Positions 1 to 64,000 of a stretch of 64,000 nucleotides of DNA are shown here, piece by piece. The DNA comes from Candidatus Bathyarchaeia archaeon. Lineage in GTDB: Archaea; Thermoproteota; Bathyarchaeia; Bathyarchaeales; Bathycorpusculaceae. The notes under the pieces are model-generated. The model did not search any database. It saw nothing but the letters and a program-made list of their open reading frames with translations, and was not told where the DNA came from. The stretch is from positions 1 to 64,000 of the forward strand of contig JBEKXL010000007.1 of assembly GCA_049512075.1 (NCBI GenBank). Direction: 5' to 3'. How positions within the stretch are numbered: position 1 is the first letter of the stretch; every line of letters begins with the position of its first letter. Made by a program: the position numbers and the translations under genes.

Positions 1-129
1 GGATGCGAGGAGTCTACGTACAGCCAAAATGGGAATCGAATTAGCGGCCCGACTTTACAATGTCGTCCAGCATTCGAGGGAATTGCTTAGCGTGCTTCCT
101 CTGTGAAATGGACTTGAACCCGTGTGGAT

Positions 130-206
130 GCGGGAAGGGCAGACCTGCCACATAATCGTGTTTTTACCTGTAAACTTGGGTGGGGGTCCCACCCCCCGGC
201 GCTTCC
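130..206 (+). repeat. ~80-nt repeat copy A (element-end-like), ending in tRNA-Ser-like 3' sequence
   Basis: GGGCAGACCTGCC...TTTACCTGTAAA...GGGTGGGGGTCCCACCCCCCGGCGC; aligns with 4175-4255 in direct orientation. Confidence 0.7.
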
Positions 207-523
207 AACATCGCCAAGGATAAGTCCCCGTGGTGGCACGCGTACTCTTCATATGAACAGAACCCAGTGATGAACGTAGAATGAAAGCCCCTACAATCTG
301 GATATACCAAAAGGTCCAGAGCATTCTTCAAAAAAAAGTCACTAGGTCAAAAATGCCCAATGGATCAACATGTTGTACGGTCGATTCAGGGTCAGCCTTA
401 TCAAGAAGAAGCTCCTCTTCTCAGGCAAGGGGCAAGGCTACCGAATGAAAGGGAAAGAAGACGCGACCAACTGTTATGCCAGACATCATTAAGGTGCAAA
501 ACGAGAAAGTGTAAGGAATTGCT

Positions 524-2503
524 ATGGCAGATCCACTCCTGTTTGCTTTCGTGGTTGGGATGATTGCCATTTTGGTGGCGTCATACATCACTCGTTGGAT
601 TCTCAAACGTGATTCTGGTACCGCTCGTATGCAAGAGGTGAGCAGGTATATTGTGATAGGAACAAGCGCTTACATCAAGAGACAATTAGGGACAATCATT
701 CTTATCATTCCCTGGCTGGCCTTAATAATTCTCTTTCTTTTCAATTGGACTACTTCATTGGCTTTCGTGTGCGGTGTCCTTCTCTCCCTATTGGCGGGGT
801 ACGTTGGCATGAACGTCGCAGTTAGAACCAACGTGAGAACCACAAGTGCCGCTACGCGTTCACCTGGGCCAACTCTGAGAACAGGCTTTTTGGGAGGTGC
901 AGTTATGGGTCTGGCAGTCCCAGGGATAAGTTTGGTTGCGTTGTTCCTATTGCGAATAGCCTTGAATGATATTCCGGCGCTTGTTGGATTTGGATTTGGA
1001 GCAAGCCTAGCGGCATTGTTTGCGCAAATCGGAGGCGGCATATATACAAAGTCGGCTGACATTGGGGCCGATTTGGTGGGTAAGATCGAAATGGAGATCC
1101 CTGAGGACGACCCAAGAAATCCGGCTGTGGTCGCTGATTTGGTTGGCGACAACGTGGGCGATTGCGCGGGGCGAGGTTCAGATTTGTTCCAGACTTTCAG
1201 TGATGACATAATAACTGGTATGTTGATGGGCGTTCTCTTTATTTCGAGATACGGCCCTAACGGGGTAGTGTTTCCATTTATACTCGAAGCTGTTGGTGTT
1301 CTGGCCTCCATGTTTGGGATATCGCTGGTTAGACGGTGGAAGCGGATAAACGCTACAGGATCTTTGGTTGTCGGTCTCATGGTCACAACAGTTCTAAGCT
1401 CGATTGGCTTGTTCTTTTTGTCTACGCTGTTTATGAATGATATATCACTATTCTTTGCAGGTTTACTTGGTGTTGCAGCTGTGCTCGTTTGTGTCCTAAG
1501 TACACTATACTACACCGGTCTGGAGCGTGGACCTGTACATCATGTCGCTGAATCCTCGCAAGCAGGCCCTGCAATAAACCTGATAACTGGCATATCAACT
1601 GGACTGGCAACTCCATTGTTTCCAATGATTGCAGTTTTGGCTGCCGTAGTGGTTTCTTTCATAGTAACTGGTCAATCTCTCTACGGGCTAGTCATAACAA
1701 ACATTGGCACGGACTTTGGTATTGCGTTTATTATGGCTTCTGATACGTTCGGTCCAATAACCGATAATGCTGCGGGAATAGCTGAAATGTCTGGAATCTC
1801 GGGGCAAGCAGCTGAGACGTTAAATTCTCTGGATGCTGTGGGAAACACTATGAAGGCTGCAACCAAGGGCTATGCCATGGCATCAGGTACGGTTACGTCT
1901 TTCTTGATTTTCGCAACGTATTTCGCAACGGCTAAGATCTCTGTCATTTCGCTTGGATCGCCATACCCCATCGCTGCACTGTTCCTAGGTGTAGTTTTGC
2001 CTTTGCCATTGGCCTCTCTGACGATAAGGGCGACTTCCGATGGGGCTTTCAAAATGGTTGATGAAGTGAGGCGGCAGTTCAAGGAGATTAAAGGGCTCAA
2101 AGAGGGGAAAGTTGCTCCTGATTATGCCAGATGTATTGATATCGCAACCAAGAATGCGCTCAGCAAAATGGTGTTGCCGGGGCTTATTGCCATAGCAACT
2201 CCCATCGCGGTGGGTCTGTTATTTGGTCCGACCGAGTTGGGAATGATGCTCATCGGGGCTACGGCTTCCGCCGCCATGTTAGGCTTCTTCTTTAACAATA
2301 CAGGCGCCCTGCTGGACAATGCTAAGAAGTTGGTCGAAAGTGGGCTGTATGGGGGCAAGAAATCGGATACCCATAAGGCAACAATAATTGGTGATACTGT
2401 AGGCGACCCGTTGAAGGACGTTGCAGGCCCCTCGGTTCTCATATTCATGAAGCTTCTAGGCATGACCGCTCTGCTTCTGATCCTATTATTGACTCGGGCT
2501 TGA
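524..2503 (+). CDS. hppA: membrane-bound H+-translocating pyrophosphatase, K+-independent type
   Basis: Motifs GGGIYTKSADIGADLVGK, EDDPRNPA, DLVGDNVGD, GPITDNA, GDTVGDPLKD; GNTMK carries Lys at the K+-dependence determinant. Confidence 0.95.
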   Translation: MADPLLFAFVVGMIAILVASYITRWILKRDSGTARMQEVSRYIVIGTSAYIKRQLGTIILIIPWLALIILFLFNWTTSLAFVCGVLLSLLAGYVGMNVAVRTNVRTTSAATRSPGPTLRTGFLGGAVMGLAVPGISLVALFLLRIALNDIPALVGFGFGASLAALFAQIGGGIYTKSADIGADLVGKIEMEIPEDDPRNPAVVADLVGDNVGDCAGRGSDLFQTFSDDIITGMLMGVLFISRYGPNGVVFPFILEAVGVLASMFGISLVRRWKRINATGSLVVGLMVTTVLSSIGLFFLSTLFMNDISLFFAGLLGVAAVLVCVLSTLYYTGLERGPVHHVAESSQAGPAINLITGISTGLATPLFPMIAVLAAVVVSFIVTGQSLYGLVITNIGTDFGIAFIMASDTFGPITDNAAGIAEMSGISGQAAETLNSLDAVGNTMKAATKGYAMASGTVTSFLIFATYFATAKISVISLGSPYPIAALFLGVVLPLPLASLTIRATSDGAFKMVDEVRRQFKEIKGLKEGKVAPDYARCIDIATKNALSKMVLPGLIAIATPIAVGLLFGPTELGMMLIGATASAAMLGFFFNNTGALLDNAKKLVESGLYGGKKSDTHKATIIGDTVGDPLKDVAGPSVLIFMKLLGMTALLLILLLTRA

Positions 2504-2683
2504 ACAATCTTGGTAGCCACAAGGACGAAGATCAGGGAAGACTTGCCGAGATTTCATTTTACAGTATGTGCGTACTCTGTCTATGAGGCGCGGATGATAG
2601 GGTTTTGGGGCCATAAGCGAGAATTGAGCTTCTACCCTTGAAGGTTTACTGTAATTTTGGGTTTGTTTGCGCTGCGGCCTCTG

Positions 2684-3130
2684 CTATTTTTCGAAAACTT
2701 CTGGAACGGGGTAGTGGCTGCGGCCTATTGCTTCAAGTATGTCATCGGTAAGGGTTTTCTTGCTTAGGTGTCTAGCGAAGTCGGTAGCGGTTATTATTCC
2801 AACCAGCTTGTTATCCTTTATTACGGGAAGTCGTCGGATTCCTTTGTTGACCATTCTTCTGGCAGCTTCTTTTAATGGAGCTTCTGAATCGATTACTCTG
2901 AGGGGTGTGGTCATTACCTCTGAAACTTTGATGTTTAGCGATTTTCTCTCCGCCAAGACTCTCCTTACGAAATCCCGTTCAGTGACGATCCCTACAGGCG
3001 TATTTTTGTCCATGACCACCAAATCGCCTACGTTGTTTTGCGACATTAGGTCTGCGGCTTCAATAACAGTTTTGCTAGCGTCGATTGTTATAACATTCTT
3101 CGTCATGAAATCCTTGACTGTCGGCATCAC
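2684..3130 (-). CDS. CBS-domain pair protein
   Basis: Two CBS repeats (VKDFMTKNV...GIVTERD; VMT...RRLPV...GIITATD). Confidence 0.92.
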   Translation of the reverse strand: MMPTVKDFMTKNVITIDASKTVIEAADLMSQNNVGDLVVMDKNTPVGIVTERDFVRRVLAERKSLNIKVSEVMTTPLRVIDSEAPLKEAARRMVNKGIRRLPVIKDNKLVGIITATDFARHLSKKTLTDDILEAIGRSHYPVPEVFEK

Positions 3131-3475
3131 TTCTCAAGAGTGTTTGATTGGATAAAAGTTTTTTGCATGCGCACATCTTCCTGTTTTAGATTCTACCAAA
3201 ATGCCAACAATTGCTCGCAAAAAGGGCGCAAAAAATTCTTGTAGGCACAGCCTCTGGCACTGAAACCAGATGCCTACTGCTTTTGTTTTCTAAACATCTA
3301 CAAGGAACCACAATAGTGGCTTGTTTTATTTGTTTCATCTCGAAAATTGTTGCAATTTGACAGACAGATCCCCCTTGCCTCATCTTTATAACCTGCCTGT
3401 GACTCCGTTGACAACTGTTCTATGAATAAGCTGTCAATACATTAACAGCGTTTCATTGTGGGCACAGTTCCAGTA

Positions 3476-3499
3476 ATGTTTAAGTGTACGTTTAAACAT
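3476..3499. promoter_or_regulatory. inverted-repeat operator over vapBC promoter
   Basis: ATGTTTAA-N8-TTAAACAT about 20 bp before vapB; TA operons typically autoregulate at such sites. Confidence 0.55.
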
Positions 3500-3519
3500 A
3501 TAGATTCACGTGATCCATC

Positions 3520-3732
3520 TTGGTCAAGACTATAACCATCCGAGAAGAAGTATATAGAAAATTGCTGACTATCAAGAAGAAGGATGAAAGCTTCAGTGAG
3601 CTATTTGACAGACTTGCAGAAAATAAGGATCCACTGGAAACGCTATCGAAACTCAGGGCGAGTGTAGAGTTCAGAAAGAAGAAAGAGATGCTTTCAGAGA
3701 TATATTCTTCCAGGGCTGAACGAAGAAGATGA
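3520..3732 (+). CDS. vapB: VapB-family antitoxin
   Basis: KTITIREEVYRKL...KKKDESFSEL; overlaps PIN gene by 4 nt. Confidence 0.88.
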   Translation: MVKTITIREEVYRKLLTIKKKDESFSELFDRLAENKDPLETLSKLRASVEFRKKKEMLSEIYSSRAERRR

Positions 3733-4109
3733 TCACGATAGACACAGACGTGTTGATTGAGATACTGGACAAGGAATCAGAAAAAGGTGACGAAGCTCTC
3801 ATGCAGATTCTTCAAAGTGAAGAAGAAATATGCACAACTGCCATCAACATACATGAGATACTCTACGGCCTCCACAAGTATGGAAAACCAGTCAAAGAGA
3901 TTCTGTTGTTACCTGTTTTGAACTATATGAAAAAGGATGCAGTCCTCTCCAGCAAAATAGAGCTGGAAGCAGAAGAAAGAGGAACTTCCATACGCAGAAC
4001 TGATGCCATGATAGCCGCCATGGCCATAAACAACGGGGCAGCCCTCTTCACCTTCGACTTGAAACACTTCAGCCCCCTCAAAGCCCTTGGACTCAAACTC
4101 TTTCCGTAG
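3729..4109 (+). CDS. vapC: VapC PIN-domain toxin
   Basis: IDTDVLI, E, DAMIAA, TFDLKHF PIN acidic motifs. Confidence 0.92.
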   Translation: MITIDTDVLIEILDKESEKGDEALMQILQSEEEICTTAINIHEILYGLHKYGKPVKEILLLPVLNYMKKDAVLSSKIELEAEERGTSIRRTDAMIAAMAINNGAALFTFDLKHFSPLKALGLKLFP

Positions 4110-4174
4110 AATACTTTGTCTGAAACGCAGCCTTTTGTTCAGCGCTAAGCAAGAACCAGCCAATTTGTTCGATC

Positions 4175-4255
4175 AGGTGGGACGGGCAGACCTGCCGTAC
4201 CACGGTGTCTTTACCGGTAAAGTCGGGTGGGGGTCCCAACCCCCCGCACCACCTT
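4175..4255 (+). repeat. ~80-nt repeat copy B, ending in tRNA-Leu-like 3' end CCCCGCACCA
   Basis: GGGCAGACCTGCC...TTTACCGGTAAA...GGGTGGGGGTCCCAACCCCCCGCACCA; homologous to 130-206. Confidence 0.7.
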
Positions 4256-4557
4256 CAGACCATCAGTTCCGCTCAAATTTCGCTCGTTTTAAGCTTTGGG
4301 CAGTAGAAAAACGACTTCAAATTCTGGGCAGCTTTTGATTTCACTTGAGGGTTTGAACTGTCATTCTTTTGTAGGTTCTGTAAAGTTGTCGGTTGATGAC
4401 GAACGAATTTCACGATCTATCAACCGAAGACTTGACAGTTCCTGTTGAAACGCGCGCGTATGAAACAACGCTTTTAAGCCAGTTCTGATTTCTGCTCTTT
4501 TTGAACATCAAAGGAAAATGATGAAACATATCCGTACGGTTTCTAAGGTGTATCATC

Positions 4558-4923
4558 ATGAAGAAAAGCTCAATTTTGGGATTAGTAATGGTCCTGCTAA
4601 TCGCAAGTGGCCCAATACTCTACTTTATTCCTAACATAGTTTCATTTTTTCAGTCCATCACTTCTAATCAAACAGATATAACTGTTCAAACTGGAACGAT
4701 AAGTCAATATGAACGTAATGGTATAACGTACAAGTTCCTATGGAAATACTACCTTGATGGTTGGACCTACGGGGACGACACACACTTTTGCTTCGCTGCA
4801 AGCGACGCTGGGCAAATATTGACCTTTCCTTTGCAATTGAATGAGAACTGTACAGCTTATGGGCTAACATTCACCGTAGCTGGAATAAATCATGATAGCA
4901 TCATCATATCTATTAAACAGTAA
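4558..4923 (+). CDS. hypothetical membrane-anchored/secreted protein
   Basis: MKKSS then hydrophobic N-terminus; AT-rich ORF with TATA-like TTTTAAG upstream. Confidence 0.7.
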   Translation: MKKSSILGLVMVLLIASGPILYFIPNIVSFFQSITSNQTDITVQTGTISQYERNGITYKFLWKYYLDGWTYGDDTHFCFAASDAGQILTFPLQLNENCTAYGLTFTVAGINHDSIIISIKQ

Positions 4924-5293
4924 CGCACGCGTCACACGTCGTCATCGCGTCGTCGTAAAAATAATTTAAGCGAGGGTAAAGTTTCATGCCAAAACCGCGC
5001 GCTATTTTTCCGCATACTAGTAGCGAGAAATATGCCCCAAATGTTAATGCGAGTCAACAGTCATGATCAGGCTATGCCTAGCAGGCACACATTGAAAGAA
5101 ACGCATATGCTTGAGGACAGGCTCGCTTTGCCACTGGTAAAGCAGCAAAGAAAGCAAAAGGCTGAGAATGCGCTCTCTGTGCATAACATGGCTGAAGACA
5201 CTGCTACAACGCATCTAAAGAGAGGCTGTGCTTAATTCCTGCTTTCTCACCAATCATCAGCAACATTGTGGAGGTCCAATAACAGCGCGCTCT

Positions 5294-7321
5294 CTAGATT
5301 GCCTTAATCTGAGAGATGCCGTCTTTCTTTTCGACTCTCATGACTTGGTCTGCGAAACTTTCTAGTTCTCTCTCATGCGAAACCATGACCACTTGTGGGC
5401 ATTTGAGTTCGTCAAGTATCTCCCTGATCTTGAACAGTTGTTCTTTGCTGAAGCCGTCTGTGGGTTCGTCAAGGATCAAAAGGTTAGACTTGATTCCTGC
5501 TGAAACCTTCTGCACGATAGTGTTGAGCGAGAGTCTATACGCAAGGGCCAGACTAGTTTTCTCACCGCCACTAAGATAGTTGTAGTCCTGCTCATACCCA
5601 TCCTGCTCAACGATAGGCGTGAAATCCTCATCAATCCGGGAATCCTTGCTAGGATCCTCAACGAGCATTCCCCACCATTTTTGAAAATGCTGATTAAACT
5701 CCTGATTTATGTTCATCATAACATACTTTTCAATCGCCTCTAGGGTTGGCATCAAAAACTCTTCAAGCCAAATCTGATATTCTTTCAGTCTCTCTGCGGC
5801 TTTTCTTTCCTTTTCCTTGTCCCGGATCTCTCTCTCCAGTTCCTCCACCTGATTCGTGAGCATGTCACGCGTCGTCTGAAACTTAGATATCTTATTCTTC
5901 ACCGTGTCAAGCTGTGACCGGGCCTCATCCAGCTCTTCGGACAATGCTGCAGTCTCCCCTAATATTCTGTTGTATTCCTCCACTTCCTGCTGGGCCTTCT
6001 CAAGCTTTTCTCTGGCCTCCCCAACTTGTCCTTTCAGCGCCTCCATCTTCTCACGATGCTTCTCTATTCTCTCCTTGTTTCTCTCCATCCGTTCAGTTAG
6101 ATTTTGCAATCTGTCTCGGGCGCTCTTAAATTGTTGGAATGATTCTTGTAAGGTTTCTATTTCTTTGATTCTTGTTTCGCAGGTGGCGACTTCGTCTGAC
6201 GCCTTGCACTTCTCCTCTTTTTTCAGCTTGATTTTCTCTTCGAACTCACTAGGATCTGCAGGTCTGTCGCAAGTCGGGCAGACTCCATTTTCTCCCACAG
6301 ATTCGTAATCGCTTATCTTTGCGCCTATGACATCCTCCGACGATATGAGTTCTCGCTCTTTCCTTCTCATACTCTCCAATTCCTCTTTCAGTTCAGCTTC
6401 AGTTTTCGGCGTAGGCTGCTGAATCTTGCTCAGCCTATCCGCTTCGGGCTGCAACTTCCCCAATTCTGCAGAAAGCTCTTCCACTTCGCGTTCGAGGCTG
6501 ACTACTTCACCATTCTTCTCCCTGATATGCTTCTCAAGCAGAGGAACTTCACCTACCGCCTTTCCAAGCGCCTCCTTGCTTTTCTGCAGCGAATCGACTT
6601 TCTCCCTCAGCGCATTTACCTTCTCGTCAAGGCTGTCCCTGTTCCCGCTGAGACCTGTCAATTCCTGCTCGCATTTTCCGATCTCCGCCCTTGTTGCGTT
6701 GCATTTTTCTCGACGGCTTTCAAGGTCAGAAGCATGTGAAGCCAGTCTAATCGACTTCTCCTTGATAGACTTCGCCAGAGTTGAAGAATTGTCCAGTGCA
6801 ATTCGATAATCCTCGATCCTGAATGCCTTTCTAAGTGTTTGAAGCCTAGCGTCCGCCCTCATCCAGATAATGGCCTTCATTTCTTCTTGCGGAGTGAAAA
6901 TAGCGTACCTGTAGATGACACTCTGCGCCTTAGGGTCTGCTGGCTCGTTAAAAGCCAGTATATCAAGAACCTTCTCCTTCATCTCAGAGGCCGACAGTTG
7001 CAGTACGGCGCCGTCAGTTTTGAGGCTGCAACCAGACTGCTGGACGCTCTTGGCCTTTCTCTCCAAGCTTCGGCACACCTCATATTCCTTCCCCTCGACT
7101 TCGAAACAGAGACTCACCAGACCTCTCTTTGCCCCTGCCTTGAGCAAGGCTCCTCCTTTCTCTGAACCTAAACCAAAAAGCGCAAATTCTATCGCCATAA
7201 GAACAGTTGACTTTCCCGAACCTATGTCACCCTCAAAAAGAGTCGTCCCCAAGGGAAATGAGACCATCTGCTCAGTGTAGCTTCTGATGTTCTCAAGCTT
7301 CAGCGACCTCAGAATCATCAA
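5294..7321 (-). CDS. rad50: Rad50 (SMC-family) ATPase
   Basis: Walker A GDIGSGKS, coiled coils, CPTC zinc hook, LSGGE, ILDEPT; operon context. Confidence 0.93.
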   Translation of the reverse strand: MMILRSLKLENIRSYTEQMVSFPLGTTLFEGDIGSGKSTVLMAIEFALFGLGSEKGGALLKAGAKRGLVSLCFEVEGKEYEVCRSLERKAKSVQQSGCSLKTDGAVLQLSASEMKEKVLDILAFNEPADPKAQSVIYRYAIFTPQEEMKAIIWMRADARLQTLRKAFRIEDYRIALDNSSTLAKSIKEKSIRLASHASDLESRREKCNATRAEIGKCEQELTGLSGNRDSLDEKVNALREKVDSLQKSKEALGKAVGEVPLLEKHIREKNGEVVSLEREVEELSAELGKLQPEADRLSKIQQPTPKTEAELKEELESMRRKERELISSEDVIGAKISDYESVGENGVCPTCDRPADPSEFEEKIKLKKEEKCKASDEVATCETRIKEIETLQESFQQFKSARDRLQNLTERMERNKERIEKHREKMEALKGQVGEAREKLEKAQQEVEEYNRILGETAALSEELDEARSQLDTVKNKISKFQTTRDMLTNQVEELEREIRDKEKERKAAERLKEYQIWLEEFLMPTLEAIEKYVMMNINQEFNQHFQKWWGMLVEDPSKDSRIDEDFTPIVEQDGYEQDYNYLSGGEKTSLALAYRLSLNTIVQKVSAGIKSNLLILDEPTDGFSKEQLFKIREILDELKCPQVVMVSHERELESFADQVMRVEKKDGISQIKAI

Positions 7322-8571
7322 CCCTCATCTCCTAAACCCAACGTGTTCAACGCGTGCTTCTGGATGCGTTCCACGTAATCCTTCTTCGTCTCGTTGAGCT
7401 TCTGCTCCTGCCTCAGAACCTTCAACAACTCTTGTGCGAGCTTGGCACCCTTGTCCGCTTTCAGCTCTTCTAATGAAACCTTGACCGCTCCAATATTCTC
7501 TCTCAAGAGTCTGTTCTCAATCGCAGGAACATCCTCGCCTACGACTTTGACTGAAACGTAATCCTTTGATGTAAGCCCATAGCGATTTATGATGACGTCT
7601 AACGCACCGTTTTCTTTCATCAAGTCCCTGATTTCGCCTGAGCTGATGTCCGAAGTCTTGCCTCCTGAGAGTTCTCCCTTTATCTTGACAACTGTAATCT
7701 TGTTCTCGGCCTCAATCTTACTCAGTTTCTCCATCAGATCCTTCTTGGCTTGCATTGAATTCCTGTCGGAAACATCATACTCGAAATATCCGAAATCACA
7801 CACAGACACTTCCATGAACTTGACTTCTTCCACCTTTTCGTCAAAGCTCACTATGTAGAAACCTCTTTTCTCCCCTTTGGCACTGTCTTCCAAGTCTCTT
7901 GAGTACCCGCCGAAGAGCGCCCCTGGAAAAACTACTCTTTCGTGCCCTGCAAACCCTGACTCAGTCCTCTTGTGCACGTGTCCGCTTGCATAATAGTCAA
8001 AGCCCTTGGGAAGCAAAGATACTGGAATCGAGTCCATCTGTGCCAGAAACTCCGGCTTTAGCTCCGAGATTGCACTGTGAAACGCGAAAATCTTGAACCC
8101 TTGCTCCTTCTCCAAACATTCCCTGTCAAGTATTTCGAAATAATTCCGTTCCAACCCTGCTTTTCTACCTGATATTCCTACAAGCTTCGCCCCTGTTTTC
8201 GCGTCCGTGAATACTCCCAGCCTAAGCTTGCCATCGACATCCTCTCCTTTCACTACTTTCTTAATCAGGCCTGTACTGTCAAGAATGTCGATTATCGATG
8301 TGCCGTTTGGGCTGTAGTCGTGGCTTCCGTAGATGACGTAGACGGGAATGCCTGCGTCTTTGACTTCTTTCATCTTTTTTACGGCTTCATTAGCAACGTA
8401 CATGTCAGGCAAGTTGGCGTGAAAAAGGTCTCCAGATATCAGAACAAAGTCAACTGTCTCCTGCATGCAGATGTCCATGGCTTTGTTGAACGCGGCCAAT
8501 TCCAGCTTCTCCAGAACGGGCCCTCTGTTCGCGCCTATGTGACAATCTGCGAGGTGAGCAAACTTGAACAT
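7318..8571 (-). CDS. mre11: Mre11 nuclease
   Basis: ADCHIG, GDLFH, GSHD, GHVH phosphoesterase motifs. Confidence 0.93.
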   Translation of the reverse strand: MFKFAHLADCHIGANRGPVLEKLELAAFNKAMDICMQETVDFVLISGDLFHANLPDMYVANEAVKKMKEVKDAGIPVYVIYGSHDYSPNGTSIIDILDSTGLIKKVVKGEDVDGKLRLGVFTDAKTGAKLVGISGRKAGLERNYFEILDRECLEKEQGFKIFAFHSAISELKPEFLAQMDSIPVSLLPKGFDYYASGHVHKRTESGFAGHERVVFPGALFGGYSRDLEDSAKGEKRGFYIVSFDEKVEEVKFMEVSVCDFGYFEYDVSDRNSMQAKKDLMEKLSKIEAENKITVVKIKGELSGGKTSDISSGEIRDLMKENGALDVIINRYGLTSKDYVSVKVVGEDVPAIENRLLRENIGAVKVSLEELKADKGAKLAQELLKVLRQEQKLNETKKDYVERIQKHALNTLGLGDEG

Positions 8572-8574
8572 GAT

Positions 8575-10119
8575 TTACCCCACAAAAACCGTCTTGTTCT
8601 TCTCCTTAGGCTGCAGGTTCTCTTCAACGTACTTTTCAAACAATGGTATCTGAATGGGCACGGCAAACCTGGTGAAGTTGCTGCTCACGATGGCCTCACC
8701 CTTATCCAAGCTCGCGATGGTCCTGTCGTCCGATGACAAATCCTGCGCTGCACTCTCCATAACCGCCTGTCTCTCAGCAGCCAGCTCGTTCCCGAGGATT
8801 ATTTTAGTGTTCATGTTAGCCAATATCGCTCTTGGAATCAAGCTGACCAACTGCGTTATCGCGATTAATCCCACCTTGAATTTTCTGCCTTCCCTAGCAA
8901 TGGTACTGTAAATGTTGTCCCCACGCGCGGCAAGCACGTCTGCACCCAGAACTCTCGGCGCCTCCTCAATCACGACACTTACCACGGGCTTCTCTTCCAA
9001 CGTTCCCTCAGACTTGTAAGCTTGATACCGGTGGAAGATTCCGCCTGAAATTATGCTTCCAATGAGTAATTCAGCCTCATCAAGCAGCCTTGACGTGTCG
9101 ATAACAACCTTCTTCCCATCCTCAAGAGCCTTCGCAATTTCCCTGGTGGTAGCCAAGCCAGCGGTGTCGCTGAAAACACCGCTTCTACACTGAAAATCGC
9201 CGCCATCATCAATGAACACGCCGAGCACATTGTCGAACTTCCTCTTCAACACCTCAAGCGTTCTGGGAGCAACAGCATCACCAATATCGGTCCCCCGCAC
9301 AATGTTTTCAATCCACTGGTCCCTGAACCGGTTATAGTACAAGGATATGGCATCATGCTGAGGATCTGTGAACTCAACTATCCCTTGAAAATGTGAAGGC
9401 AAAATCGATCTGAGATTTATTACAAGGGTATTTGTCCCGGCAACAGGGTTCGTGGAATAGTACAGCAAGCTCTGCTTCGCCGCAGAATGGTCCTTCAACC
9501 CCTTACCATGCCTGCCATAGTACTCGTCGTGAGGGTCCAGAACCAATATACCCAGACAATCCTGGGCCAAAACGCTCCACAACATGACCTTGACAAGGTT
9601 GCTCTTCCCCCTTCCAGTCGTAGCCGGAATCAACACGTGATGCGTGAGCATGTCTTTTCCATTAACATAAACGTCCACGTCAAGCACCTTCGACCCGCTC
9701 CTGACTTTTCCAAGATACACAGGGCTTCCCGGCTTAGTAAGAAACAAGAGATCCTTCTCGGCAACGTGCCTGATTGTGGAAAAGAACTTGGGAAGAGTCT
9801 TGGGTATCTTCAGCTCATTGTTCTTGCAGACTCGCAAGAGTGCCTTGATTTGTGCTATAACATAGTTCCGCAGCTGCGGCTCAAGAAAATCCAGGTTAGT
9901 GCCCATGCCCTCAAGCTTCATGCCCGCCAGAAGCTCTCGCACCAGCTGCGGCACTTGGCTCCCATAGACAAGCTCGTAAGCCTGAAGAATCACGTATCCT
10001 CCATCATCTTCCTCAGCCACGAGCAAATCTCCTATCTCTATTTCTCCACCAGCTTTTTCCCTTGCCAATATCTGACCGGTTTTTCCCGCAATTATCTGAC
10101 CTGAAATTTCTAACGCCAT
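8575..10119 (-). CDS. herA: HerA helicase/ATPase
   Basis: [26 protein letters not shown]. Confidence 0.93.
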
Positions 10120-10125
10120 TCTCCA

Positions 10126-11241
10126 TCAACCCTTCAACACGTCTAACACGCTATGCGCGTCACCCGAACAAATATGCCTCGAAATCTTCTTCCACTTGCC
10201 AAGCTTAGATATCTCGGACATAAGCGGTACCCTATACGTATCTATCTCGTCCCCGTTCACTCGAGCAAAGCTGTCCGCATCTATTAGGCCATAAGGATAC
10301 CCCGGAAAGCTTAGGTCTTTTGAATTGTTCGCCAAAGCTGAAGTGACACAGCAGAAGTCTTCCTCACTCATTCGCCTGGCCTGTTCGCCGTAGATTTCGT
10401 ACCTGAAAACATAGTTGGCACTCTCATGCAGCTTGACCACGTATATGAAGGCATTATGCTGCACGTTAGCGACCCTAGCTATCGGTATACACCAAGGGCC
10501 GTTTACCTTGTAGTCTTCGGCCAACTTCTGCACGGCACCCAAGAGTGAAAGACCAGTAGTCGTGAACAGCGTACTCGTTTTTGAAATCCCAGCGAAAATG
10601 ACTCCCTTCTCCATCGCTGCCTCCAACGCCCGCGCCATGTACGTCTGCTCATTAGTTAGACTCGTCTGCAAACTGCCGTCATGGACTATCAAATCACCAT
10701 TCTCAAGCTCATTTTCAATAACATGCTTGGCAAACTCCCACTCAGCGAATCGCCGCGCGACAGAAGCAACATGCCTTATGTCTGCCCTCTGAGTTCCAAG
10801 CGTGACTGTTCTGTCAACGGAACTGAACGACAAGTGCCTATCTTCAGGAATCAAGCCCTCGAGCTCAACTCTCAAAGGAAAGAGTCGGGTATCATAGAAT
10901 ATTTCGTCATTTCTAAAATCAGACATTGTAGCAGAATAGAACTCTATCCTTCTAGGCAAGGACTTGGGGAGGATTCTGTCCCGCCCCTTGAAGATGTTGA
11001 AGTATATCCTATTTATCTGAGCCGAGAAGTTGGGTGCACCGAGTATTTCTTGGTTTCCGCCGTCCACGAAAGCCGTGCGGATTTTCGGTTCGGCATCTTT
11101 GATCAGAACGAAACTCGCAGGAGGAAAAGGCAATGTTTCATAGCCTGGATTGCCGAAATACGGTTGACCCACATCTTCCTCCCCTATCTTCGAGTCCAAA
11201 AACTCGGCGATTCTCTTAAAAACCTCCGCGGACATTTGCAC
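10126..11241 (-). CDS. nurA: NurA 5'-3' nuclease
   Basis: VDGG, E, DGSL, ISK, GYPYGLIDA motifs; first gene of herA-mre11-rad50 operon. Confidence 0.9.
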   Translation of the reverse strand: MQMSAEVFKRIAEFLDSKIGEEDVGQPYFGNPGYETLPFPPASFVLIKDAEPKIRTAFVDGGNQEILGAPNFSAQINRIYFNIFKGRDRILPKSLPRRIEFYSATMSDFRNDEIFYDTRLFPLRVELEGLIPEDRHLSFSSVDRTVTLGTQRADIRHVASVARRFAEWEFAKHVIENELENGDLIVHDGSLQTSLTNEQTYMARALEAAMEKGVIFAGISKTSTLFTTTGLSLLGAVQKLAEDYKVNGPWCIPIARVANVQHNAFIYVVKLHESANYVFRYEIYGEQARRMSEEDFCCVTSALANNSKDLSFPGYPYGLIDADSFARVNGDEIDTYRVPLMSEISKLGKWKKISRHICSGDAHSVLDVLKG

Positions 11242-11796
11242 GTCACACGATGTATTCTGAATTCCTTCGTTAAAAGCATATTCTTAACGAAGATAGCAAG
11301 ATTCTCGAGGTCACCGACACGCGCTAAACCATTGTTATTTGTACTGCCTTCTTTTTAGCCCACGAAGTATTAGCTTGTCGGAGCAGACAATATGACGTTA
11401 ATCTTAAAGCGACCGCGCTGGTCGGCGTGGCGTGCCTAGCTGATATGTCGGACAACGTAGAAAATGTTTTAAAGAGGCAATCCAAACGCTCAAGAACAGT
11501 TTCAAATTGTTTTCTTTGAGTGTCAAATTGGCCATGAAGATTATCAGAGTCTGAGAAAAAAGCCACTGCTTGCAGCAAGACATCGTCTTCTCAGTTTCCG
11601 GCACTTGAGTTTTTTTCAACCTCGTAGCGTGCGCCAATATAATCATTGTCTGAGAAGTTTCGCGATGAGCCAGGGGTTTTGAAAAGGAAAAAATGGGACA
11701 AGCATTGGCGTAATCTAAGCTTGGAAAGAAAAAGAGCTGCGATTTGAGCCCGACCCATTGGGGAGACACGTCTCGCGCATCTGGATCCGAAATCGC

Positions 11797-12201
11797 TTAC
11801 TTGGCCACTTTGGTCACGAAGTGAATCGAGAAAAGGTGACCCGCGTAGGAAATAGGTACGAGAATGACTGTCGTGTCCACCGTTTCACCGCCTTTCTTCT
11901 TGAATGTCAACTGGCTGGTTGAGGCTACCATTTTCTTCATTGCTTCCCAGTAGGCTGAAGATAGTGTTTCCCGACTTTTCTCGGCGACATACACCTCCAG
12001 AAAACCTGGTATTCCAGCCCACTCCTGTGGCGACTTGAAGCCCAAAAGAGCTGCAAATCTGCTGTTACAGGCTTTGTGATTGTCGTCTAGGTAGAGGAAA
12101 ATCGGCTGCTCTGACGAATCCATGATTACCTTCATCTGATCGTAAAGCCCCTTCACGAGCTCCTCGTGATGTACCTCTGATGTTTGCGTTTTTTTCGACA
12201 T
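11797..12201 (-). CDS. PAS-like domain hypothetical protein
   Basis: IMDSSEQPIFLYLD...CNSRFAALLGF resembles a PAS fold. Confidence 0.65.
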   Translation of the reverse strand: MSKKTQTSEVHHEELVKGLYDQMKVIMDSSEQPIFLYLDDNHKACNSRFAALLGFKSPQEWAGIPGFLEVYVAEKSRETLSSAYWEAMKKMVASTSQLTFKKKGGETVDTTVILVPISYAGHLFSIHFVTKVAK

Positions 12202-12303
12202 TATTTCTTCACCTCCACTATCATCTTGATCGAATTTTCGAATGTATTCTACTGTTTCTTGAGATTCAAAAAAGGAGAAAAATCTGGAGTTGTCGTTCGG
12301 TTT

Positions 12304-12696
12304 CTACTTTCTCGCTGTCTTCTTTGCATGCTCGCTGATCTGATGCACCTCTTTAGTGAAAGTGTCATAGTTGTATTGCAGGGCGTGTAGCATTGCGCTC
12401 CATCTTGCCGTGTAACTTGCAAGAAACGCCACTTCAGCCATTTCATCCTGTGTGGCACCATTGCCAACGGCCATTGCCGTGTGCATTAGGGAGCAGTAGG
12501 GGCATTTGATGTTGGCAGAGATTGCCAGTCCGATGAATTCACGGTATTTGGCTGGAATCTTGGACTCTCCAAGCTGGTATTTCTTCATTAAGGGCCAGTC
12601 TTGCATCAACACGTCCTTTGGAATGGCTTTCATGAAGCCGGGAACAATTCCAAACGTCTGCTTGATGTCTTCAAGGGTATCCTCATATTTTCCCAT
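12304..12696 (-). CDS. carboxymuconolactone decarboxylase/AhpD-family protein
   Basis: KYREFIGLAIS...KCPYCSLMH. Confidence 0.9.
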   Translation of the reverse strand: MGKYEDTLEDIKQTFGIVPGFMKAIPKDVLMQDWPLMKKYQLGESKIPAKYREFIGLAISANIKCPYCSLMHTAMAVGNGATQDEMAEVAFLASYTARWSAMLHALQYNYDTFTKEVHQISEHAKKTARK

Positions 12697-12786
12697 TATG
12701 ATTCACCTCCTACTAATCTTGTGCCACGTTCCCCATTAGCGCGCGCGATTTTTCTTCACTGATTCACTCACAACGTGTATGAGTGC

Positions 12787-12963
12787 CTACGCTTCCTTGA
12801 TCAATTTCTTTAGTTCTGATTGCGGAGTGTTCAACATTTCAGGGTGGTGTTTCTTTGCGTGCATCATCGAATGTTCCATTATGTCGTCTTCTCCAAAGGG
12901 GGTCTTGACTGTCCATCCGCATCCTGGGCATGTGAACATCTTCATTTTGCCTTTGCTCATCAT
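12787..12963 (-). CDS. small zinc-binding protein (DUF1059-like)
   Basis: CPGCGW...HAKKHH; start adjusted to ATG after GGAGGTG RBS. Confidence 0.75.
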   Translation of the reverse strand: MMSKGKMKMFTCPGCGWTVKTPFGEDDIMEHSMMHAKKHHPEMLNTPQSELKKLIKEA

Positions 12964-12976
12964 ATCACCTCCATCG

Positions 12977-13381
12977 TCATTCATGAGTCACATGAAGTTG
13001 GTTGGAAGCTTGCTTCTTCCTTAGCTTTCTAAGGCCTTTTTCTGTAAGGCATTTACCGTGAGTCGGACAGTATTTTTGGGAATGAAAAGTAAACAGTTTA
13101 AAAAGAGGCTCCACTGTTTCGCGGTTTAATGAGTAGATACGTTGTTTTTCCTTTCTTTCTGAGAAAACAAATCTGCATCTTTCCAGAGTTGTCAAATTAT
13201 GAGATATCATACTCTGTTCTTGCTTCAGGCTTTCTGCAATTTCTGTAACGCTTCTTGGTTTCTCGCGTAGAACCTCTAGAATCGCCAGTCTTGTTGGATT
13301 TGCCAGAGCTTTAAAAAACACGTAGCATATCTCGGATAGTCCTCGCTTCATCCACGTCAACTCACATGCCAACTTCTTCAT
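12977..13381 (-). CDS. ArsR/SmtB transcriptional regulator
   Basis: FKALANPTRLAIL...SVTEIA...QSMISHNL. Confidence 0.92.
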   Translation of the reverse strand: MKKLACELTWMKRGLSEICYVFFKALANPTRLAILEVLREKPRSVTEIAESLKQEQSMISHNLTTLERCRFVFSERKEKQRIYSLNRETVEPLFKLFTFHSQKYCPTHGKCLTEKGLRKLRKKQASNQLHVTHE

Positions 13382-13398
13382 ATGACAAGTTCTTCATG
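13380..13398. promoter_or_regulatory. possible ArsR-type operator
   Basis: Imperfect palindrome ATGAcaagttctTCAT between TATA-like TTATAAG and arsR start. Confidence 0.35.
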
Positions 13399-13467
13399 CT
13401 TATAAGCCTTTCCAGTGGCGCATGCCGTTCTCCAAAACTGGCCAGTAGAATCAGCCCGCTCAGTGAC

Positions 13468-14724
13468 TCAGAAAAGCGCGCGCTTGTTTCCGTTTTCTTG
13501 TCCAGATGTTTGTTCTGGGGTAGGCGAATGTGTTTCGGCGTGCGCTCGTTTCTGGCTTGAAACCTTCGTGAAAAGAACAGGAATAATCAGCGCGAAGGCA
13601 AGCACTGCCATGTAAAGCCATGCGGGCGAGTATCCGTACTGTACCACCAAGTAAGAAAAGAGCAGCGGAGGAAAAGAATCACCGAACAGAGAGATGCTGT
13701 TCACCCAGCTGACAGCCAGCGTTTCGTATTCCTTGTCAAGCCTGTTAGCCGCTCTCGCTGCGGAGAAGCCGAAAGTGAACCCAGTTCCAGCTGCCAAGCC
13801 GACTAGGACACCGGCCAAGATTGCCGAATAGACTGTACCAAAGAAAGCTACGCCCACCCCGACAGCCATAAGGACACCTGAGGCCAAGAGCAGCTTCTTC
13901 GTATTACCATACCTGTCAAACAGCCTCCCGGCGAACGGAGCCGATGCGAGCGCAAAGAGCGAGACCAACGACGCGATTGCTCCGGCCTCTCCGACATTCA
14001 CGTTAACCACGCTCTCAAGGTAGTAAGCCATGAAACTGCTGTAAACAGTCGACCCCACCTGAAGACCCAACATCGCAACCGACAGCACGATCAGCCACTT
14101 GTCCAGCAGAACGAGCCTCAAGTGACGGAGTTCCACCGTGAAGTCCGAGCGTCGACTATCCTTCGGCACCAGAAACCACAGCAAGACAGACGTGAACAAA
14201 CCAAGTAAACCACCCGTCACCAGACTATTCCTCCATCCGACCCCTGCCGCCAGCACCGCCAAGCCAGAAAGCCCCACGGCACCACCAAGACTGAAAGCCG
14301 AATTATAAAGTCCCACACCCAACCCCTCCGACCCCTCATGCAAAAACCTGGCCATCAGAATAACACCCGGAGCGAACACAAAAGCCATGCCCAACCCGAC
14401 AAAAAACCGAAGAACCGCTATTTCGACCAGATTGCCAGCGAAACCAGTCAACAACGCAGCCAAAGATGCAATAGCCGTTCCATATATCGCCGTCAGTCGC
14501 GGACCAATCTTCGCCGCAAGAATCCCACCCGGGACCTGAAAAACCCCAATGCCAACGAAGAATGTGGCCGTCACCAAACCAAGACCAGAAACATTCTGAT
14601 TCAGCTCAGACGCCGTGAAGGTGAACACAGCGGCCAAGCTGTACCAGTTCACCGCATAGACGATTCTGCCCAAGATCAAGGACGCGACTGCAGCCCGATT
14701 GCCTACACCTCTACCCACGCCCAT
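13468..14724 (-). CDS. MFS transporter
   Basis: About 12 TM segments; motif A GILAAKIGPR and GRLFDRYG. Confidence 0.92.
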   Translation of the reverse strand: MGVGRGVGNRAAVASLILGRIVYAVNWYSLAAVFTFTASELNQNVSGLGLVTATFFVGIGVFQVPGGILAAKIGPRLTAIYGTAIASLAALLTGFAGNLVEIAVLRFFVGLGMAFVFAPGVILMARFLHEGSEGLGVGLYNSAFSLGGAVGLSGLAVLAAGVGWRNSLVTGGLLGLFTSVLLWFLVPKDSRRSDFTVELRHLRLVLLDKWLIVLSVAMLGLQVGSTVYSSFMAYYLESVVNVNVGEAGAIASLVSLFALASAPFAGRLFDRYGNTKKLLLASGVLMAVGVGVAFFGTVYSAILAGVLVGLAAGTGFTFGFSAARAANRLDKEYETLAVSWVNSISLFGDSFPPLLFSYLVVQYGYSPAWLYMAVLAFALIIPVLFTKVSSQKRAHAETHSPTPEQTSGQENGNKRALF

Positions 14725-15208
14725 CAGTCTAAACTCCCCTCGAGACCTCCGCAGACTCGTTCAAGCCTGTATACTCAAGGTTAAAACAGAGACATCTAAA
14801 TCTTCTCGAGCGCGCAGGCGCTTCACATGCTCCCGCGTTGACGCCTAAAATAGGGAATGAAAGCAGACCTGATGCTAGTACAGGACTCATTCTACCACTT
14901 CATATTCGCGTTCAAGTTGCAAGCGGAGCTTTCGTCCTCATTCTCCTTCAGCGTAAAAAGACAAAATCGATTTTGGCTCCGACGTAACAGACCGAAGCCA
15001 ACGTGATTAAACTTTTCTACATCTCCTAAGGCTGCCTTGAACTAGCTTCGTGACATGGAATTAAAGGCGCATGGGTCTGCGTACGATTCTTTCTAGGTGA
15101 GTTGGTCTCTGTCACGAACAGCCAGCTGACAGTGGCCAGACTCGGCACTGCTTCACAAGGCATAACTAGTGAAGCGTTAAAGTTGTAAGCTCGTAGAGGA
15201 GGAGACAG

Positions 15209-15370
15209 TTGCCGATTTCGAGATCCAAAATCATGCTGGTCCTTGTTCTGGCAGTGATCTGCGTCGTGATTTTGGCGCTTTTTGTCAGCCTGAACAACAA
15301 ATCCTCAGGGCAGAATGGACTTCCAACAAGAGAAAGCGCCATACCGAGGTCTGCATTCAGCGAATTTTAG
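15209..15370 (+). pseudogene. probable 5' fragment of a secreted protein
   Basis: GAGGAG RBS, TTG, then KIMLVLVLAVICVVILALFV signal/anchor; runs into the opposing pseudogene after about 45 codons. Confidence 0.4.
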
Positions 15371-15678
15371 CTACAAATTCTTGTATGCCGGAATGAACTT
15401 CTCTATTATTTTGCCAAAACCTACCTCAATAGCCCTTTTTTCAGCCGTAACGTCTGCTTAAGCCTTTCTTTTTTCCAGTTCCTTTTGACGCCCAGCAAGC
15501 TCCTGAATGAGCTGAAGTTTTTTTTCTCAGCTTCATCTGGAAAACTTTTCGTTCCATCAAATAACAGTGAATTGCTAAGTTTGAACTCTTTATCGCATCT
15601 AGGACATTGAGCAATTAGTTCAGACGTTTTCAGACTTTCGATGAACAATTCCAAATTCAAGATGGGCCCGAATATCAA
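15345..15678 (-). pseudogene. Holliday-junction-resolvase-like endonuclease, frameshifted and truncated
   Basis: CPRC N-terminus, then other frame AIEVGFGKIIEKFIPAYKNL*LKFAECRP, resembling Endonuc_Holl family; internal stop. Confidence 0.6.
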
Positions 15679-15785
15679 TCTCTTAATGACTAACTTAAAA
15701 TGACCTATGGATCTGAAAATCTGATCAGGCTTTGGTTACTGTTGTTAATTCTCTTTATTCGGGATATTTTCATGCCCTTTCACAT

Positions 15786-17366
15786 TTATTTAAAAGGCCA
15801 TTCCTTGCGGTCTGATTTCTGAGACGTTGATAGCAAATGAATTAACTCGTCCGAAGCCACATGGCCAAGCTCATTTGGTTCCAACTTGTATAAACCACCG
15901 CCGTAGACTCGTCCTTCTCTTAGTAGTTCACTTAGCGGAATGTCGTTAAGCGTTCTCCAAACGCACTCTAGTAAATCTGGATCCCTTTCTATCATTTCCT
16001 TTAGATTAGGTTTAGGATACAGCATTAGATAGACATTCGTCGCTGTGGCTAAGGACTTGTTAAGAATAAAACGATAGGGCCTTCGTTTGGCGCCTTCAGG
16101 TCTGCCCATAATATTGAAGAGAAGCGAAGCAGGCGGACGTTTCTCCTGAGAATACCATGGTGAACGGTGTCTACAAATGTAGCGCTCATTTACTTTTTGT
16201 TCGACCCCACTCTGCAAATAATTCCAGAGCGTCCGGTAGTTCGTCCTTACGATTTCCTCAGGTAGTTTGCAGGAGAGGAGGAACAGTTTTTGGTCCAAGA
16301 TCGGATTTCCTTCTAGATCAGCTTCAACTTCGTCTATGTTAAGATGTCTTGGGGGCGGTAGAACGGGTATGAGAAACTCGGGGGGAATACGAAGCTTTGT
16401 TGCTCTCTCCCGGTTCAACACAAAAAAGCTGTTGGCGCCTGTAGCTATGCCTCGCTTGACGCTGAAAAAATCCTCAAGTCTAATTGAGGCCTGTTCAATG
16501 GGTTCTTTGCAAGAGATGATTGTAAGGCGTGACCATTTGGAAAGCTGTTTTAGTCTTTTTGCGGAAATGCGCTCTGAGGTTGCCGGTCGAAGTAATGTGC
16601 CGCCATATGTGAACTCAACAGCATGATCTGGAGGCGGAGTCTTTTTTTCTATCCAAACAACTGCGGAAGAGACGAGGGCATCCTCGAATTGCCTTTCAGA
16701 AGGATCAAATCTGTGTATACGCAGAAGGGATACTTGATTTAACAAGTACTCTTTTACTTGTCTACCGTAATTGACATCCATGAATTCACTTGGGACTAGC
16801 CATCCAGCTAAGCCGTTAGTAGTCATCCAACGATGCGAAAGCATCAGGAAATAGCAGTACAGTCCAGAATATCCGCTAGGCCTAATGCCAACAGTCCGGG
16901 TAACCATGTCCATTAGCCGCTGCTTCTCACACGTTGTCATACCGTGGTGGCGAACATAAGGTGGGTTGCAAATAATCAGATTGAACCTTTCCTGTTCCGA
17001 ATTAGGTGGAGAAGCATGTGTGAAGTCACAGAGTTGGAGGTCCAGTAAGGAATCGTCATTCCAGAGTTCCGTAGCAGCGCGCCAATAGTTCTCGTCTATT
17101 TCAAAACCAACTGCTTTTCTGATGTTAGTTTGAGAGAAAACGTTCAAGAGAGTCGAATAGAATACGCCAGTGCCGAAAGCGGGATCAAGGAATCGGATTT
17201 TAGAATGAGGCGAAAAAAAAGAATGTGCATATTGCAATATTTCTGTCGCTAGTGGGGAGGGTGTAGCGAACTGTCCGAGTTTTCTGCGGGCATCTCGTGC
17301 TTTTGCGGCGTCCAAGTTTTCTTGGATTTTTAGGCGGGAACGCTCAATTAAATCTGTTGAAACCAT
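15786..17366 (-). CDS. type II N6-adenine DNA methyltransferase
   Basis: GQFATP, LDPAFGTG, ICNPPY; translationally coupled to REase. Confidence 0.93.
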   Translation of the reverse strand: MVSTDLIERSRLKIQENLDAAKARDARRKLGQFATPSPLATEILQYAHSFFSPHSKIRFLDPAFGTGVFYSTLLNVFSQTNIRKAVGFEIDENYWRAATELWNDDSLLDLQLCDFTHASPPNSEQERFNLIICNPPYVRHHGMTTCEKQRLMDMVTRTVGIRPSGYSGLYCYFLMLSHRWMTTNGLAGWLVPSEFMDVNYGRQVKEYLLNQVSLLRIHRFDPSERQFEDALVSSAVVWIEKKTPPPDHAVEFTYGGTLLRPATSERISAKRLKQLSKWSRLTIISCKEPIEQASIRLEDFFSVKRGIATGANSFFVLNRERATKLRIPPEFLIPVLPPPRHLNIDEVEADLEGNPILDQKLFLLSCKLPEEIVRTNYRTLWNYLQSGVEQKVNERYICRHRSPWYSQEKRPPASLLFNIMGRPEGAKRRPYRFILNKSLATATNVYLMLYPKPNLKEMIERDPDLLECVWRTLNDIPLSELLREGRVYGGGLYKLEPNELGHVASDELIHLLSTSQKSDRKEWPFK

Positions 17367-17368
17367 GA

Positions 17369-18337
17369 CTACACACCAAACTCAGGTAGGTCGTCTATTC
17401 TGTGTTCCCATACCCAATCAATACCTTCTGCAGCCTCATATCCAAGGTAGCCCGAGTCAAAATAACCACATAGAAACAGGATATAACGAACACGTTTTCC
17501 ATAGGTCGCCTGCAACTGGGAAATTTTGACAGCTTCTTCTTTTCGGCGTTTGTTAGGGTTAGTGAAGTCTCCAGCTGATTTGGCTTCAATTAGTAACGGC
17601 AAGTTCCCTGCCTTGGCTTGCCTAGGCATGACGGCAACGTCCACCGGAATATTAACCTGTTTTTTTCCTCCGGTTAATGTTACGGAAATACCAAGGTGAA
17701 ATGTAAAGGTCCCGGGCTTCATTTCCTTGAAATTGACTTTTCCTGGTTCACTATAAGAGTAACTGCGCTGTTCTAACCACTTCTTTAAAGAATCAAGTTG
17801 GCGTTTTTCTTGGGCATTTCTGATAATCGGGTCGGATTGAGCCCCGCACAAACGGTCCGCGACTATCGTGGCTGCTCGATGAACATCGTTTTCATCAGGG
17901 GTAGTTCCGTTTTCAAGCCACGAAAAGATATCTTTGTCAGCAAGCTTCATTATCAGACTGCTGATTTTCTGAAGCTGCGTTTCAACTACTTCGTCGGTCA
18001 TATGCGGCGGGATTCTTCCATGGACTTCCATACTCATTACTAGTCCTTTTGGAACACCCGCCAAACCAATGAGTCTGTCACGAGCGATCGGCGGAGCAGT
18101 CGCCATGCGAAGCATTTCCAGTATTTGCGAGCTCTCTCGCAATGCACCAGAGGTAACATTTGTGAGATTACTTGATCGATCCAATGCTTCCTGCACTTGC
18201 TTAGTGGACTCACTGCGCGTATCTCGGTAAGCCTTCGGAGCGAATTTCATGAACCAATCATTGTAGAAATCAACGGACCTACTTATGTCTACTTTCCATC
18301 TGCTCGGCTTATCAGAGTTAACAGGCATGACAACCAC
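17369..18337 (-). CDS. XamI-family type II restriction endonuclease
   Basis: VNSDKPSRWK..SVDFYNDWF, PPIARDRLIGLAG, IEAKSAGDFTN.NKRRKEEA recognised as XamI family. Confidence 0.85.
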   Translation of the reverse strand: MVVMPVNSDKPSRWKVDISRSVDFYNDWFMKFAPKAYRDTRSESTKQVQEALDRSSNLTNVTSGALRESSQILEMLRMATAPPIARDRLIGLAGVPKGLVMSMEVHGRIPPHMTDEVVETQLQKISSLIMKLADKDIFSWLENGTTPDENDVHRAATIVADRLCGAQSDPIIRNAQEKRQLDSLKKWLEQRSYSYSEPGKVNFKEMKPGTFTFHLGISVTLTGGKKQVNIPVDVAVMPRQAKAGNLPLLIEAKSAGDFTNPNKRRKEEAVKISQLQATYGKRVRYILFLCGYFDSGYLGYEAAEGIDWVWEHRIDDLPEFGV

Positions 18338-18440
18338 TTACAGGAGGATCCCTTTCAGCTTAAAACTTTCGTATTGCACCCTATTAGATTTTGCTACGCT
18401 TAGCACTTGGAATGAAATTCTCTTGGTTTGAGTTAATGTC

Positions 18441-18605
18441 TAGCGCGCATGCTTGTTCCGAAATTGGTTAGAAATAGTATTCATTTTTTATAGATGGTTT
18501 GTCCATGGGAAAACCCCACTTCAGGTAAGATGTGCCGGAGATCCTATGATCTGCCATCCCTCAAAGCGGCCAGGATTTGCCCGACAAACATGCCCGCGTG
18601 CGCTA
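18441..18605 (-). mobile_element. GCGCGC-bounded wHTH mini-element copy 1 (internally deleted)
   Basis: End TAGCGCGCATGCTTGTTCCGAAATTGG; minus strand encodes QILAALRDG...EVGFSH; other end GCGTGCGCTA. Confidence 0.75.
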
Positions 18606-18767
18606 ACCGTCACCACAAACCCAGAATATTACCTGTGATGCGGCTCAGAATCTACCGAAGAAAACCTGTCCACGAACTTCAGTCTGCATGAACAAGCGCG
18701 CAACTGAGAACACTAAGCGCAAGGGTTTAATCAAATGAACGCTATCGTTAATGTAGGGCATTCGCAG

Positions 18768-19442
18768 ATGAGTCTTGACTCGGATAGGACACTGGGTGGA
18801 GTAGGCGCTCTTCTGGTCGCCGTTGGATCCTTCTTCCCATTTCTAAGCTTTGTCGGAATAATACTCGTCTTAGTCGCCATGAGAGGCCTAGCAGACTACT
18901 ACAAGGAAGACTCATTGTTCAAAAACGCGCTGTACGGCTTCATCTTCGGCATAATCGGTATCGTAGCGGCTATCGTGCTTTTCGCCGTATTCTTCTTTTC
19001 ATTTATGATAACGAACACTGCGTCGAATGGTACTGTTCCCGTGGCCGTGTTCACTGCCGTGAGTGGGGTAGGCCTTCTTGTTCTGATTCTAGTCATGGTA
19101 CTGGTTTTCTTCGTGATGCAAGCCGTGTTTTACATGCGAGCCTTTGATGTTCTCTCGGACAAATCTGGAGAGAAAATGTTCAGAACCGCAGGACTGCTGC
19201 TGTTCTTGGGCGCCATCCTAACCATAGTCCTCGTAGGCTTCGTGCTGCTCTTTGTCGGTTGGATACTAGCCACCGTGGCATTCTTCTCCATCAAAACGCC
19301 CACAACACCCAAGGAGAGGCCTCCTTTGCCCCCGACCTTTTTCTCATTCACAACAGACCAGAAGCACTGCTCGCAGTGCGGAGCAGAAAACGTAACCGAT
19401 TCCACCCACTGCAACCACTGCGGAAGGAAACTAACTCCGTAG
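18768..19442 (+). CDS. DUF996 membrane protein with C-terminal zinc ribbon
   Basis: LGGVGALL, SGEKMFRTAGLL, CSQCG...CNHCG. Confidence 0.88.
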   Translation: MSLDSDRTLGGVGALLVAVGSFFPFLSFVGIILVLVAMRGLADYYKEDSLFKNALYGFIFGIIGIVAAIVLFAVFFFSFMITNTASNGTVPVAVFTAVSGVGLLVLILVMVLVFFVMQAVFYMRAFDVLSDKSGEKMFRTAGLLLFLGAILTIVLVGFVLLFVGWILATVAFFSIKTPTTPKERPPLPPTFFSFTTDQKHCSQCGAENVTDSTHCNHCGRKLTP

Positions 19443-19601
19443 AAAAAGCCCGCCAACAAGTGCTACCGGCTTTTCTAGTGCGCGCACAATAAATACGCAA
19501 CAAAAGGAAGAGGCCGACAACCCAACATTGCGATCTTGTAATCCAACATAATGTTAGACATAAACAAAAAAAGTCGAGGGGCCAACGGTGTAGCTTTTCG
19601 A

Positions 19602-19773
19602 GCGCGCTAGAGCATTGCTAAATCGAATTGTTTGCGTTAATTTCTGCTTGCCTTCCAAGCATACTTGCGTTCCCATCAAACTTTCACATGCAGATCATGG
19701 ATGTCTGTCCAAGCCCAAGCGCGATCGAACAAGTTCATGTCAATTCCCTGAATTTAGCAACACGCTAGCGCGC
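19602..19773. mobile_element. ~170-bp mini-element with ~23-bp imperfect terminal inverted repeats
   Basis: GCGCGCTAGAGCATTGCTAAAT ... ATTTAGCAACACGCTAGCGCGC. Confidence 0.6.
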
Positions 19774-19843
19774 GACAGGCACTATGCAACGGCTTATATC
19801 CGCGAACGCCCAACATCTCCTTTTCTAAGGAGAACAATCTCGC

Positions 19844-21787
19844 ATGTCTCAGACGAAATCTCATCACAACTTCCCCATTCAATCGCTACTCTCTGCCAGG
19901 CTTCTGCTCAGCCCAAGAATCTCAAAGGACAGAATATACTTTCTGAGCGACATGAGTGGAGTTCTAAGTCTCTACGCCATGGATCGAGACGGCGGAATAC
20001 CTGAGCCACTGTTGCCGACCGGTCTTGCACTGCAGAATCCACACTTGATAATCGGTTATAATTACTTCATCCTCCCGAAATTGAACAAGGTTCTCGTGAT
20101 GATTGATGAAAACGGGAACGAAAACTACCAACCATGCTTCATTCCGCTTCACGGCGGCATTCCTGAACCAATCTTCGGAGACAAATACAAGAACCAACAA
20201 ATAGCCTGCATCAACTGCGACACCAAAAAGAACATCGCCTACTTCTTCCACGACGATCGCAAAACACCCAACCTGGAATGCTTGCGCGTCGACCTAGCCA
20301 CACTGGAAACAACGTCCCTGGGCACAAGCATCTACGGCAACTTCTACTTCGGCACCAATCCCACACACTCCACAGTCATACTCTCAGACGGCTACACTGC
20401 AGGAGACAACGTCCTCTACATAGTGCACAAAGGCAAAAAAGAAAGACAACTATTGTACGGCATACCCATCGACAAAAGAACGAAAAATCAACAAGTCAAA
20501 CTGCCCAACATTGGACAGTGCAACTTCACACAAAACGAAAAAGGCCTGCTCTTCAGATCCACCATCTTCAAAGACGAAGGATCACCAACCTACCTTCACC
20601 TAGACAACCCCGAAAACACCGTCGAAGTGCCCGTTCATGGCCTGCGGCACAAAGGCACAGGCGAACTAGTCGACATCCGACACACAGACAGTAACCTCTT
20701 CCTACTCGAATACAACATCGACGGCTGCAGCTGGCTGTACGAGTGCATATACCATGAAGGAAACGAAAAACGCAGCCTCACAGTGAAGCGCACACTGAGC
20801 GGCCTACCACCACTCGATCAGGGCGTTCTGATGGGAGACAACCAAGAGCTCCAAGGAGCCAAAACGGCGTACGTTCTGAGCCTCGCCAAGGCCAGCAGTC
20901 CAGCGCAACTCTATCTCTATCCACCGGCAACTCGCACCAAAGCCCCAAAAACGTTGTCAAATGAACGAGTCCTAGGAATCGAGCCGAAACTGCTTTCCAA
21001 GGGTGAAGACGCCAGCTACACAAGCTTCGACGGGCTGAGAATCTCCGCTCGCTTGTACCTACCCTCAAAACAACTAGACTTCAAGGGCCCCAGACCCCTA
21101 GTCCTGTACGTTCACGGAGGACCGCAAAGCCAAGAACGCCCCGACTTCACATGGTTCTCCATGCCACTCATCCAATATCTGACACTGAACGGCCTCGCCG
21201 TTTTTGTGCCAAACGTGAGGGGAAGCACAGGGTATGGTTTGAAATACATGAAACTGGTCGACCACGACTGGGGCGGAGACGACGTGAAGGACCATGTTGA
21301 AGGCTTGAGAATGCTCGAAAAGGACGCGCGCATTGACTCAGGAAGAAGAGCCGTGATCGGCCGCTCCTACGGTGGCTACATGACGCTAACACTAGCGGGG
21401 AAACACCCGAACCTGTGGAAAGCAGCTTGCGACATGTTCGGTCCACAAGACCTCATCGCGTTCATCAATCGACTTCCTGAAAGCTGGAAAACAAGCTTCT
21501 ACCTCGCGATGGGTCACCCTGAGAAGGACAGAGACTTCCTGATAGAACGTTCACCAAAAACCTACATGAAAAACATAAAATGCCCTATGCTCATCATTCA
21601 AGGCAGAAACGACCCCAGAGTACTAGAGATCGAATCAAGAGAGGCCGCAGAATACCTCAAAACCAACGGCACGGAGGTGGAACTCTTGGTCTTCGAAGAT
21701 GAAGGCCATGATGTAATGAAGTTCAAGAACAAAGTCATTTGCTACACAAAAATCACAGACTTCTTCAAAAAACACCTAAACCCGTAA
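19844..21787 (+). CDS. S9 family (acylaminoacyl/prolyl oligopeptidase) peptidase
   Basis: HGGP, NVRGSTGYG, GRSYGG, NDPRV, DEGH catalytic motifs. Confidence 0.93.
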   Translation: MSQTKSHHNFPIQSLLSARLLLSPRISKDRIYFLSDMSGVLSLYAMDRDGGIPEPLLPTGLALQNPHLIIGYNYFILPKLNKVLVMIDENGNENYQPCFIPLHGGIPEPIFGDKYKNQQIACINCDTKKNIAYFFHDDRKTPNLECLRVDLATLETTSLGTSIYGNFYFGTNPTHSTVILSDGYTAGDNVLYIVHKGKKERQLLYGIPIDKRTKNQQVKLPNIGQCNFTQNEKGLLFRSTIFKDEGSPTYLHLDNPENTVEVPVHGLRHKGTGELVDIRHTDSNLFLLEYNIDGCSWLYECIYHEGNEKRSLTVKRTLSGLPPLDQGVLMGDNQELQGAKTAYVLSLAKASSPAQLYLYPPATRTKAPKTLSNERVLGIEPKLLSKGEDASYTSFDGLRISARLYLPSKQLDFKGPRPLVLYVHGGPQSQERPDFTWFSMPLIQYLTLNGLAVFVPNVRGSTGYGLKYMKLVDHDWGGDDVKDHVEGLRMLEKDARIDSGRRAVIGRSYGGYMTLTLAGKHPNLWKAACDMFGPQDLIAFINRLPESWKTSFYLAMGHPEKDRDFLIERSPKTYMKNIKCPMLIIQGRNDPRVLEIESREAAEYLKTNGTEVELLVFEDEGHDVMKFKNKVICYTKITDFFKKHLNP

Positions 21788-22122
21788 ACTGGACAAAGAA
21801 ACAGACACTAGCCCCTCACCTAGAAAATGCCCGCGTTTCCTGCCCTTTCAGGCCCCAAAAAGCAGTGATGCTCCAAAAAGGGGGAAGCAGCAGGAGATGT
21901 CGCCATTTGGTGTCAAATCAGCCCATACGTACGGAAAGGACCTACAGTTCAGTCCACAAAGCGCGCACTAATGCTCGAAACAATCAATACGCCAGCCCCA
22001 AAAGAAACATTTCTACACCCGCTTCAGCTGGCCAACAACCGCGCACGTTGGATTAGGTATAGAGTAGGGTCTAATCTTGAAAAACGTCTTAATGACCTGA
22101 GACACCTCAGCCCATTGAAAAC

Positions 22123-23391
22123 ATGCGCAAAGAGGTGACAAAAATGGAAGGAAAAATCAAAACCCTGACTCACAAGCCTCGTCTGTCCATCGTTTTGGCG
22201 GCAGCAGTAATGACATGTTTGCTCATAGGAGGAACGCTCGGCTACGCAATTAGCAGCTTTACCACTTCAAGCCAAATCCACGACTTACAAATTCAAGTGT
22301 CAAATCTTCAAGAACAGGTCTCAGACCCCCAGTCAACGCAAAACTCATCCTCCCAAAACAACACCTATCTTCTGGGAGAAAACGTTTCCCTGTCCCAGTT
22401 ATACCTGCAGGTCAAAACCTCAATCGTCGTTGTTCAAGGAACAACCGCAACAGAATACTCCAACCCCTGGGGGCAACCCTACTACCAATACGGAGAGGTA
22501 CAAGGATCAGGGTTCATCTATAACTCAACAGGCCAACTTGTAATCGTCACAAACTACCACGTCGTAGACGGCGCAAACAACATCACGATAACATTCATAG
22601 ACGGAGACGCCTACGCGGCCAAAGTCATCGGTTCAGACCCCTACGCAGATCTTGCGGTTCTAACGTCGAACGCGCCACAGGGCGAATACCAAGTCCTCAC
22701 AACCACGAACTCATCAACCCTAAACGTGGGCGACCCAGTACTCGCAATCGGCACCCCCTACGGACTAGCCGGAACGGTAACTTCAGGAATAGTCAGCGCA
22801 CTCGGCAGAACAATCACCGAAAGCACGACAGGCGGATACCTCATAGCCGACTGCATACAGACCACGACGCCCATAAACCCCGGAAACTCGGGAGGCCCAC
22901 TCCTCAACTATGAAGGCGAAGTCATCGGCATAACCACCGCCGTCGAAACCAGCTCCCAAGGGATAGGCTTCGCAATCCCATCCAACACAATACTACGAGA
23001 AATCCAGTCTCTCATCACAAACGGCTCGTACAACAACCATCCAGCGCTGGGAGCATCAGGAACGGACATGAACTACGGGATCGCGGAAGCCATGAAAGTC
23101 AACGTGACCTACGGATGGCTAATCGTCCAAGTGACAAGCGGAGGAGCAGCCGACAAGGCAGGCCTCAAAGGCGGCACGACTCAAACCCAAATCGAAGGAA
23201 CAACGGTAACCCTCGGAGGCGACATCATAACAGCCATCGAAGGCACAAGAATCACAAGCATAGATGATCTTTCAGCCTACCTTGAAGAGTACACTCTTCT
23301 AGGCCAAACAATAAACGTAACAATAGTAAGAAACAACCAAACCCTAACCTTGCTAGTCGAACTGCAGACCCGACCGCCACCATCAACGTAG
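22123..23391 (+). CDS. htrA: HtrA/DegP-like serine protease with PDZ domain, membrane anchored
   Basis: TNYHVV, DLAVL, INPGNSGGPL, C-terminal PDZ. Confidence 0.93.
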   Translation: MRKEVTKMEGKIKTLTHKPRLSIVLAAAVMTCLLIGGTLGYAISSFTTSSQIHDLQIQVSNLQEQVSDPQSTQNSSSQNNTYLLGENVSLSQLYLQVKTSIVVVQGTTATEYSNPWGQPYYQYGEVQGSGFIYNSTGQLVIVTNYHVVDGANNITITFIDGDAYAAKVIGSDPYADLAVLTSNAPQGEYQVLTTTNSSTLNVGDPVLAIGTPYGLAGTVTSGIVSALGRTITESTTGGYLIADCIQTTTPINPGNSGGPLLNYEGEVIGITTAVETSSQGIGFAIPSNTILREIQSLITNGSYNNHPALGASGTDMNYGIAEAMKVNVTYGWLIVQVTSGGAADKAGLKGGTTQTQIEGTTVTLGGDIITAIEGTRITSIDDLSAYLEEYTLLGQTINVTIVRNNQTLTLLVELQTRPPPST

Positions 23392-23418
23392 CCGCACGCT
23401 GGCATCCTCTTTTTCCAT

Positions 23419-23590
23419 GGGCGCACCATTCCTTTTTCAGCAGGCTCAGTATGAGAAAACCCCAGTTCCTGCACGATCTTCTGTAGCCCCCAGGATGTGC
23501 CTTCTCTCAACAGCCAAAACTTGCGCATCAAACAAGCTCATAACAAGCCCGAATAGACAGAGCCAGAACAAAAATTCCAGCGCGCGCTTA
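23419..23590 (-). mobile_element. GCGCGC-bounded wHTH mini-element copy 2 (degenerate)
   Basis: Minus strand AAGCGCGCGCTGG...ATG: MSLFDAQVLAV/LREGTSWGLQKIVQELGFSHT then deletion to AAAAAGGAAT. Confidence 0.7.
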
Positions 23591-23771
23591 GCACCTCTTC
23601 CTTTTTCTCTAAGGTTCCTTTACGGGTCCGATTTTATCACCCGATTTTATCACGCAAGTAAATCTATCTTGAAAATCAAAAAACAAGGCAGGTTAAGGTA
23701 ACTACTACTAGCAGTTACCCTATATAGTCTTAGATTTTCCTTTTCCAACGTATAGCGCATTTTAAAAGGGG

Positions 23772-25058
23772 TTATGGGTTGTGTTGTCCGTAGTGAAGCG
23801 CGAGTATTACAAGATCGCTGAGGCCGACTGCTTCGTTGTTATCTATGTCTGCGTTTGGGTTCCAATGGTGTGGGGTTCCAGGTGTGCCTCCTGATGCAGG
23901 GGTCGTTCCGTAGGCAAGTGCCAGTAACACCAAGTCCTGAAGGTTGACTTTGCAGTCGTTGTTTATATCGCCTGGAATGTGAAACCAAATCCGCATCAGA
24001 GGATACATGTCGGTGTTGTTACTATCTAGATGGTTCGGATTGTCTATTATTCCATCAGAGCCTGTTATGTTCTGGAAGGGTCCATTGAAATGGTCAGCAC
24101 CTGAATAGTCGCTCCAATAATTCCCGCCAAGCGGATAAGAACTGTTCCAGGCATTTACTTCGCCCGTATCGTCAACCTGTTGATGATTGTTAACGAAGTT
24201 GTTGTGGAAGAAGGTGTTGTTAGTTGCGTTATCCCTGAGGCGGACGCCAGATTGGCTGTTCGACGTTATATTGTTTCCTACCACAGTGTTATTAGTTGAC
24301 CAGTCGAACCATATACCCTCGTTGTTGTTCGCGATATTGTTCTCAGACACAGTGTTGTTGTGTGATGAAGAGACAAGTAGCCCAATTGTATTATCCGTCA
24401 GATTGTTTCGAGCTATAGTGTTGTTCTCACTATTAGTGCCAAGGTCAATGCCATCGGCATCATTCCACACAGTGTTATTGTAAAGAGTATTCCTGTCGCA
24501 GCCTGTGTTTAGCAGTATACCGTCGCCATTGCTTGTCATAGTGTTATTCGATATAGTGTTATTGGATGATGAATCGAGCTCGATACCATAGTAGCCGTTT
24601 GTTATGTTGTTTCGATTTATGGTATTCCCATTTGATGAAGAGTCAACTCGGACGCCTCTACCGACCGCGTTATTCAACATTATGTTGCCAGTAATATTTC
24701 CGCCAATTGAAGAATTGCAATATATGCTTGTCAACGCATTTTGTATCATGAAGCCCGTTAGAGTCACGTTGTCTGCAGAAACGGTGAACCCGGTATTTCC
24801 ACCGTCAACTATGGTGTTCGAAGAATTCTCCCCGATAACCAAGAGGGTTTTATTCACGACGACGTTTTCATTGTATGTTCCTGCTCTTACGTACACCGTG
24901 TCTCCCGAACTTGCATGGTTTATGGCTAGCTGAATTGTTGGATAGTCATCTGGAACTTTTATCGTTCTTGCCTTGACCGATTGAATCTCAAATGCCGAAA
25001 TAAACACGCTTGTTACGAGTAACACTAGAATTATTGCGGTAACAGTCTTCCTAGACAA
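23772..25058 (-). CDS. secreted NosD/parallel beta-helix protein with C-terminal dockerin-like domain
   Basis: Signal peptide, VPDDYPTIQ, Asn-rich repeats, GNYWSDY, GDINNDCKVNLQD...DIDNN. Confidence 0.9.
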   Translation of the reverse strand: MSRKTVTAIILVLLVTSVFISAFEIQSVKARTIKVPDDYPTIQLAINHASSGDTVYVRAGTYNENVVVNKTLLVIGENSSNTIVDGGNTGFTVSADNVTLTGFMIQNALTSIYCNSSIGGNITGNIMLNNAVGRGVRVDSSSNGNTINRNNITNGYYGIELDSSSNNTISNNTMTSNGDGILLNTGCDRNTLYNNTVWNDADGIDLGTNSENNTIARNNLTDNTIGLLVSSSHNNTVSENNIANNNEGIWFDWSTNNTVVGNNITSNSQSGVRLRDNATNNTFFHNNFVNNHQQVDDTGEVNAWNSSYPLGGNYWSDYSGADHFNGPFQNITGSDGIIDNPNHLDSNNTDMYPLMRIWFHIPGDINNDCKVNLQDLVLLALAYGTTPASGGTPGTPHHWNPNADIDNNEAVGLSDLVILALHYGQHNP

Positions 25059-25199
25059 CTATCTCCTCTCTCCAAGTTCTAGTATCAGCCTGCCACGTTA
25101 AAAAGATTTGTGAAATAAGATTCCATGTCGATCCCCATTACTTTTTCCCTTTCTTTTCCCAACCTTATTTTTCCCAGGTTCCTTAGGAAAAATTATAGG

Positions 25200-25462
25200 A
25201 GTCTCTTCCCTTGCCTACCCCTTCTCCCCAAGTGTGTGTGTTCGTGTGTGTGTGCACGGTATATATAGTGTGTAAGGAAGAATGGGAGTAGGAGAAGGAG
25301 TAGGCCAGAGAGTAAGAGTTAGTAGTAGAGAGAGCGAGCGTGCGTGCGTTCTAAGGATAAAACTTTACTCCCAAACACACACATCTACTTCTTTCTATTT
25401 CTCATTCTCTCTCTTTCTCTACCCACATACAAACAAACAAAAACAAACAAACAAAACAAACC
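25200..25462. repeat. low-complexity region (pyrimidine/purine blocks, GT, TA, CAAA repeats)
   Basis: GTGTGTGTG, TATATATA, GGGAGTAGGAGAAGGAGTAGG, (CAAA)n seen directly. Confidence 0.75.
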
Positions 25463-25582
25463 CTTTACCTTGAAGCGCGCGCTAGCCTCATCCATGGGTC
25501 AAGCCAGCTTAAGAGAGTAATGGAAGTTAGTTCTATTTGTCCTAGAGTTTGTTTTCCGCGCGCGCGATGTCTCCACTGTGGT

Positions 25583-25607
25583 GTGGGTTCAAATCTCTCC
25601 GGGCCGC
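25583..25607 (+). other. degenerate tRNA 3'-end fragment (att-like scar)
   Basis: GTGGGTTCAAATCTCTCCGGGCCGC resembles T-arm plus acceptor strand; no 5' half. Confidence 0.45.
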
Positions 25608-25618
25608 TGTGGCGCGAG

Positions 25619-26170
25619 TCAATTAAAGCTGGACAATACCTTCCGTGCAAAATCCTTGGCTTTTCCTAAATCTTCTGGACTTGGATGCTTTCGGGCTTCT
25701 TCTATATAAGCTTCCCATTCATCGTCTGACCTGATTACCTCAGTGTGTATGAATTCCTGAATTGGAAGGCAAGGCGCGCCTTGACAGTTGTAGTATCCTC
25801 TGAAATCGACTTGCTTTTCTTTGCTTATGTTCTCAAAGGAATCTATGCATTTAGAGGCCCATCTGTTGAAAAACGCGCGAGCATGTTTGTTTTGTTCTGG
25901 AGTCCACGTTGAGTGCGTGAAGAACCCTGCTAGTTTGAACCTTGGTGATTTGGGAAGCGCGTTCAAGACTCTTTTGACTGGGGCTGCCAAATCTGCCGAA
26001 TGACAAGCAGAACCTAGGAAAACTAGGTCATAATCATTCATAGTATCTGCGGTGATATCCTCTATTCTCTTCAGGTGCGTTACATGTTCTTTTGAAGCCT
26101 CTTCACAAATGACTTTGGCAATTTTCTCCGTGTTTCCAGTTTCACCGTAGTAAACGACCAGCACTTTCAA
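25619..26170 (-). CDS. flavodoxin-like protein
   Basis: VYYGETGNTEKIA...YDLVFLGS. Confidence 0.88.
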   Translation of the reverse strand: MKVLVVYYGETGNTEKIAKVICEEASKEHVTHLKRIEDITADTMNDYDLVFLGSACHSADLAAPVKRVLNALPKSPRFKLAGFFTHSTWTPEQNKHARAFFNRWASKCIDSFENISKEKQVDFRGYYNCQGAPCLPIQEFIHTEVIRSDDEWEAYIEEARKHPSPEDLGKAKDFARKVLSSFN

Positions 26171-26272
26171 CTCGATACCCTCTTCTGATGTTTTTTAGGG
26201 TAAGCATTCTTATTTGCTTTTGCGTCTGTCGCATAGTTTCGTCCTCTAAAGACTAAGAGGAGCGTCTTCTAA

Positions 26273-26476
26273 ATGGGAAGTAGGGAAACTGGTAGAATTC
26301 GAAGGATGATAAAGGAGCATTCCCGGCATCCTCAACCTTGGGGTAAACATTGTTGTGAGTGCAATAATTTCAAATGGGAGTGGATAGAGGGCAAGCAGCT
26401 TCGAAAGAAATATTGTTCCAAATGGGCTAAGGAGGTCAACCCTGATAAGTGGGGTTGTTTCTATTTGTTTCATTAG
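26273..26476 (+). CDS. small Cys/Trp-rich hypothetical protein
   Basis: AGAGGAG RBS; CCECNNF...YCSKW...GC pattern; stop TAG overlaps TAGCGCGC. Confidence 0.5.
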   Translation: MGSRETGRIRRMIKEHSRHPQPWGKHCCECNNFKWEWIEGKQLRKKYCSKWAKEVNPDKWGCFYLFH

Positions 26477-26691
26477 CGCGCATGCGTGTTCCTAAAATGG
26501 TTAAAAATGGTATTTATTCTTTTTAGGGCTTTGGAGGCAGTTTTGAGGCGCACATCTGTCTTTGACCTTCTTGCACTGTCCGTCTCAACACAGCCAAGAC
26601 CCACTATCAAGCAGTCCAAATCAAACGCAGATAGGCAAAAGAAGAATAAAACCCATTTTACACCAATTTAGGAACAAGCATGCGCGCGCTA
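26474..26691 (-). mobile_element. GCGCGC-bounded wHTH mini-element copy 3 with both ~45-bp TIRs
   Basis: TAGCGCGCATGCGTGTTCCTAAAATGG ... CCAATTTAGGAACAAGCATGCGCGCGCTA; interior LAVLR joined to GQCKKVKDRCAPQNCLQSPKKE*. Confidence 0.85.
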
Positions 26692-26752
26692 ATGTGGTCT
26701 ATCGGCCTTCGGCGTGTGCATGTAGAATTGATGCTCGCACTTTTTGGTGCAG

Positions 26753-27217
26753 CTACAGTGAGCGGTTGTTCTTTTCCGGTAGCCAGTAGGCTTTTTTCTC
26801 TCCTTTTTGGGTTATGACGTGTTCTTTCTTGAAGATGGGTGCTTCACTCTTGTATCTTTCTACGGCTTCTTGAAGGATGGGGAAGATGTTTTGGCGGTGG
26901 GAGCCTGCGACCATGACATACACTATATCTTCGCTGGGGCTGAATTCTCCGAGCATGTGGTGTATTTGGACGTCTGTTACGCCTGACTTCTTTCGCAGGT
27001 CGTCGCATATTTCCGCGAGCGTTTGGTTTGCCTTTTCCTCGTAGGCTTCGAGTTGCAGTTTTTCAACTTTTTCGCCTCTTTTTGCTTCCTCGCGAACCAC
27101 TCCGATGAATAGTGTGATTGCTCCGGCCTTTTTGAAGTTGGGTTCTTTCTTGGCGTTGTTTATCATGTCAAGAAGAGAGAATGTTCCTTTTTGATGAACT
27201 CCCGCTCGTTTCGCCAT
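26753..27217 (-). CDS. moaE: molybdopterin synthase catalytic subunit
   Basis: GAITLFIGVVR, LEAY, SHR, PIFKKE. Confidence 0.92.
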   Translation of the reverse strand: MAKRAGVHQKGTFSLLDMINNAKKEPNFKKAGAITLFIGVVREEAKRGEKVEKLQLEAYEEKANQTLAEICDDLRKKSGVTDVQIHHMLGEFSPSEDIVYVMVAGSHRQNIFPILQEAVERYKSEAPIFKKEHVITQKGEKKAYWLPEKNNRSL

Positions 27218-27272
27218 GTTGTCACCAAGGGCTGATTTGTGCTGGTTCTGTGGGTTTGCGCGTTGTTTCTGG

Positions 27273-28313
27273 TCAGACTGTCTTTATGTATTTGCGTATG
27301 TCCTCCGGCGTGGCGGAGGGAACGGGCATGTCTTTCATCGTGTACAAGCCGGCTGGCGCGTTGATTACTCTTGGAATTGCGTTGACGACGACTGCCACTG
27401 TTCCTATGTCGCCGTGGACGCAGGGTTGGATTTTCTGGTTGATGTTCGGAACGCCCTTGATTGTTATCGAGTCGTATTCTTCTTCGGCACCTATGTACGC
27501 TTGGAAATCCAGGTTTATCACTTCTCTGTTTTCCATTATGCCCTTTGCTTTCTGTTTCAAGCCGGCCACTTTCCCCGCGTTGACTTTTATGTCCTTGCTT
27601 TCAACGGTTTTCTTGGCGATCACCGGTTCGACGGATTGCACGACTATCTTGTCAAGTTTCCATGCTAGGGCGCTGGCGATCATGCTGATGGACTGTTCGA
27701 GGCCTACGTGTCCGGTGATATTCTTCTCGCTGATTTTCTTTTGAAATTCTTCGACGGTTAACCCTGCTCCTATCTTTTTCTGGAACGGTACGCGCCTCGT
27801 ACCTGCGTTCATAACCCTTGTTACTTCGATTCTCTCTATCTTTTCGCAGGCCGAAGTGAGTGTGATTGCCAGCGTGTCCATCAGAAACCCGGGGTTTATC
27901 CCTGTGCCTAGGACTGTTGCGTCATGCTTCTTGGCCAGGGCGTCTAGTTGTTCCGCGAGTTTTGGCTCGGAACCATAGGGGTATGACAGTTCTTCGCAGG
28001 TTGATATGACGTTGACGCCTTGTTTCAGGATTGAGGCTATCTGTGGATACGTGTCCTTGAGGAAGGATGAGGTTGTGTGGATTGCGATGTCCGCCTTTGT
28101 CTTCTGGAGCGCGGATTCGATGCTTTCTGAAATCTTGATTCCGACTTTTCGTTTCAGGTCCAAGACTTCGCCTAGGTCTTTTCCAACCTTGTCTTTGGCC
28201 ACGTCAACCGCGCCGACTATTTCTACTCCTTCTTTTTCAAGCAAGAACTTGGCGATGAAACCGCCAACAGCACCCATCCCGTACGATATCACCTTTACCT
28301 TCTCCATGAGCAC
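27273..28313 (-). CDS. DapB-N-like NAD(P)-dependent dehydrogenase (Ord/amine dehydrogenase family)
   Basis: YGMGAVG Rossmann, STCEEL, GTGINPGFLMD, HGDIGT. Confidence 0.8.
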   Translation of the reverse strand: MLMEKVKVISYGMGAVGGFIAKFLLEKEGVEIVGAVDVAKDKVGKDLGEVLDLKRKVGIKISESIESALQKTKADIAIHTTSSFLKDTYPQIASILKQGVNVISTCEELSYPYGSEPKLAEQLDALAKKHDATVLGTGINPGFLMDTLAITLTSACEKIERIEVTRVMNAGTRRVPFQKKIGAGLTVEEFQKKISEKNITGHVGLEQSISMIASALAWKLDKIVVQSVEPVIAKKTVESKDIKVNAGKVAGLKQKAKGIMENREVINLDFQAYIGAEEEYDSITIKGVPNINQKIQPCVHGDIGTVAVVVNAIPRVINAPAGLYTMKDMPVPSATPEDIRKYIKTV

Positions 28314-28462
28314 TTTGCCCTCCTCAGAGCGTATGTTTTATTCGGGTTTGACCATATAAAAGTGTGTCTGAGCAGCGCTTGACTTGGATGTTAATTTAAA
28401 ACCTTTACGTTTGTAAACTTTTATATCTATGGCAACGCCCAATAAAGGGGAGGGCGCAAGGG

Positions 28463-29905
28463 TTGGAAAGTTCAGGAACTGGTGTCTCCAAACAAGTTCT
28501 TGAAAGGATTCTGGATACTGAGAAGCTCAAGTACTGCTTCGAATGCGGCATCTGCACAGCCAGCTGTTCCATGGCTGAGATGCTTGGAAACGACTACAAC
28601 CCCCGGACTCTTCTGGAGGAGATTTACCTGAACCCGGAAACCGTGCTCGGTTCGGATGAGCTTTGGCTGTGCGCTTGGTGTTACCGCTGCCAAAAACGTT
28701 GCCCACAAGGCTTGAAACTCCCTGAGATATTCTTGTCTATCAGGTCAATCGCCAAGGAACATGGCAACGTCAAGTCCTTTGACAGGGCTCTTCAAAAAAT
28801 CGTGAAAAACATTCCCCTTCCGCTCATCACAACATTGGTTTGCTTCCACCCTGAACGTGCTGGACTCGAAAATGAGAAAGTCCTTGAACAGATTGAGCAG
28901 ATTCGCGGAGAATGGCTCAAGACGAAGAAGGCCGAGAAATCAGCGAAAGCGGCAGAAAAGGTTGCGGTCATAGGCTCTGGGCCGGCGGGTCTTACCGTCA
29001 CGTATGAATTGAGCAAAAAGGGGTATCCGGTCACCATTTTTGAAGCTCTTCCAGAACTCGGCGGGATGCTTAGGAAGTGCATACCTGAGTATCGTTTGCC
29101 CAAGAAGGTTTTGACCAGGGAGATCCAGTTCATAAAAGACTTGGGCGTCGAAGTCAAAACGGGTACGGAAGTTGGTAAGGATGTTCGTTTTGAGGACTTT
29201 CAGAAGGAGAGTTACAGGGCAGTTTTCATTGGTGCAGGGGCTCATAAGAGTCAGGGGTTGAGGGTTGAAGGCGGAGACTTGAATGGGGTAACTCATGCTC
29301 TTGACTTTTTGTGGGGTTCAAATTCTGGCAAGAAACTGGAAATCGGCAAAAACGTTGTCGTAGTCGGAGGCGGAAACGTCGCTGTTGACGCTGCAAGAAC
29401 CGCTTTATTCAAAGGGGCAAAAGAGGTTACGATACTGTATCGTAGGTCGAAGGAGGAGATGCCCGCAAACCTGTGGGAGGTCAAAGAGGCAGAGGATGAA
29501 GGTGTGAAAATAGAGTTTCTGGTCTCACCTAAGAAGATTTTGGGAGAAAAGGACAGGGTTTCTGCCATAGAGTGTGTTCGCATGCAACTAGGCGAGCCAG
29601 ATGAGAGCGGCAGGAGGAAGGCATTTCCTGTGGAGGGTTCGGAGTTTAAACGGGAAACTGACATGGTGGTTCTTGCTATAGGCGAGGTTCCGGACGTGGG
29701 GTTTTTGCCAAAGCAGGTTGAGTTGAACGATGATGGCACGGTTTGGGTTAACCCTATAACGATGGAAACCAGCATGCCCGGCCTTTTTGCTGGCGGAGAC
29801 GCTGTAACTGGGCCTGCGTCGGTGATAGAAGCGATTCGAGACGGAAAGCGGGCCGCAGAGTCAATCGAATCTTATTTGAAGTCTGAGGAGAGAGTGAGAA
29901 AATGA
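28463..29905 (+). CDS. HdrC-like 2[4Fe-4S] domain fused to GltD/SudA-like FAD-NAD(P)H oxidoreductase
   Basis: CFECGICTASC and CAWCYRCQKRCP; GSGPAG, IPEYRLP, GGGNVAVD, YRRS, FAGGD. Confidence 0.88.
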   Translation: MESSGTGVSKQVLERILDTEKLKYCFECGICTASCSMAEMLGNDYNPRTLLEEIYLNPETVLGSDELWLCAWCYRCQKRCPQGLKLPEIFLSIRSIAKEHGNVKSFDRALQKIVKNIPLPLITTLVCFHPERAGLENEKVLEQIEQIRGEWLKTKKAEKSAKAAEKVAVIGSGPAGLTVTYELSKKGYPVTIFEALPELGGMLRKCIPEYRLPKKVLTREIQFIKDLGVEVKTGTEVGKDVRFEDFQKESYRAVFIGAGAHKSQGLRVEGGDLNGVTHALDFLWGSNSGKKLEIGKNVVVVGGGNVAVDAARTALFKGAKEVTILYRRSKEEMPANLWEVKEAEDEGVKIEFLVSPKKILGEKDRVSAIECVRMQLGEPDESGRRKAFPVEGSEFKRETDMVVLAIGEVPDVGFLPKQVELNDDGTVWVNPITMETSMPGLFAGGDAVTGPASVIEAIRDGKRAAESIESYLKSEERVRK

Positions 29906-32337
29906 GTGAGAGCAAGGAATCAAAGCCCAAACAGGACGGTCAGATTCGCATCGGAGTTTACGTTTGCCACTGCGGCTTGAACATCGCGGGTTCAGTGGAC
30001 TGCGGGGAGGTTGCCAAGTTTGCAGCGACCTTGCCGAACGTTGTCTTAGCTCAGGACAATCGGTACACTTGTTCAGATCAGGGCCAGGCTGGAATAAAGA
30101 AGGATATTCAAGAGCAAAAGCTGAACCGCGTTGTGGTGGCATCATGTTCTCCTCGTCTTCATGAACCGACGTTTAGAAAGACGTGCGAAGATGCTGGTTT
30201 GAATAAGTATCTTTTTGAAATGGCTAACATTCGTGAACATTGCAGTTGGGTTCACCTGTACGACAAAGAAGCGGCTACGGAGAAGGCCAAGGACCTTGTC
30301 AAAATGGCCGTGGCCAAGGTTGCTCTTCTTGAACCGGAAGATGAGGTTTCAGTCCCGATTACTCGAAAAGCTCTGGTTATCGGCGGCGGTGTGGCTGGCA
30401 TCCAGGCGGCCCTGGATCTTGCTGACACTGGCTATAAGGTGTACTTGGTGGAGAAGGAGCCAAGCATAGGTGGGATGATGGCGAGGATTGACAAGACTTT
30501 TCCAACTATGGACTGTTCTATTTGCATTCTTGCGCCCAAAATGTCTGATGCGGGTCATCATCCGAACATTGAGCTCCTAACTAACAGTGAAGTTGCTGAA
30601 GTGAAGGGTTACATCGGTAACTTTCACGTCAAGGTGCTGAGGAAGCCGCGGTACGTTACCAAGGATTGCTCAGCTTGCGGGGAATGTGTGAAAGTTTGTC
30701 CTATTGTGGCTCCGAACGAGTTTGACGTGGGTTTGGCGGTAAGGCATGGTGTTTATACTCCGTTTGCTCAGGCCGTCCCGTCGACGTACATCATTGACAT
30801 GAGCCTCTGTCTCAACAAGGAAGGCGTAATCGTTTGTGACAAGTGCACGAAGGCGTGCGAGAGGCAGGCGATTAGCTTTGAGATGAAACCTGTGACCGAC
30901 GAGCTTGAGGTGGGCACGATAATTGTTGCGACTGGAGCAGACGTGTTTGACCCTTCGGTTCTGCCTAACTACGGGTACGGCAAGATTGCGAACGTGATCA
31001 CGACTCTTGAATTTGAAAGATTGATAAACGCTGGCGGCCCTTCCGGCGGCCATCTGATAAGACCAAGTGACAAACAGATTCCAAAGCGTGTGGCCTTCGT
31101 TCAATGCGTCGGCTCAAGGTCTGACAGGAGTGGAAGGCTCTACTGCAGCAACGTTTGCTGCATGAACACGATTAAGGACAGCCTGCTGATAAAGGAACAC
31201 TGGCCTGACACTGAAATCTACGTTTTTTACGTAGACATAAGGGCTTACGGTAAGGGTTTCGAGGACCTTTACAAGCGCGCCAGAAACGCAGGAGTCGTTT
31301 TCATACGCGGACTGCCGGCTGAAATCGTTGAGGACAAGAAGACTCATAACGTGTGGCTCATAGGCGAGAACACGCTGAGGAAGGAAGTGTACAGAATAAG
31401 CGCGGACATGGCAATTCTCTCGATAGGCTTGGAGGCCAGAAAAGACAGCGAGACGATTCAGCGTCTGCTGACGCTTTCGAGAAACCAAGATGGCTTCTTC
31501 CTCGAGGCACATCCGAAGCTCAGGCCAGTTGACGCTGCCACAGGCGGAGTTTTCTTCGCCGGTTGCGCTGAATCTCCAAAGGACATAAAAGACAGCGTGA
31601 CTCAAGCAAGCGCGGCTGCAGCTCGCGCGGGCATTTTGATGGCAAAAGGACAAGTGACGGTCGAGGCTATCACTCCTATCACTTTTCCTGAAAAGTGCAA
31701 GGCTTGTGGGCTCTGCGTTAAGGTCTGCCCGTACAACGCGATTAGTTTGAACAAGGATTTGAAACGGGTTGAAATCATAGAGGCAGCGTGCGGCGGTTGC
31801 GGAACCTGCGCGGCGGAATGCAACTTCGGCGCCCTGACACAAAAACATTTCACGGACGAGCAGATAACGGCTCAGATAGACGCTATCACAGAGAATGAGC
31901 CGGAGAAGAAGATAGTTGCTTTCTGTTGCAACTGGTGCTCCTACGCCGGCGCGGACTTCGCAGGGGTCAGTAGAATGCAGTACCCACCGAACGCACGGAT
32001 CATAAGGACAATGTGTTCTGGACGCGTTGCTCAGAAGTTTATTGAGAGGGCTTTTGCGAGGGGCGCTGCCAGCGTGCTGGTGTCTGGTTGTCACTTGGGT
32101 GACTGCCACTACATTAACGCCAATTATCAGACGCAGAAGCGCGTAGAGCGGTTATTGAAAAAGATGGAGCAGAACGGCTTGGACAAGCAGAGACTGCAAC
32201 TTCTGTGGGCTTCAGCAGCAGAAGGCGAAAAATTCGCCTCAAAGATGCGAGAGATGAAAACGATAGTAGAGAACGTTAAGCCTGAGGAGATTGAGAAAGG
32301 CAAGAAGGTTTTTGCCAAGGCATTGGAGGGCGACTAA
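29902..32337 (+). CDS. hdrA: HdrA-MvhD fusion
   Basis: CHCGLNI, SCSPRLH, DKTFPTMDC, QCVGSR, CSNVCC; C-terminal FCCNWCSY...MCSGR...GCHLGDCHY. Confidence 0.93.
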   Translation: MSESKESKPKQDGQIRIGVYVCHCGLNIAGSVDCGEVAKFAATLPNVVLAQDNRYTCSDQGQAGIKKDIQEQKLNRVVVASCSPRLHEPTFRKTCEDAGLNKYLFEMANIREHCSWVHLYDKEAATEKAKDLVKMAVAKVALLEPEDEVSVPITRKALVIGGGVAGIQAALDLADTGYKVYLVEKEPSIGGMMARIDKTFPTMDCSICILAPKMSDAGHHPNIELLTNSEVAEVKGYIGNFHVKVLRKPRYVTKDCSACGECVKVCPIVAPNEFDVGLAVRHGVYTPFAQAVPSTYIIDMSLCLNKEGVIVCDKCTKACERQAISFEMKPVTDELEVGTIIVATGADVFDPSVLPNYGYGKIANVITTLEFERLINAGGPSGGHLIRPSDKQIPKRVAFVQCVGSRSDRSGRLYCSNVCCMNTIKDSLLIKEHWPDTEIYVFYVDIRAYGKGFEDLYKRARNAGVVFIRGLPAEIVEDKKTHNVWLIGENTLRKEVYRISADMAILSIGLEARKDSETIQRLLTLSRNQDGFFLEAHPKLRPVDAATGGVFFAGCAESPKDIKDSVTQASAAAARAGILMAKGQVTVEAITPITFPEKCKACGLCVKVCPYNAISLNKDLKRVEIIEAACGGCGTCAAECNFGALTQKHFTDEQITAQIDAITENEPEKKIVAFCCNWCSYAGADFAGVSRMQYPPNARIIRTMCSGRVAQKFIERAFARGAASVLVSGCHLGDCHYINANYQTQKRVERLLKKMEQNGLDKQRLQLLWASAAEGEKFASKMREMKTIVENVKPEEIEKGKKVFAKALEGD

Positions 32338-32340
32338 AGT

Positions 32341-32619
32341 ATGCCCGAAAGGATTCGCCATGCTCCACTTGACTTGGAACAGATCAAGCCTGCAAAGGCG
32401 GAAATCCATTTGATTAAGGATGAGTGCAAGGGATGCGGCTACTGCATTGAATTCTGTCCGAAGAAAGTTCTAGAAGAGTCAGACGAAATAAACGCTAGAG
32501 GTGTTCATCCACCGAAAGTTGTGGATGAAGACAAATGCATAATCTGTAGCTTCTGCAGTGCAGTTTGTCCAGATTTTGCAATTTTCGTGGTTGAAAAAAA
32601 GAACAAGGAAGGAAAATGA
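32341..32619 (+). CDS. korD: 2-oxoacid:ferredoxin oxidoreductase delta subunit
   Basis: CKGCGYCIEFCP and CIICSFCSAVCPDFAI. Confidence 0.88.
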   Translation: MPERIRHAPLDLEQIKPAKAEIHLIKDECKGCGYCIEFCPKKVLEESDEINARGVHPPKVVDEDKCIICSFCSAVCPDFAIFVVEKKNKEGK

Positions 32620-32620
32620 T

Positions 32621-33772
32621 ATGCCCAGAATAAAAAGTGCGCTGACAGGGGCGCATTTCATGAACGGCGACGTGGCGTGCGCTGAAGGCGCAATAGCCGT
32701 TGGTTGCAGATTTTTCGCCGGTTACCCTATTACTCCCGCAACAGAAATTGCCGAACACTTGTCTCAGAGGATGCCCGAGTTTGGCGGAATCTACGTACAA
32801 ATGGAAGATGAAATTGCTTCACTGGCGGCTGTGATCGGCGCTTCCTACTCTGGCTTGAAGGCTATGACCGCCACTTCTGGGCCTGGTTTCAGTCTCATGC
32901 AGGAAAACATCGGGCTTGCCGTGATGACTGAGGCTCCATGCGTAATCGTGGATGTTATGCGTGGAGGCCCGAGCACTGGGCAACCTACAATGCCCGGGCA
33001 GCAGGATGTGATGCAGGCCAAGTGGGGTTCGCATGGTGATTATGGGATCATAGCTCTGACCCCCAGCTCGGTTCAGGAGATGTTCGATTTGACCGTTGAA
33101 GCTTTCAATCTTTCTGAGGCTTATCGTGTTCCAACTTTGCTGATGGGAGACGAAATCGTTGGGCACATGTGGGAGAAAGTTGTAATTCCTTCGCCGGACA
33201 AGATAAGAATTGTCAACCGTAAGAAGCCGAATGTGCCGCCTGAGAAGTACCTGCCTTTCAAGCCTGATGACGATTTGGTGCCCCCTATGGCCTGTTTCGG
33301 AGAAGGGTATCATTTCCACTCGACAGGTTTGACGCACGATGAGCATGGTTATCCGCGAACCTCAAGTTCCGAAGTCCAGTCTAAGCTGGTCAGGCGACTG
33401 TGTGACAAGATTCAGAAGAACGCGGACAAGATAGTCAAGGTTGAAGAGGTCATGCTGGAAGATGCGGAGGTTGTAGTCGTCGCTTATGGCATAGTTGCTC
33501 GCGCAGCGTTAAGCGCGATTAGAAAGGCGCGAGAGAAGGGCATCAAAGCGGGGCTCCTGAGATTGATAACGCTGTGGCCTTTCCCAGAAGAACGCGTCGC
33601 AAAAGCTGCCAAAAGAGCAAGAGCGATCGTTGTTCCGGAAATGAACTGCGGGCAAATGGTGCGAGAAGTTGAGAGAGTTGCAAAAGAGACTCCTGTCGTG
33701 TTTCTCTCGAAGCTGGGCGAGGAACCTCACACTCCTTTGGAGATTCTTGAGGCTATAAGGAGGAGCAAGTAA
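32621..33772 (+). CDS. korA: 2-oxoacid:ferredoxin oxidoreductase alpha subunit
   Basis: GYPITPA, QMEDE, TATSGPGFSL, MRGGPSTG; start moved to MPRIK. Confidence 0.93.
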   Translation: MPRIKSALTGAHFMNGDVACAEGAIAVGCRFFAGYPITPATEIAEHLSQRMPEFGGIYVQMEDEIASLAAVIGASYSGLKAMTATSGPGFSLMQENIGLAVMTEAPCVIVDVMRGGPSTGQPTMPGQQDVMQAKWGSHGDYGIIALTPSSVQEMFDLTVEAFNLSEAYRVPTLLMGDEIVGHMWEKVVIPSPDKIRIVNRKKPNVPPEKYLPFKPDDDLVPPMACFGEGYHFHSTGLTHDEHGYPRTSSSEVQSKLVRRLCDKIQKNADKIVKVEEVMLEDAEVVVVAYGIVARAALSAIRKAREKGIKAGLLRLITLWPFPEERVAKAAKRARAIVVPEMNCGQMVREVERVAKETPVVFLSKLGEEPHTPLEILEAIRRSK

Positions 33773-34630
33773 ATGGTTCAGGAAACTGTTCCAGTTGTCG
33801 TGCATCCGTTTTCGAAGTATCTGAGAGCCGAAATGATGCCGCACATATGGTGCCAAGGCTGCGGTAACGGTGTTCTTTTGAACTGTTTTGTACACGCATT
33901 GGATGAGCTTCAGACAGATTTGGATAAGCTCGTCGTCGTCTCGGGCATTGGCTGTATTGGACGCACGGCTGGTTACATGAATGCGGATTCGTTCCATACG
34001 ACACACGGTCGCGCCTTGGCTTTTGCGACTGGAGTGAAGCTGGCTAACCCAGAGTTAGAAATCGTGGTCATAAGCGGTGATGGTGACCTCTTCGCGATAG
34101 GAGGGAACCATTTCATACACGCGGCCCGAAGAAACATTGGGATTAAGGTTCTGTGCGCTAACAATCTGAACTATGGTATGACTGGAGGGCAGCAGGGTCC
34201 TACGACGCCGCTTGAATCGGTAACGACCACGAGTCCGTACGGGAACATTGAGCATCCGTTCAACCTTGTGCATTTAGCTGCGGCTTCGGGTTCCACGTAC
34301 GTGGCCCGATGGACCTCTCTGCACGTGCGGAGGTTGACGCAGTCCATCAAGAAGATGTTGCAGAAGGAGGGTTTCTGTTTTGTCGAGATGCTTTCACCTT
34401 GCCCTGAGATTTATGGTCGTTACAACAAGATGCGGTCAGGGCTTGAGATGATGAGTTGGTTCAAGAAGGCTTCGGTTGTCGAGAACTTCTCAGATCCCTC
34501 AAAGGCGGATATTACACCGGAGCGAATAGTTGTAGGTGAGTTTGTTGACATTGAGAAACTGAGCTATGAGAAGATGTTGCATGAGAAGATTTCCAAGATT
34601 AACGAGAAGGCGATTGAAGGGGTGAGCTAG
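33773..34630 (+). CDS. korB: 2-oxoacid:ferredoxin oxidoreductase beta subunit
   Basis: WCQGCG, SGIGC, HGRA, GDGD, YGMTGGQ. Confidence 0.93.
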   Translation: MVQETVPVVVHPFSKYLRAEMMPHIWCQGCGNGVLLNCFVHALDELQTDLDKLVVVSGIGCIGRTAGYMNADSFHTTHGRALAFATGVKLANPELEIVVISGDGDLFAIGGNHFIHAARRNIGIKVLCANNLNYGMTGGQQGPTTPLESVTTTSPYGNIEHPFNLVHLAAASGSTYVARWTSLHVRRLTQSIKKMLQKEGFCFVEMLSPCPEIYGRYNKMRSGLEMMSWFKKASVVENFSDPSKADITPERIVVGEFVDIEKLSYEKMLHEKISKINEKAIEGVS

Positions 34631-34631
34631 C

Positions 34632-35174
34632 GTGCGGGTTGAGGTTAGGTTCGCAGGCTTTGGTGGGCAGGGGATAATCAAGTCTGGGATAATCGTGGCG
34701 GCTGCTGCTTCCATACACTCGGACAAGAATGCTGTTCAGACACAGTCTTACGGTCCTGAATCGCGTGGAGGAGCGTGCAAGTCTGAAGTCGTGATTTCTG
34801 AGGAGGACATTGACTTTCCGAAGGTCGTTGAGCCTGACGTCTTGGTTGTGCTGTCGCAGGCCGCGTACAACGATTATGCAGAGGACGTGAAGCCTGGCGG
34901 TACAGTGATATTGGATCCTGACATGATTCCGCGAGAGAAGAGTTTGAAGAACTTCAAGGTTTACCGTGTCCCCGCGACGAAAATAGCGGAAGAACTGGGG
35001 AGAAGAATAGTTGCCAACATCGTTATGCTAGGAGCGTTCACCGCCATCACCGAACTGCTGGATGAGAACGCTCTGAAGGAGTCTGTTAAGGAGAATATCC
35101 CGAAGGGCACGGAAGAGTTGAATTTGGCAGCTTTCGACAAAGGATTTGAATACGGAAAAACTGTCAAAAAATAG
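34632..35174 (+). CDS. korC: 2-oxoacid:ferredoxin oxidoreductase gamma subunit
   Basis: GFGGQG, SYGPESRGG, NIVMLGA. Confidence 0.92.
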   Translation: MRVEVRFAGFGGQGIIKSGIIVAAAASIHSDKNAVQTQSYGPESRGGACKSEVVISEEDIDFPKVVEPDVLVVLSQAAYNDYAEDVKPGGTVILDPDMIPREKSLKNFKVYRVPATKIAEELGRRIVANIVMLGAFTAITELLDENALKESVKENIPKGTEELNLAAFDKGFEYGKTVKK

Positions 35175-35178
35175 GGGT

Positions 35179-35787
35179 TTAAGCGTTCTGCTGGACTTGC
35201 GGGTTGGACAAGGCGGATATGACTTTAGAGCCTCTGATGCCCACGTGACGCAGTGGAGCAATCTTCTTTGCCACGTTGTATATGTCTGAAGCTATTTTTC
35301 CGAGAACGATTTCCTGTGCCAGCTGATCCATCGTGAGGGCTGAAGCTTTTTCTTTGATTATCTTGTCCATTATGGCGCGCAAGATCTTTTCCTGTGATGT
35401 CTTGATTCTTGAAAGTGTAAAAGCGCTGACAGCTACTCTCAACGTGTATCCGTCTTTCGTCGTGACCTTGAACAGACCGTCAACCTTTGTTGTTCTCCTT
35501 CTTACCAGGCTTCGTAGGTAGTCCCGCGAGTATTCGTGTCCTTTGAACATTGTCTTAGCGGTTTTGCCGTCGATTTCGGTTATTTGGAAGCGCATTTTCA
35601 GGTATTGGTGAGCAAAATCGTTTGTTATGTCATAAAGCGTCGAGTCAATCACTCTTCCAACGAGTTTCTGCGGTTCATCTGCGGGGACTCCCCCGAGTTC
35701 GACGCTTCCGAAGTAGGGTGGAGCCGTTACCATGTACCATTGCTTGCTTCGCCACTTGTCACGCACTTTTTTTGTTTTTGAAGACAC
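35179..35787 (-). CDS. rps3ae: 30S ribosomal protein S3Ae (eS1)
   Basis: DKWRSKQWY..APPYF, DYLRSLVRR, TKDGY. Confidence 0.96.
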   Translation of the reverse strand: MSSKTKKVRDKWRSKQWYMVTAPPYFGSVELGGVPADEPQKLVGRVIDSTLYDITNDFAHQYLKMRFQITEIDGKTAKTMFKGHEYSRDYLRSLVRRRTTKVDGLFKVTTKDGYTLRVAVSAFTLSRIKTSQEKILRAIMDKIIKEKASALTMDQLAQEIVLGKIASDIYNVAKKIAPLRHVGIRGSKVISALSNPQVQQNA

Positions 35788-35837
35788 TTTTATCCTCCGG
35801 GTGCAGCTTGAATGTTCACATCAGAGTATTAAAAGTT

Positions 35838-37127
35838 TTACCGTTTGGAGGCTATTTTTGCGATTCCGCCCATGTACTTTCTCAGCGCTTCAGGGACAGT
35901 TATTGATCCATCTTCTTGCTGATAATTTTCGAGGATGGCGACGATTGTTCTGCCCGTGGCAAGGGCTGTTGAGTTCAGGGTGTGGACGAAGCCTTTGGGT
36001 GCTTCGCCTTCTTTTTCTCGGTACTTGATGTTCAGTCTTCTAGCTTGATAGTCGGTGCAGTTGCTGCATGAGACCATTTCTCTGTAGGCGTTCTGTGCGG
36101 GCATCCATGCTTCAATGTCGTATTTCTTTGCTGCTACGGTTCCAATATCGCCCGTGCACACGTTTACGACGCGGTAGGACAGCCCGAGTTTCTGGATGAT
36201 TTCCTCGGCGTTGTGTATAAGTTCTTCATGGATTTTCCACGAATCTTCAGGCTTGCAGAATACGAACTGTTCAACCTTGTTGAACTGGTGCGTTCGAAAA
36301 ATCCCCCGCGTGTCCTTACCATGCGCTCCAGCTTCTTTCCTGAAGTTCGTACTGAACCCGGCAAACTTTAGAGGTAGGTCTTCTGCTTTCAGCACTTCGT
36401 CCATGTACATTGATGCCAAAGGGTGTTCTGCAGTTGCGATTAGGTATAGGTCTTCGTTCTCAATCTTATAGAGTACATTTTCAAAGTCGCCTAAGGCCAC
36501 TACGCCTTCGTAGGGTTTCCTTCTGATTAGGAAAGGCGGTTCGATGGGCTTGTAGCCCTTCTTGTTCATTTCTTTCAGGGCAAAGCTGATTATGGCATTG
36601 TCGAGGAAGACAGCTTCGTTCTTGAGGTAGAAGAATCGTGCCCCAGCGATTTTTCCCGCTCTTTCGATGTCTATGATGTCAAGGTTCAGGCCTAGATCTA
36701 TGTGGCCTTTTGCTGGAAAACTGAATTTGGGGATTTTGCCCCATTTTCTGATTTCAACGTTGTCATTTTCGTCCTTGCCCGTGGGCACGGTTTCGTGGAG
36801 CAAGTTTGGCAGGCGCATCAGCAGGTCGTGTACCTTTTCTTCCCATTCGCTGACGCGTCCTTCGAGAGCATTGATTTCATTGTCCGTTTCTTTTGCCTTG
36901 GAGATTTTGTCTGCAGCGTCTTCCCCCTTTTTCTTCGTAGTGGCTATTTCGGCGGTTATCTGTTTTCTCTCGTGGCGCAGCTCGTTCAGTCTGGTTAAGC
37001 CTTGCCGCCACTGTTTGTCATAATCGATTAGGCTGTCGAGCATTTTCTGGTTTTCAGGGTCTCCTCTCTTTTCCAAGTTGTTTCTTACTGAATCTGGGTT
37101 TTCGCGAATGAGCTTGATATCAAGCAT
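35838..37127 (-). CDS. serS: seryl-tRNA synthetase
   Basis: MLDIKLIRENP, ATAE, FRKEAG, HQFNKVEQF, SCSNCTDYQARR, HTLNST. Confidence 0.97.
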   Translation of the reverse strand: MLDIKLIRENPDSVRNNLEKRGDPENQKMLDSLIDYDKQWRQGLTRLNELRHERKQITAEIATTKKKGEDAADKISKAKETDNEINALEGRVSEWEEKVHDLLMRLPNLLHETVPTGKDENDNVEIRKWGKIPKFSFPAKGHIDLGLNLDIIDIERAGKIAGARFFYLKNEAVFLDNAIISFALKEMNKKGYKPIEPPFLIRRKPYEGVVALGDFENVLYKIENEDLYLIATAEHPLASMYMDEVLKAEDLPLKFAGFSTNFRKEAGAHGKDTRGIFRTHQFNKVEQFVFCKPEDSWKIHEELIHNAEEIIQKLGLSYRVVNVCTGDIGTVAAKKYDIEAWMPAQNAYREMVSCSNCTDYQARRLNIKYREKEGEAPKGFVHTLNSTALATGRTIVAILENYQQEDGSITVPEALRKYMGGIAKIASKR

Positions 37128-37224
37128 TTTCTGTCACTTGCAACGTTTAACGTTAGCCTTGAATTGTTTATTTAACGTTGCGATCGAAGTTTGGGGCGAA
37201 GCGAAAATATGGTTTCAAAGTGTT

Positions 37225-37416
37225 GCTGAACTCTCAAGATGCAGCCTTAGCGTGTTATGGGAGAAACCCGCTTCACTTAGAAGTTGAGTGAAGACTCTGG
37301 GTTTGCCGTCTTGAAGCACAGCCAAAATACGCTCAGCAAGCAAACCCCTGGAACTGCCTGTGCAGAACCAGACCTAAAACCATTTTTGATCAATTTAGAA
37401 ACACGCATGCGCGCTA
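37225..37416 (-). mobile_element. GCGCGC-bounded wHTH mini-element copy 4 (5' part)
   Basis: Minus strand TAGCGCGCATGCGTGTTTCTAAATTGATCAAAAATGG then ERILAVLQDGKPRVFTQLLSEAGFSHNTLRLHLE. Confidence 0.82.
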
Positions 37417-37557
37417 CGAAGTCACTTGCTTTGAGCTTTTGGCAATACGGAATAAGGAAGTCATCTATCAGATAGAGATACAACTCCATGAAATCGCATA
37501 TCAAACGCGGCTTCCCCATCGCAGTACTATGCAGAAAACCCAAGCAAGGTTCAAGTC
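37417..37557 (-). pseudogene. cas1: cas1 internal fragment (solo Cas1/casposase-like)
   Basis: LEPCLGFLHSTAMGKPRLICDFMELYLYLIDDF matches Cas1 catalytic segment LxPxxGFLH...LxxDxxE; bounded by GCGCGC on both sides. Confidence 0.8.
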
Positions 37558-37629
37558 GCGCGCGTGGTGTGCGTTAGCTATAAAAGGCGAAGGTTTGTTA
37601 TTATGAATTGTTGAAGCTTGGGAAATCAT

Positions 37630-37968
37630 ATGAGTGAAGGATCTGAAAGTGTCAAGCCGGTTTCGCCTGAGAAGCTTTTGATTGATGATCCCTCCAACTT
37701 TCTGTTTCATGCTGCTTATCTCACCTATTGTGAGGCGTTTGACAAGACGGTTGATCCTGAGGGCAAGAAGCAGCTCAACGAGAGCATTGTGGCTCTTCAG
37801 CAGAATCAAATAGACTGTCAGACTTTCTACAGGAACATCAGTCGCTACCGTGAAGACAATGGGACAGCCCCGCGCACTTATGGGCGAATGATGATCAAGA
37901 CGCAGAGAAAGCGAGAGTGGCGTAGGCGAACGCAGAAACACGAGAGGATCCAGCGGCACAAGAAATAG
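37630..37968 (+). CDS. hypothetical protein with basic C-terminus
   Basis: Clean ORF with host-like codon usage, TATA-like element upstream. Confidence 0.7.
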   Translation: MSEGSESVKPVSPEKLLIDDPSNFLFHAAYLTYCEAFDKTVDPEGKKQLNESIVALQQNQIDCQTFYRNISRYREDNGTAPRTYGRMMIKTQRKREWRRRTQKHERIQRHKK

Positions 37969-38032
37969 GCAACCTCTACAATTGGCGTTCGTGAAGTCGC
38001 ATTCTGTCGAACTTTCGCAATGAGACAAAGGC

Positions 38033-39055
38033 GTGGTGAGGGATTTGCGCGGTTGGAAATCTGTCTTGAAAGCAGATCCAACGGAGTGGTTGTTGGGTGA
38101 GGATAATCCTTCCGTGCGTTGCTTCACGTTGATCGACGTTTTGGATAAGAGTGAGAACGATCTAGACGTGGAGAAATCTAGGAAAGCAATAATGCAGATT
38201 GGCGCGGTGCCCAAGATTTTGTCCAAACAGAAGAGCGGGGGCTACTGGGGGGTTGCTGAGAATTTCTATGTCAAAGGCAAGTACAGGGGGACAGTTTGGC
38301 AGCTCATGGTTCTGGCGGAGCTTGGGGCAGATCCAGAAGAAGAGCGGGTGAGACATGCTTGTGAATTCATTCTTGAGCATTCTCAGGATCGTGAGAGTGG
38401 CGGTTTCTCCTACATGTGTGTTTCTAATCGCGGAGGAGCACATGACAAGGTGTTACCGTGTCTCACGGGAAACATGGTTTGGAGTTTGATCAGACTTGGC
38501 TATTTGAAGGATGTTCGAGTTCGGAAGGGAATAGAATGGATCGTCAGGTATCAAAGGTTTGATGATGGAGTGGAAGAGGCGGCGAAGGGTTGGCCGTATT
38601 ACAAGCGTGAAAAATGCTGGGGCAGGCACAGTTGCCATATGGGCGTGGTCAAGACCTTGAAAGCGTTGGCCGAAATCCCAGCAGAGGAAAGGTCCGAAAA
38701 TGTGAAGTGCACGATTGAGAAAGGAGCTGAACACATCCTGAAACATCATGTTCACAAGAGAAGCCATGACTTGACGCGCGTCTCCAAGCCGGAGTGGCTG
38801 CAATTTGGTTTTCCATTGATGTGGAACACCGACGCCCTGGAGATATTGGTCATTTTGACGAAGCTGGGTTACCATGACGAGCGTATGCAGGAGGCAATAG
38901 ACCTAGTAGTTTCAAAACAAGATGACTTGGGCAGATGGAAGCTGGAAAGAAGCTTCAACGGACGCTTTCAAGTGAACATCGAGCAGGAGGGCAAGCCGAA
39001 CAAGTGGGTTACGTTGAACGCGCTCAGGGTTCTAAAGAGATTCTACATCAAGTGA
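38033..39055 (+). CDS. prenyltransferase/squalene-cyclase-repeat protein (often mislabelled NifH)
   Basis: QW-like repeats QKSGGYW, QDRESGGF, QRFDDG, QDDLGRW; no P-loop. Confidence 0.8.
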   Translation: MVRDLRGWKSVLKADPTEWLLGEDNPSVRCFTLIDVLDKSENDLDVEKSRKAIMQIGAVPKILSKQKSGGYWGVAENFYVKGKYRGTVWQLMVLAELGADPEEERVRHACEFILEHSQDRESGGFSYMCVSNRGGAHDKVLPCLTGNMVWSLIRLGYLKDVRVRKGIEWIVRYQRFDDGVEEAAKGWPYYKREKCWGRHSCHMGVVKTLKALAEIPAEERSENVKCTIEKGAEHILKHHVHKRSHDLTRVSKPEWLQFGFPLMWNTDALEILVILTKLGYHDERMQEAIDLVVSKQDDLGRWKLERSFNGRFQVNIEQEGKPNKWVTLNALRVLKRFYIK

Positions 39056-39074
39056 ACTCGCGCGCTGTTACAGA

Positions 39075-41322
<2,248 letters not shown>

Positions 41323-41447
41323 GTCCGAGTGAACCTCTGACAGTTCGTGTATGGAGAAGAATTCTAAAGGCATATATGCAGATATAAGAGTTTAGGGGCA
41401 AGAGGCTAAAACATTCCTTTCTCATACAAACTATTGTGTTTGGCAAA

Positions 41448-42383
41448 TTACCTCTTTTGATAGTAGGGTCTTCTAATGAAACCGTAGGCTTCCAGTGCGG
41501 CCGTGATGCCTTGCCCAACAGCCGTTCCCACTTGTTTGATGGGATGGTTTGTAACGTCGCCTGCAGCATAGACGCCTTCCAAATTCGTTCGTTGCTGGGC
41601 ATCCGTGATGATGTAGTCGTCCTCATCTAAAGCGATACCTGCATCCTTGGCTATTCGACTGTTAGGATCCTCACCTACCTGAACGAAAACCCCGTTGACC
41701 GGCAATTCTCTGGATTCGCCAGTGTCTTTGTCGAGCAGTATAACTTTTTGGACGACCTTGTCGCCGCGTATCTCTTTTATTTCGGTGTTCCACAGAATCT
41801 CAACGTTCTTTGTGTTCTTCAAACTCTGAGTTAGCGCTTCTTCACAGCGAAAGGCTTCTCTCCTGTGAACAATCATGGTCTCGGCAGCGATGCCCGACAG
41901 GTAGAGAGTTGTCATCGCGGCTGAGTTTCCCCCGCCTACCACAAGTACGCGTTTTCCTCTGAAGAAAGGTCCGTCGCAGATTCCGCAGTAGCTAACCCCT
42001 CTGCCACGAAATTCCTTCTCACCAGGAACACCGAGTTGGCGATAATGGCTTCCAGTAGCAACTATAACTGCACTGGCTTCGTAGACAGTTTTCTGGGTTT
42101 GAACGCGCTTCTTTTCACTCTTGAGATCAAGGCTGACAACCGCTTCAAGCTCGTTTAGCGTAACCCCCGCGCTTTTGGCATGAGCCACCATCTTCTGCGC
42201 AAGCTCAGTTCCTGAAACGCTTGGAAAACCCGGGTAGTTCTCAACTATGGGCGCGTCTGCCGCCGTACCCCCCGCCAACTTTTCTTCCAGAACAATGGTC
42301 TCAAGGCCACTTCTCACGCTGTAAATTCCTGCAGTCAATCCTGCGGCACCCCCACCAATGATGACAAGCTCCAAATCTTCCAT
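41448..42383 (-). CDS. trxB: thioredoxin reductase
   Basis: GGGAAG, ENYPG, GVSYCGICDG, GGGNSA, AAGD. Confidence 0.95.
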   Translation of the reverse strand: MEDLELVIIGGGAAGLTAGIYSVRSGLETIVLEEKLAGGTAADAPIVENYPGFPSVSGTELAQKMVAHAKSAGVTLNELEAVVSLDLKSEKKRVQTQKTVYEASAVIVATGSHYRQLGVPGEKEFRGRGVSYCGICDGPFFRGKRVLVVGGGNSAAMTTLYLSGIAAETMIVHRREAFRCEEALTQSLKNTKNVEILWNTEIKEIRGDKVVQKVILLDKDTGESRELPVNGVFVQVGEDPNSRIAKDAGIALDEDDYIITDAQQRTNLEGVYAAGDVTNHPIKQVGTAVGQGITAALEAYGFIRRPYYQKR

Positions 42384-42749
42384 CCTGAACGCCCTCGGCA
42401 CTAATTCTTACTGAGAATGACACATATCAATTATTCCTAGCAAATAGGGTGTTTCCCTTCAGAAAGAGCCTTTCTTCAGCGCCCACTCAAATGTTTTTCA
42501 TTGCGTGTTCTGGTTGCGATGAAACTTTACAACCCAAACCCAAGCGCAACTATTTCTTATCTTTCGAATGTTTTGCAGGAAGCGAAACCTGTTTTTTCTC
42601 TTTTCTTTTCAGTTCTTTCTCTCGCTGTAATTTTTTATGCTGCTCTAAACCTGCAGCTTTCTTTTCTCTTCTTGACAAAACCTCATCAACCTTAACTGGG
42701 AATAGAAGCGTTACGCATTCTAAAGCGTTGTCCTTTTGTCTGCACCTGA

Positions 42750-42858
42750 AGGACGTATACTCGATTCGTATACTACCCCCTATATCCTGTTCTAACTGTA
42801 TTCCTGCCTCTGTTCTCTACTGCCAAGTTTACTATTCCCTGAAACGAGTATACGTCCT
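42750..42858. repeat. 18-bp inverted repeat with 73-bp strand-skewed spacer
   Basis: AGGACGTATACTCGATTC ... GAAACGAGTATACGTCCT (17/18 match). Confidence 0.75.
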
Positions 42859-43010
42859 GTCCTAGACCGTTTCCACTAGGGTTTGGTTTGGATAAAACTT
42901 TACCCTAAATTAGGCTAAGTCTGACTTAAATGGTGAGTCCAGATGATTTTGCGAGCAAATGCTTTTACTTTTAAACTTGAATGCTGTCTATTGTTAAGGT
43001 GGCGTTTGAA

Positions 43011-43217
43011 TTGGTTAAGTGGGAGTATAAGGTGATTCCGATAAAGACGCAGGTTCATTCAGATCATTTCGAAGTCGACAAAAGGCCAGTGATAGACGAT
43101 GTTCAAAATGACCTGAACGCCCTAGGCAATGAAGGATGGGAACTGGTCGGCATCCAAGACATCAGCCTGCCAGACGGCAGAATGTTCACTGTCGCCTACC
43201 TCAAGAGACAAAGCTAA
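43011..43217 (+). CDS. DUF4177-domain small protein
   Basis: KWEYKV...LNALGNEGWELV...YLKR. Confidence 0.85.
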   Translation: MVKWEYKVIPIKTQVHSDHFEVDKRPVIDDVQNDLNALGNEGWELVGIQDISLPDGRMFTVAYLKRQS

Positions 43218-43345
43218 CGCGTATAAAGGCGCATATAGCTTATGGGCGCGCGTGCTAAGAAACTTGACAAAGCGTTTCAACAATGAATTACGTGAGGCAT
43301 GGACAGTAAGTGATTTGGGTCAAGGGTCTATGTGTGGTGATAAGT

Positions 43346-43414
43346 TTGGAGGAGGAAAATTGGCAAGAAGAAAACTGGGACGACTCAGAGGACGAAGACA
43401 ATTTTGAGGACTAA
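43346..43414 (+). CDS. putative 22-aa acidic micropeptide
   Basis: GGTGA RBS then TTG; MEEENWQEENWDDSEDEDNFED*. Confidence 0.4.
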   Translation: MEEENWQEENWDDSEDEDNFED

Positions 43415-43506
43415 CTCACGCGCCTCATCGACCTGACAAAGAGAGAGAGAAAGCGTAAAGTTTTATCCAAACCAACCAAGAATTTGTCAGCAAATACTCA
43501 TGCTTT

Positions 43507-43816
43507 TAGCGCGCGCTGGCCTGTCCCGAAATTGGTCTAAAATGGTTCTAATTCTTCTTTTGCCTTTTTATGCTCAATTTGAGCTTGTTTGACAGGTAGA
43601 TCTTGGCCGTTTTGAGGGGTGGTGAATAATGGGAGCTTCGCAGATCCTGCGGGAAGTGGGGTTTTCCCATAACACGTGGAGGCTGCACTTGGCCCGCTTG
43701 GAACGTCAAGGCATGATCGTGAAAGCTAACAGCGCATGCGCCTCAAAACTGCCCCCAAACCCCAAAAAAGGAATAAACACCGTTTTTAACCATTTTAGGG
43801 ACAAGCCAGCGCGCTA
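43507..43816 (+). mobile_element. GCGCGC-bounded wHTH mini-element copy 5 with both TIRs
   Basis: TAGCGCGCGCTGGCCTGTCCCGAAATTGG ... CCATTTTAGGGACAAGCCAGCGCGCTA; interior QILREVGFSHNTWRLHLARLERQG joined to CAPQNCPQTPKKE*. Confidence 0.85.
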
Positions 43817-43881
43817 CTTGGTTCTCGCTCTAACAAGACTGAATCAAGGCCATCCTGAGCGTCCGTTTGAAGAGTTGGATT

Positions 43882-45000
43882 CTATAGTGCTAGATTGAGC
43901 AGTTCGGCAACGTCCATGATTTGGATTTTGCCCTCTGCCCCTGTGGTCTTGACAGCATCTTCGAATGTTAATAGACAGTACGGGCAGGCTGTAGCGAGGA
44001 TGTCTGCTCCAGCTTCAACAGCGTCTTTCACGCGGGTTTCCGCTAAGCGTGGACCCGGAATGTCAACCCACATCCTTCCTCCGCCTCCTTCGCAGCAGAC
44101 GCTTCGGGCTCGGGAACGGTCGAACTCCAACAGTTTGACGCCTGGCACGCTTTCGATGACTTTTCTCGGTTCTTCGTAGATGCCATTTTGTTTGCCCAAG
44201 AAGCACGGGTCGTGATAGATGACTTTCTTGTTCACTTCCTTCGATAAGGTGAGCTTTTTCTCGTTAATCAGTTTGGCAAGCAGTTGCGTGTGGTGTTGGA
44301 TCTCGAAGCTTGTCTGGTTGTACCTGTTCTTGAACGCGTGATAACCGTGTGGACAGCTTGTCACTCCTTGCTTTACGTTGTATTTGTTGAAGGTTTTCAT
44401 GTTCTCTTCAACTAGGAAGTCGAACAGGCCTTTTTCTCCCATGCCGTAGACTTCGCTTCCGCAGCAGTTTTCTTCGTCGCCTAGGACACCGAAGTTCAAT
44501 CCGGCGTTTGCAAGGACACACGCTAAGCTCCTAGCGACACTTTGGACTCGCGGATCATAAGCCGGGGTACAACCGACAAAGTATAGAATGTCTGCACCCT
44601 GAGACATGTGTTTAAGGTTCAGGCCTTGAGCCCATTCTGACCTTTTGTTGCGGATTCTTCCCCATGGGTTGCCGTTCTTGAATATGCTTTCTAACGCGTC
44701 TCGGATTGTCGGTGCGATTTGTCCTTCCTCAACCGCCATGCCGCGAACGTCAATCAAAAACTCGTATGGGTTCAAATCCTTTGGACAACGGACGCCGCAT
44801 GCACTGCAGGTTGTGCAGCTCCACAGCTCATTCTGCGAATGCTGTGTCAGCTTGCCCATTGTGGCAACTTCTCGCATGTACTTCCTAACGTTTAAGTTGG
44901 CTTTACGCGCAACTGGGCAGCTTCCCGTGCATGTTCCGCACTGGATGCATTCGAGGAGCTTATGTTTCTGAGTGAGCTCTTGAGCGTTCATATTGTCCAT
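43882..45000 (-). CDS. HdrD-like Fe-S oxidoreductase (2[4Fe-4S] plus CCG domains)
   Basis: CIQCGTCTGSCP, CTTCSACGVRCP, ENCCG, YHDPC, CCEGGGG, TACPYC; start adjusted. Confidence 0.9.
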   Translation of the reverse strand: MDNMNAQELTQKHKLLECIQCGTCTGSCPVARKANLNVRKYMREVATMGKLTQHSQNELWSCTTCSACGVRCPKDLNPYEFLIDVRGMAVEEGQIAPTIRDALESIFKNGNPWGRIRNKRSEWAQGLNLKHMSQGADILYFVGCTPAYDPRVQSVARSLACVLANAGLNFGVLGDEENCCGSEVYGMGEKGLFDFLVEENMKTFNKYNVKQGVTSCPHGYHAFKNRYNQTSFEIQHHTQLLAKLINEKKLTLSKEVNKKVIYHDPCFLGKQNGIYEEPRKVIESVPGVKLLEFDRSRARSVCCEGGGGRMWVDIPGPRLAETRVKDAVEAGADILATACPYCLLTFEDAVKTTGAEGKIQIMDVAELLNLAL

Positions 45001-45088
45001 CACTTTTAGTTGAATGGGGAGCATAAGATTATTAAAGCGTTTTCCCGTGAATTGTTTGAAACATATCCTGGAAAAGGAGATTTCACCG

Positions 45089-47455
45089 ATGGAGAAGAAA
45101 TCGCCCAAGATAGGCGTTTTCGTCTGTGAATGCGGCGGCAACATAGGGGAAGTTGTGGATGTCAAGGCAGTTGTTGACACTGTCAAGACATGGGACGGTG
45201 TTGCCGTAGCCAAATATCACAAGTATTTATGCTCAAAACCGGCTCAAGAAATGATTCTTGACGCCGTGAAAAAGGAAAATCTAGACCGGGTTGTGGTTGC
45301 AAGCTGCACGCCTCGTATGCATCTTGCCACTTTTCAGAGTGTTTTGGAACGAGCTGGTCTAAACCAGTTTATGCTTGAATTCGTGAACATAAGGGAGCAA
45401 GACTCATGGATATTGGGACCGCATCCTTCGCCGGAAGCGACGAAGAAAGCTATCAGTCTAATAAGAGGTGGTTACGAGAGAAGTCGCGAGCTTGAGCCGC
45501 TGCAGCTCATAAGCGAGAAGGGCTCCAGAGAGATACTCATTATCGGCGGAGGCATCTCAGGTATAACTTCTGCCCTTGAGCTTGGATATTTGGGTTACAA
45601 GGTTGACCTTGTTGAAAGAAAGTCCAGTATCGGCGGCAACATGGCCAAACTGACCAAGGTTTTTCCCACTTTGGATTGTGCACAGTGCATTTTAACGCCA
45701 AGGATGGCGGAAGTGGGCAGAAACACAAACGTTAACCTATACACCTACGCTGAAGTGCAAGAGGTCAGCGGAAGACCGGGCAACTACGATGTAAAAATAC
45801 GCATGAAGCCGAGAGGCGTTGACGTTCAGAAGTGCAGAAGCTGCGGTGTCTGCGCGAAAGTTTGTCCGGTAACGGTTTCAGACGAGTTTAACGAGGGTTG
45901 GTCGCAACGGAAAGCAGCCTACATCGAGTTTCCACAAGCCGTGCCCTCAGCCTACACCATTGACTTCAGCGCGTGCACAAAGTGCGGAAAATGTGAGCAG
46001 CTTTGTCCAGCCAAGGCCATAAGCTTGGCAGATCCGGGAAGCACAGTCGACCTGCACGTTGGTGGCATAATAGTGGCCACTGGCTATCAGCTCTATGACG
46101 CTAAGAAACTTGAAACCTACGGCTATGGCACATACAAAGACGTAATCACAATGATGGACCTGGAGCGGTTCGTCTCTGCAACTGGGCCAACAGGTGGCTA
46201 CATCAAGAAAGCTGACGGCACCGATGTTAAACGCATGGCAATAGTGCTCTGTGCAGGCTCACGGGACAAGAACTACATCTCGTACTGCAGTAGGATCTGC
46301 TGTATGTATTCTTTGAAGCAGGCTTTTGTGCTGAAGAAGATGCTCGGCATAGACGTGAGCATTTACTACACTGACATCAGGGCAACGGGCAGGGGATACG
46401 AGGATCTCTATTGGCGTGACCAGGAAGCTGGTGTCACCTTTATCCGTGGCAAGGTGGCGGAGGTGTACAAGAACGCCAAGGATGGCAAGCTCGTTGCTGT
46501 TGCGGAAGATACGATAACAGGCGAGGTGACCGAAGAAGAGTTCGACATGATTGCTTTGGCCACGCCTATGGTTCCGCCCACAGGGTTGAAGGAACTTGCT
46601 GAGAAAATGAAAGTCAGCATCAGTGAAGACGGGTTCGTCACGGAGAAGCATCCTAAACTCGACCCTGTTGATTCGCTAGTCACTGGTATCTTCGCATGCG
46701 GCTGCGCGTTGGGTCCCAAAGACGTCAGAGACACGGTTTCGGATGGCTTGGCCGCCTCAGCTAAAGCGGCATTGTTCCTGAAGAGCGACTACGTTACGAC
46801 AAGCCCCGAGAAAGCTTTCGTCATCAGCGACTTGTGCAACGGCTGCAATGCCTGTGTGCCAACCTGTCCGACAAACGCCATAAGCATGCAAGACGGGAAA
46901 GCCAAGATTGACCCGTTCCTGTGCACAGGTTGTGGCGCATGCATACCCGTCTGTCCTCAAGAAGCCATTGACTTCAAGAATGCGACGACTAAGCAGATAA
47001 CTGCAAGTCTGAGAGGAGTACTGGCAGAAAAGCAACCGGGCGAAGTCAGAGTCGTCGCCTTCGTAGACAAAAACGTTGGTTACACAGGCATGGACTTCTT
47101 AGGCCTGGACCGCACAAACTATCCTGAAAACATCCGCATCGTACCCGTTCCCACCACCGCCATCCTAGGCTTGAAACATCTGCTTTACGCATTCGCATAC
47201 GGAGCTGACGGTGTTCTGGTCATCGAAGGAACACAGGAAATTGATGAAAAGTTTACGAAGAAGAAAATGATCGACATGGGAAGGGAATTGGCCAGATACA
47301 ATGTTGAAAGCATGAGAGTGCGCTACAGCTACGTGCCCCTCCCAGTTTACAAGAAGGCTGCGGAGCTATTCACAATGTTCACGGATAGGATAAAGAAATT
47401 CGGACCGTTTCCAGAAGAAAAACGCTGCGAGATAAAACAGAAGCTTGGCCTGTGA
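45089..47455 (+). CDS. hdrA: HdrA fused to a Cys-less MvhD-like domain
   Basis: CECGGNI, SCTPRMH, KVFPTLDC, CAGSR, CSRICC; C-terminus GYTGMDFLG...YPENIRIV...GADGVLV. Confidence 0.9.
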   Translation: MEKKSPKIGVFVCECGGNIGEVVDVKAVVDTVKTWDGVAVAKYHKYLCSKPAQEMILDAVKKENLDRVVVASCTPRMHLATFQSVLERAGLNQFMLEFVNIREQDSWILGPHPSPEATKKAISLIRGGYERSRELEPLQLISEKGSREILIIGGGISGITSALELGYLGYKVDLVERKSSIGGNMAKLTKVFPTLDCAQCILTPRMAEVGRNTNVNLYTYAEVQEVSGRPGNYDVKIRMKPRGVDVQKCRSCGVCAKVCPVTVSDEFNEGWSQRKAAYIEFPQAVPSAYTIDFSACTKCGKCEQLCPAKAISLADPGSTVDLHVGGIIVATGYQLYDAKKLETYGYGTYKDVITMMDLERFVSATGPTGGYIKKADGTDVKRMAIVLCAGSRDKNYISYCSRICCMYSLKQAFVLKKMLGIDVSIYYTDIRATGRGYEDLYWRDQEAGVTFIRGKVAEVYKNAKDGKLVAVAEDTITGEVTEEEFDMIALATPMVPPTGLKELAEKMKVSISEDGFVTEKHPKLDPVDSLVTGIFACGCALGPKDVRDTVSDGLAASAKAALFLKSDYVTTSPEKAFVISDLCNGCNACVPTCPTNAISMQDGKAKIDPFLCTGCGACIPVCPQEAIDFKNATTKQITASLRGVLAEKQPGEVRVVAFVDKNVGYTGMDFLGLDRTNYPENIRIVPVPTTAILGLKHLLYAFAYGADGVLVIEGTQEIDEKFTKKKMIDMGRELARYNVESMRVRYSYVPLPVYKKAAELFTMFTDRIKKFGPFPEEKRCEIKQKLGL

Positions 47456-47682
47456 ACAGAGCCCTCACTTCTTCGGATTCAGAACCATAAAGCCTCCTTT
47501 TTGTCAATACCATGTTTGGATCAGTAGACCAACGGTAGGGTACGTCGGTGCACACACAACGAAAACCTGAGAGCCTTCAATAGCGCGCTAAATCATTTGT
47601 AACAACTGCTCGCGCTTTTGGAATGACCAGTGATGAGAGTTGAGCGTGCGAGGTGTGAAATCGGTCGAGCTGAAAAGAGCGT

Positions 47683-47940
47683 TTAAGTGCTAGTGACTAT
47701 TTCTGCTCCTGCGGCTACAGGTCCTGACGTCGTGATTTTGATTCTTAAATGGTCTCCGGGCTTTGCGTTACCAACGAAAACTGGGAAACCCTTGATTCTG
47801 CCTATGCCTTCCCCTTGAGGGCTTGTTTCGGTTATATCCACTTCGTATTCTTTTCCAGTCTCAACTGGGCAGTTCTGAACGCCTCTGCCACGTTTGCTCT
47901 TGGCATTTCTCGGGCTTCTTTTTCGCGGGCTCATTGGCAT
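47683..47940 (-). CDS. single TRAM-domain protein
   Basis: PVETGKEYEVDI...GEGIGRIKGFPVFV..AKPGD. Confidence 0.9.
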   Translation of the reverse strand: MPMSPRKRSPRNAKSKRGRGVQNCPVETGKEYEVDITETSPQGEGIGRIKGFPVFVGNAKPGDHLRIKITTSGPVAAGAEIVTST

Positions 47941-48637
47941 CTTCCTTTTTCTGCTTTTATGATGATATGATTATCGCCCCTCAGTGGCTTAAATGTTCCG
48001 CATTTTACTGCTCGCGCTAACCCAATTGAAAGTGCAATAATCTATCTAAAGTCCATATTCAGGAACGGCCCCCCATCTTCTTTCGTTTGCAATTGAGACG
48101 AAAATTCAAAACCCACTCACCTCCCCATCAAAGGGTCAGGAAGACAATCATAATCCTTTTTCCAGATAGGCTTTCGATTCACATAGGCAGAATAGGCATC
48201 GCCCACTTTGCAGGCTTCTCGCAGGGAAAACCCCTATCTTCAATGTGTACGAGACGGAACTTGAGGAAAAATGGTCGGCGCATCCGTTAGATTTGTTGCT
48301 TCTGGTTCATACTGATGGGAAGAAAATTCATCGGAGATCGGTTGCTTTGTTCCGCAAGGATATACTTCAATGTCAGGAACTCTGAACGTTATGAAGATAG
48401 AAAAAGAGAAACAGGGCTTCCAGAAAGAGGGTTCCCGAAACAAGGCGTTCAGACTGACATCTTTGGAGAAAAAGGAAGAAGACCAATAGCGCGCGCGTAG
48501 GTTCAAGCCACGCTAAAAGAGAGTTGCAACCCTTCTCAAGGACAGCTGAGTACTGCCGCGCGTGGCGCTAAACGTGAGCACATATCAAGTAAACCTTAAA
48601 CATAACCACAAAGTCCTATTCAAGTCGGTGAAAGGCT

Positions 48638-49348
48638 GTGACTAGAGCGTTGTATCTGGAGGACAGTTATCTCAAAGAATGTGACGCTGTCGTTGCTTCG
48701 GTGAAGGACGAAAAATACGTCGTTTTGGATCAGACCATCTTCTACCCAAAGGGAGGCGGTCAACCCTGCGATACTGGAAAAATCATCAGCGGAAATGAGG
48801 TTTACAACGTTGTTTATGTCGGCAAATTCTCCGGCGAAATCAGTCACGAGGTCGATCGTTTGGGTTTGAAAGCAAGTGACAAAGTTCACTGCGTGCTGGA
48901 CTGGGACCGAAGGTACAGGCTCATGCGAAGCCACACAGCAGCCCACCTTTTCGCTTCACTGTTGTGCAACGGCACGGGCGCGCTTGTCACAGGCAACCAG
49001 CTTGAAACAGACAAGATACGCTTCGACTTCAGCTTGGAACAGTTCAACCCTGAAATCCTAGAAAAATACGTGGCCAAAACGAACGAACTACTCAAAAAAG
49101 ACACGCCAGTAAAATCCTATGAACTTCCAAAAGAAGAAGCCCTCAAAATCCCCGGCGTAGTAAAAATGGCAGAAGCCTTCCCACCAGACATCCCCCGCCT
49201 CCGCATCGTAGAACTCGTCGACCTCGACAAACAAGCCGACGGAGGAACACACGTCAAAAACCTGGAAGAGGTCGGCCAAATAAAACTGCTCAAGACCGAA
49301 AACAAAGGCAAAAACAACAGAAGAATCTACTTCACCCTGACACCTTGA
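48638..49348 (+). CDS. alaXM: alanyl-tRNA editing protein AlaX-M
   Basis: LYLEDSY, FYPKGGGQP, HTAAH, DGGTHV. Confidence 0.94.
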   Translation: MTRALYLEDSYLKECDAVVASVKDEKYVVLDQTIFYPKGGGQPCDTGKIISGNEVYNVVYVGKFSGEISHEVDRLGLKASDKVHCVLDWDRRYRLMRSHTAAHLFASLLCNGTGALVTGNQLETDKIRFDFSLEQFNPEILEKYVAKTNELLKKDTPVKSYELPKEEALKIPGVVKMAEAFPPDIPRLRIVELVDLDKQADGGTHVKNLEEVGQIKLLKTENKGKNNRRIYFTLTP

Positions 49349-49558
49349 CCTTCAGGAAACCCCACTGGAAATTGAGGGCTTATTGAAATCTAGGCGTAGA
49401 GGGCTCCTTTCAATACGTGGCCCAGAGTCAATCAAGCATCGATGCACTTTCGAGCGTCAGGACCTTCGCAGATCTTGGCAAAATGTCTTCTCGGAGGAGG
49501 CAAAAGTTTTCAAACGTCAAATACCTATTCACACCATGCTTGGGGAAAGTGAGAGCCT

Positions 49559-51037
49559 GTGTCTAAGAGCGAGCTGAGAATTCAGTATTCGGGCCTCATC
49601 ATATTCGCAGCTCAGCTAATCAGCGTGGTCACAGGCATGGCATTCATTCTATTACTTACAAGAAACATGACAACAGACCAATATGGTGTATGGGGAAACA
49701 TCTTCGACGTAACAGGTTACTTCCTGTTGTTTTCAGGGTTCATCCCGTTCTGGGCAATACGGTTTGTCGCTCGGGGAGAAGAAGGCGCAACTAAGACAGC
49801 TTTTGTGGCAAACCTCACCGTGGCCATAGCTTCAGCCGCGGCATACATTCCAATAGCCCCCCTTATCGCAGCGAGTCTTCACATCACTGAAACCAGTGTT
49901 TACGTCTTGGCCTCAGCTCAAATGGTCACCGTGTACGCTGTTAGCACGCTTGAATCTTGTCTGCGTGCGAAAAGACCCCAGGCAATAGGATATGGCCTCC
50001 TGTTGGAAGAAGTGGTCAAACTTAGCCTGGCTTACCTGTTTATCGTGAGACTTCAGCAGTTGTTCATAGGCGCCATGCTCAGCCTCATCCTATCCGGTTC
50101 ATTCCAAACGCTCTTCTATTTGAAGCTCTTGTCAAAGGATATCCGACAAAAAGTCCAGTGGAGCTACGTTAGAGAATGGCTCAAGGGCTCAGCAGCACTC
50201 GTTTACAACGCTGTTGGAGGGCAATTGGCCAATTTCGTTCTTATTCTGCTTATTATTTACGGAACCCAATCAGGCAGAGGTGACTACCTGGCAGCAACGA
50301 CATTTGCAACCATCATCGGATACTCCTCATCCTTGGCGTTTGCACTCTACCCGAAATTGCTAGCTGAAAATAGCTTGAGAGAAATAACCGCATCTCTTAA
50401 AACGGTGCTAATGTTCGCGCTCCCACTGGTAGCAATCATCATCTCGATGTCACCATCCCTCCTAACGGTCCTGAAAATATCCTACCGCGAGGCCTGGCCC
50501 GTACTCATCGTCCTCTCAATCGATGCCCTCATATCTCTGGTATCGACATTCTACACCAACGTGCTTTACGGTGTTGAAAAACTAGACGAAGAAGCAAGAA
50601 TACCGCTCAGAAAACTCGTTAAGAGCAAGATGTTCAAGCTGCTGACATTACCTTACATACAAGCTGCTCTCACCCTGCCAACAACACTGTACATTTTGAC
50701 CCAATTCACGAACGGGCAGGCTGTGCGAGCAGCCACTTACGTGGCAATCATCATCATGGCTGCCCATGCTATCATGCTTCTTCTCACCTACCTTATCATG
50801 GGAACATCAGTGAGAATAGTTGTTCCTTGGGGAAGCATAGGAAAATACGTTTTCGCTTCATCCGTCACCGCAGTTATCCTGTACGTGCTTCCTCACCCGG
50901 CGACGCTGGCTTTGACCTTCGTTGCTGTTATCGTAGGAGCAGCGATATATGCCGCATTGCTGTTGGCAATCGACATAGATGCGAGAATGCTGGTTCGTTC
51001 AATACTGCAGGAAATCGGGTTGGTACCCAAGCAATAG
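49559..51037 (+). CDS. polysaccharide flippase-like (MOP family) membrane protein
   Basis: 12-14 TM segments, LLTR...YGVW N-terminal pattern. Confidence 0.7.
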   Translation: MSKSELRIQYSGLIIFAAQLISVVTGMAFILLLTRNMTTDQYGVWGNIFDVTGYFLLFSGFIPFWAIRFVARGEEGATKTAFVANLTVAIASAAAYIPIAPLIAASLHITETSVYVLASAQMVTVYAVSTLESCLRAKRPQAIGYGLLLEEVVKLSLAYLFIVRLQQLFIGAMLSLILSGSFQTLFYLKLLSKDIRQKVQWSYVREWLKGSAALVYNAVGGQLANFVLILLIIYGTQSGRGDYLAATTFATIIGYSSSLAFALYPKLLAENSLREITASLKTVLMFALPLVAIIISMSPSLLTVLKISYREAWPVLIVLSIDALISLVSTFYTNVLYGVEKLDEEARIPLRKLVKSKMFKLLTLPYIQAALTLPTTLYILTQFTNGQAVRAATYVAIIIMAAHAIMLLLTYLIMGTSVRIVVPWGSIGKYVFASSVTAVILYVLPHPATLALTFVAVIVGAAIYAALLLAIDIDARMLVRSILQEIGLVPKQ

Positions 51038-51201
51038 GCTCATCGCATAAAACTGGCCAGGCATCTGAAAAATGACCTTTGCCAACGGTGTGAAACCGCT
51101 TGAACGCAAGCTTTTCGATGTTAGGAAGCAAGGATTTACAAGCAAAAGCTATATGAAAACAGCCTGCTAAATCATGTCTCATTACTAGGAGAGGAAAGCA
51201 T

Positions 51202-51990
51202 TTGGACATAATTGTTTGTGTCAAGCATGTTCCAGAAACGGCTGAGGCAGAGTTGAAAATTGACTCTACGGGCAAAGCTATAGACAAAACAGGCTTGGTC
51301 TTTGACATCAACGAATGGGACGATTATGCGTTGGAAGAAGCAGTGCGCATGAAGGAAAAGCAGGGAGGAACCGTCACGGCCATAACCATAGGCGCTGAAG
51401 ACTCTGACACGACCCTGAGAAAATGTCTCGCCCGAGGAGCTGACAAAGCCATAAGGCTTACAGACCCGAAATTCAACGATTCGGATGGGTACGCCATAGC
51501 AAAAATTTTGCACAGCGTAATCAAAACTTTGCATTTCGACTTGATCCTGACAGGAATGCAAGCAGGCGACGACGGCCAGGCCATTGTGGGCCCGATTCTT
51601 GCAGAAATGCTCAAGGTCCCTCACGCGACGATGGTAAAGAAAATCGAGCTTGCCACAGGCACAGCTAAAGTCAACAGAGAGCTTGAAGGCGGATTGGAAG
51701 AGCAGGTTGAAGTGAAAACGCCCGCGTTGCTTTCGGTTCAGACAGGGATAAACGAGCCAAGATACGTTTCAATAATGGGCATCAGAAAAGCCATGCAGAA
51801 AGAAATAAAACTCATGACCCTGGCAGACACTGGCCTAACTGAGAACGATGTTGGTGCAGCAGGATCGTGGGTCAGAATAGAGAAGATGTACGTTCCGCCG
51901 GTCGAGAAACAAGCAGAATTCATCAAGGGAAGCCCTGATGAAATCGCGGCAAGAATAACTGAAATCCTCAAGTCAAGGGGGTTGATCTAG
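51202..51990 (+). CDS. etfB: electron transfer flavoprotein beta subunit
   Basis: VCVKHVP, ALEEA, GMQAGD, NEPRY. Confidence 0.95.
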   Translation: MDIIVCVKHVPETAEAELKIDSTGKAIDKTGLVFDINEWDDYALEEAVRMKEKQGGTVTAITIGAEDSDTTLRKCLARGADKAIRLTDPKFNDSDGYAIAKILHSVIKTLHFDLILTGMQAGDDGQAIVGPILAEMLKVPHATMVKKIELATGTAKVNRELEGGLEEQVEVKTPALLSVQTGINEPRYVSIMGIRKAMQKEIKLMTLADTGLTENDVGAAGSWVRIEKMYVPPVEKQAEFIKGSPDEIAARITEILKSRGLI

Positions 51991-51991
51991 A

Positions 51992-52987
51992 ATGGCCAAA
52001 ATCTTCGTTTTAGCCGAGCACCGGCAAGGGCAAATCAGAGACATAACCTATGAGATGCTCACGAAAGCGCGAGAACTGTCCGAAAAGACCGGCTCAGAAC
52101 TGACAGCCCTTCTTCTTGGCAAAGACGTGAAAGAACATGCAAAGATGCTGGCAGAATACGCGAAGACCGTTGTACTGGTTGACGATGCCAAACTTGAAAA
52201 CTTCAACTCTGAAGCTTACAAGCAAATCTTGTCAACCCTAATCACCCAACACAAGCCCCTACTGGTCATGATGGGCCACACCTCCTACGGCGTGGACCTT
52301 GCCCCAAGATTGGCAACAGCGCTGAACCTGCCGCTCGCAACAGACTGCATAGATCTAGCATTTGAAAACGGCGCGCTCACCGTAACGCGGCAAATGTTCG
52401 GCGGCAAGGTAAACGTCAAAGCCGCTGCCAGAAAGGCTGAAACTTATATCACAACAGTTCGTCAGGCGACGTTCGCGCCGCAAAAACCCTCACCGCCCGC
52501 AAACGGACAAATCGTTGAGACCGCCTCACCTTTAACGGAGGAAATAGCCGAAAAGCGGTTCATACAGTACGTTTCGGCTCCCCCAGGCGGAGTTGACATA
52601 ACAGCCGCTGAGAAACTCGTGGGCATCGGTCGCGGAATAAAAGACGTCGCCAACATGCCAGTAGCAGATGAACTCGCAAAAACATTGGGCGGAGTACTTG
52701 CCTGTTCACGTCCAATCGTGGACAAAGGCTGGCTTCCCACAGATCGTCAAGTGGGCACTTCCGGAAAGACCGTGAAACCAAAACTGTATCTCGCCCTCGG
52801 AATCAGCGGTGCGTTCCAGCACGTGCTCGGAATGAAAAGCTCAGACCTGATAATAGCCGTGAACAAAGACCCCAAAGCACCAATTTTCAGCTACGCCGAC
52901 TACGCCGTGGTCGAAGACCTATTCAAAATAGTTCCTTCTCTAAGGAACAAAATAAATGAATCAAAAACGCAGAGGACCTGCAAGTAA
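51992..52987 (+). CDS. etfA: electron transfer flavoprotein alpha subunit
   Basis: GRG, SRPIVD, QVGTSGKTVKP, GISGAFQH. Confidence 0.95.
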   Translation: MAKIFVLAEHRQGQIRDITYEMLTKARELSEKTGSELTALLLGKDVKEHAKMLAEYAKTVVLVDDAKLENFNSEAYKQILSTLITQHKPLLVMMGHTSYGVDLAPRLATALNLPLATDCIDLAFENGALTVTRQMFGGKVNVKAAARKAETYITTVRQATFAPQKPSPPANGQIVETASPLTEEIAEKRFIQYVSAPPGGVDITAAEKLVGIGRGIKDVANMPVADELAKTLGGVLACSRPIVDKGWLPTDRQVGTSGKTVKPKLYLALGISGAFQHVLGMKSSDLIIAVNKDPKAPIFSYADYAVVEDLFKIVPSLRNKINESKTQRTCK

Positions 52988-53004
52988 CTAGGAGAGAAGA
53001 ACAG

Positions 53005-54156
53005 ATGGACTTCAAACTGAACGATGAACAACAGGAGATAAAACGTGCAGTTCGCGAATTCTGCACTAAAGAATTGACTCCAGAACTTGCGCTGGAGCTT
53101 GACCAAAAAGAAGAGTTCCCAATGGCCCTCTACAAAAAGGCTGCACAGCTCGGATTCACAAGCATGCGAATACCGCAGGAATACGATGGACAAGGGTACG
53201 GCGTGTTGGAAGACTGCTTGGCGGTCGAAGAAATGTGCCGAGCAGACCCAGGCCTGGGAGTCGCAATCTCGCTTGGAAACCTCATGGTTCCAGACGTCCT
53301 TCTGAAACACGGAAATGAAGAGCAAAAAAAGAAATACATCCCGCCTCTGGCAAGAGGCGACAAAATAGCTGCAGCAGCATTCACCGAACCCGAGCACGGT
53401 AGCGACATAACACGCATGGACTCAACCGCAGTGAGAAACGGAAACGAATGGACTATCAACGGAGCAAAAGAATTCATAACGAACGCCACCAGCGCCGACA
53501 CGTTCATCCTTCTCTGCCAATCAGACCCAAACGCTCAGCCTTCACACCGAGGACAAAGCATCTTCCTCGCAGAGAAAGGCACGTGCGGGCTCGAAGCAAC
53601 CAAACTACACGGGAAAATGGGCATCAAACCATGCGTAACAGGCTCACTTTCAATGGCCGACCTCAAGGTACCAGAAACCAACCTGGTAGGCGAACAGGGA
53701 AAAGGCTTCTACTACACGCTCGAACTCTTCGACGGAACCAGAATAACCGTCGCAGCCCAAGCAGTCGGCATGGCACAAGGAGCTTTTGAACGAGCACTAG
53801 CCTACGCGAAGACTCGGAAACAATTCGGGCAACCAATAATCAACTTCGAGGGCATTAGCTTCAAACTCGCAGAGATGATGATAAAAGTCGAGTCCGCTAG
53901 GCTAATGACGTACAAGGCAGCATGGCTCTACGACAAAGAAAAGCCGAACGCCGTTGCCACCTCAATGGCCAAGGCCTACGCAGGCCGCGTCGCAATGGAA
54001 GTGACAGACGATGCCATCCAGATCTTCGGAGGCTACGGTTACCTAGCCGACTACCACGTCGAACGATTCCACAGATGCGCAAAAATAACAGAAATCTACG
54101 AAGGCACGAGCGAAATGCAAAAATACACAATAGCCAACTACCTAGCCAAACAGTAG
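53005..54156 (+). CDS. acyl-CoA dehydrogenase
   Basis: FTEPEHGSD, GAKEFITN, RKQFG, QIFGGYG, IYEGTSE. Confidence 0.95.
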   Translation: MDFKLNDEQQEIKRAVREFCTKELTPELALELDQKEEFPMALYKKAAQLGFTSMRIPQEYDGQGYGVLEDCLAVEEMCRADPGLGVAISLGNLMVPDVLLKHGNEEQKKKYIPPLARGDKIAAAAFTEPEHGSDITRMDSTAVRNGNEWTINGAKEFITNATSADTFILLCQSDPNAQPSHRGQSIFLAEKGTCGLEATKLHGKMGIKPCVTGSLSMADLKVPETNLVGEQGKGFYYTLELFDGTRITVAAQAVGMAQGAFERALAYAKTRKQFGQPIINFEGISFKLAEMMIKVESARLMTYKAAWLYDKEKPNAVATSMAKAYAGRVAMEVTDDAIQIFGGYGYLADYHVERFHRCAKITEIYEGTSEMQKYTIANYLAKQ

Positions 54157-54237
54157 CGGTCCCCTTCTTCCTTTTTCGCTCTGCAATCTAAAAGCACAAA
54201 TTCACAAGTCTTATTACCATTCTTCGTCCACTCTAGA

Positions 54238-55449
54238 ATGTCCAACGGAGGAAACATTTTGACAGCTGAAAAGATAAAGAAGGCAACGGTCATCGGCTCT
54301 GGTTCAATGGGCCATGGAATAACTCAACTCTTGGCAATGAACGGGTGCGAAGTCACCATGGTGGACATAAACGATGAAATACTGCAGAAAGCCAAGGAAA
54401 AAATAAAGTGGAGCCTCGGCAAGCTCGCTGAGAAGAAACGCATAAGACAAGAAGACGCTGACGCAGCGCTGGCGCGGATAGCCACCACTACCAGCTATGA
54501 GCAAGCAGGCAAGGACATTGACTTTGCAATAGAAGCCTCTCCCGAAAACATAGAGCTGAAGAGAACCGTTTTCGCCAAACTTGACCAAGTAACCCCTCCG
54601 CATGCCATACTGGCGTCTAACACGTCAACACTGAGCATAACAGAAATGGGAAAAGCAACCAAACGCCCAGATAGAGTGGCTGGGATGCACTTCTTCAATC
54701 CACCTCAAATGATGGCGTTAGTCGAAGTTATCAAAGGAGACAGCACAAGCCCAGAAACCATCACAACCTTGGCGGAGCTGGCTAGGAAACTCGGAAAAAC
54801 ACCGATAATCGTGAGAAAGGACGTGCGAGGCTTTATCGTCAACCGTGTACTCGGAGCTGTTTTCAACGAGGCCTTCTGGGCTTACCAACGGAAAGAAGCA
54901 ACCATGGAAGGAATCGACGCCTCAGTAAAGTACACGGGCGGTTTCCCAATGGGATGGTTCGAACTCGCTGACTTTGTCGGGCTCGACATAGCCTACGAGG
55001 TTGGGAGAATACTCTACGAGGCTTACGGCGAAAGGTTCAAACCGTGCTCAGAAGTAATCGACCCCTTGATAAAAGACCATAAGTTCGGACAGAAAACGGG
55101 CGTGGGCTTCTACGACTGGACAAAGGGTCGGCCGAGGATACCGTTCAACATGCTGGACGAGTATGACGTCGACAGGTCATGGGCAGTCGCCGCGAACGAG
55201 GCTGCTTGGCTGATTTATGACGAAGCTGCAAACCCTGAAGACATCGACACGGGAATGAAACTGGGAACATACTGGCCCTCGGGTCCATGCGAACACGCAG
55301 ACCGGGCAGGGCTAGACGCAATTGTCGGCAAGCTTAAAGAGCTGTACGCGAAGTACACTATGGAAATGTACAAACCTTGCCCCATCCTCGAAGAGTATGT
55401 GAGCAAGGGGTGGACTGGAAAGAAAGCTGGAAGGGGGTTTTACAAATGA
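54238..55449 (+). CDS. 3-hydroxyacyl-CoA dehydrogenase (duplicated C-terminal domain)
   Basis: GSGSMGHG, SNTS, MHFFNP, GFIVNR. Confidence 0.94.
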   Translation: MSNGGNILTAEKIKKATVIGSGSMGHGITQLLAMNGCEVTMVDINDEILQKAKEKIKWSLGKLAEKKRIRQEDADAALARIATTTSYEQAGKDIDFAIEASPENIELKRTVFAKLDQVTPPHAILASNTSTLSITEMGKATKRPDRVAGMHFFNPPQMMALVEVIKGDSTSPETITTLAELARKLGKTPIIVRKDVRGFIVNRVLGAVFNEAFWAYQRKEATMEGIDASVKYTGGFPMGWFELADFVGLDIAYEVGRILYEAYGERFKPCSEVIDPLIKDHKFGQKTGVGFYDWTKGRPRIPFNMLDEYDVDRSWAVAANEAAWLIYDEAANPEDIDTGMKLGTYWPSGPCEHADRAGLDAIVGKLKELYAKYTMEMYKPCPILEEYVSKGWTGKKAGRGFYK

Positions 55450-56600
55450 AATTCGAGTTGACAGAAGAACAACTTCACATCAAGAATGCCGTCCGAGAGT
55501 TTTGCCAAAAAGAGTTCAAACTCGAACTGGCGCTGGAGCTTGACAAGAAAGAGGAATATCCACTGGACTTGTACAAGGCCGCTGCGAAGCTGGGTTTTAC
55601 GAGCATGTCTTTTCCAGAAGAATACGGCGGTCAAGGATGCGGACTGTTCGAGACTTGCATCGCAGTAGAAGAGATGTGCCGGGGCGACTCCTCATTAGGT
55701 GTGGCAATTTCGAGCGGCAACTTCGGAAGCGAATTCATCCTCGAACACGGAACCAAAGAACAGAAAGAAAAATACCTGCCCCCCATATGCAAGGGCGACT
55801 ATCTTTCTGCGGCAGCGTTCACTGAGCCAAACATCAGCGGAAGCGAAATAACCAAAATGGAAACCACGGCAACAAAATACGGAAACGAATGGTGGATAAG
55901 CGGCCAGAAGACCTTCATAACAAACGCCACTATGGCGGATTTCGTCGTTGTTCTTGCACAAACGGACACGAAAATCAGACCCACTCACCGAGGAGAAACA
56001 TTGTTCGTGGTTGAAAAGGGAACCGCGGGCTTTGAAGCCACAAAGCTCCATAACAAAATGGGAATAAGGGCCTCCACGACGGGTGAACTCAACTTCGACA
56101 ACGTCAAAGTCACGGACTGGAACATAGTCGGCGAACTGAACAAAGGCTTCTACTATTCCATGGCATTCTTCGATAAGACAAGAGTAGGCGTTGCAGCACA
56201 AGCCACCGGAATGGCGCAAGGAGCTTGGGAAATAGCGTTCAAGTACGCAAAACAGAGGGAGGCTTCTGGGGCTCCGATATTGCAGCACGAAGCAATCGGC
56301 GTGACACTGGCTGAAATGGCCACGAAAATCGAAGCCGCAAGGCTGTTAACGTACAAGGCGGCTTCATTGGTTGACGAAGGAAAAATGGATCCCATGGCAA
56401 CAGCAATGGCGAAGTACTACGCTTCTCACGTTGCGATGGAAGTCACGAACGGGGCAATCCAAACTCTGGGAGGCTACGGATACTTCGGCGAGTACAGAGT
56501 TGAAAAATACCATCGTGACGCAAAAATAACTGAAATCTACGAGGGAACTTCTGAAATTCAAAAACTTCAAGTGCTCAAGTACCTCCTCAGCAAATACTAG
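55446..56600 (+). CDS. acyl-CoA dehydrogenase
   Basis: FTEP, GQKTFITN, QTLGGYG, IYEGTSE; start MKFEL overlaps previous stop. Confidence 0.95.
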   Translation: MKFELTEEQLHIKNAVREFCQKEFKLELALELDKKEEYPLDLYKAAAKLGFTSMSFPEEYGGQGCGLFETCIAVEEMCRGDSSLGVAISSGNFGSEFILEHGTKEQKEKYLPPICKGDYLSAAAFTEPNISGSEITKMETTATKYGNEWWISGQKTFITNATMADFVVVLAQTDTKIRPTHRGETLFVVEKGTAGFEATKLHNKMGIRASTTGELNFDNVKVTDWNIVGELNKGFYYSMAFFDKTRVGVAAQATGMAQGAWEIAFKYAKQREASGAPILQHEAIGVTLAEMATKIEAARLLTYKAASLVDEGKMDPMATAMAKYYASHVAMEVTNGAIQTLGGYGYFGEYRVEKYHRDAKITEIYEGTSEIQKLQVLKYLLSKY

Positions 56601-56660
56601 CAAATCATGCGCAAAAAAAGTCATATATGTTTACAGAAGTAACTCTGTAGTAGGTGATAT

Positions 56661-57452
56661 TTGTTGAGCAAGTCGTATGAAACCATCAAAGTAGAAAGAG
56701 AACAGAACACGCTGTGGATAATACTGAACAGACAACATCGATTGAACGCCTTCAATGACGTTTTGCTTGAGGAGCTCGGCGACATGCTGGAAACCGCTGA
56801 GAAAGACCCAACTGTCAAGTGCGTTGTAATTACTGGCGACGGAGACAGAGCCTTCAGCGCAGGTGCAGACGTAACCATGTTTCCGAAGGCAACTCCGGTT
56901 AAGGCTGAGGAATTCTCAAGAGCAGGTCAGAAGACTTTCGGCAAGATAGAAGAAATGAGTAAGCCAGTTATAGCTGCGATCAACGGCTTCGCGCTCGGCG
57001 GAGGCTTGGAGCTAGCGTTGGCGTGCGACTTCAGAGTGGCTGCTGAACACGCAGAGCTTGGAAGCCCCGAAATTGCCCTAGGACTGATACCGGGATGGGG
57101 TGGAACCCAAAGACTTGTCAGAATCATAGGATTGCCCAGAGCCAAGGATCTTGTGATGCTTGGAAACAGAGTGAAAGCGGATGAGGCTCTGAGAATCGGG
57201 TTGGTGCACAAGGTCGTGCATTACGAGAAGCTGCGAGAAGAGGTCGGGGAGATGGCGAAGAAGCTTTCAGAAGGTCCACCGATAGCTATGAAATACGCCA
57301 AGAGCGCGCTAAACTACGGAACACAAGTGCCTCTAGAAGTCGGATTGAGATTGGAAGCAGGGTTGATGGGCTTGGCATTTTCCACTGAGGATCTCAAGGA
57401 AGGCGTCGAGGCTATGATGTCCAAGAGGAAGCCCGAGTTCAAAGGAAAATGA
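56661..57452 (+). CDS. enoyl-CoA hydratase (crotonase)
   Basis: FSAGAD, GFALGGGLE, PE..LGLIPGWGGTQRL. Confidence 0.95.
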   Translation: MLSKSYETIKVEREQNTLWIILNRQHRLNAFNDVLLEELGDMLETAEKDPTVKCVVITGDGDRAFSAGADVTMFPKATPVKAEEFSRAGQKTFGKIEEMSKPVIAAINGFALGGGLELALACDFRVAAEHAELGSPEIALGLIPGWGGTQRLVRIIGLPRAKDLVMLGNRVKADEALRIGLVHKVVHYEKLREEVGEMAKKLSEGPPIAMKYAKSALNYGTQVPLEVGLRLEAGLMGLAFSTEDLKEGVEAMMSKRKPEFKGK

Positions 57453-57512
57453 TCTCTTACCTGTTTTTCTTTGTTATTTCCAAGTAAATCAAGAATAACG
57501 GATGTGGTTAGG

Positions 57513-58685
57513 TTGAGAAAGGTAGCGATCATAGGTGTTGGCAGCTCGAAGTTCGGTGTAAGAAACGACGTGACTATTTCGGAACTTGCGTTTGAAGCGG
57601 TTAAACCTTCTCTTGAAGACGCGGATCTAGCCGCGGAAGACATAGAGTTTGTCGCCCTTGGCTCAGTGGGAGCCGGAGCTTGGTACGAAGAGCTGCTTCC
57701 AGCGGTCGTGATCTCAGAGTATTGCGGCATGACCAAAGCGGGGTTGGTTCGCTGCGAAGCTGCGTGTGCAAGCGGCAGTGCGGCTTTCTTCACTGCCTAT
57801 TCAGCCATTGCCAGCGGTCAGGCTGACATTGCCATGGCATTGGGCGCTGAGAAGATGAGGGAAATCGATTCAGCTACAGCCATGGAGTGGATTGGAAGGG
57901 CTGGATACTACCTCTGGGAATTCCACAACTTCGGCGTCACGTTCCCAGCATACTATGCCCTGTACGCCAGCGCGCACATGGCCAAGTACGGGACCACTGA
58001 AGAAGACTTGGCCTTGGTTGCCGTTAAGAACCACAAGTACGGTTCGATGAATCCGATTGCACATCTGCGAAACCGAGTGACGGTTGAAGACGTATTGTCC
58101 TCGATGGTCATTGCCTACCCTCTCAAACTGTATGACTGCTGTCCCTTGACGGATGGTGCCTCTTCCCTCATTCTTGCTTCCGAAGAGAAAGTCAAAGAAT
58201 TGAAGATTGACACTCCCGTGTGGGTGGCTGGAATTGGCTATTCTTCCGGGACGGCAAATCTGAGCAAGAGATCAGATTTCGTTGGGTTGGAGGCCAGTGT
58301 CTTGGCCTCTGAGAGAGCGTACAAGGCCGCTGGAGTCACGCCGGATCAGATTGAGGTTGCCGAAGTTCACGACTGCTTCACTATTGCAGAGATAATGGCC
58401 TACGAAGACATTGGACTGTGCAAAAAAGGTGAAGGCGTCAAACTCTTGCGCGAAGGACAAACAGAGATAGGCGGGAAGATACCCGTCAACATGGACGGAG
58501 GACTGAAGGCTAAGGGGCATCCGATAGGTACAACAGGTTGTGCAATGATTTACGAGCTAACCAAGCAACTCAGAGAAGAAGCAGTTGAAAAAACAAGACA
58601 AGTACCATTGAAAAACTACATCGCCCTCGCACACAACGTCGGCGGAACCGGCCACTACTGCTACGTCACAATTCTGAAGAGGTGA
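57513..58685 (+). CDS. thiolase (archaeal/SCP2-like)
   Basis: EAACASG, EVHDCF, GLKAKGHPIG, HNVGG; start approximate. Confidence 0.93.
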   Translation: MRKVAIIGVGSSKFGVRNDVTISELAFEAVKPSLEDADLAAEDIEFVALGSVGAGAWYEELLPAVVISEYCGMTKAGLVRCEAACASGSAAFFTAYSAIASGQADIAMALGAEKMREIDSATAMEWIGRAGYYLWEFHNFGVTFPAYYALYASAHMAKYGTTEEDLALVAVKNHKYGSMNPIAHLRNRVTVEDVLSSMVIAYPLKLYDCCPLTDGASSLILASEEKVKELKIDTPVWVAGIGYSSGTANLSKRSDFVGLEASVLASERAYKAAGVTPDQIEVAEVHDCFTIAEIMAYEDIGLCKKGEGVKLLREGQTEIGGKIPVNMDGGLKAKGHPIGTTGCAMIYELTKQLREEAVEKTRQVPLKNYIALAHNVGGTGHYCYVTILKR

Positions 58686-59122
58686 GTCATGTGTCGATGC
58701 CGTCAATCAAATCCAGAAAAATAGACATCGTTCAGGACATCCCTATAAGCAAGAGCCTGAAGTTCTGGGAAGGCCTGAAAGAAGGAAAAGTCTACGCTAC
58801 CAAGTGCAAAGCTTGTGGAAAAATATTCTTCCCTCCGAACGCCGACTGCCCCGAGTGTTTGACGAACGATTTGGAGTGGGTTGAGCTTAGCAATGAAGCA
58901 GAGGTCGAAACCTTCACGCACGTGGTGATAAGACCTACCACTTTCCAACAGAACAAACCATACACCGTTGCAATCGGAAAGCTGAAAGAAGGCGTAAAAG
59001 TTCTTGCTTGGCTATTAGGATTCAAACTTTCAGAAATCAAGGTTGGCATGAAAGTGAAACTGATTGCCAAAACTTCAATGGAAGGAAATCCAACGTACGA
59101 ATTTGTGCCCCTTCAACAATAA
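58682..59122 (+). CDS. DUF35 zinc-ribbon/OB-fold thiolase partner
   Basis: CKACG..FPP..DCPEC then OB fold; coupled to thiolase. Confidence 0.92.
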   Translation: MSHVSMPSIKSRKIDIVQDIPISKSLKFWEGLKEGKVYATKCKACGKIFFPPNADCPECLTNDLEWVELSNEAEVETFTHVVIRPTTFQQNKPYTVAIGKLKEGVKVLAWLLGFKLSEIKVGMKVKLIAKTSMEGNPTYEFVPLQQ

Positions 59123-59143
59123 TTGGCGTTGATTCAGCGGATT

Positions 59144-59947
59144 CTACTTCCACCTTTCTATCCATTCCATCGTCTTCGATATCAACTCGTCTTCCTTCCC
59201 CTCGTAAGTGGGACCTGCGGATTTTATTACCATGAGTGTTTTCGGATCGTGTGCCGAAGAGAAGACCTTACGCGCCTCATCTTCACTATGAATGACGTCT
59301 GAGTCCCCTATCACGATCAGTACCGGAGTATCCTTCAGTTTTGAAATCTCTTCACACTCATTCAGCTTCATGAGTTTTTCCCGCACATACCTCAGACGCA
59401 AGCTTATCCCGAAGACTTCAAGTCTGAACAGTCTCGAAACGTTCAAGAATCGATCTATTCTAGAAAGTAACAGGAAAGTGTAAAGGCCTGATTTCCCCCT
59501 TGTGCGGGTTATGAACTTCTTAACGTTATAGTCGTGGTCCTTGGGAGGGGACCAAAGGACTAGTCCCTTGATTCGATTCCCGTTCTGAACCGCGCAGAGT
59601 GAAACAGCAGCGCCTAAGCTGTGCCCAACAATGAAGATGTTATCCGGCTTGACTTCAGGTCTGGAAGCCAAGTAGTCCATGGCGCACTTCACGTCTTGTT
59701 GTTCGCCGAGGCCGTAGTCAAATTCACCACTGCTTTTCCCGACTCCGCGAAAATCGAACAAAAAAGAAACAAATCCACTTTGGCAAGCTCTTTCAGCCAA
59801 CATGGAATAGATTTTCAATCCATGATAGCCTCGAACATCCATAAAGTGACAGATCAGGATTCCAGGTGCGGGGCAGTGATCTGGAACACACATTTCGCCG
59901 TAAAGCTTGACGTTTCCGCACCGTATCCATGCTTCTTCGACTTTCAC
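59144..59947 (-). CDS. alpha/beta hydrolase
   Basis: FDFRGVGKSSG, GHSLG; start moved to GTG to avoid overlap with fadD. Confidence 0.85.
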   Translation of the reverse strand: MKVEEAWIRCGNVKLYGEMCVPDHCPAPGILICHFMDVRGYHGLKIYSMLAERACQSGFVSFLFDFRGVGKSSGEFDYGLGEQQDVKCAMDYLASRPEVKPDNIFIVGHSLGAAVSLCAVQNGNRIKGLVLWSPPKDHDYNVKKFITRTRGKSGLYTFLLLSRIDRFLNVSRLFRLEVFGISLRLRYVREKLMKLNECEEISKLKDTPVLIVIGDSDVIHSEDEARKVFSSAHDPKTLMVIKSAGPTYEGKEDELISKTMEWIERWK

Positions 59948-60014
59948 TGACGATCCATCCGTGGAAAATATTATTACTTCTAGTAATCCTATATATTTAA
60001 GAATAGGGCTGTTT

Positions 60015-61733
60015 ATGTCTGTTAAGAAAAAGAGCAGAAAAGAACCAAGTCCAATCGAAAAACCTTGGTTCAAGTTTTGGCCTGAAGATGTTCCAAGACA
60101 CATTGAATACCCTAGTGTTCCACTTTCTGAAATTCTGAGAAAAACCGCCGAAAACAATCCCAACCAAACCGCAATAATCTATTTTGACAGAGGAATAACC
60201 TACAGAGAGCTGGATCAAGCCTCTGATCGTTTTGCGGCTGCGCTTGCGGCTCTTGAAGTAAAGAAGGGTGATAAAGTCGCAATTTTCCTACCGAACATCC
60301 CTCAGTTTGTAATATCGTATTACGGCACTCTGAGGCTTGGAGCTATCGAGACGGCTATAAGCCCGTTGTACAAGGAGCGCGAGGTTGAGCACCAGCTCAA
60401 TGATTCCGAAGCTGAAACCATCGTCATCCTGGATGCGCTTTACCCGATATTGGAGAACGTCGTTGCCAGAACCAAGGTCAAGAGAATCATTTTCACAGGC
60501 TTGAAGGATTTCATGCCGACTGGCACCGCACTGTTGGGTTCACTGCTCAGGAAGATTCCATCGTATAGGGTTGAACCAAAACCGGGAACATACTCTTTCA
60601 AAGAACTTCTAAAAGAGTATGACGCGAAGCCTCCGAAAGTTGACATCGACCCCCAAGAGGATCTAGCCGCCCTGCAGTATACTGGCGGAACGACTGGAAT
60701 TTCAAAAGGAGCAATGCTCACGCACATGAACCTGGTATCAAACGCAGTCATGTGTGCCGAATGGCTTAAGGGAAAACAGGCTGAAGAAAAGTTTCTAACG
60801 GTTCTGCCCCTGTTCCACATATACGGAATGACGACAGGAATGAATGCTCCAATATACCTTGCCGGAAAAATGGTCTTGCTTCCACGCTTCGACGCGGCTG
60901 TCACCCTCGAGGCCATCGAAAAAAACAAGGTCACGGTGTTCTGTGGCGCTCCAACAATGTACGCGATGCTTCTTGCTCATCCAAAGGTCAACAACTTCGA
61001 TCTGTCATCGGTTCACTTCTGCATTTCCGGTTCGGCCCCGCTGCCCCCTGAAATTCAGAAAAAATGGATGGAAGTAACAAAGGGAGTTCTCGTCGAAGGT
61101 TACGGGCTGACAGAGTCTTCTCCGGTCACTCATTGTAACCCTCTTGACCCCACTATGAAAACAGTGAAAGTAGGCTCCATCGGCCTGCCTTGGCCAGACA
61201 CGGATGCGAAAATCATGGATGCGGAAACAGGGGAAACAGAGCTGGGCGTCAATCAGGACGGAGAGCTTGCCGTTAAGGGACCTCAAGTTATGAAGGGCTA
61301 CTGGAAGATACCTGAAGAATCTGGAGCTGTTCTGCGAAACGGATGGCTCTACACGGGAGACATCGGCAAGATGGACGAAGACGGCTACTTCTACATTACA
61401 GACAGGAAGAAGGATCTCATCAAATACAAGGGCTACAGCGTTTACCCGAGGGAAATTGAAGACGTCATTTATGAACACCCAGCTGTCAAACTCTGTGCAG
61501 TCATCGGTAAACCGGATGCGGTCGCAGGTGAGATTCCGAAAGCCTTCGTCGTGCTTAAAGAAGGGAAAACGGCAACCGCAGATGAGATTAAAGAATTCGC
61601 GAACGGCAAAATGGCACCCTACAAAGCAGTAAGAGAAGTCGAATTCAGAACTGAGCTACCCATGACTCTGGTGGGCAAGGTTCTGAGAAGAGTGCTTCAA
61701 GAAGAGGAGAAGCAGAAGACAGCCAAAGCCTGA
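60015..61733 (+). CDS. fadD: long-chain acyl-CoA synthetase
   Basis: YTGGTTGISKG, EGYGLTE, TGDIG, DRKKD. Confidence 0.95.
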   Translation: MSVKKKSRKEPSPIEKPWFKFWPEDVPRHIEYPSVPLSEILRKTAENNPNQTAIIYFDRGITYRELDQASDRFAAALAALEVKKGDKVAIFLPNIPQFVISYYGTLRLGAIETAISPLYKEREVEHQLNDSEAETIVILDALYPILENVVARTKVKRIIFTGLKDFMPTGTALLGSLLRKIPSYRVEPKPGTYSFKELLKEYDAKPPKVDIDPQEDLAALQYTGGTTGISKGAMLTHMNLVSNAVMCAEWLKGKQAEEKFLTVLPLFHIYGMTTGMNAPIYLAGKMVLLPRFDAAVTLEAIEKNKVTVFCGAPTMYAMLLAHPKVNNFDLSSVHFCISGSAPLPPEIQKKWMEVTKGVLVEGYGLTESSPVTHCNPLDPTMKTVKVGSIGLPWPDTDAKIMDAETGETELGVNQDGELAVKGPQVMKGYWKIPEESGAVLRNGWLYTGDIGKMDEDGYFYITDRKKDLIKYKGYSVYPREIEDVIYEHPAVKLCAVIGKPDAVAGEIPKAFVVLKEGKTATADEIKEFANGKMAPYKAVREVEFRTELPMTLVGKVLRRVLQEEEKQKTAKA

Positions 61734-61792
61734 AACATCGTTAATTCTTCCGTCGCAAGTAAACGCACGCCTTGCTCCTTTCCAAAGAGGGG

Positions 61793-63319
61793 CTACACAG
61801 GCTCGTTTATTTTCTTTCCAGTCCTCTTTGTCCACTCTATTATGGGCACCGAGAACTGTTTTTCGACGTTAGGTCGATGTATGCTGTTGTAGGTGCAGAA
61901 GCATCTCACCTTGCCATCGGGTGTGGCATAGTGAATTGCACATCTTTGAACACGATCGATGTCTATGTTCCAGACATCCTGGAAGTGCATTATCCCAATC
62001 ATGACCATTCTGTGCATAAGGTCTCCTAGAGCCTCATAGCTTCCCTTGCGTACGATGTTCCCAATCAAGCCTCTAACAAAATCAGATTTTGCCATCGGCA
62101 GAAGCTTGAGCATCTTCATCTTTGCCATCGTCTTTTTGCCTTTCACTCCTGAGTAATAGACGTCCCAGAAAACTTCGGCAAATTTGTCAACATCTACGTA
62201 TCGCATAATGGGCTTGTAAGAACCATCCTTGTCAATAACCAAGAATGTTGCTGCGCCGCACATGGGACTCATCGTGAACTCTGGATAGGCTCTGTTCTTG
62301 ATGACGCCCATTCCCTTAGCAATCGGGACTGGCCAGTCAACTGGTCTCCAGTCAAACCGGCCGACAGCACCTTTCGTTTGTTCCTCTATTTCTTTCATCG
62401 TGTCGGGAATGGTTATCCGCATTTTTCGCATTTCCTCTTTTCTGGCTTTTCCAGCCATTGAAACTGGCTGGATGTTGATGCAGCGGACAACGTCATGGTT
62501 CTTGACCGCGAAGTCGATTATCTCTCCCAAGTCCTTGTCGTTGACACCTTTCGCCAGGGTGACAACCAGAACAATTGAGTGTAGTCCTAACTTTCTTGCG
62601 TTTTCTAGTACCTTCAACTTTATGGGAATCATGTCAGCCCTTGCTCTGGTCTTTTTGTAGATTTCTTCTCTCAAACCGTCAAACTGAAGGTAAAGGGTGC
62701 TTAGCCCAGAGTCCAGCAGCTTCTTGAAATATGCAGTGTCTTCAGCGATGCGAATACCGTTAGTGTTAACCTCCACATGAGTAATCCCAGCTTTTTGAGC
62801 CTCCTTAATCAGGTCTGGCAGATCGTTTCTCAACGTCGGCTCTCCTCCGCTGAACTGCAACGCGTTGCAAGCCCATGGACTGTTGGACCTGAGCACTTTC
62901 ATCATATCTACAATCTGATCATAAGAAGGCTCATACACGTAGTTGGTAGCTCCCACGTAAGCAAAACAGATTGGGCAAGCCATGTTGCACCTGTTCGTAA
63001 CGTCTATGATCCCTAGAATCGTGGGCGTCTTGTGTTGCGGGCAGATTCCACAGTCGAACGGACAACCATCAACAGTACTAGTGTGCGGCTTCTCTAGGCC
63101 GCTACCCGCATAGCGGGCATTGTGCCAGTTATTATTGAACCACTTGAAAAGCTCAGCATCACCCCAATAAACATCCTCAAACTTGCCATGCTCAGGGCAT
63201 GTCTTCTCAAGATAAATCACGCCGTCGTCCTCATATATCCTCATAGGAATTTTTTTCATGCATTCTGGACATAGACTAGTCGAATAGGTCTCAAACTTTG
63301 ATTCTTGTGGCTTCGCCAT
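61793..63319 (-). CDS. tes: radical SAM tetraether lipid synthase (Tes/GDGT-MAS family)
   Basis: SLCPEC..KTCPEHG, GCPFDCGIC, TNRCNMACPICFA, YLQFDG, RCAIHY...FCTYN. Confidence 0.88.
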   Translation of the reverse strand: MAKPQESKFETYSTSLCPECMKKIPMRIYEDDGVIYLEKTCPEHGKFEDVYWGDAELFKWFNNNWHNARYAGSGLEKPHTSTVDGCPFDCGICPQHKTPTILGIIDVTNRCNMACPICFAYVGATNYVYEPSYDQIVDMMKVLRSNSPWACNALQFSGGEPTLRNDLPDLIKEAQKAGITHVEVNTNGIRIAEDTAYFKKLLDSGLSTLYLQFDGLREEIYKKTRARADMIPIKLKVLENARKLGLHSIVLVVTLAKGVNDKDLGEIIDFAVKNHDVVRCINIQPVSMAGKARKEEMRKMRITIPDTMKEIEEQTKGAVGRFDWRPVDWPVPIAKGMGVIKNRAYPEFTMSPMCGAATFLVIDKDGSYKPIMRYVDVDKFAEVFWDVYYSGVKGKKTMAKMKMLKLLPMAKSDFVRGLIGNIVRKGSYEALGDLMHRMVMIGIMHFQDVWNIDIDRVQRCAIHYATPDGKVRCFCTYNSIHRPNVEKQFSVPIIEWTKRTGKKINEPV

Positions 63320-63577
63320 TCGAACACTTTCCTAGGATACGAATACTACGTAGAAACGGAAGCTGTTAATAAATGGTAAAGTGAGCGGCTACACACCAAG
63401 TGCATAAACGAGAACTCAAGAGATCGGACAACAGCTTCTTTTCTAGAGCTCGCGAAAGTCTGCTCCAACCAACTTACGAAGGCAGATCCACATTCCGTAA
63501 TTACAACTTTGCTCTAGCTCTTCAACAAGGCTTGGTCAAAACGTATATGAAGTGTGGTTCGTCACTAAAGTTTAGAG

Positions 63578-64000
63578 ATGGCTCCGTTGCGTCTGAAAAT
63601 TCAAGTCACAGGCATAGTTCAGGGAGTGGGTTTTCGACCGTTTGTTTATCGAATAGCCGTGCGAAACGGGCTTTCTGGTTATGTTAAGAACCGAGCAGAT
63701 GCCGGAGTGGAAATTTTGCTGGAAGGTCAAGAGCAGGCCATCCAAGAATTTTTGAAGAATTTGAAAGAGAACAAACCGCTCTTGGCCCAGTTTCACCACA
63801 TTATCACCTCGAAGCTTCCGGGAAAGAATGAATGCACAGAATTCGTGATAAAGAAAAGTTCCAATGAAGCTGAGCTGTCAGGTTCAGTCATCCCGCCTGA
63901 CATTGCCATTTGTGATGACTGCCTCAGAGAGCTTCGAGATCCCAAAGATCCGCGGTTTGAGTACTTCTTCATCACGTGTACAAACTGCGGACCAAGATTC
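63578..64000 (+). CDS. hypF: hydrogenase maturation carbamoyltransferase, 5' part (runs off window)
   Basis: Manual translation: GIVQGVGFRPFVYRIA...PPDIAICDDC...FITCTNCGPRF. Confidence 0.93.
   Translation, partial: MAPLRLKIQVTGIVQGVGFRPFVYRIAVRNGLSGYVKNRADAGVEILLEGQEQAIQEFLKNLKENKPLLAQFHHIITSKLPGKNECTEFVIKKSSNEAELSGSVIPPDIAICDDCLRELRDPKDPRFEYFFITCTNCGPRF

Follow-up and report, generated by a model that had tools for sequence, protein, structure and literature searches.

GC palindromes between archaeal genes, probable tips of an IS5/IS1182-like transposon family, coincide with genome breakpoints

The question raised by the 64,000-nt stretch of Bathyarchaeia DNA analysed here (the window) is why the palindrome GCGCGC recurs between its genes; an earlier note had read it as the core of a cassette integration and shuffling system. 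The motif occurs 42 times in the window when overlapping matches are counted, compared with 14.7 expected from 100 dinucleotide-preserving shuffles (s.d. 3.6, largest 25), none of which reached 42. These matches form 34 distinct runs (counted by hand from the match list), 24 intergenic and 10 coding according to our own crude gene calls. All 25 exact positions given in the note are present in the sequence, as are five near-variants: CGCACGCG at 4924, immediately 3′ of a stop codon, CGCGC at 11318 and 48012, GCGTGCGC at 18596 and CGCGCG at 48557. The impression that only a handful are coding also holds, as nine further sites (17077, 21326, 25774, 31275, 35375, 48978, 52371, 57304 and 57970) all fall within ORFs by the same calls; the run at 13476 is coding as well, in the final codons of the MFS gene. 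In the two long operon-like stretches, the runs at 31275, 35375, 52371, 57304 and 57970 sit inside ORFs and not at gene junctions.

Genome-wide distribution

The source genome (G000; 2.73 Mb, 86 contigs) has 2,325 genes by our own gene caller and is 76% coding. GCGCGC has the highest observed/expected ratio of any hexamer (1.49, maximal-order Markov model), and its intergenic density (1,529 sites, 2.38 per kb) is 14.4 times its coding density (344 sites, 0.165 per kb). Among 13 other G+C-rich palindromes used as controls, this ratio was 0.56–1.75 for twelve; CGCGCG, which overlaps longer (GC)n runs, has a ratio of 12.8. The intergenic excess is thus specific to the motif, and no other alternating dinucleotide run is enriched genome-wide. 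There are 1,227 distinct runs of at least three GC units, 944 of them intergenic. Even lengths of 6, 8 and 10 that start with G and end with C predominate; at length 8, 229 runs have this sense and 28 the opposite. The TA flanks described earlier are real but only partial: among intergenic half-sites, 48% have T at +1 and 38% have A at +2, with no conserved base beyond.

Runs are spread over all four kinds of intergenic region, and neither arrays nor a fixed distance to gene starts were seen. Their normalised density peaks 0–60 nt past stop codons (2.1–3.6 per kb) and is low (0.2–1.4 per kb) over the 60 nt that immediately precede starts. A T tract within 30 nt is absent at 801 of 939 runs, and a search around the runs found no flanking complementarity, hairpin or extended imperfect palindrome.

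The motif at transposon tips

Repeats of about 1.1 kb, located on other contigs, encode an ORF with DDE_Tnp_1 (E = 5 × 10−12) and DUF772 (E = 1 × 10−8) domains and end in GCGCGC-TGGCTTGTCCCTAAATT inverted repeats. The (GC)3–5 run is the outermost part of the TIRs of this IS5/IS1182-like DDE transposon and of its 160–310 bp MITEs. The same tip is present on IS copies of G003, G033, G001, G004, G036, G002 and G032, that is, at seven of nine loci examined; the pattern search did not find it at the G023 locus or at the locus on contig C39 of G000, where the left tip is degenerate (GCACGC). The bit scores of the transposase lie under the curated NCBIfam cut-offs for IS1182 (86 versus 270) and IS5 (69 versus 140). 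The contig that contains the window has no transposase copy, in agreement with the earlier statement that the window encodes no recombinase.

The source genome contains 56 TIR pairs, in size classes of 162, 172, 184, 212, 305 and about 480 bp, and 273 TIR-like half-sites; one BLAST family takes in 120 of 2,442 half-sites. In self-BLAST, the ends of repeats of up to 600 bp stack at offsets 0 to −2 from the outer run edge (222, 219 and 217 HSP ends, versus fewer than 15 at most other offsets). Elements often carry TA flanks, and TA is usually the insertion target: 61 of 129 TIR-bearing tips have TA as their outer flank, and in 72% this flank begins with T. One clean empty site was found, at which a MITE follows TA in the source genome (C1:117494) and G002 has TA without a run.

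Elements and tips have spread within the genus. The 12-mer TAGCGCGCGCTA has 16, 3, 9, 10 and 23 copies in the five genomes of the genus and 10 in G033, and is missing from 30 of 41 relatives searched; the reversed control gave 0 in every genome. The transposase family was found in seven of the eight genomes with at least two 12-mer hits, whereas 6 of the remaining 33 have a match, each at 28–42% identity. Because the genomes compared are kin, these co-occurrence counts are not independent.

Three MITEs lie within the window. The 172-bp element at 19602–19773 has TIRs that begin with GCGCGC (GCGCGCTAGAGCATTGCTAAAT ... ATTTAGCAACACGCTAGCGCGC) and GA on both sides; copies that align end-to-end with 19602–19775 at 72–89% identity occur on contigs C4, C16 and C9 of the source genome and in G001, G002 and G004. 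The 214-bp element at 26476–26689 belongs to the main family, begins GCGCGC-ATGCGTGTTCCTAAAATGGT and is flanked by TA on both sides. It has a 95% identical copy in G004 (C9:64723–64936), and many loose ends of other metagenome contigs begin exactly at 26474–26475 and 26687. The element of about 306 bp at 43509–43816 (GCGCGCGC-TGGCCTGTCCCGAAATTGG ... GGGACAAGCCA-GCGCGC), also between two TAs, shares its TIR with the transposase-bearing 1.1-kb IS copies, and copies matching 43511–43816 occur in G001, G002 and G004. A partial element at 18443–18602 has a left TIR (TA followed by GCGCGCATGCTTGTTCCGAAATTGG) and terminates at the degenerate run GCGTGCGC; about 155 bp of it (query 2641–2797) are repeated on contig C2 of the source genome and in G004. 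A lone right-end TIR (37384–37414, reverse complement GCGCGCATGCGTGTTTCTAAATTGATCAAAA) lies within a 297-bp segment that G002 does not have.

Breakpoints between related genomes

Gains, losses and exchanges of DNA between related genomes fall at runs far more often than expected by chance, which was the central prediction of the earlier note. When 700 kb of a same-genus genome was compared, 50 of 220 block ends in G000 lay within 3 nt of a run (4.2 expected), and 78 of 220 lay within 3 nt of a run in either genome; homology breakpoints thus cluster at the outer run edge, as repeat ends do. A run or one-mismatch run marks the junction in 17 of 35 short alleles, and run density is 1.97 per kb in G000-specific intergenic DNA versus 1.07 per kb in aligned intergenic DNA. 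A 14.3-kb contig of strain X7 (98–99% identical) agrees with this: it falls into four pieces on the window, with segments swapped at runs. Five of its eight piece ends (12741, 19488, 19766, 23594 and 25466) have a run no more than 9 nt away; at 26501 the contig itself stops, within the MITE at 26476–26689, and 14885 and 18625 lie about 70 nt from the nearest run.

Several such variable segments lie in the window. Solitary runs at 4452, 4997 and 5285, together with the degenerate CGCACGCG at 4924, bracket a small ORF (4558–4923) and a 288-bp spacer (4452–5290 overall), near which homology blocks begin at 5293 (G002) and 5278 (G004). The segment at 11304–13483, which encodes an ArsR-type regulator, a CMD-family protein and an unknown ORF, has 2,180 bp in G000 versus 118 bp in G002; it ends on the right at the run 13476–13483 and contains the run 12739–12746, and X7 strain contigs join or break at 12741–12744. 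Between 14809 and 19768 (4,960 bp versus 3,115 bp in G002) lie an Eco57I/N6 methylase and XamI-type restriction endonuclease (15786–18337), DUF996, scraps and the 172-bp MITE, with boundary runs at 14810 and 19768 and internal runs at 18443, 18696, 19480 and 19602; X7 has other DNA in place of 14886–18624 and 19489–19765. The stretch at 21836–26691 has no syntenic counterpart in G002. It encodes an HtrA-like protease, a NosD-like protein and a flavodoxin, contains runs at 21961, 23580, 25475 and 25558 and has the 214-bp MITE at its right end; 23595–25465 is replaced in X7. The earlier gene labels DUF996, S9 peptidase, NosD and MFS are correct (Pfam), but the S9 peptidase is not a mobile unit, as it lies in a conserved block of the syntenic backbone that separates variable slots.

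Further along, no two genomes agree in the content of the slot at 37247–37563, which the run at 37558 adjoins: where G000 has 297 bp, G002 has the 6 bp GCGTGC, G003 about 490 bp and G004 about 4.4 kb. The solitary run 39060–39065, between convergent genes, corresponds to GCGC in G002 and to inserts of about 2.0 kb in G004, which includes a PF01555 methyltransferase match, and about 2.3 kb in G003. The segment 42437–43864, with a DUF4177 ORF, the run at 43246 and the ~306-bp MITE, is replaced among genomes, its length ranging from about 297 bp in G004 through 1,428 bp in G000 and 1,798 bp in G002 to about 5.5 kb in G003. At 47480–48572, about 1.1 kb that is present in G000 and G002 is represented in G004 by 62 bp with GCGCGCG; this segment contains runs at 47583 and 48489, near-runs at 48012 and 48557, and a TRAM-domain ORF on a 509-bp piece that is duplicated on contig C36 at 98% identity.

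The variable segments do not behave as cassettes that are each bounded by a site. Among 94 segments of at least 60 bp, 64 are without a run within 12 nt at either end, 26 have one and 4 have two, compared with about 3 two-run segments predicted by independence. Runs more often occupy the 'empty' allele than flank a variable segment on both sides, and in 9 of 14 events a run-bearing short allele stands opposite a long allele without a run or TIR at either end. In one polarised case, a 776-bp stretch that is present in G002 and the outgroup G004, and holds an ORF of about 205 codons, is replaced in G000 by acCGCGCGCGt, with no run at either ancestral junction. Opposite events were observed too, including a 1,144-bp insertion into an ancestral run and a 575-bp insertion at the middle of a run (GGCGC^GCGCTT), and four events pair a run-X-run allele with a single run. 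In none of the 35 events in 700 kb does an intact MITE in one genome face a clean TA(GC)nTA at the same locus of the other. Of the reading in the earlier note, the intergenic motif and the breakpoints at it stand, whereas integron-like cassettes bounded by the site and cassette arrays are not supported.

Solitary runs and their possible origin

About 810 intergenic runs are solitary, with no neighbouring repeat and no TIR trace beyond the run. Because only 148 of 944 intergenic runs meet a detectable repeat end (784 touch none), we infer, rather than observe, an element origin for most runs. Solitary runs are longer than TIR tips (lengths 6, 8 and 10 starting with G: 188, 211 and 79 of 903 solitary runs versus 95, 17 and 3 of 135 tips), consistent with two partial tips having fused. 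TA(GC)3TA, TA(GC)4TA and TA(GC)5TA occur 12, 15 and 9 times in intergenic DNA versus 0, 1 and 1 times in coding DNA; TAGCGCTA is not enriched. The left and right flanks of solitary runs vary independently.

The explanation that we favour, on balance, is that the palindromes are TIR tips of one ~1.1-kb IS5/IS1182-like family and its MITEs, and that the solitary runs would be the remains of lost elements, as putative footprints of the transposase. Loss of an element would leave a solitary run (about 800 cases), either through excision and joining of the self-complementary tips or through a deletion that removes the element between its terminal runs, whose palindromic sequence makes them direct repeats of each other. 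Run edges may stay prone to breakage because the transposase would cut there, and adjacent DNA would therefore be repeatedly deleted, replaced or inserted. Selection would exclude scars from genes and promoters, so that they would pile up after stops and 60–100 nt upstream of starts, where they would resemble module boundaries. Several observations speak against this explanation, among them the small share of runs that meet a repeat end, the failure to find a MITE facing a clean scar, the long alleles free of runs and TIRs, and the transposase scores under the curated cut-offs. Simple footprints with a TA duplication should often be flanked by TA on both sides, but only 28 of 810 solitary runs are, as expected from independent flanks at 19%; and the 776-bp case would need several steps (insertion, flank deletions and element loss), of which no intermediates were seen. 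Ku, which is invoked for the end joining, also counts against it: G000, G002 and G004 have the protein, but none was found in two run-rich genomes, G003 (93% complete) and G033 (98%).

Alternative explanations

A run-specific nuclease, restriction-like (BssHII-type, G^CGCGC) or other, for which transposon tips are simply extra sites, is an unlikely cause. The cohesive ends of any two sites would be religated, and flanks would therefore be swapped, segments deleted or inserted and the site regenerated. This would account for runs that are kept at junctions while flanks change independently, for TIRs truncated exactly at the inner run edge and for the run-X-run alleles; N4/N6-type methyltransferase matches in all five genus genomes, and run changes in G002 that are mainly CpG-type transitions, also point this way. 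However, a C5 cytosine methyltransferase (PF00145) exceeds the cut-off in none of these five genomes, the PF01555 enzymes are at most candidates for a GCGCGC-specific methyltransferase, and the window has a single identified restriction enzyme, of XamI type, which recognises a different site. Coding DNA does not avoid GCGCGC, its density there being on par with control palindromes; runs at both ends of long alleles are rare, the 776-bp deletion had no ancestral run at its junctions, and lengths of 8–10 and odd lengths are unlike a religated 6-bp site. The scarcity of two-run segments, at the level that independence predicts, also makes it very unlikely that the palindrome is the crossover core of a dedicated site-specific recombination system (integron-like, or run by some unknown recombinase, for example a solo Cas1), even though modules are gained, lost and replaced at the motif and the run-X-run alleles and both insertions into runs would suit such a system. 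The 6–10 bp core has no extended site structure, arrays are absent, the inserted segments have no common ends and transposon tips already supply the motif.

Fragile non-B DNA, in which Z-DNA-prone GC runs are hypermutable microsatellites that grow by slippage and break independently of the transposon, is quite unlikely. (CG)n tracts are fragile in other organisms, and run length is unstable here: among 31 intergenic runs in blocks aligned with G002 (overall identity about 95%), 7 have indels, 12 have substitutions and 12 are unchanged. The greater length of solitary runs and the clustering of breakpoints are also accounted for. Slippage does not, however, predict the G-start/C-end bias, the T/A flanks, the 8-bp run that arose de novo at the 776-bp deletion or the failure of other alternating dinucleotides to be enriched. 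By presence and absence, the motif is also limited to genomes with the IS family, and relatives in the same family and order are without it, just as 30 of the 41 relatives are without the 12-mer. The peak of density after stop codons might indicate a host signal selected at gene boundaries (a transcript 3′-end element, an insulator or a protein binding site), but this is highly improbable given runs with no fixed spacing, T tract or flanking complementarity, which are poorly conserved in G002 and missing from most relatives; no Rfam family was found in the window.

Comparison with known systems

The transposon origin that we favour places the motif closest to IS5-family elements and MITEs, the prokaryotic counterparts of PIF/Harbinger-Tourist elements. 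Shared features are the DDE_Tnp_1 and DUF772 transposase, TIRs of about 25–30 nt, a short TA-type flank and many short non-autonomous intergenic copies that are present or absent among relatives. Unlike in that family, the tip here is a self-complementary alternating GC run, bare tips are about six times more numerous than elements (903 versus 135), and the transposase falls under the curated cut-offs. We know of no report of solitary tip remnants of IS5 elements, and the portions of the literature reached by our search describe none. Excision footprints of Tc1/mariner and hAT elements and solo LTRs, known from eukaryotes, similarly leave terminal bases between target copies or a single terminal repeat, and the 36 intergenic TA(GC)3–5TA sites resemble them; most scars here, however, are without TA on one or both sides, and no element/scar pair was found at one locus.

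As with integron attC cassettes, modules that lack a promoter or consist of a single gene are gained and lost at a short conserved core located at gene boundaries, but there is no attC-like palindrome, array, adjacent integrase or two-sided module boundary. Yeast mitochondrial GC clusters and short palindromic repeats of algal organelles (as in Dunaliella) are likewise G+C-rich, palindromic, intergenic mini-elements with A+T target flanks, and they are reportedly hotspots of deletion and recombination. They are structured organelle elements of 30–50 bp with no known transposase, whereas the unit here is 6–10 bp, in an archaeal chromosome, and tied to an identifiable IS family. REP/BIME sequences (with RAYT transposases) and cyanobacterial HIP1 are also highly iterated short palindromes; REPs are hairpins of 20–40 nt and HIP1 is abundant also within genes, whereas here there is no hairpin beyond the run and no coding enrichment. 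The motif has a concrete source that was out of view for the earlier note, namely the TIR tip of an IS5/IS1182-like family and its MITEs.

Enrichment of alternating GC runs between genes

The window contains GCGCGC at every exact position listed in the earlier note, and the five near-variants named there are all present; nine further sites lie inside open reading frames (ORFs). Overlapping matches number 42, equivalent to 34 distinct runs (tallied by hand), compared with 14.7 (s.d. 3.6) in dinucleotide-preserving shuffles of the window, of which 0 out of 100 reach 42. Across the source assembly (G000; 2.73 Mb, 86 contigs, 47.5% G+C), in which the window is C7:1-64000, GCGCGC (1873 sites) ranks first among hexamers by observed-to-expected ratio (1.49, maximal-order Markov model). 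Its density is 2.38 per kb in intergenic and 0.165 per kb in coding DNA (a ratio of 14.4); the intergenic preference that had been judged by eye extends to the whole genome. Thirteen further G+C-rich palindromes were counted: twelve have intergenic-to-coding ratios of 0.56 to 1.75, and CGCGCG, an overlapping match in longer runs, has 12.8. Genes were called with a purpose-made, crude caller based on ORFs and codon usage (2325 genes, 76% coding), which overlooks genes such as 43882-45213 and 54238-55449 of the window and therefore somewhat inflates the ‘intergenic’ counts; the 14-fold contrast far exceeds the error from missed genes.

We define a run as an alternating (GC)n tract with n of at least 3. 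G000 has 1227 distinct runs, 944 of them intergenic; n is 3 in 680 runs, 4 in 451, 5 in 93 and 6 in 3. Among alternating G/C tracts, those of even length with G first and C last prevail (229 versus 28 at length 8). Flanking positions carry T at +1 in 48% and A at +2 in 38%, with nothing conserved further out. TA(GC)3TA, TA(GC)4TA and TA(GC)5TA occur 12, 15 and 9 times in intergenic DNA compared with 0, 1 and 1 times in coding DNA; TAGCGCTA is not enriched. Runs are found in all four intergenic orientations, more often in convergent regions (38%) than in tandem or divergent ones (29–31%). Normalized for available sequence, they are densest within 60 nt downstream of stop codons (2.1–3.6 per kb) and sparsest in the 60 nt before starts (0.2–1.4 per kb); at 60–100 nt upstream they reach about 2 per kb. 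The fixed spacing that the earlier note had linked to a regulatory or terminator role was not seen, as run density shows no sharp peak relative to genes.

Runs at the tips of a transposon family

Some runs continue into roughly 30 nt of conserved sequence, such as GCGCGC-AT-GCTTGTTCCTAAATTGGT, and one BLAST family unites 120 of 2442 half-sites. These sequences are terminal inverted repeats (TIRs), which form 56 pairs in G000 with size classes of about 162, 172, 184, 212, 305 and 480 bp in addition to copies of about 1.1 kb. The 1.1-kb copies carry a transposase ORF, which copies of 131–500 bp lack, and the TIRs are common to both. The encoded protein has DDE_Tnp_1 and DUF772 domains; at G000:C39:6582-7628 the frame is uninterrupted over 349 codons (349 amino acids; PF01609, E = 5.2e-12, 46 bits with a cut-off of 23; PF05598, E = 9.8e-9). 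Its best NCBIfam matches, both below cut-off, are IS1182 (85.7 bits, cut-off 270) and IS5_4 (69.2 bits, cut-off 140). The contig of the window carries no copy of the transposase; other contigs do. Within the window are miniature elements (MITEs) at 19602-19773, 26476-26689 and 43509-43816, a partial element that starts at 18443 and a lone TIR at 37384-37414.

When G000 was compared with itself using BLAST, the ends of short repeats clustered exactly at the outer edge of runs (offsets of 0 to -2). The same GCGCGC tip is present on the insertion sequence copies of G001, G002, G003, G004, G032, G033 (from another genus) and G036, which make up 7 of the 9 loci examined. TA adjoins the outer flank of 61 of 129 TIR-bearing tips, and many pairs have TA on one side only. 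At one clean empty site, G002 has TA without a run where G000 has a MITE (C1:117494); as the run is also present on every element copy, we consider it unlikely to be a duplicated target site. The best-supported reading is that the (GC) runs are transposon tips. Elements of the IS5 type and their MITEs are already well known; the self-complementary alternating tip is unusual.

The elements and their tips are restricted to genomes that bear the motif. A 12-mer from this family, TAGCGCGCGCTA, has 16 copies in G000, 3–23 in each of the four other genomes of the genus, 10 in G033 and 1–3 in five more genomes. It is present in 11 and absent from 30 of the 41 relatives searched, which were retrieved by means of a conserved protein and are titled Candidatus Bathyarchaeia or Bathyarchaeota metagenome-assembled genomes (MAGs); a reversed control gave 0 copies everywhere. 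Seven of the eight genomes with at least two copies of the 12-mer have a transposase match, a co-occurrence only, as these genomes are kin and not independent. Identity is 79–100% in six of the seven and 44% in G002, the match of which represents a second transposase subfamily with the same tip. In the other 33 genomes, transposase matches were found in six, all at 28–42% identity.

Homology breakpoints cluster at runs

Alignment of 700 kb of G002 with G000 gave 114 blocks (at least 500 bp in length and 85% identity) that cover 509 kb. For 50 of the 220 internal block ends, a strict run in G000 is no more than 3 nt away, compared with 4.2 expected for random intergenic positions; this upholds the suggestion in the earlier note that breakpoints fall in the motif. 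The corresponding number is 39 for runs in G002 and 78 for runs in either genome, and the first 300 kb of G002 alone give 23 of 94 (1.7 expected). Run density is 1.97 per kb in G000-specific intergenic DNA, 1.07 per kb in aligned intergenic DNA and 0.14–0.18 per kb in coding DNA. The claim that the motif delimits cassettes did not survive this comparison: of 94 long alleles, 64 have a run at neither end, 26 at one end and 4 at both, and because only these 4 have runs at both ends, the variable segments are not motif-bounded cassettes.

We identified 35 short/long events, in which one allele is at most 30 bp and the other at least 60 bp in length. The short allele has a run at the junction in 14, a run with one mismatch in 3 and neither in 18. 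The long alleles opposite the 14 run-bearing short ones have a run at neither end in 9 cases, at one end in 3 and at both in 2. Several of the 18 run-less events, some within coding sequence, look like ordinary insertions with target duplications of 5–9 bp, and presumably reflect other insertion sequence or MITE families that are active in the genus. Insertions of this kind, with duplications of AAAAGTTTT, ACAAG, ATCGAAG and GGATT, are found at G002:C14:19262-20627, G002:C3:43074-46142, G002:C3:150051-151500 and G000:C16:8987-9486, and the event at G2C3 50063 can be read in the same way. The event at G2C14 73608 was set aside as unrelated to runs: here a tRNA gene of G002 carries an integrated 1.3-kb element (G002:C14:73608-74931, locus L023) at its 3′ end, which is duplicated. 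The G000 counterpart is C7:89491-89518, and G001 has 1.1 kb of other DNA at this tRNA position. Another difference between the two genomes lies in a coding region, where the copy number of a 15-nt tandem repeat (GAAGAGAAGGTTACA-like) varies (G002:C14:56278-56338 versus G000:C7:71558-71588). Paralogous genes at 53001-54123 and 55442-56564 of the window share the same operon-like stretch at 66% DNA identity.

Insertion, deletion and replacement at individual loci

Two events could be polarized using outgroups. At G000:C21:12215-13360, a 1144-bp segment interrupts a position at which G002 and G003 have a run; G004 is likewise short and shows a decayed, GT-rich stretch. The segment was inserted into an ancestral run, of which only C...GCG is left. 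At G000:C13:24736/24748, a 776-bp stretch with an ORF of about 205 codons, which is found colinear in G002 and, at 84% identity, in G004, is replaced in G000 by acCGCGCGCGt. Neither junction of the long form has a run, and in this case the run appears at a deletion. Four further events (window 37246-37544, C16:18315, G2C3 65497 and G2C2 202275) gave no direction because the slot is filled with different DNA in each genome; that at 37246-37544 measures 6 bp, 297 bp, about 490 bp and about 4.4 kb in different genomes.

We also compared contigs from four other metagenome runs with positions 10001-30000 of the window. A 14.3-kb contig from one of these (X7), with 23–55 differing letters per piece of 2–4 kb, matches the window at 12741-14885, 18625-19488, 19766-23594 and 25466-26501, with 4310, 1090 and 1033 bp of other DNA between the matches. 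Five of the eight piece ends (12741, 19488, 19766, 23594 and 25466) lie within 9 nt of GC runs; the nearest run to 14885 and to 18625 is about 70 nt away, and 26501 is the end of the contig itself, inside the MITE at 26476-26689. Segment replacement beside runs continues among near-identical strains. Short joints at MITEs in the metagenome contigs, with sides of 20–46 nt, represent other MITE copies or assembly links and not excision.

Positions 15786-18337 of the window (minus strand) encode a two-gene restriction-modification module, which consists of an Eco57I/N6-type methylase (526 amino acids) and a XamI-family restriction endonuclease (322 amino acids, E = 6.6e-113); the module belongs to a segment that the syntenic place in G002 lacks, and lies inside 14886-18624, which is replaced in strain X7. 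The insert of G004 at window position 39060 holds a methyltransferase match. A 509-bp piece with a TRAM-domain ORF (85 amino acids) is duplicated at 98% identity between window 47616-48124 and G000:C36:5405-5913, and G004 carries a copy with 93% identity at another place. The duplicated piece adjoins a CGCGC near-run on the left and no run on the right.

Solitary runs

A repeat end was detected at only 148 of the 944 intergenic runs; another 12 fall within a repeat, and the remaining 784 have no contact with one. No TIR residue was found beside the solitary runs (solos) in G000, and these bare tips exceed the elements by about six-fold. The commonest forms among 903 solos are G8 (211), G6 (188), two 9-mers (164) and G10 (79), whereas G6 accounts for 95 of 135 tips. 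As solos are longer than tips, a simple collapse to one tip, similar to the formation of solo LTRs, does not fit. TA is present on 19% of the sides of solos and on both sides in 28 of 810, which equals the expectation under independence. In the 700 kb compared between G002 and G000, 0 of the 35 short/long events pair an element with a scar at one locus with both flanks aligned; the nearest approach is G2C2 166814, at which a solo run is opposite 144 bp with one TIR. We infer that most solos are the remnants of lost elements.

In blocks that align to G002 at about 95% identity, 12 of 31 intergenic runs of G000 are unchanged, 12 are substituted (mostly by transitions) and 7 have indels. With so few unchanged, purifying selection on the runs is not visible, and new ones must keep arising. 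Decay is asymmetric, with 12 G000 runs substituted in G002 compared with 3 G002 runs changed in G000. The changes are mostly CpG-type transitions (GCACGC, GCGTGC and ACGCGC), and G002 junctions often read GCGCACGC or GCGTGCGC; cytosine methylation followed by deamination in one lineage may explain the asymmetry.

Proposed origin of the runs and rival explanations

In the explanation that we favour, transposon tips would supply the runs and lost elements would leave solos; cutting by the transposase at run edges would turn these positions into lasting hotspots of deletion, insertion and replacement. Selection would leave scars only outside genes and promoters, giving the look of module boundaries. 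Several observations count against this account: no locus pairs an element with its scar, the two flanks of a solo vary independently and in most cases differ from TA, nine short alleles with a run are opposite long alleles without one, and the 776-bp case on C13 needs several unseen steps. Also against it, Ku was not found in G003 and G033, whereas it is present in G000, G002 and G004; a necessary role for Ku-dependent end joining is thereby weakened. The Ku homologues of these three genomes (PF02735, E of about 1e-41, above cut-off) are at G000:C16:6054-6590, G002:C3:47133-47669 and G004:C9:92481-93017, and Ku was detected in only 6 of the 41 related Bathyarchaeia genomes searched.

A candidate nuclease specific for runs, with religation of the cut ends, would account for flanks that vary independently and for a run that survives, but no such enzyme was identified. 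As to a cognate cytosine methyltransferase, PF00145 is above cut-off in 0 of 5 genomes of the genus and PF01555 has matches in 5 of 5, of whatever specificity. GCGCGC also lacks the under-representation expected of a type II restriction-modification site: it is the most over-represented hexamer, and its coding density equals that of the control palindromes. Structural fragility or slippage could create runs but leaves the phase bias, the flanks and the phyletic pattern all unexplained, and general dinucleotide slippage was rejected as no other alternating dinucleotide is comparably enriched in G000. The integron-like system proposed in the earlier note is contradicted by flank complementarity at background (0.22–0.27) at offsets 2 to 12, by information of at most 0.03 bits beyond +2, by the spread of runs over 29–38% of all four intergenic orientations genome-wide and by runs at both ends in only 4 of 94 long alleles. 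Integron attC sites surround their core with imperfect inverted repeats that extend over tens of bases, which the runs lack; REP/BIME units have a hairpin of 20–40 nt and a RAYT (Y1) transposase, whereas the runs have no hairpin beyond their own 6–10 nt.

Regulatory readings are contradicted as well, given that runs are poorly kept in G002, patchy among relatives and without sharp spacing or flank structure. TTTTAA-like boxes about 25 nt from some runs prompted a promoter or initiator reading, which was rejected as the adjoining 30-nt sequences are the inverted-repeat ends of multi-copy elements. Divergent promoters were rejected also because convergent regions bear runs at least as often (131 of 346 versus 125 of 424 divergent regions). 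A terminator or hairpin was rejected on the flank test, in which the surroundings of runs in G000 showed neither complementarity nor a T tract, and no Rfam family was found in the window at the gathering score.

A bolder proposal, which we consider improbable, is that the bare (GC)3–5 palindrome is itself an active recombination site in this genus, with about 900 sites repeatedly broken either by an insertion sequence transposase acting on minimal, abutted tips or by a run-specific nuclease. The run would be consumed at insertion and written at deletion, and the slots would exchange genes and defence islands between strains. What is unusual is the approximately six-fold excess of bare tips and the tight link to strain-level gene turnover, with at least one deletion that leaves a new run. 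Literature listings, which allow only a weak statement, yielded nothing on MITEs of Bathyarchaeia or on GCGCGC as a motif of archaeal intergenic DNA.

Implications

On the favoured explanation, the motif calls for caution by annotators, as it is neither a promoter nor a terminator. Two puzzles stand out: a gene-sized deletion replaced by a fresh GC run, and solos that outnumber elements by about six to one. The runs would offer a natural case for studying how archaea rejoin DNA after transposon excision. If the favoured explanation is true, the genus records hundreds of past transposon visits as scars of 6–10 bp, and these scars coincide with whole-gene differences between strains, including the restriction-modification pair of the window. 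They would then mark the flexible genome of Bathyarchaeia MAGs in a way that is easy to read from sequence.

Follow-up and report, generated by a model that had tools for sequence, protein, structure and literature searches.

The window, i.e. the whole stretch of 64,000 nucleotides that was analysed, contains a non-functional pseudogene scrap of a stand-alone cas1 gene, with a short run of alternating G and C at each of its two breaks. Both the Cas1 match and the flanking runs are real, and chance is ruled out for them. Most probably the scrap is what is left of a dead stand-alone cas1 gene that was trimmed on one side by the insertion of a small TIR element and on the other by a run-marked deletion, and that decayed in place. 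The features of the locus and its surroundings are collected in Table 1.

Table 1. Position of the cas1 scrap, of the adjoining element and of related features in the window. G002, G003 and G004 are genomes of the same genus.
Feature	Position	Strand	Basis or remark
Cas1 remnant, ∼53 codons	37403..37561	minus	PF01867 match, genome-wide scan, identity to solo Cas1 genes
CGCGCGCG run, 5′ break of the cas1 remnant	37557..37564		Adjoins the next gene's conserved promoter region; paralogue alignment; junction common to G002
GCGCGC + TA, outer end of the TIR and 3′ break of the cas1 remnant	37409..37416		TIR profile, paralogue alignment
Solo 46-nt TIR of the wHTH element family, no partner TIR	37371..37416	minus	nhmmer, E 6.8e-11
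Truncated element: left TIR and start of the wHTH gene	37224..37416	minus	Element profile, E 1.1e-30
Stump (42 codons) of the 124-aa wHTH gene carried by the element	37218..37343	minus	Weak Pfam HTH_20 match
Another copy of the TIR family, complete, 214 bp	26474..26687		TIR profile matches
Complete 306-bp member of the TIR family, decayed wHTH gene	43509..43816	plus	
Seryl-tRNA synthetase gene, conserved left flank	35838..37127	minus	Name from reading the translation; syntenic in G002, G003 and G004
Right flank: conserved promoter region with small ORF (TTG at 37618, 116 aa)	37565..37968	plus	
Segment missing from the sister genome G002, 6 nt in its place	37247..37543		Genome alignment

The scrap is part of an open frame of 98 codons on the minus strand (37280-37573), which is closed by stops on both sides and contains a TTG start that would yield an ORF of 88 amino acids; the peptide quoted in an earlier, sequence-only reading of this DNA falls within the frame. 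Residues 5-58 match Pfam family PF01867 at positions 210-266 of the 283 in the profile, with a score of 30.1 bits (E 3.5e-7) against a cut-off of 22.3 bits, and a scan of the whole genome with the same family locates the remnant at C7:37403-37561, C7 being the contig of the window. The sequence-only reading had recognised Cas1 correctly, but its estimate of about 47 codons was too short, as the Cas1-like part of the frame comprises about 53-56 codons. With the generic NCBIfam cas1 model the fragment scores 24 bits, below the cut-off of 71.7, which is expected for a piece that covers only one fifth of Cas1. It lacks the N-terminal two thirds and the ∼70 residues at the C-terminus. The histidine of the GFLH motif and the acidic pair D..E are retained and the upstream glutamate is absent; we take these residues to be catalytic by their roles in E. 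coli Cas1. A working Cas1 enzyme should have both the full length and the full catalytic set, and the remnant has neither.

The two GCGCGC sites that the sequence-only reading had placed at the ends of the fragment are present at 37409-37414 and 37558-37563, and they coincide with the ends of the homology: in a DNA alignment with three intact paralogues, the similarity begins and ends exactly at both runs. The second site is included in the CGCGCGCG run, a bare run that is not flanked by TA. In the intact paralogues GCGCGC is found at neither break codon, the codons at the 5′ break reading AGGGCGAAG, AGGGCGAAA or AAAGCGAGA. Positions within 12 nt of such a run make up 1.64% of the genome, and two hits by chance would occur about 3 times in 10,000. 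The genome contains no second copy of the cas1 fragment.

The neighbouring wHTH element had also been seen in the sequence-only reading. The stump of its gene is real and belongs to a repeat element, and this "wHTH copy" beside the scrap is a truncated mobile element inserted into cas1. A profile built from seven full elements, with 308 model positions, matches from 37416 to 37224 at model positions 2-195, the right 113 positions being missing. The insertion would have taken place next to a TA of the cas1 reading frame. Genome-wide, nhmmer finds 124 matches to the TIR, whose consensus begins TAGCGCGC, and the copies form inverted pairs that are 134-503 bp apart. Pairs of 483-485 bp enclose only a gene for a 124-aa winged-helix protein with a C-terminal four-cysteine motif, full copies of which are located at C35:532-903 (in the element C35:462-944) and C2:161409-161893; pairs of 305 bp are internal deletion forms of these elements. 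The 124-aa protein shows weak Pfam HTH matches and is found in more than 250 metagenome protein clusters, nearly all of 124 aa and many on very short contigs. In four metagenomes the depth in the bin that contains the TIR of the locus is 10-50 times that of the adjacent bins, and metagenome contigs of other copies of the element diverge just beyond 37416-37418.

TA precedes 63 of the 123 TIR ends, against a background of 4.3%, and about half of the ends are without it; a TA target duplication is therefore a possibility only. The flanks of paired elements show no 14-15 bp target duplication and no common repeat beyond the TA. For two TIR elements of 187 bp, a comparison with four relatives yielded no clean empty site, both elements being part of larger variable stretches. 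No transposase that would mobilise the TIR elements was found in the genome, with the qualification that the mariner model matched no control genome either; the sole IS630-type DDE gene (DDE_3) is located on contig C58, which contains no such TIRs. This contig of 1927 bp looks circular, with an end overlap of 127 bp, and is GC-rich, with a composition unlike the rest of the genome. Two further candidates for element ends in the locus were rejected: a degenerate right TIR at 37130-37224, suspected from a short inverted repeat, is not reached by the element profile, and the sequence that follows the 5′ run on its right side (GTGGTGTGCGTTAGC...) is not a second element end but a conserved promoter region present in single copy. 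Rfam gives no matches in the window.

MITEs of the Tc1/mariner-IS630 type (Stowaway-like) are short TIR elements that use a TA target and leave excision footprints. The elements described here are likewise short and multi-copy, with TA at about half of the ends of the copies and with palindromic TA...TA scars of limited length. They differ in that no matching transposase was found, that the largest copies contain an intact gene for the 124-aa wHTH protein and no stump of a transposase, and that large flanking deletions often accompany the scars. The scrap itself resembles the pseudogene remnants of cas or mobile-element genes that are truncated by IS elements or MITEs, as one of its edges is the end of a small TIR element and as the gene is multi-copy, often broken and found in variable islands; unlike such remnants, it carries a fixed short alternating G/C run at its breaks even where no element is present.

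Both flanks of the spot are syntenic in G002, G003 and G004. In the sister genome G002 the same CGCGCGCG-promoter junction is followed by 20 nt of the scrap, six other letters and then the tail of the element remnant; the loss of the intervening segment is a later deletion with one end in the element and the other in the scrap. At this spot G003 contains 490 bp of unrelated sequence with runs, and G004 has 4.4 kb of other genes without cas1. The arrangement of the present genome (G000) recurs in contigs of three other studies with 98.6-99.7% identity, two of which span the whole 1.9-kb stretch unbroken, with 5 and 26 differences, the third differing at 19 positions over 36600-37865. In a fourth run, X8, one contig skips 177 nt (37258-37434). 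Only stretches covered by contigs were counted as evidence in this comparison. The arrangement is stable within the species, as is expected for neutral DNA at such divergence. Since it is deleted in G002, replaced by other DNA in G003 and G004 and partly skipped in the X8 contig, the scrap is dispensable, and it is still eroding. The same losses, together with the chimeric nature of the frame, which joins the cas1 remnant, the TIR and out-of-frame wHTH DNA, make a functional role barely credible, whether as a mini-protein or as a regulatory piece of the divergent promoter region, even though the frame is open over 98 codons and the arrangement is retained in the contigs of other studies.

Two differences between G000 and G002 were observed at other places. 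About 6 kb from the syntenic spot, G002 contains an N-terminal cas1 scrap (C14:28520-28678), ending 5 nt from a run, in a segment that replaces positions 42398-43864 of the window. G002 also has a 1.3-kb insert (C14:73606-74930) where G000 (C7:89440-89520, outside the window) instead has 29 nt ending in GCGCGC; the flank of this site resembles, by eye, the 3′ end of a tRNA gene, and the sequence is repeated near the far end of the insert.

The genome comprises 2.73 Mb in 86 contigs and is 99.76% complete. Full-length Cas1 genes (∼341 aa) are present on C1 and on C43; a copy on C2 lacks the first ∼20 codons, and C37 carries a 427-aa Cas1 (C37:3251-4528). Scraps of cas1 are the remnant in the window, C1:361088-361339 and C22:36813-36896; the genome scan shows no other Cas1 match on the contig of the window. 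The intact paralogues score 127-172 bits with PF01867 and pass the generic NCBIfam cas1 model only, none of the subtype-specific models, and the best structure match of the ∼341-aa proteins is the CRISPR Cas1 4n06_A (E 6.5e-18). In line with the sequence-only reading, which had reported neither a CRISPR array nor another cas gene, k-mer scans of the contig reveal no CRISPR-like array, and the whole genome shows no Cas2 above cut-off and no Cas4, the cas families covered being Cas1, Cas2 and Cas4. A three-copy repeat near the cas1 gene on C1 was rejected as an array, being located inside a gene for 1533 amino acids.

In a Cas1 tree of 14 rows three groups are distinguished, and the fragment falls inside the stand-alone (solo) group with an SH-aLRT value of 99; since it occupies only 15% of the alignment columns, its group can be relied on but its exact place cannot. 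It is 58-67% identical to the solo group, 38-42% to the cas2-linked type and 39%, over 33 residues, to the C37 protein. Database homologues of solo Cas1 with 60-91% identity are all ∼340-350 aa long, and the named ones are from Bathyarchaeota/Bathyarchaeia MAGs. The solo family is multi-copy, often fragmented, and occurs also in other genera. Strong Cas2 matches number ten in the 30 relatives and are all located beside a third type of Cas1, of ∼30% identity; no member of the ∼341-aa family adjoins cas2 in any genome examined, and G003 and G024 have an intact solo cas1 and no Cas2. The description of the fragment as a solo Cas1 therefore stands, its family being without Cas2 or array.

Cas1 is best known from CRISPR loci, and a 5′-truncated cas2-linked cas1 in G004 is likewise cut at a run. 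That the scrap is a relic of a true CRISPR-Cas adaptation module once present at the spot is nevertheless very improbable, considering its greater identity to the solo family than to the cas2-linked type, its position in the solo clade and the genome in which array, cas2 and cas4 were not found. With the Cas1 of CRISPR adaptation (TIGR00287, PF01867) the fragment shares the fold family and the retained catalytic histidine and acidic pair, unlike which it has neither cas2 nor array and its intact paralogues pass no subtype-specific model.

Several further observations concern the surroundings of the solo cas1 genes. The islands on C1 and C2 are absent from the relatives, the C1 island having no counterpart in those examined, and the C2 island starts at a run (C2:62852). 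In two genera the partner of solo cas1 is an overlapping gene for a 113-121-aa protein with an HELYHH motif, and in two genomes the partners are a ∼300-aa P-loop protein and a small DNA-binding protein; these partner loci are G004 C9:118082-119445 (L053), G008 C24 (L026), G003 C1 (L054) and G000 C1:349892-352166. For most neighbours of solo cas1 Pfam offers no family.

The sequence-only reading had considered that the GCGCGC system derives from, or is mobilised by, a casposase. The genome does hold one casposase-like Cas1: the C37 protein aligns along its whole length with chain 6opm_A (E 1.9e-75), 6opm being named in the paper on the structure of the M. mazei casposase (PMC6977970). Its gene lies on a 9.3-kb contig without PolB and with no TIR or run nearby, and it may be a recent arrival or contamination. 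It is found in none of the 30 relatives, G002 included, yet the (GC)n mark is present in five of five genomes of the genus, and in the tree the fragment is placed in the solo clade, apart from this protein. The four PolB genes of the genome are on C3, C8, C13 and C28 and none is on a contig with cas1, although in a fragmented assembly links across contig ends are possible.

According to PMC6977970, casposases make target duplications of 14-15 bp, which the element ends do not show, and their C-terminal HTH is essential; the intact solo proteins are ∼85 aa shorter than the casposase-like protein, which is read as leaving no room for a C-terminal HTH. The casposons and solo TIRs of Methanosarcina mazei (PMC4779613) resemble the present case in having Cas1 without CRISPR and decayed relics at preferred sites, but the present case lacks a neighbouring PolB, a duplication of 14 bp and the HTH at the C-terminus, and the clade of the fragment is separate from the casposase-like protein.

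A broader version, in which the GCGCGC elements are derived from or moved by a Cas1-type integrase, casposase or solo, and the scrap is a decayed element of this kind, could draw on the multi-copy and often fragmented state of the solo family, which is like that of a gene of mobile elements. A run or element is also found 4-6 nt beyond the end of solo cas1 in three of the four cases read, and in the fourth at 33 nt past the small partner gene. Against it, solo Cas1 is intact in G008, G012 and G024, where the loci read contain no run and the genomes no TAGCGCGCGCTA, whereas G002 has elements and run-marked indels but, with one protein query, only a 53-residue scrap of solo Cas1. We regard such a link as highly unlikely; a casposase origin or mobilisation finds no support in phylogeny, gene neighbourhood or distribution, and the mark is not specific to cas1.

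Other cas1 scraps also carry runs at breaks, so that the check named in the sequence-only reading had a positive outcome. Runs are present within 10 nt of all five internal cas1 breaks in G000 and of 4 of 12 in the other four genomes of the genus (9/17 in the genus), and of none of two in other genera; one of the breaks without a run carries a run with one mismatch. Five cas1 scraps in four genomes (L040, L042, L051, L052 and, in the window, 37561) begin within a few codons of an LEPxLGFLH motif, and the upstream flanks of these five scraps, which begin near codon 210-218, have no sequence in common. Across the relatives, C-terminal cas1 scraps (about 13) outnumber N-terminal ones (about 5).

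The runs are not specific to cas1 and mark indel junctions of all kinds. In a comparison of G000 with G002, in which 306 kb of G002 was aligned in blocks that are 94-97% identical, 20 of 40 pairs of indel junctions have a run within 12 nt of the edge, with 6.4% expected by chance and with the locus of the window scored as a miss, its run being 13 nt away. At C13:24736, 780 bp that are kept by G002 and G004 are absent in G000, which has a new ACCGCGCGCGTA filler; here the run arrived with the deletion. At C13:17509 there is no run in G003 and GCGCACGC in G000, and G002 has a 425-bp insert between (GC)4 and (GC)3. At C33:10338 both G000 and G001 are uninterrupted, with one (GC)5 in G000, and G002, G003 and G004 each contain a different insert. 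Among the inserts between (GC)n runs, some are devoid of TIRs. The cases above are consistent with mobile elements ending in GCGCGC that enter and leave the genome, leaving short scars and often taking flanking DNA with them; the marks may also have another origin, for example end-joining or site-specific integration.

Alternating G/C runs of at least 6 nt number 1445 in G000 and are about four times over-represented. Their lengths of 6, 7, 8, 9 and 10 nt are represented by 669, 195, 284, 186 and 105 runs, followed by a sharp stop, with only six longer runs (three, two and one of 11, 12 and 13 nt). Runs of at least 8 nt are located inside crude ORFs in 12-17% of cases, compared with a genome that is 77% coding, and TA lies beside 27-30% of (GC)4-5 ends, compared with 4.3% genome-wide. 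Examples in the window are found at 12739-12747, 25475-25482 and 48489-48497. Copies of the 12-mer TAGCGCGCGCTA number 16, 3, 9, 10 and 23 in the five members of the genus; among 26 genomes from outside the genus it is absent from 24, the other two containing 1 and 3 copies. Judged by the distribution of this sequence, the mark appears to be confined to the genus. A full-text literature search found no account of such a junction mark or of the stand-alone Cas1 family.

A third family of repeats, of ∼285 bp, also ends in a run (G000 C26:22424-22708). Besides this copy, ∼39 more are listed in G000; G002 has 36 matches and G001 has 21, with none listed in G003 and G004. The end of a further repeat, GCGCGC followed by TTCATGATTTGTTAC..., recurs at indel edges at G002 C1:204711, G002 C2:47312 and G000 C14:8005.

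The close spacing of the runs bears on the proposal, made in the sequence-only reading, that the GCGCGC system captures pieces of mobile DNA. The scrap would then be a cassette, a 150-bp piece cut from a broken cas1 elsewhere and pasted in as a (GC)n-flanked segment. Run spacings below 250 bp are in excess (363 seen, 165 expected), segments of 68-425 bp that have runs on both sides and no TIR differ between G000 and G002, the other genome having a single run, and a 135-bp run-flanked segment (C1:361345-361479) follows the cas1 scrap on C1. However, the left run of the present fragment belongs to the TIR element inserted beside a TA in the cas1 frame and is not a pasted end, the fragment is single-copy in the genome, and intact cas1 genes have no (GC)n sites at the break codons at which they could be cut. 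Decay in place is also simpler, since in G002 the same 5′ junction is followed by no more than 20 nt of the scrap. We consider capture improbable.

The preferred history, decay in place, can be outlined as follows. A Cas2-independent cas1 gene would once have occupied a hyper-variable spot that is bordered by the seryl-tRNA synthetase gene and the small ORF. A small TIR element with TA-GCGCGC ends would have inserted after codon ∼270, its left half and 42 wHTH codons being what remains, and the part of the gene upstream of codon ∼212 would have been lost by a deletion, the junction of which bears the bare CGCGCGCG run. The runs in the genus would be the ends, or the footprints left behind, of GCGCGC-terminated mobile elements, bare runs such as that at the 5′ break probably being footprints, and the gene would have decayed where it stood. 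Some observations are at odds with this history: no transposase was found, half of the TIR ends and the 5′ run of the scrap are without TA, run-flanked inserts without TIRs exist, and in the other members of the genus strict runs accompany only 4 of 12 breaks.

On a wider scale, we put forward tentatively, and as less probable than not, that an undescribed genus-wide process of cutting and rejoining stamps TA-(GC)3-5-TA, in runs of up to 10 nt, on about half of the indels between sister genomes, be it a system of site-specific integration or repair, or a new superfamily of transposons whose termini read GCGCGC. The same doubtful proposal holds that a stand-alone Cas1 family, which is widespread and linked neither to casposases nor to CRISPR, behaves as an integrase would in mobile islands of its own and ranks with the commonest casualties of this process.

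What makes the locus interesting is the (GC)n mark at junctions, together with the family of stand-alone Cas1 proteins; the scrap is ordinary. It does nothing by itself and serves as a clean, datable example of both. A fixed (GC)n signature at rearrangement junctions throughout the genus is a direct handle on the enzyme behind a large share of genome change, and a large Bathyarchaeia Cas1 family without Cas2, arrays or PolB bears on the use of Cas1 integrases before, or apart from, CRISPR.
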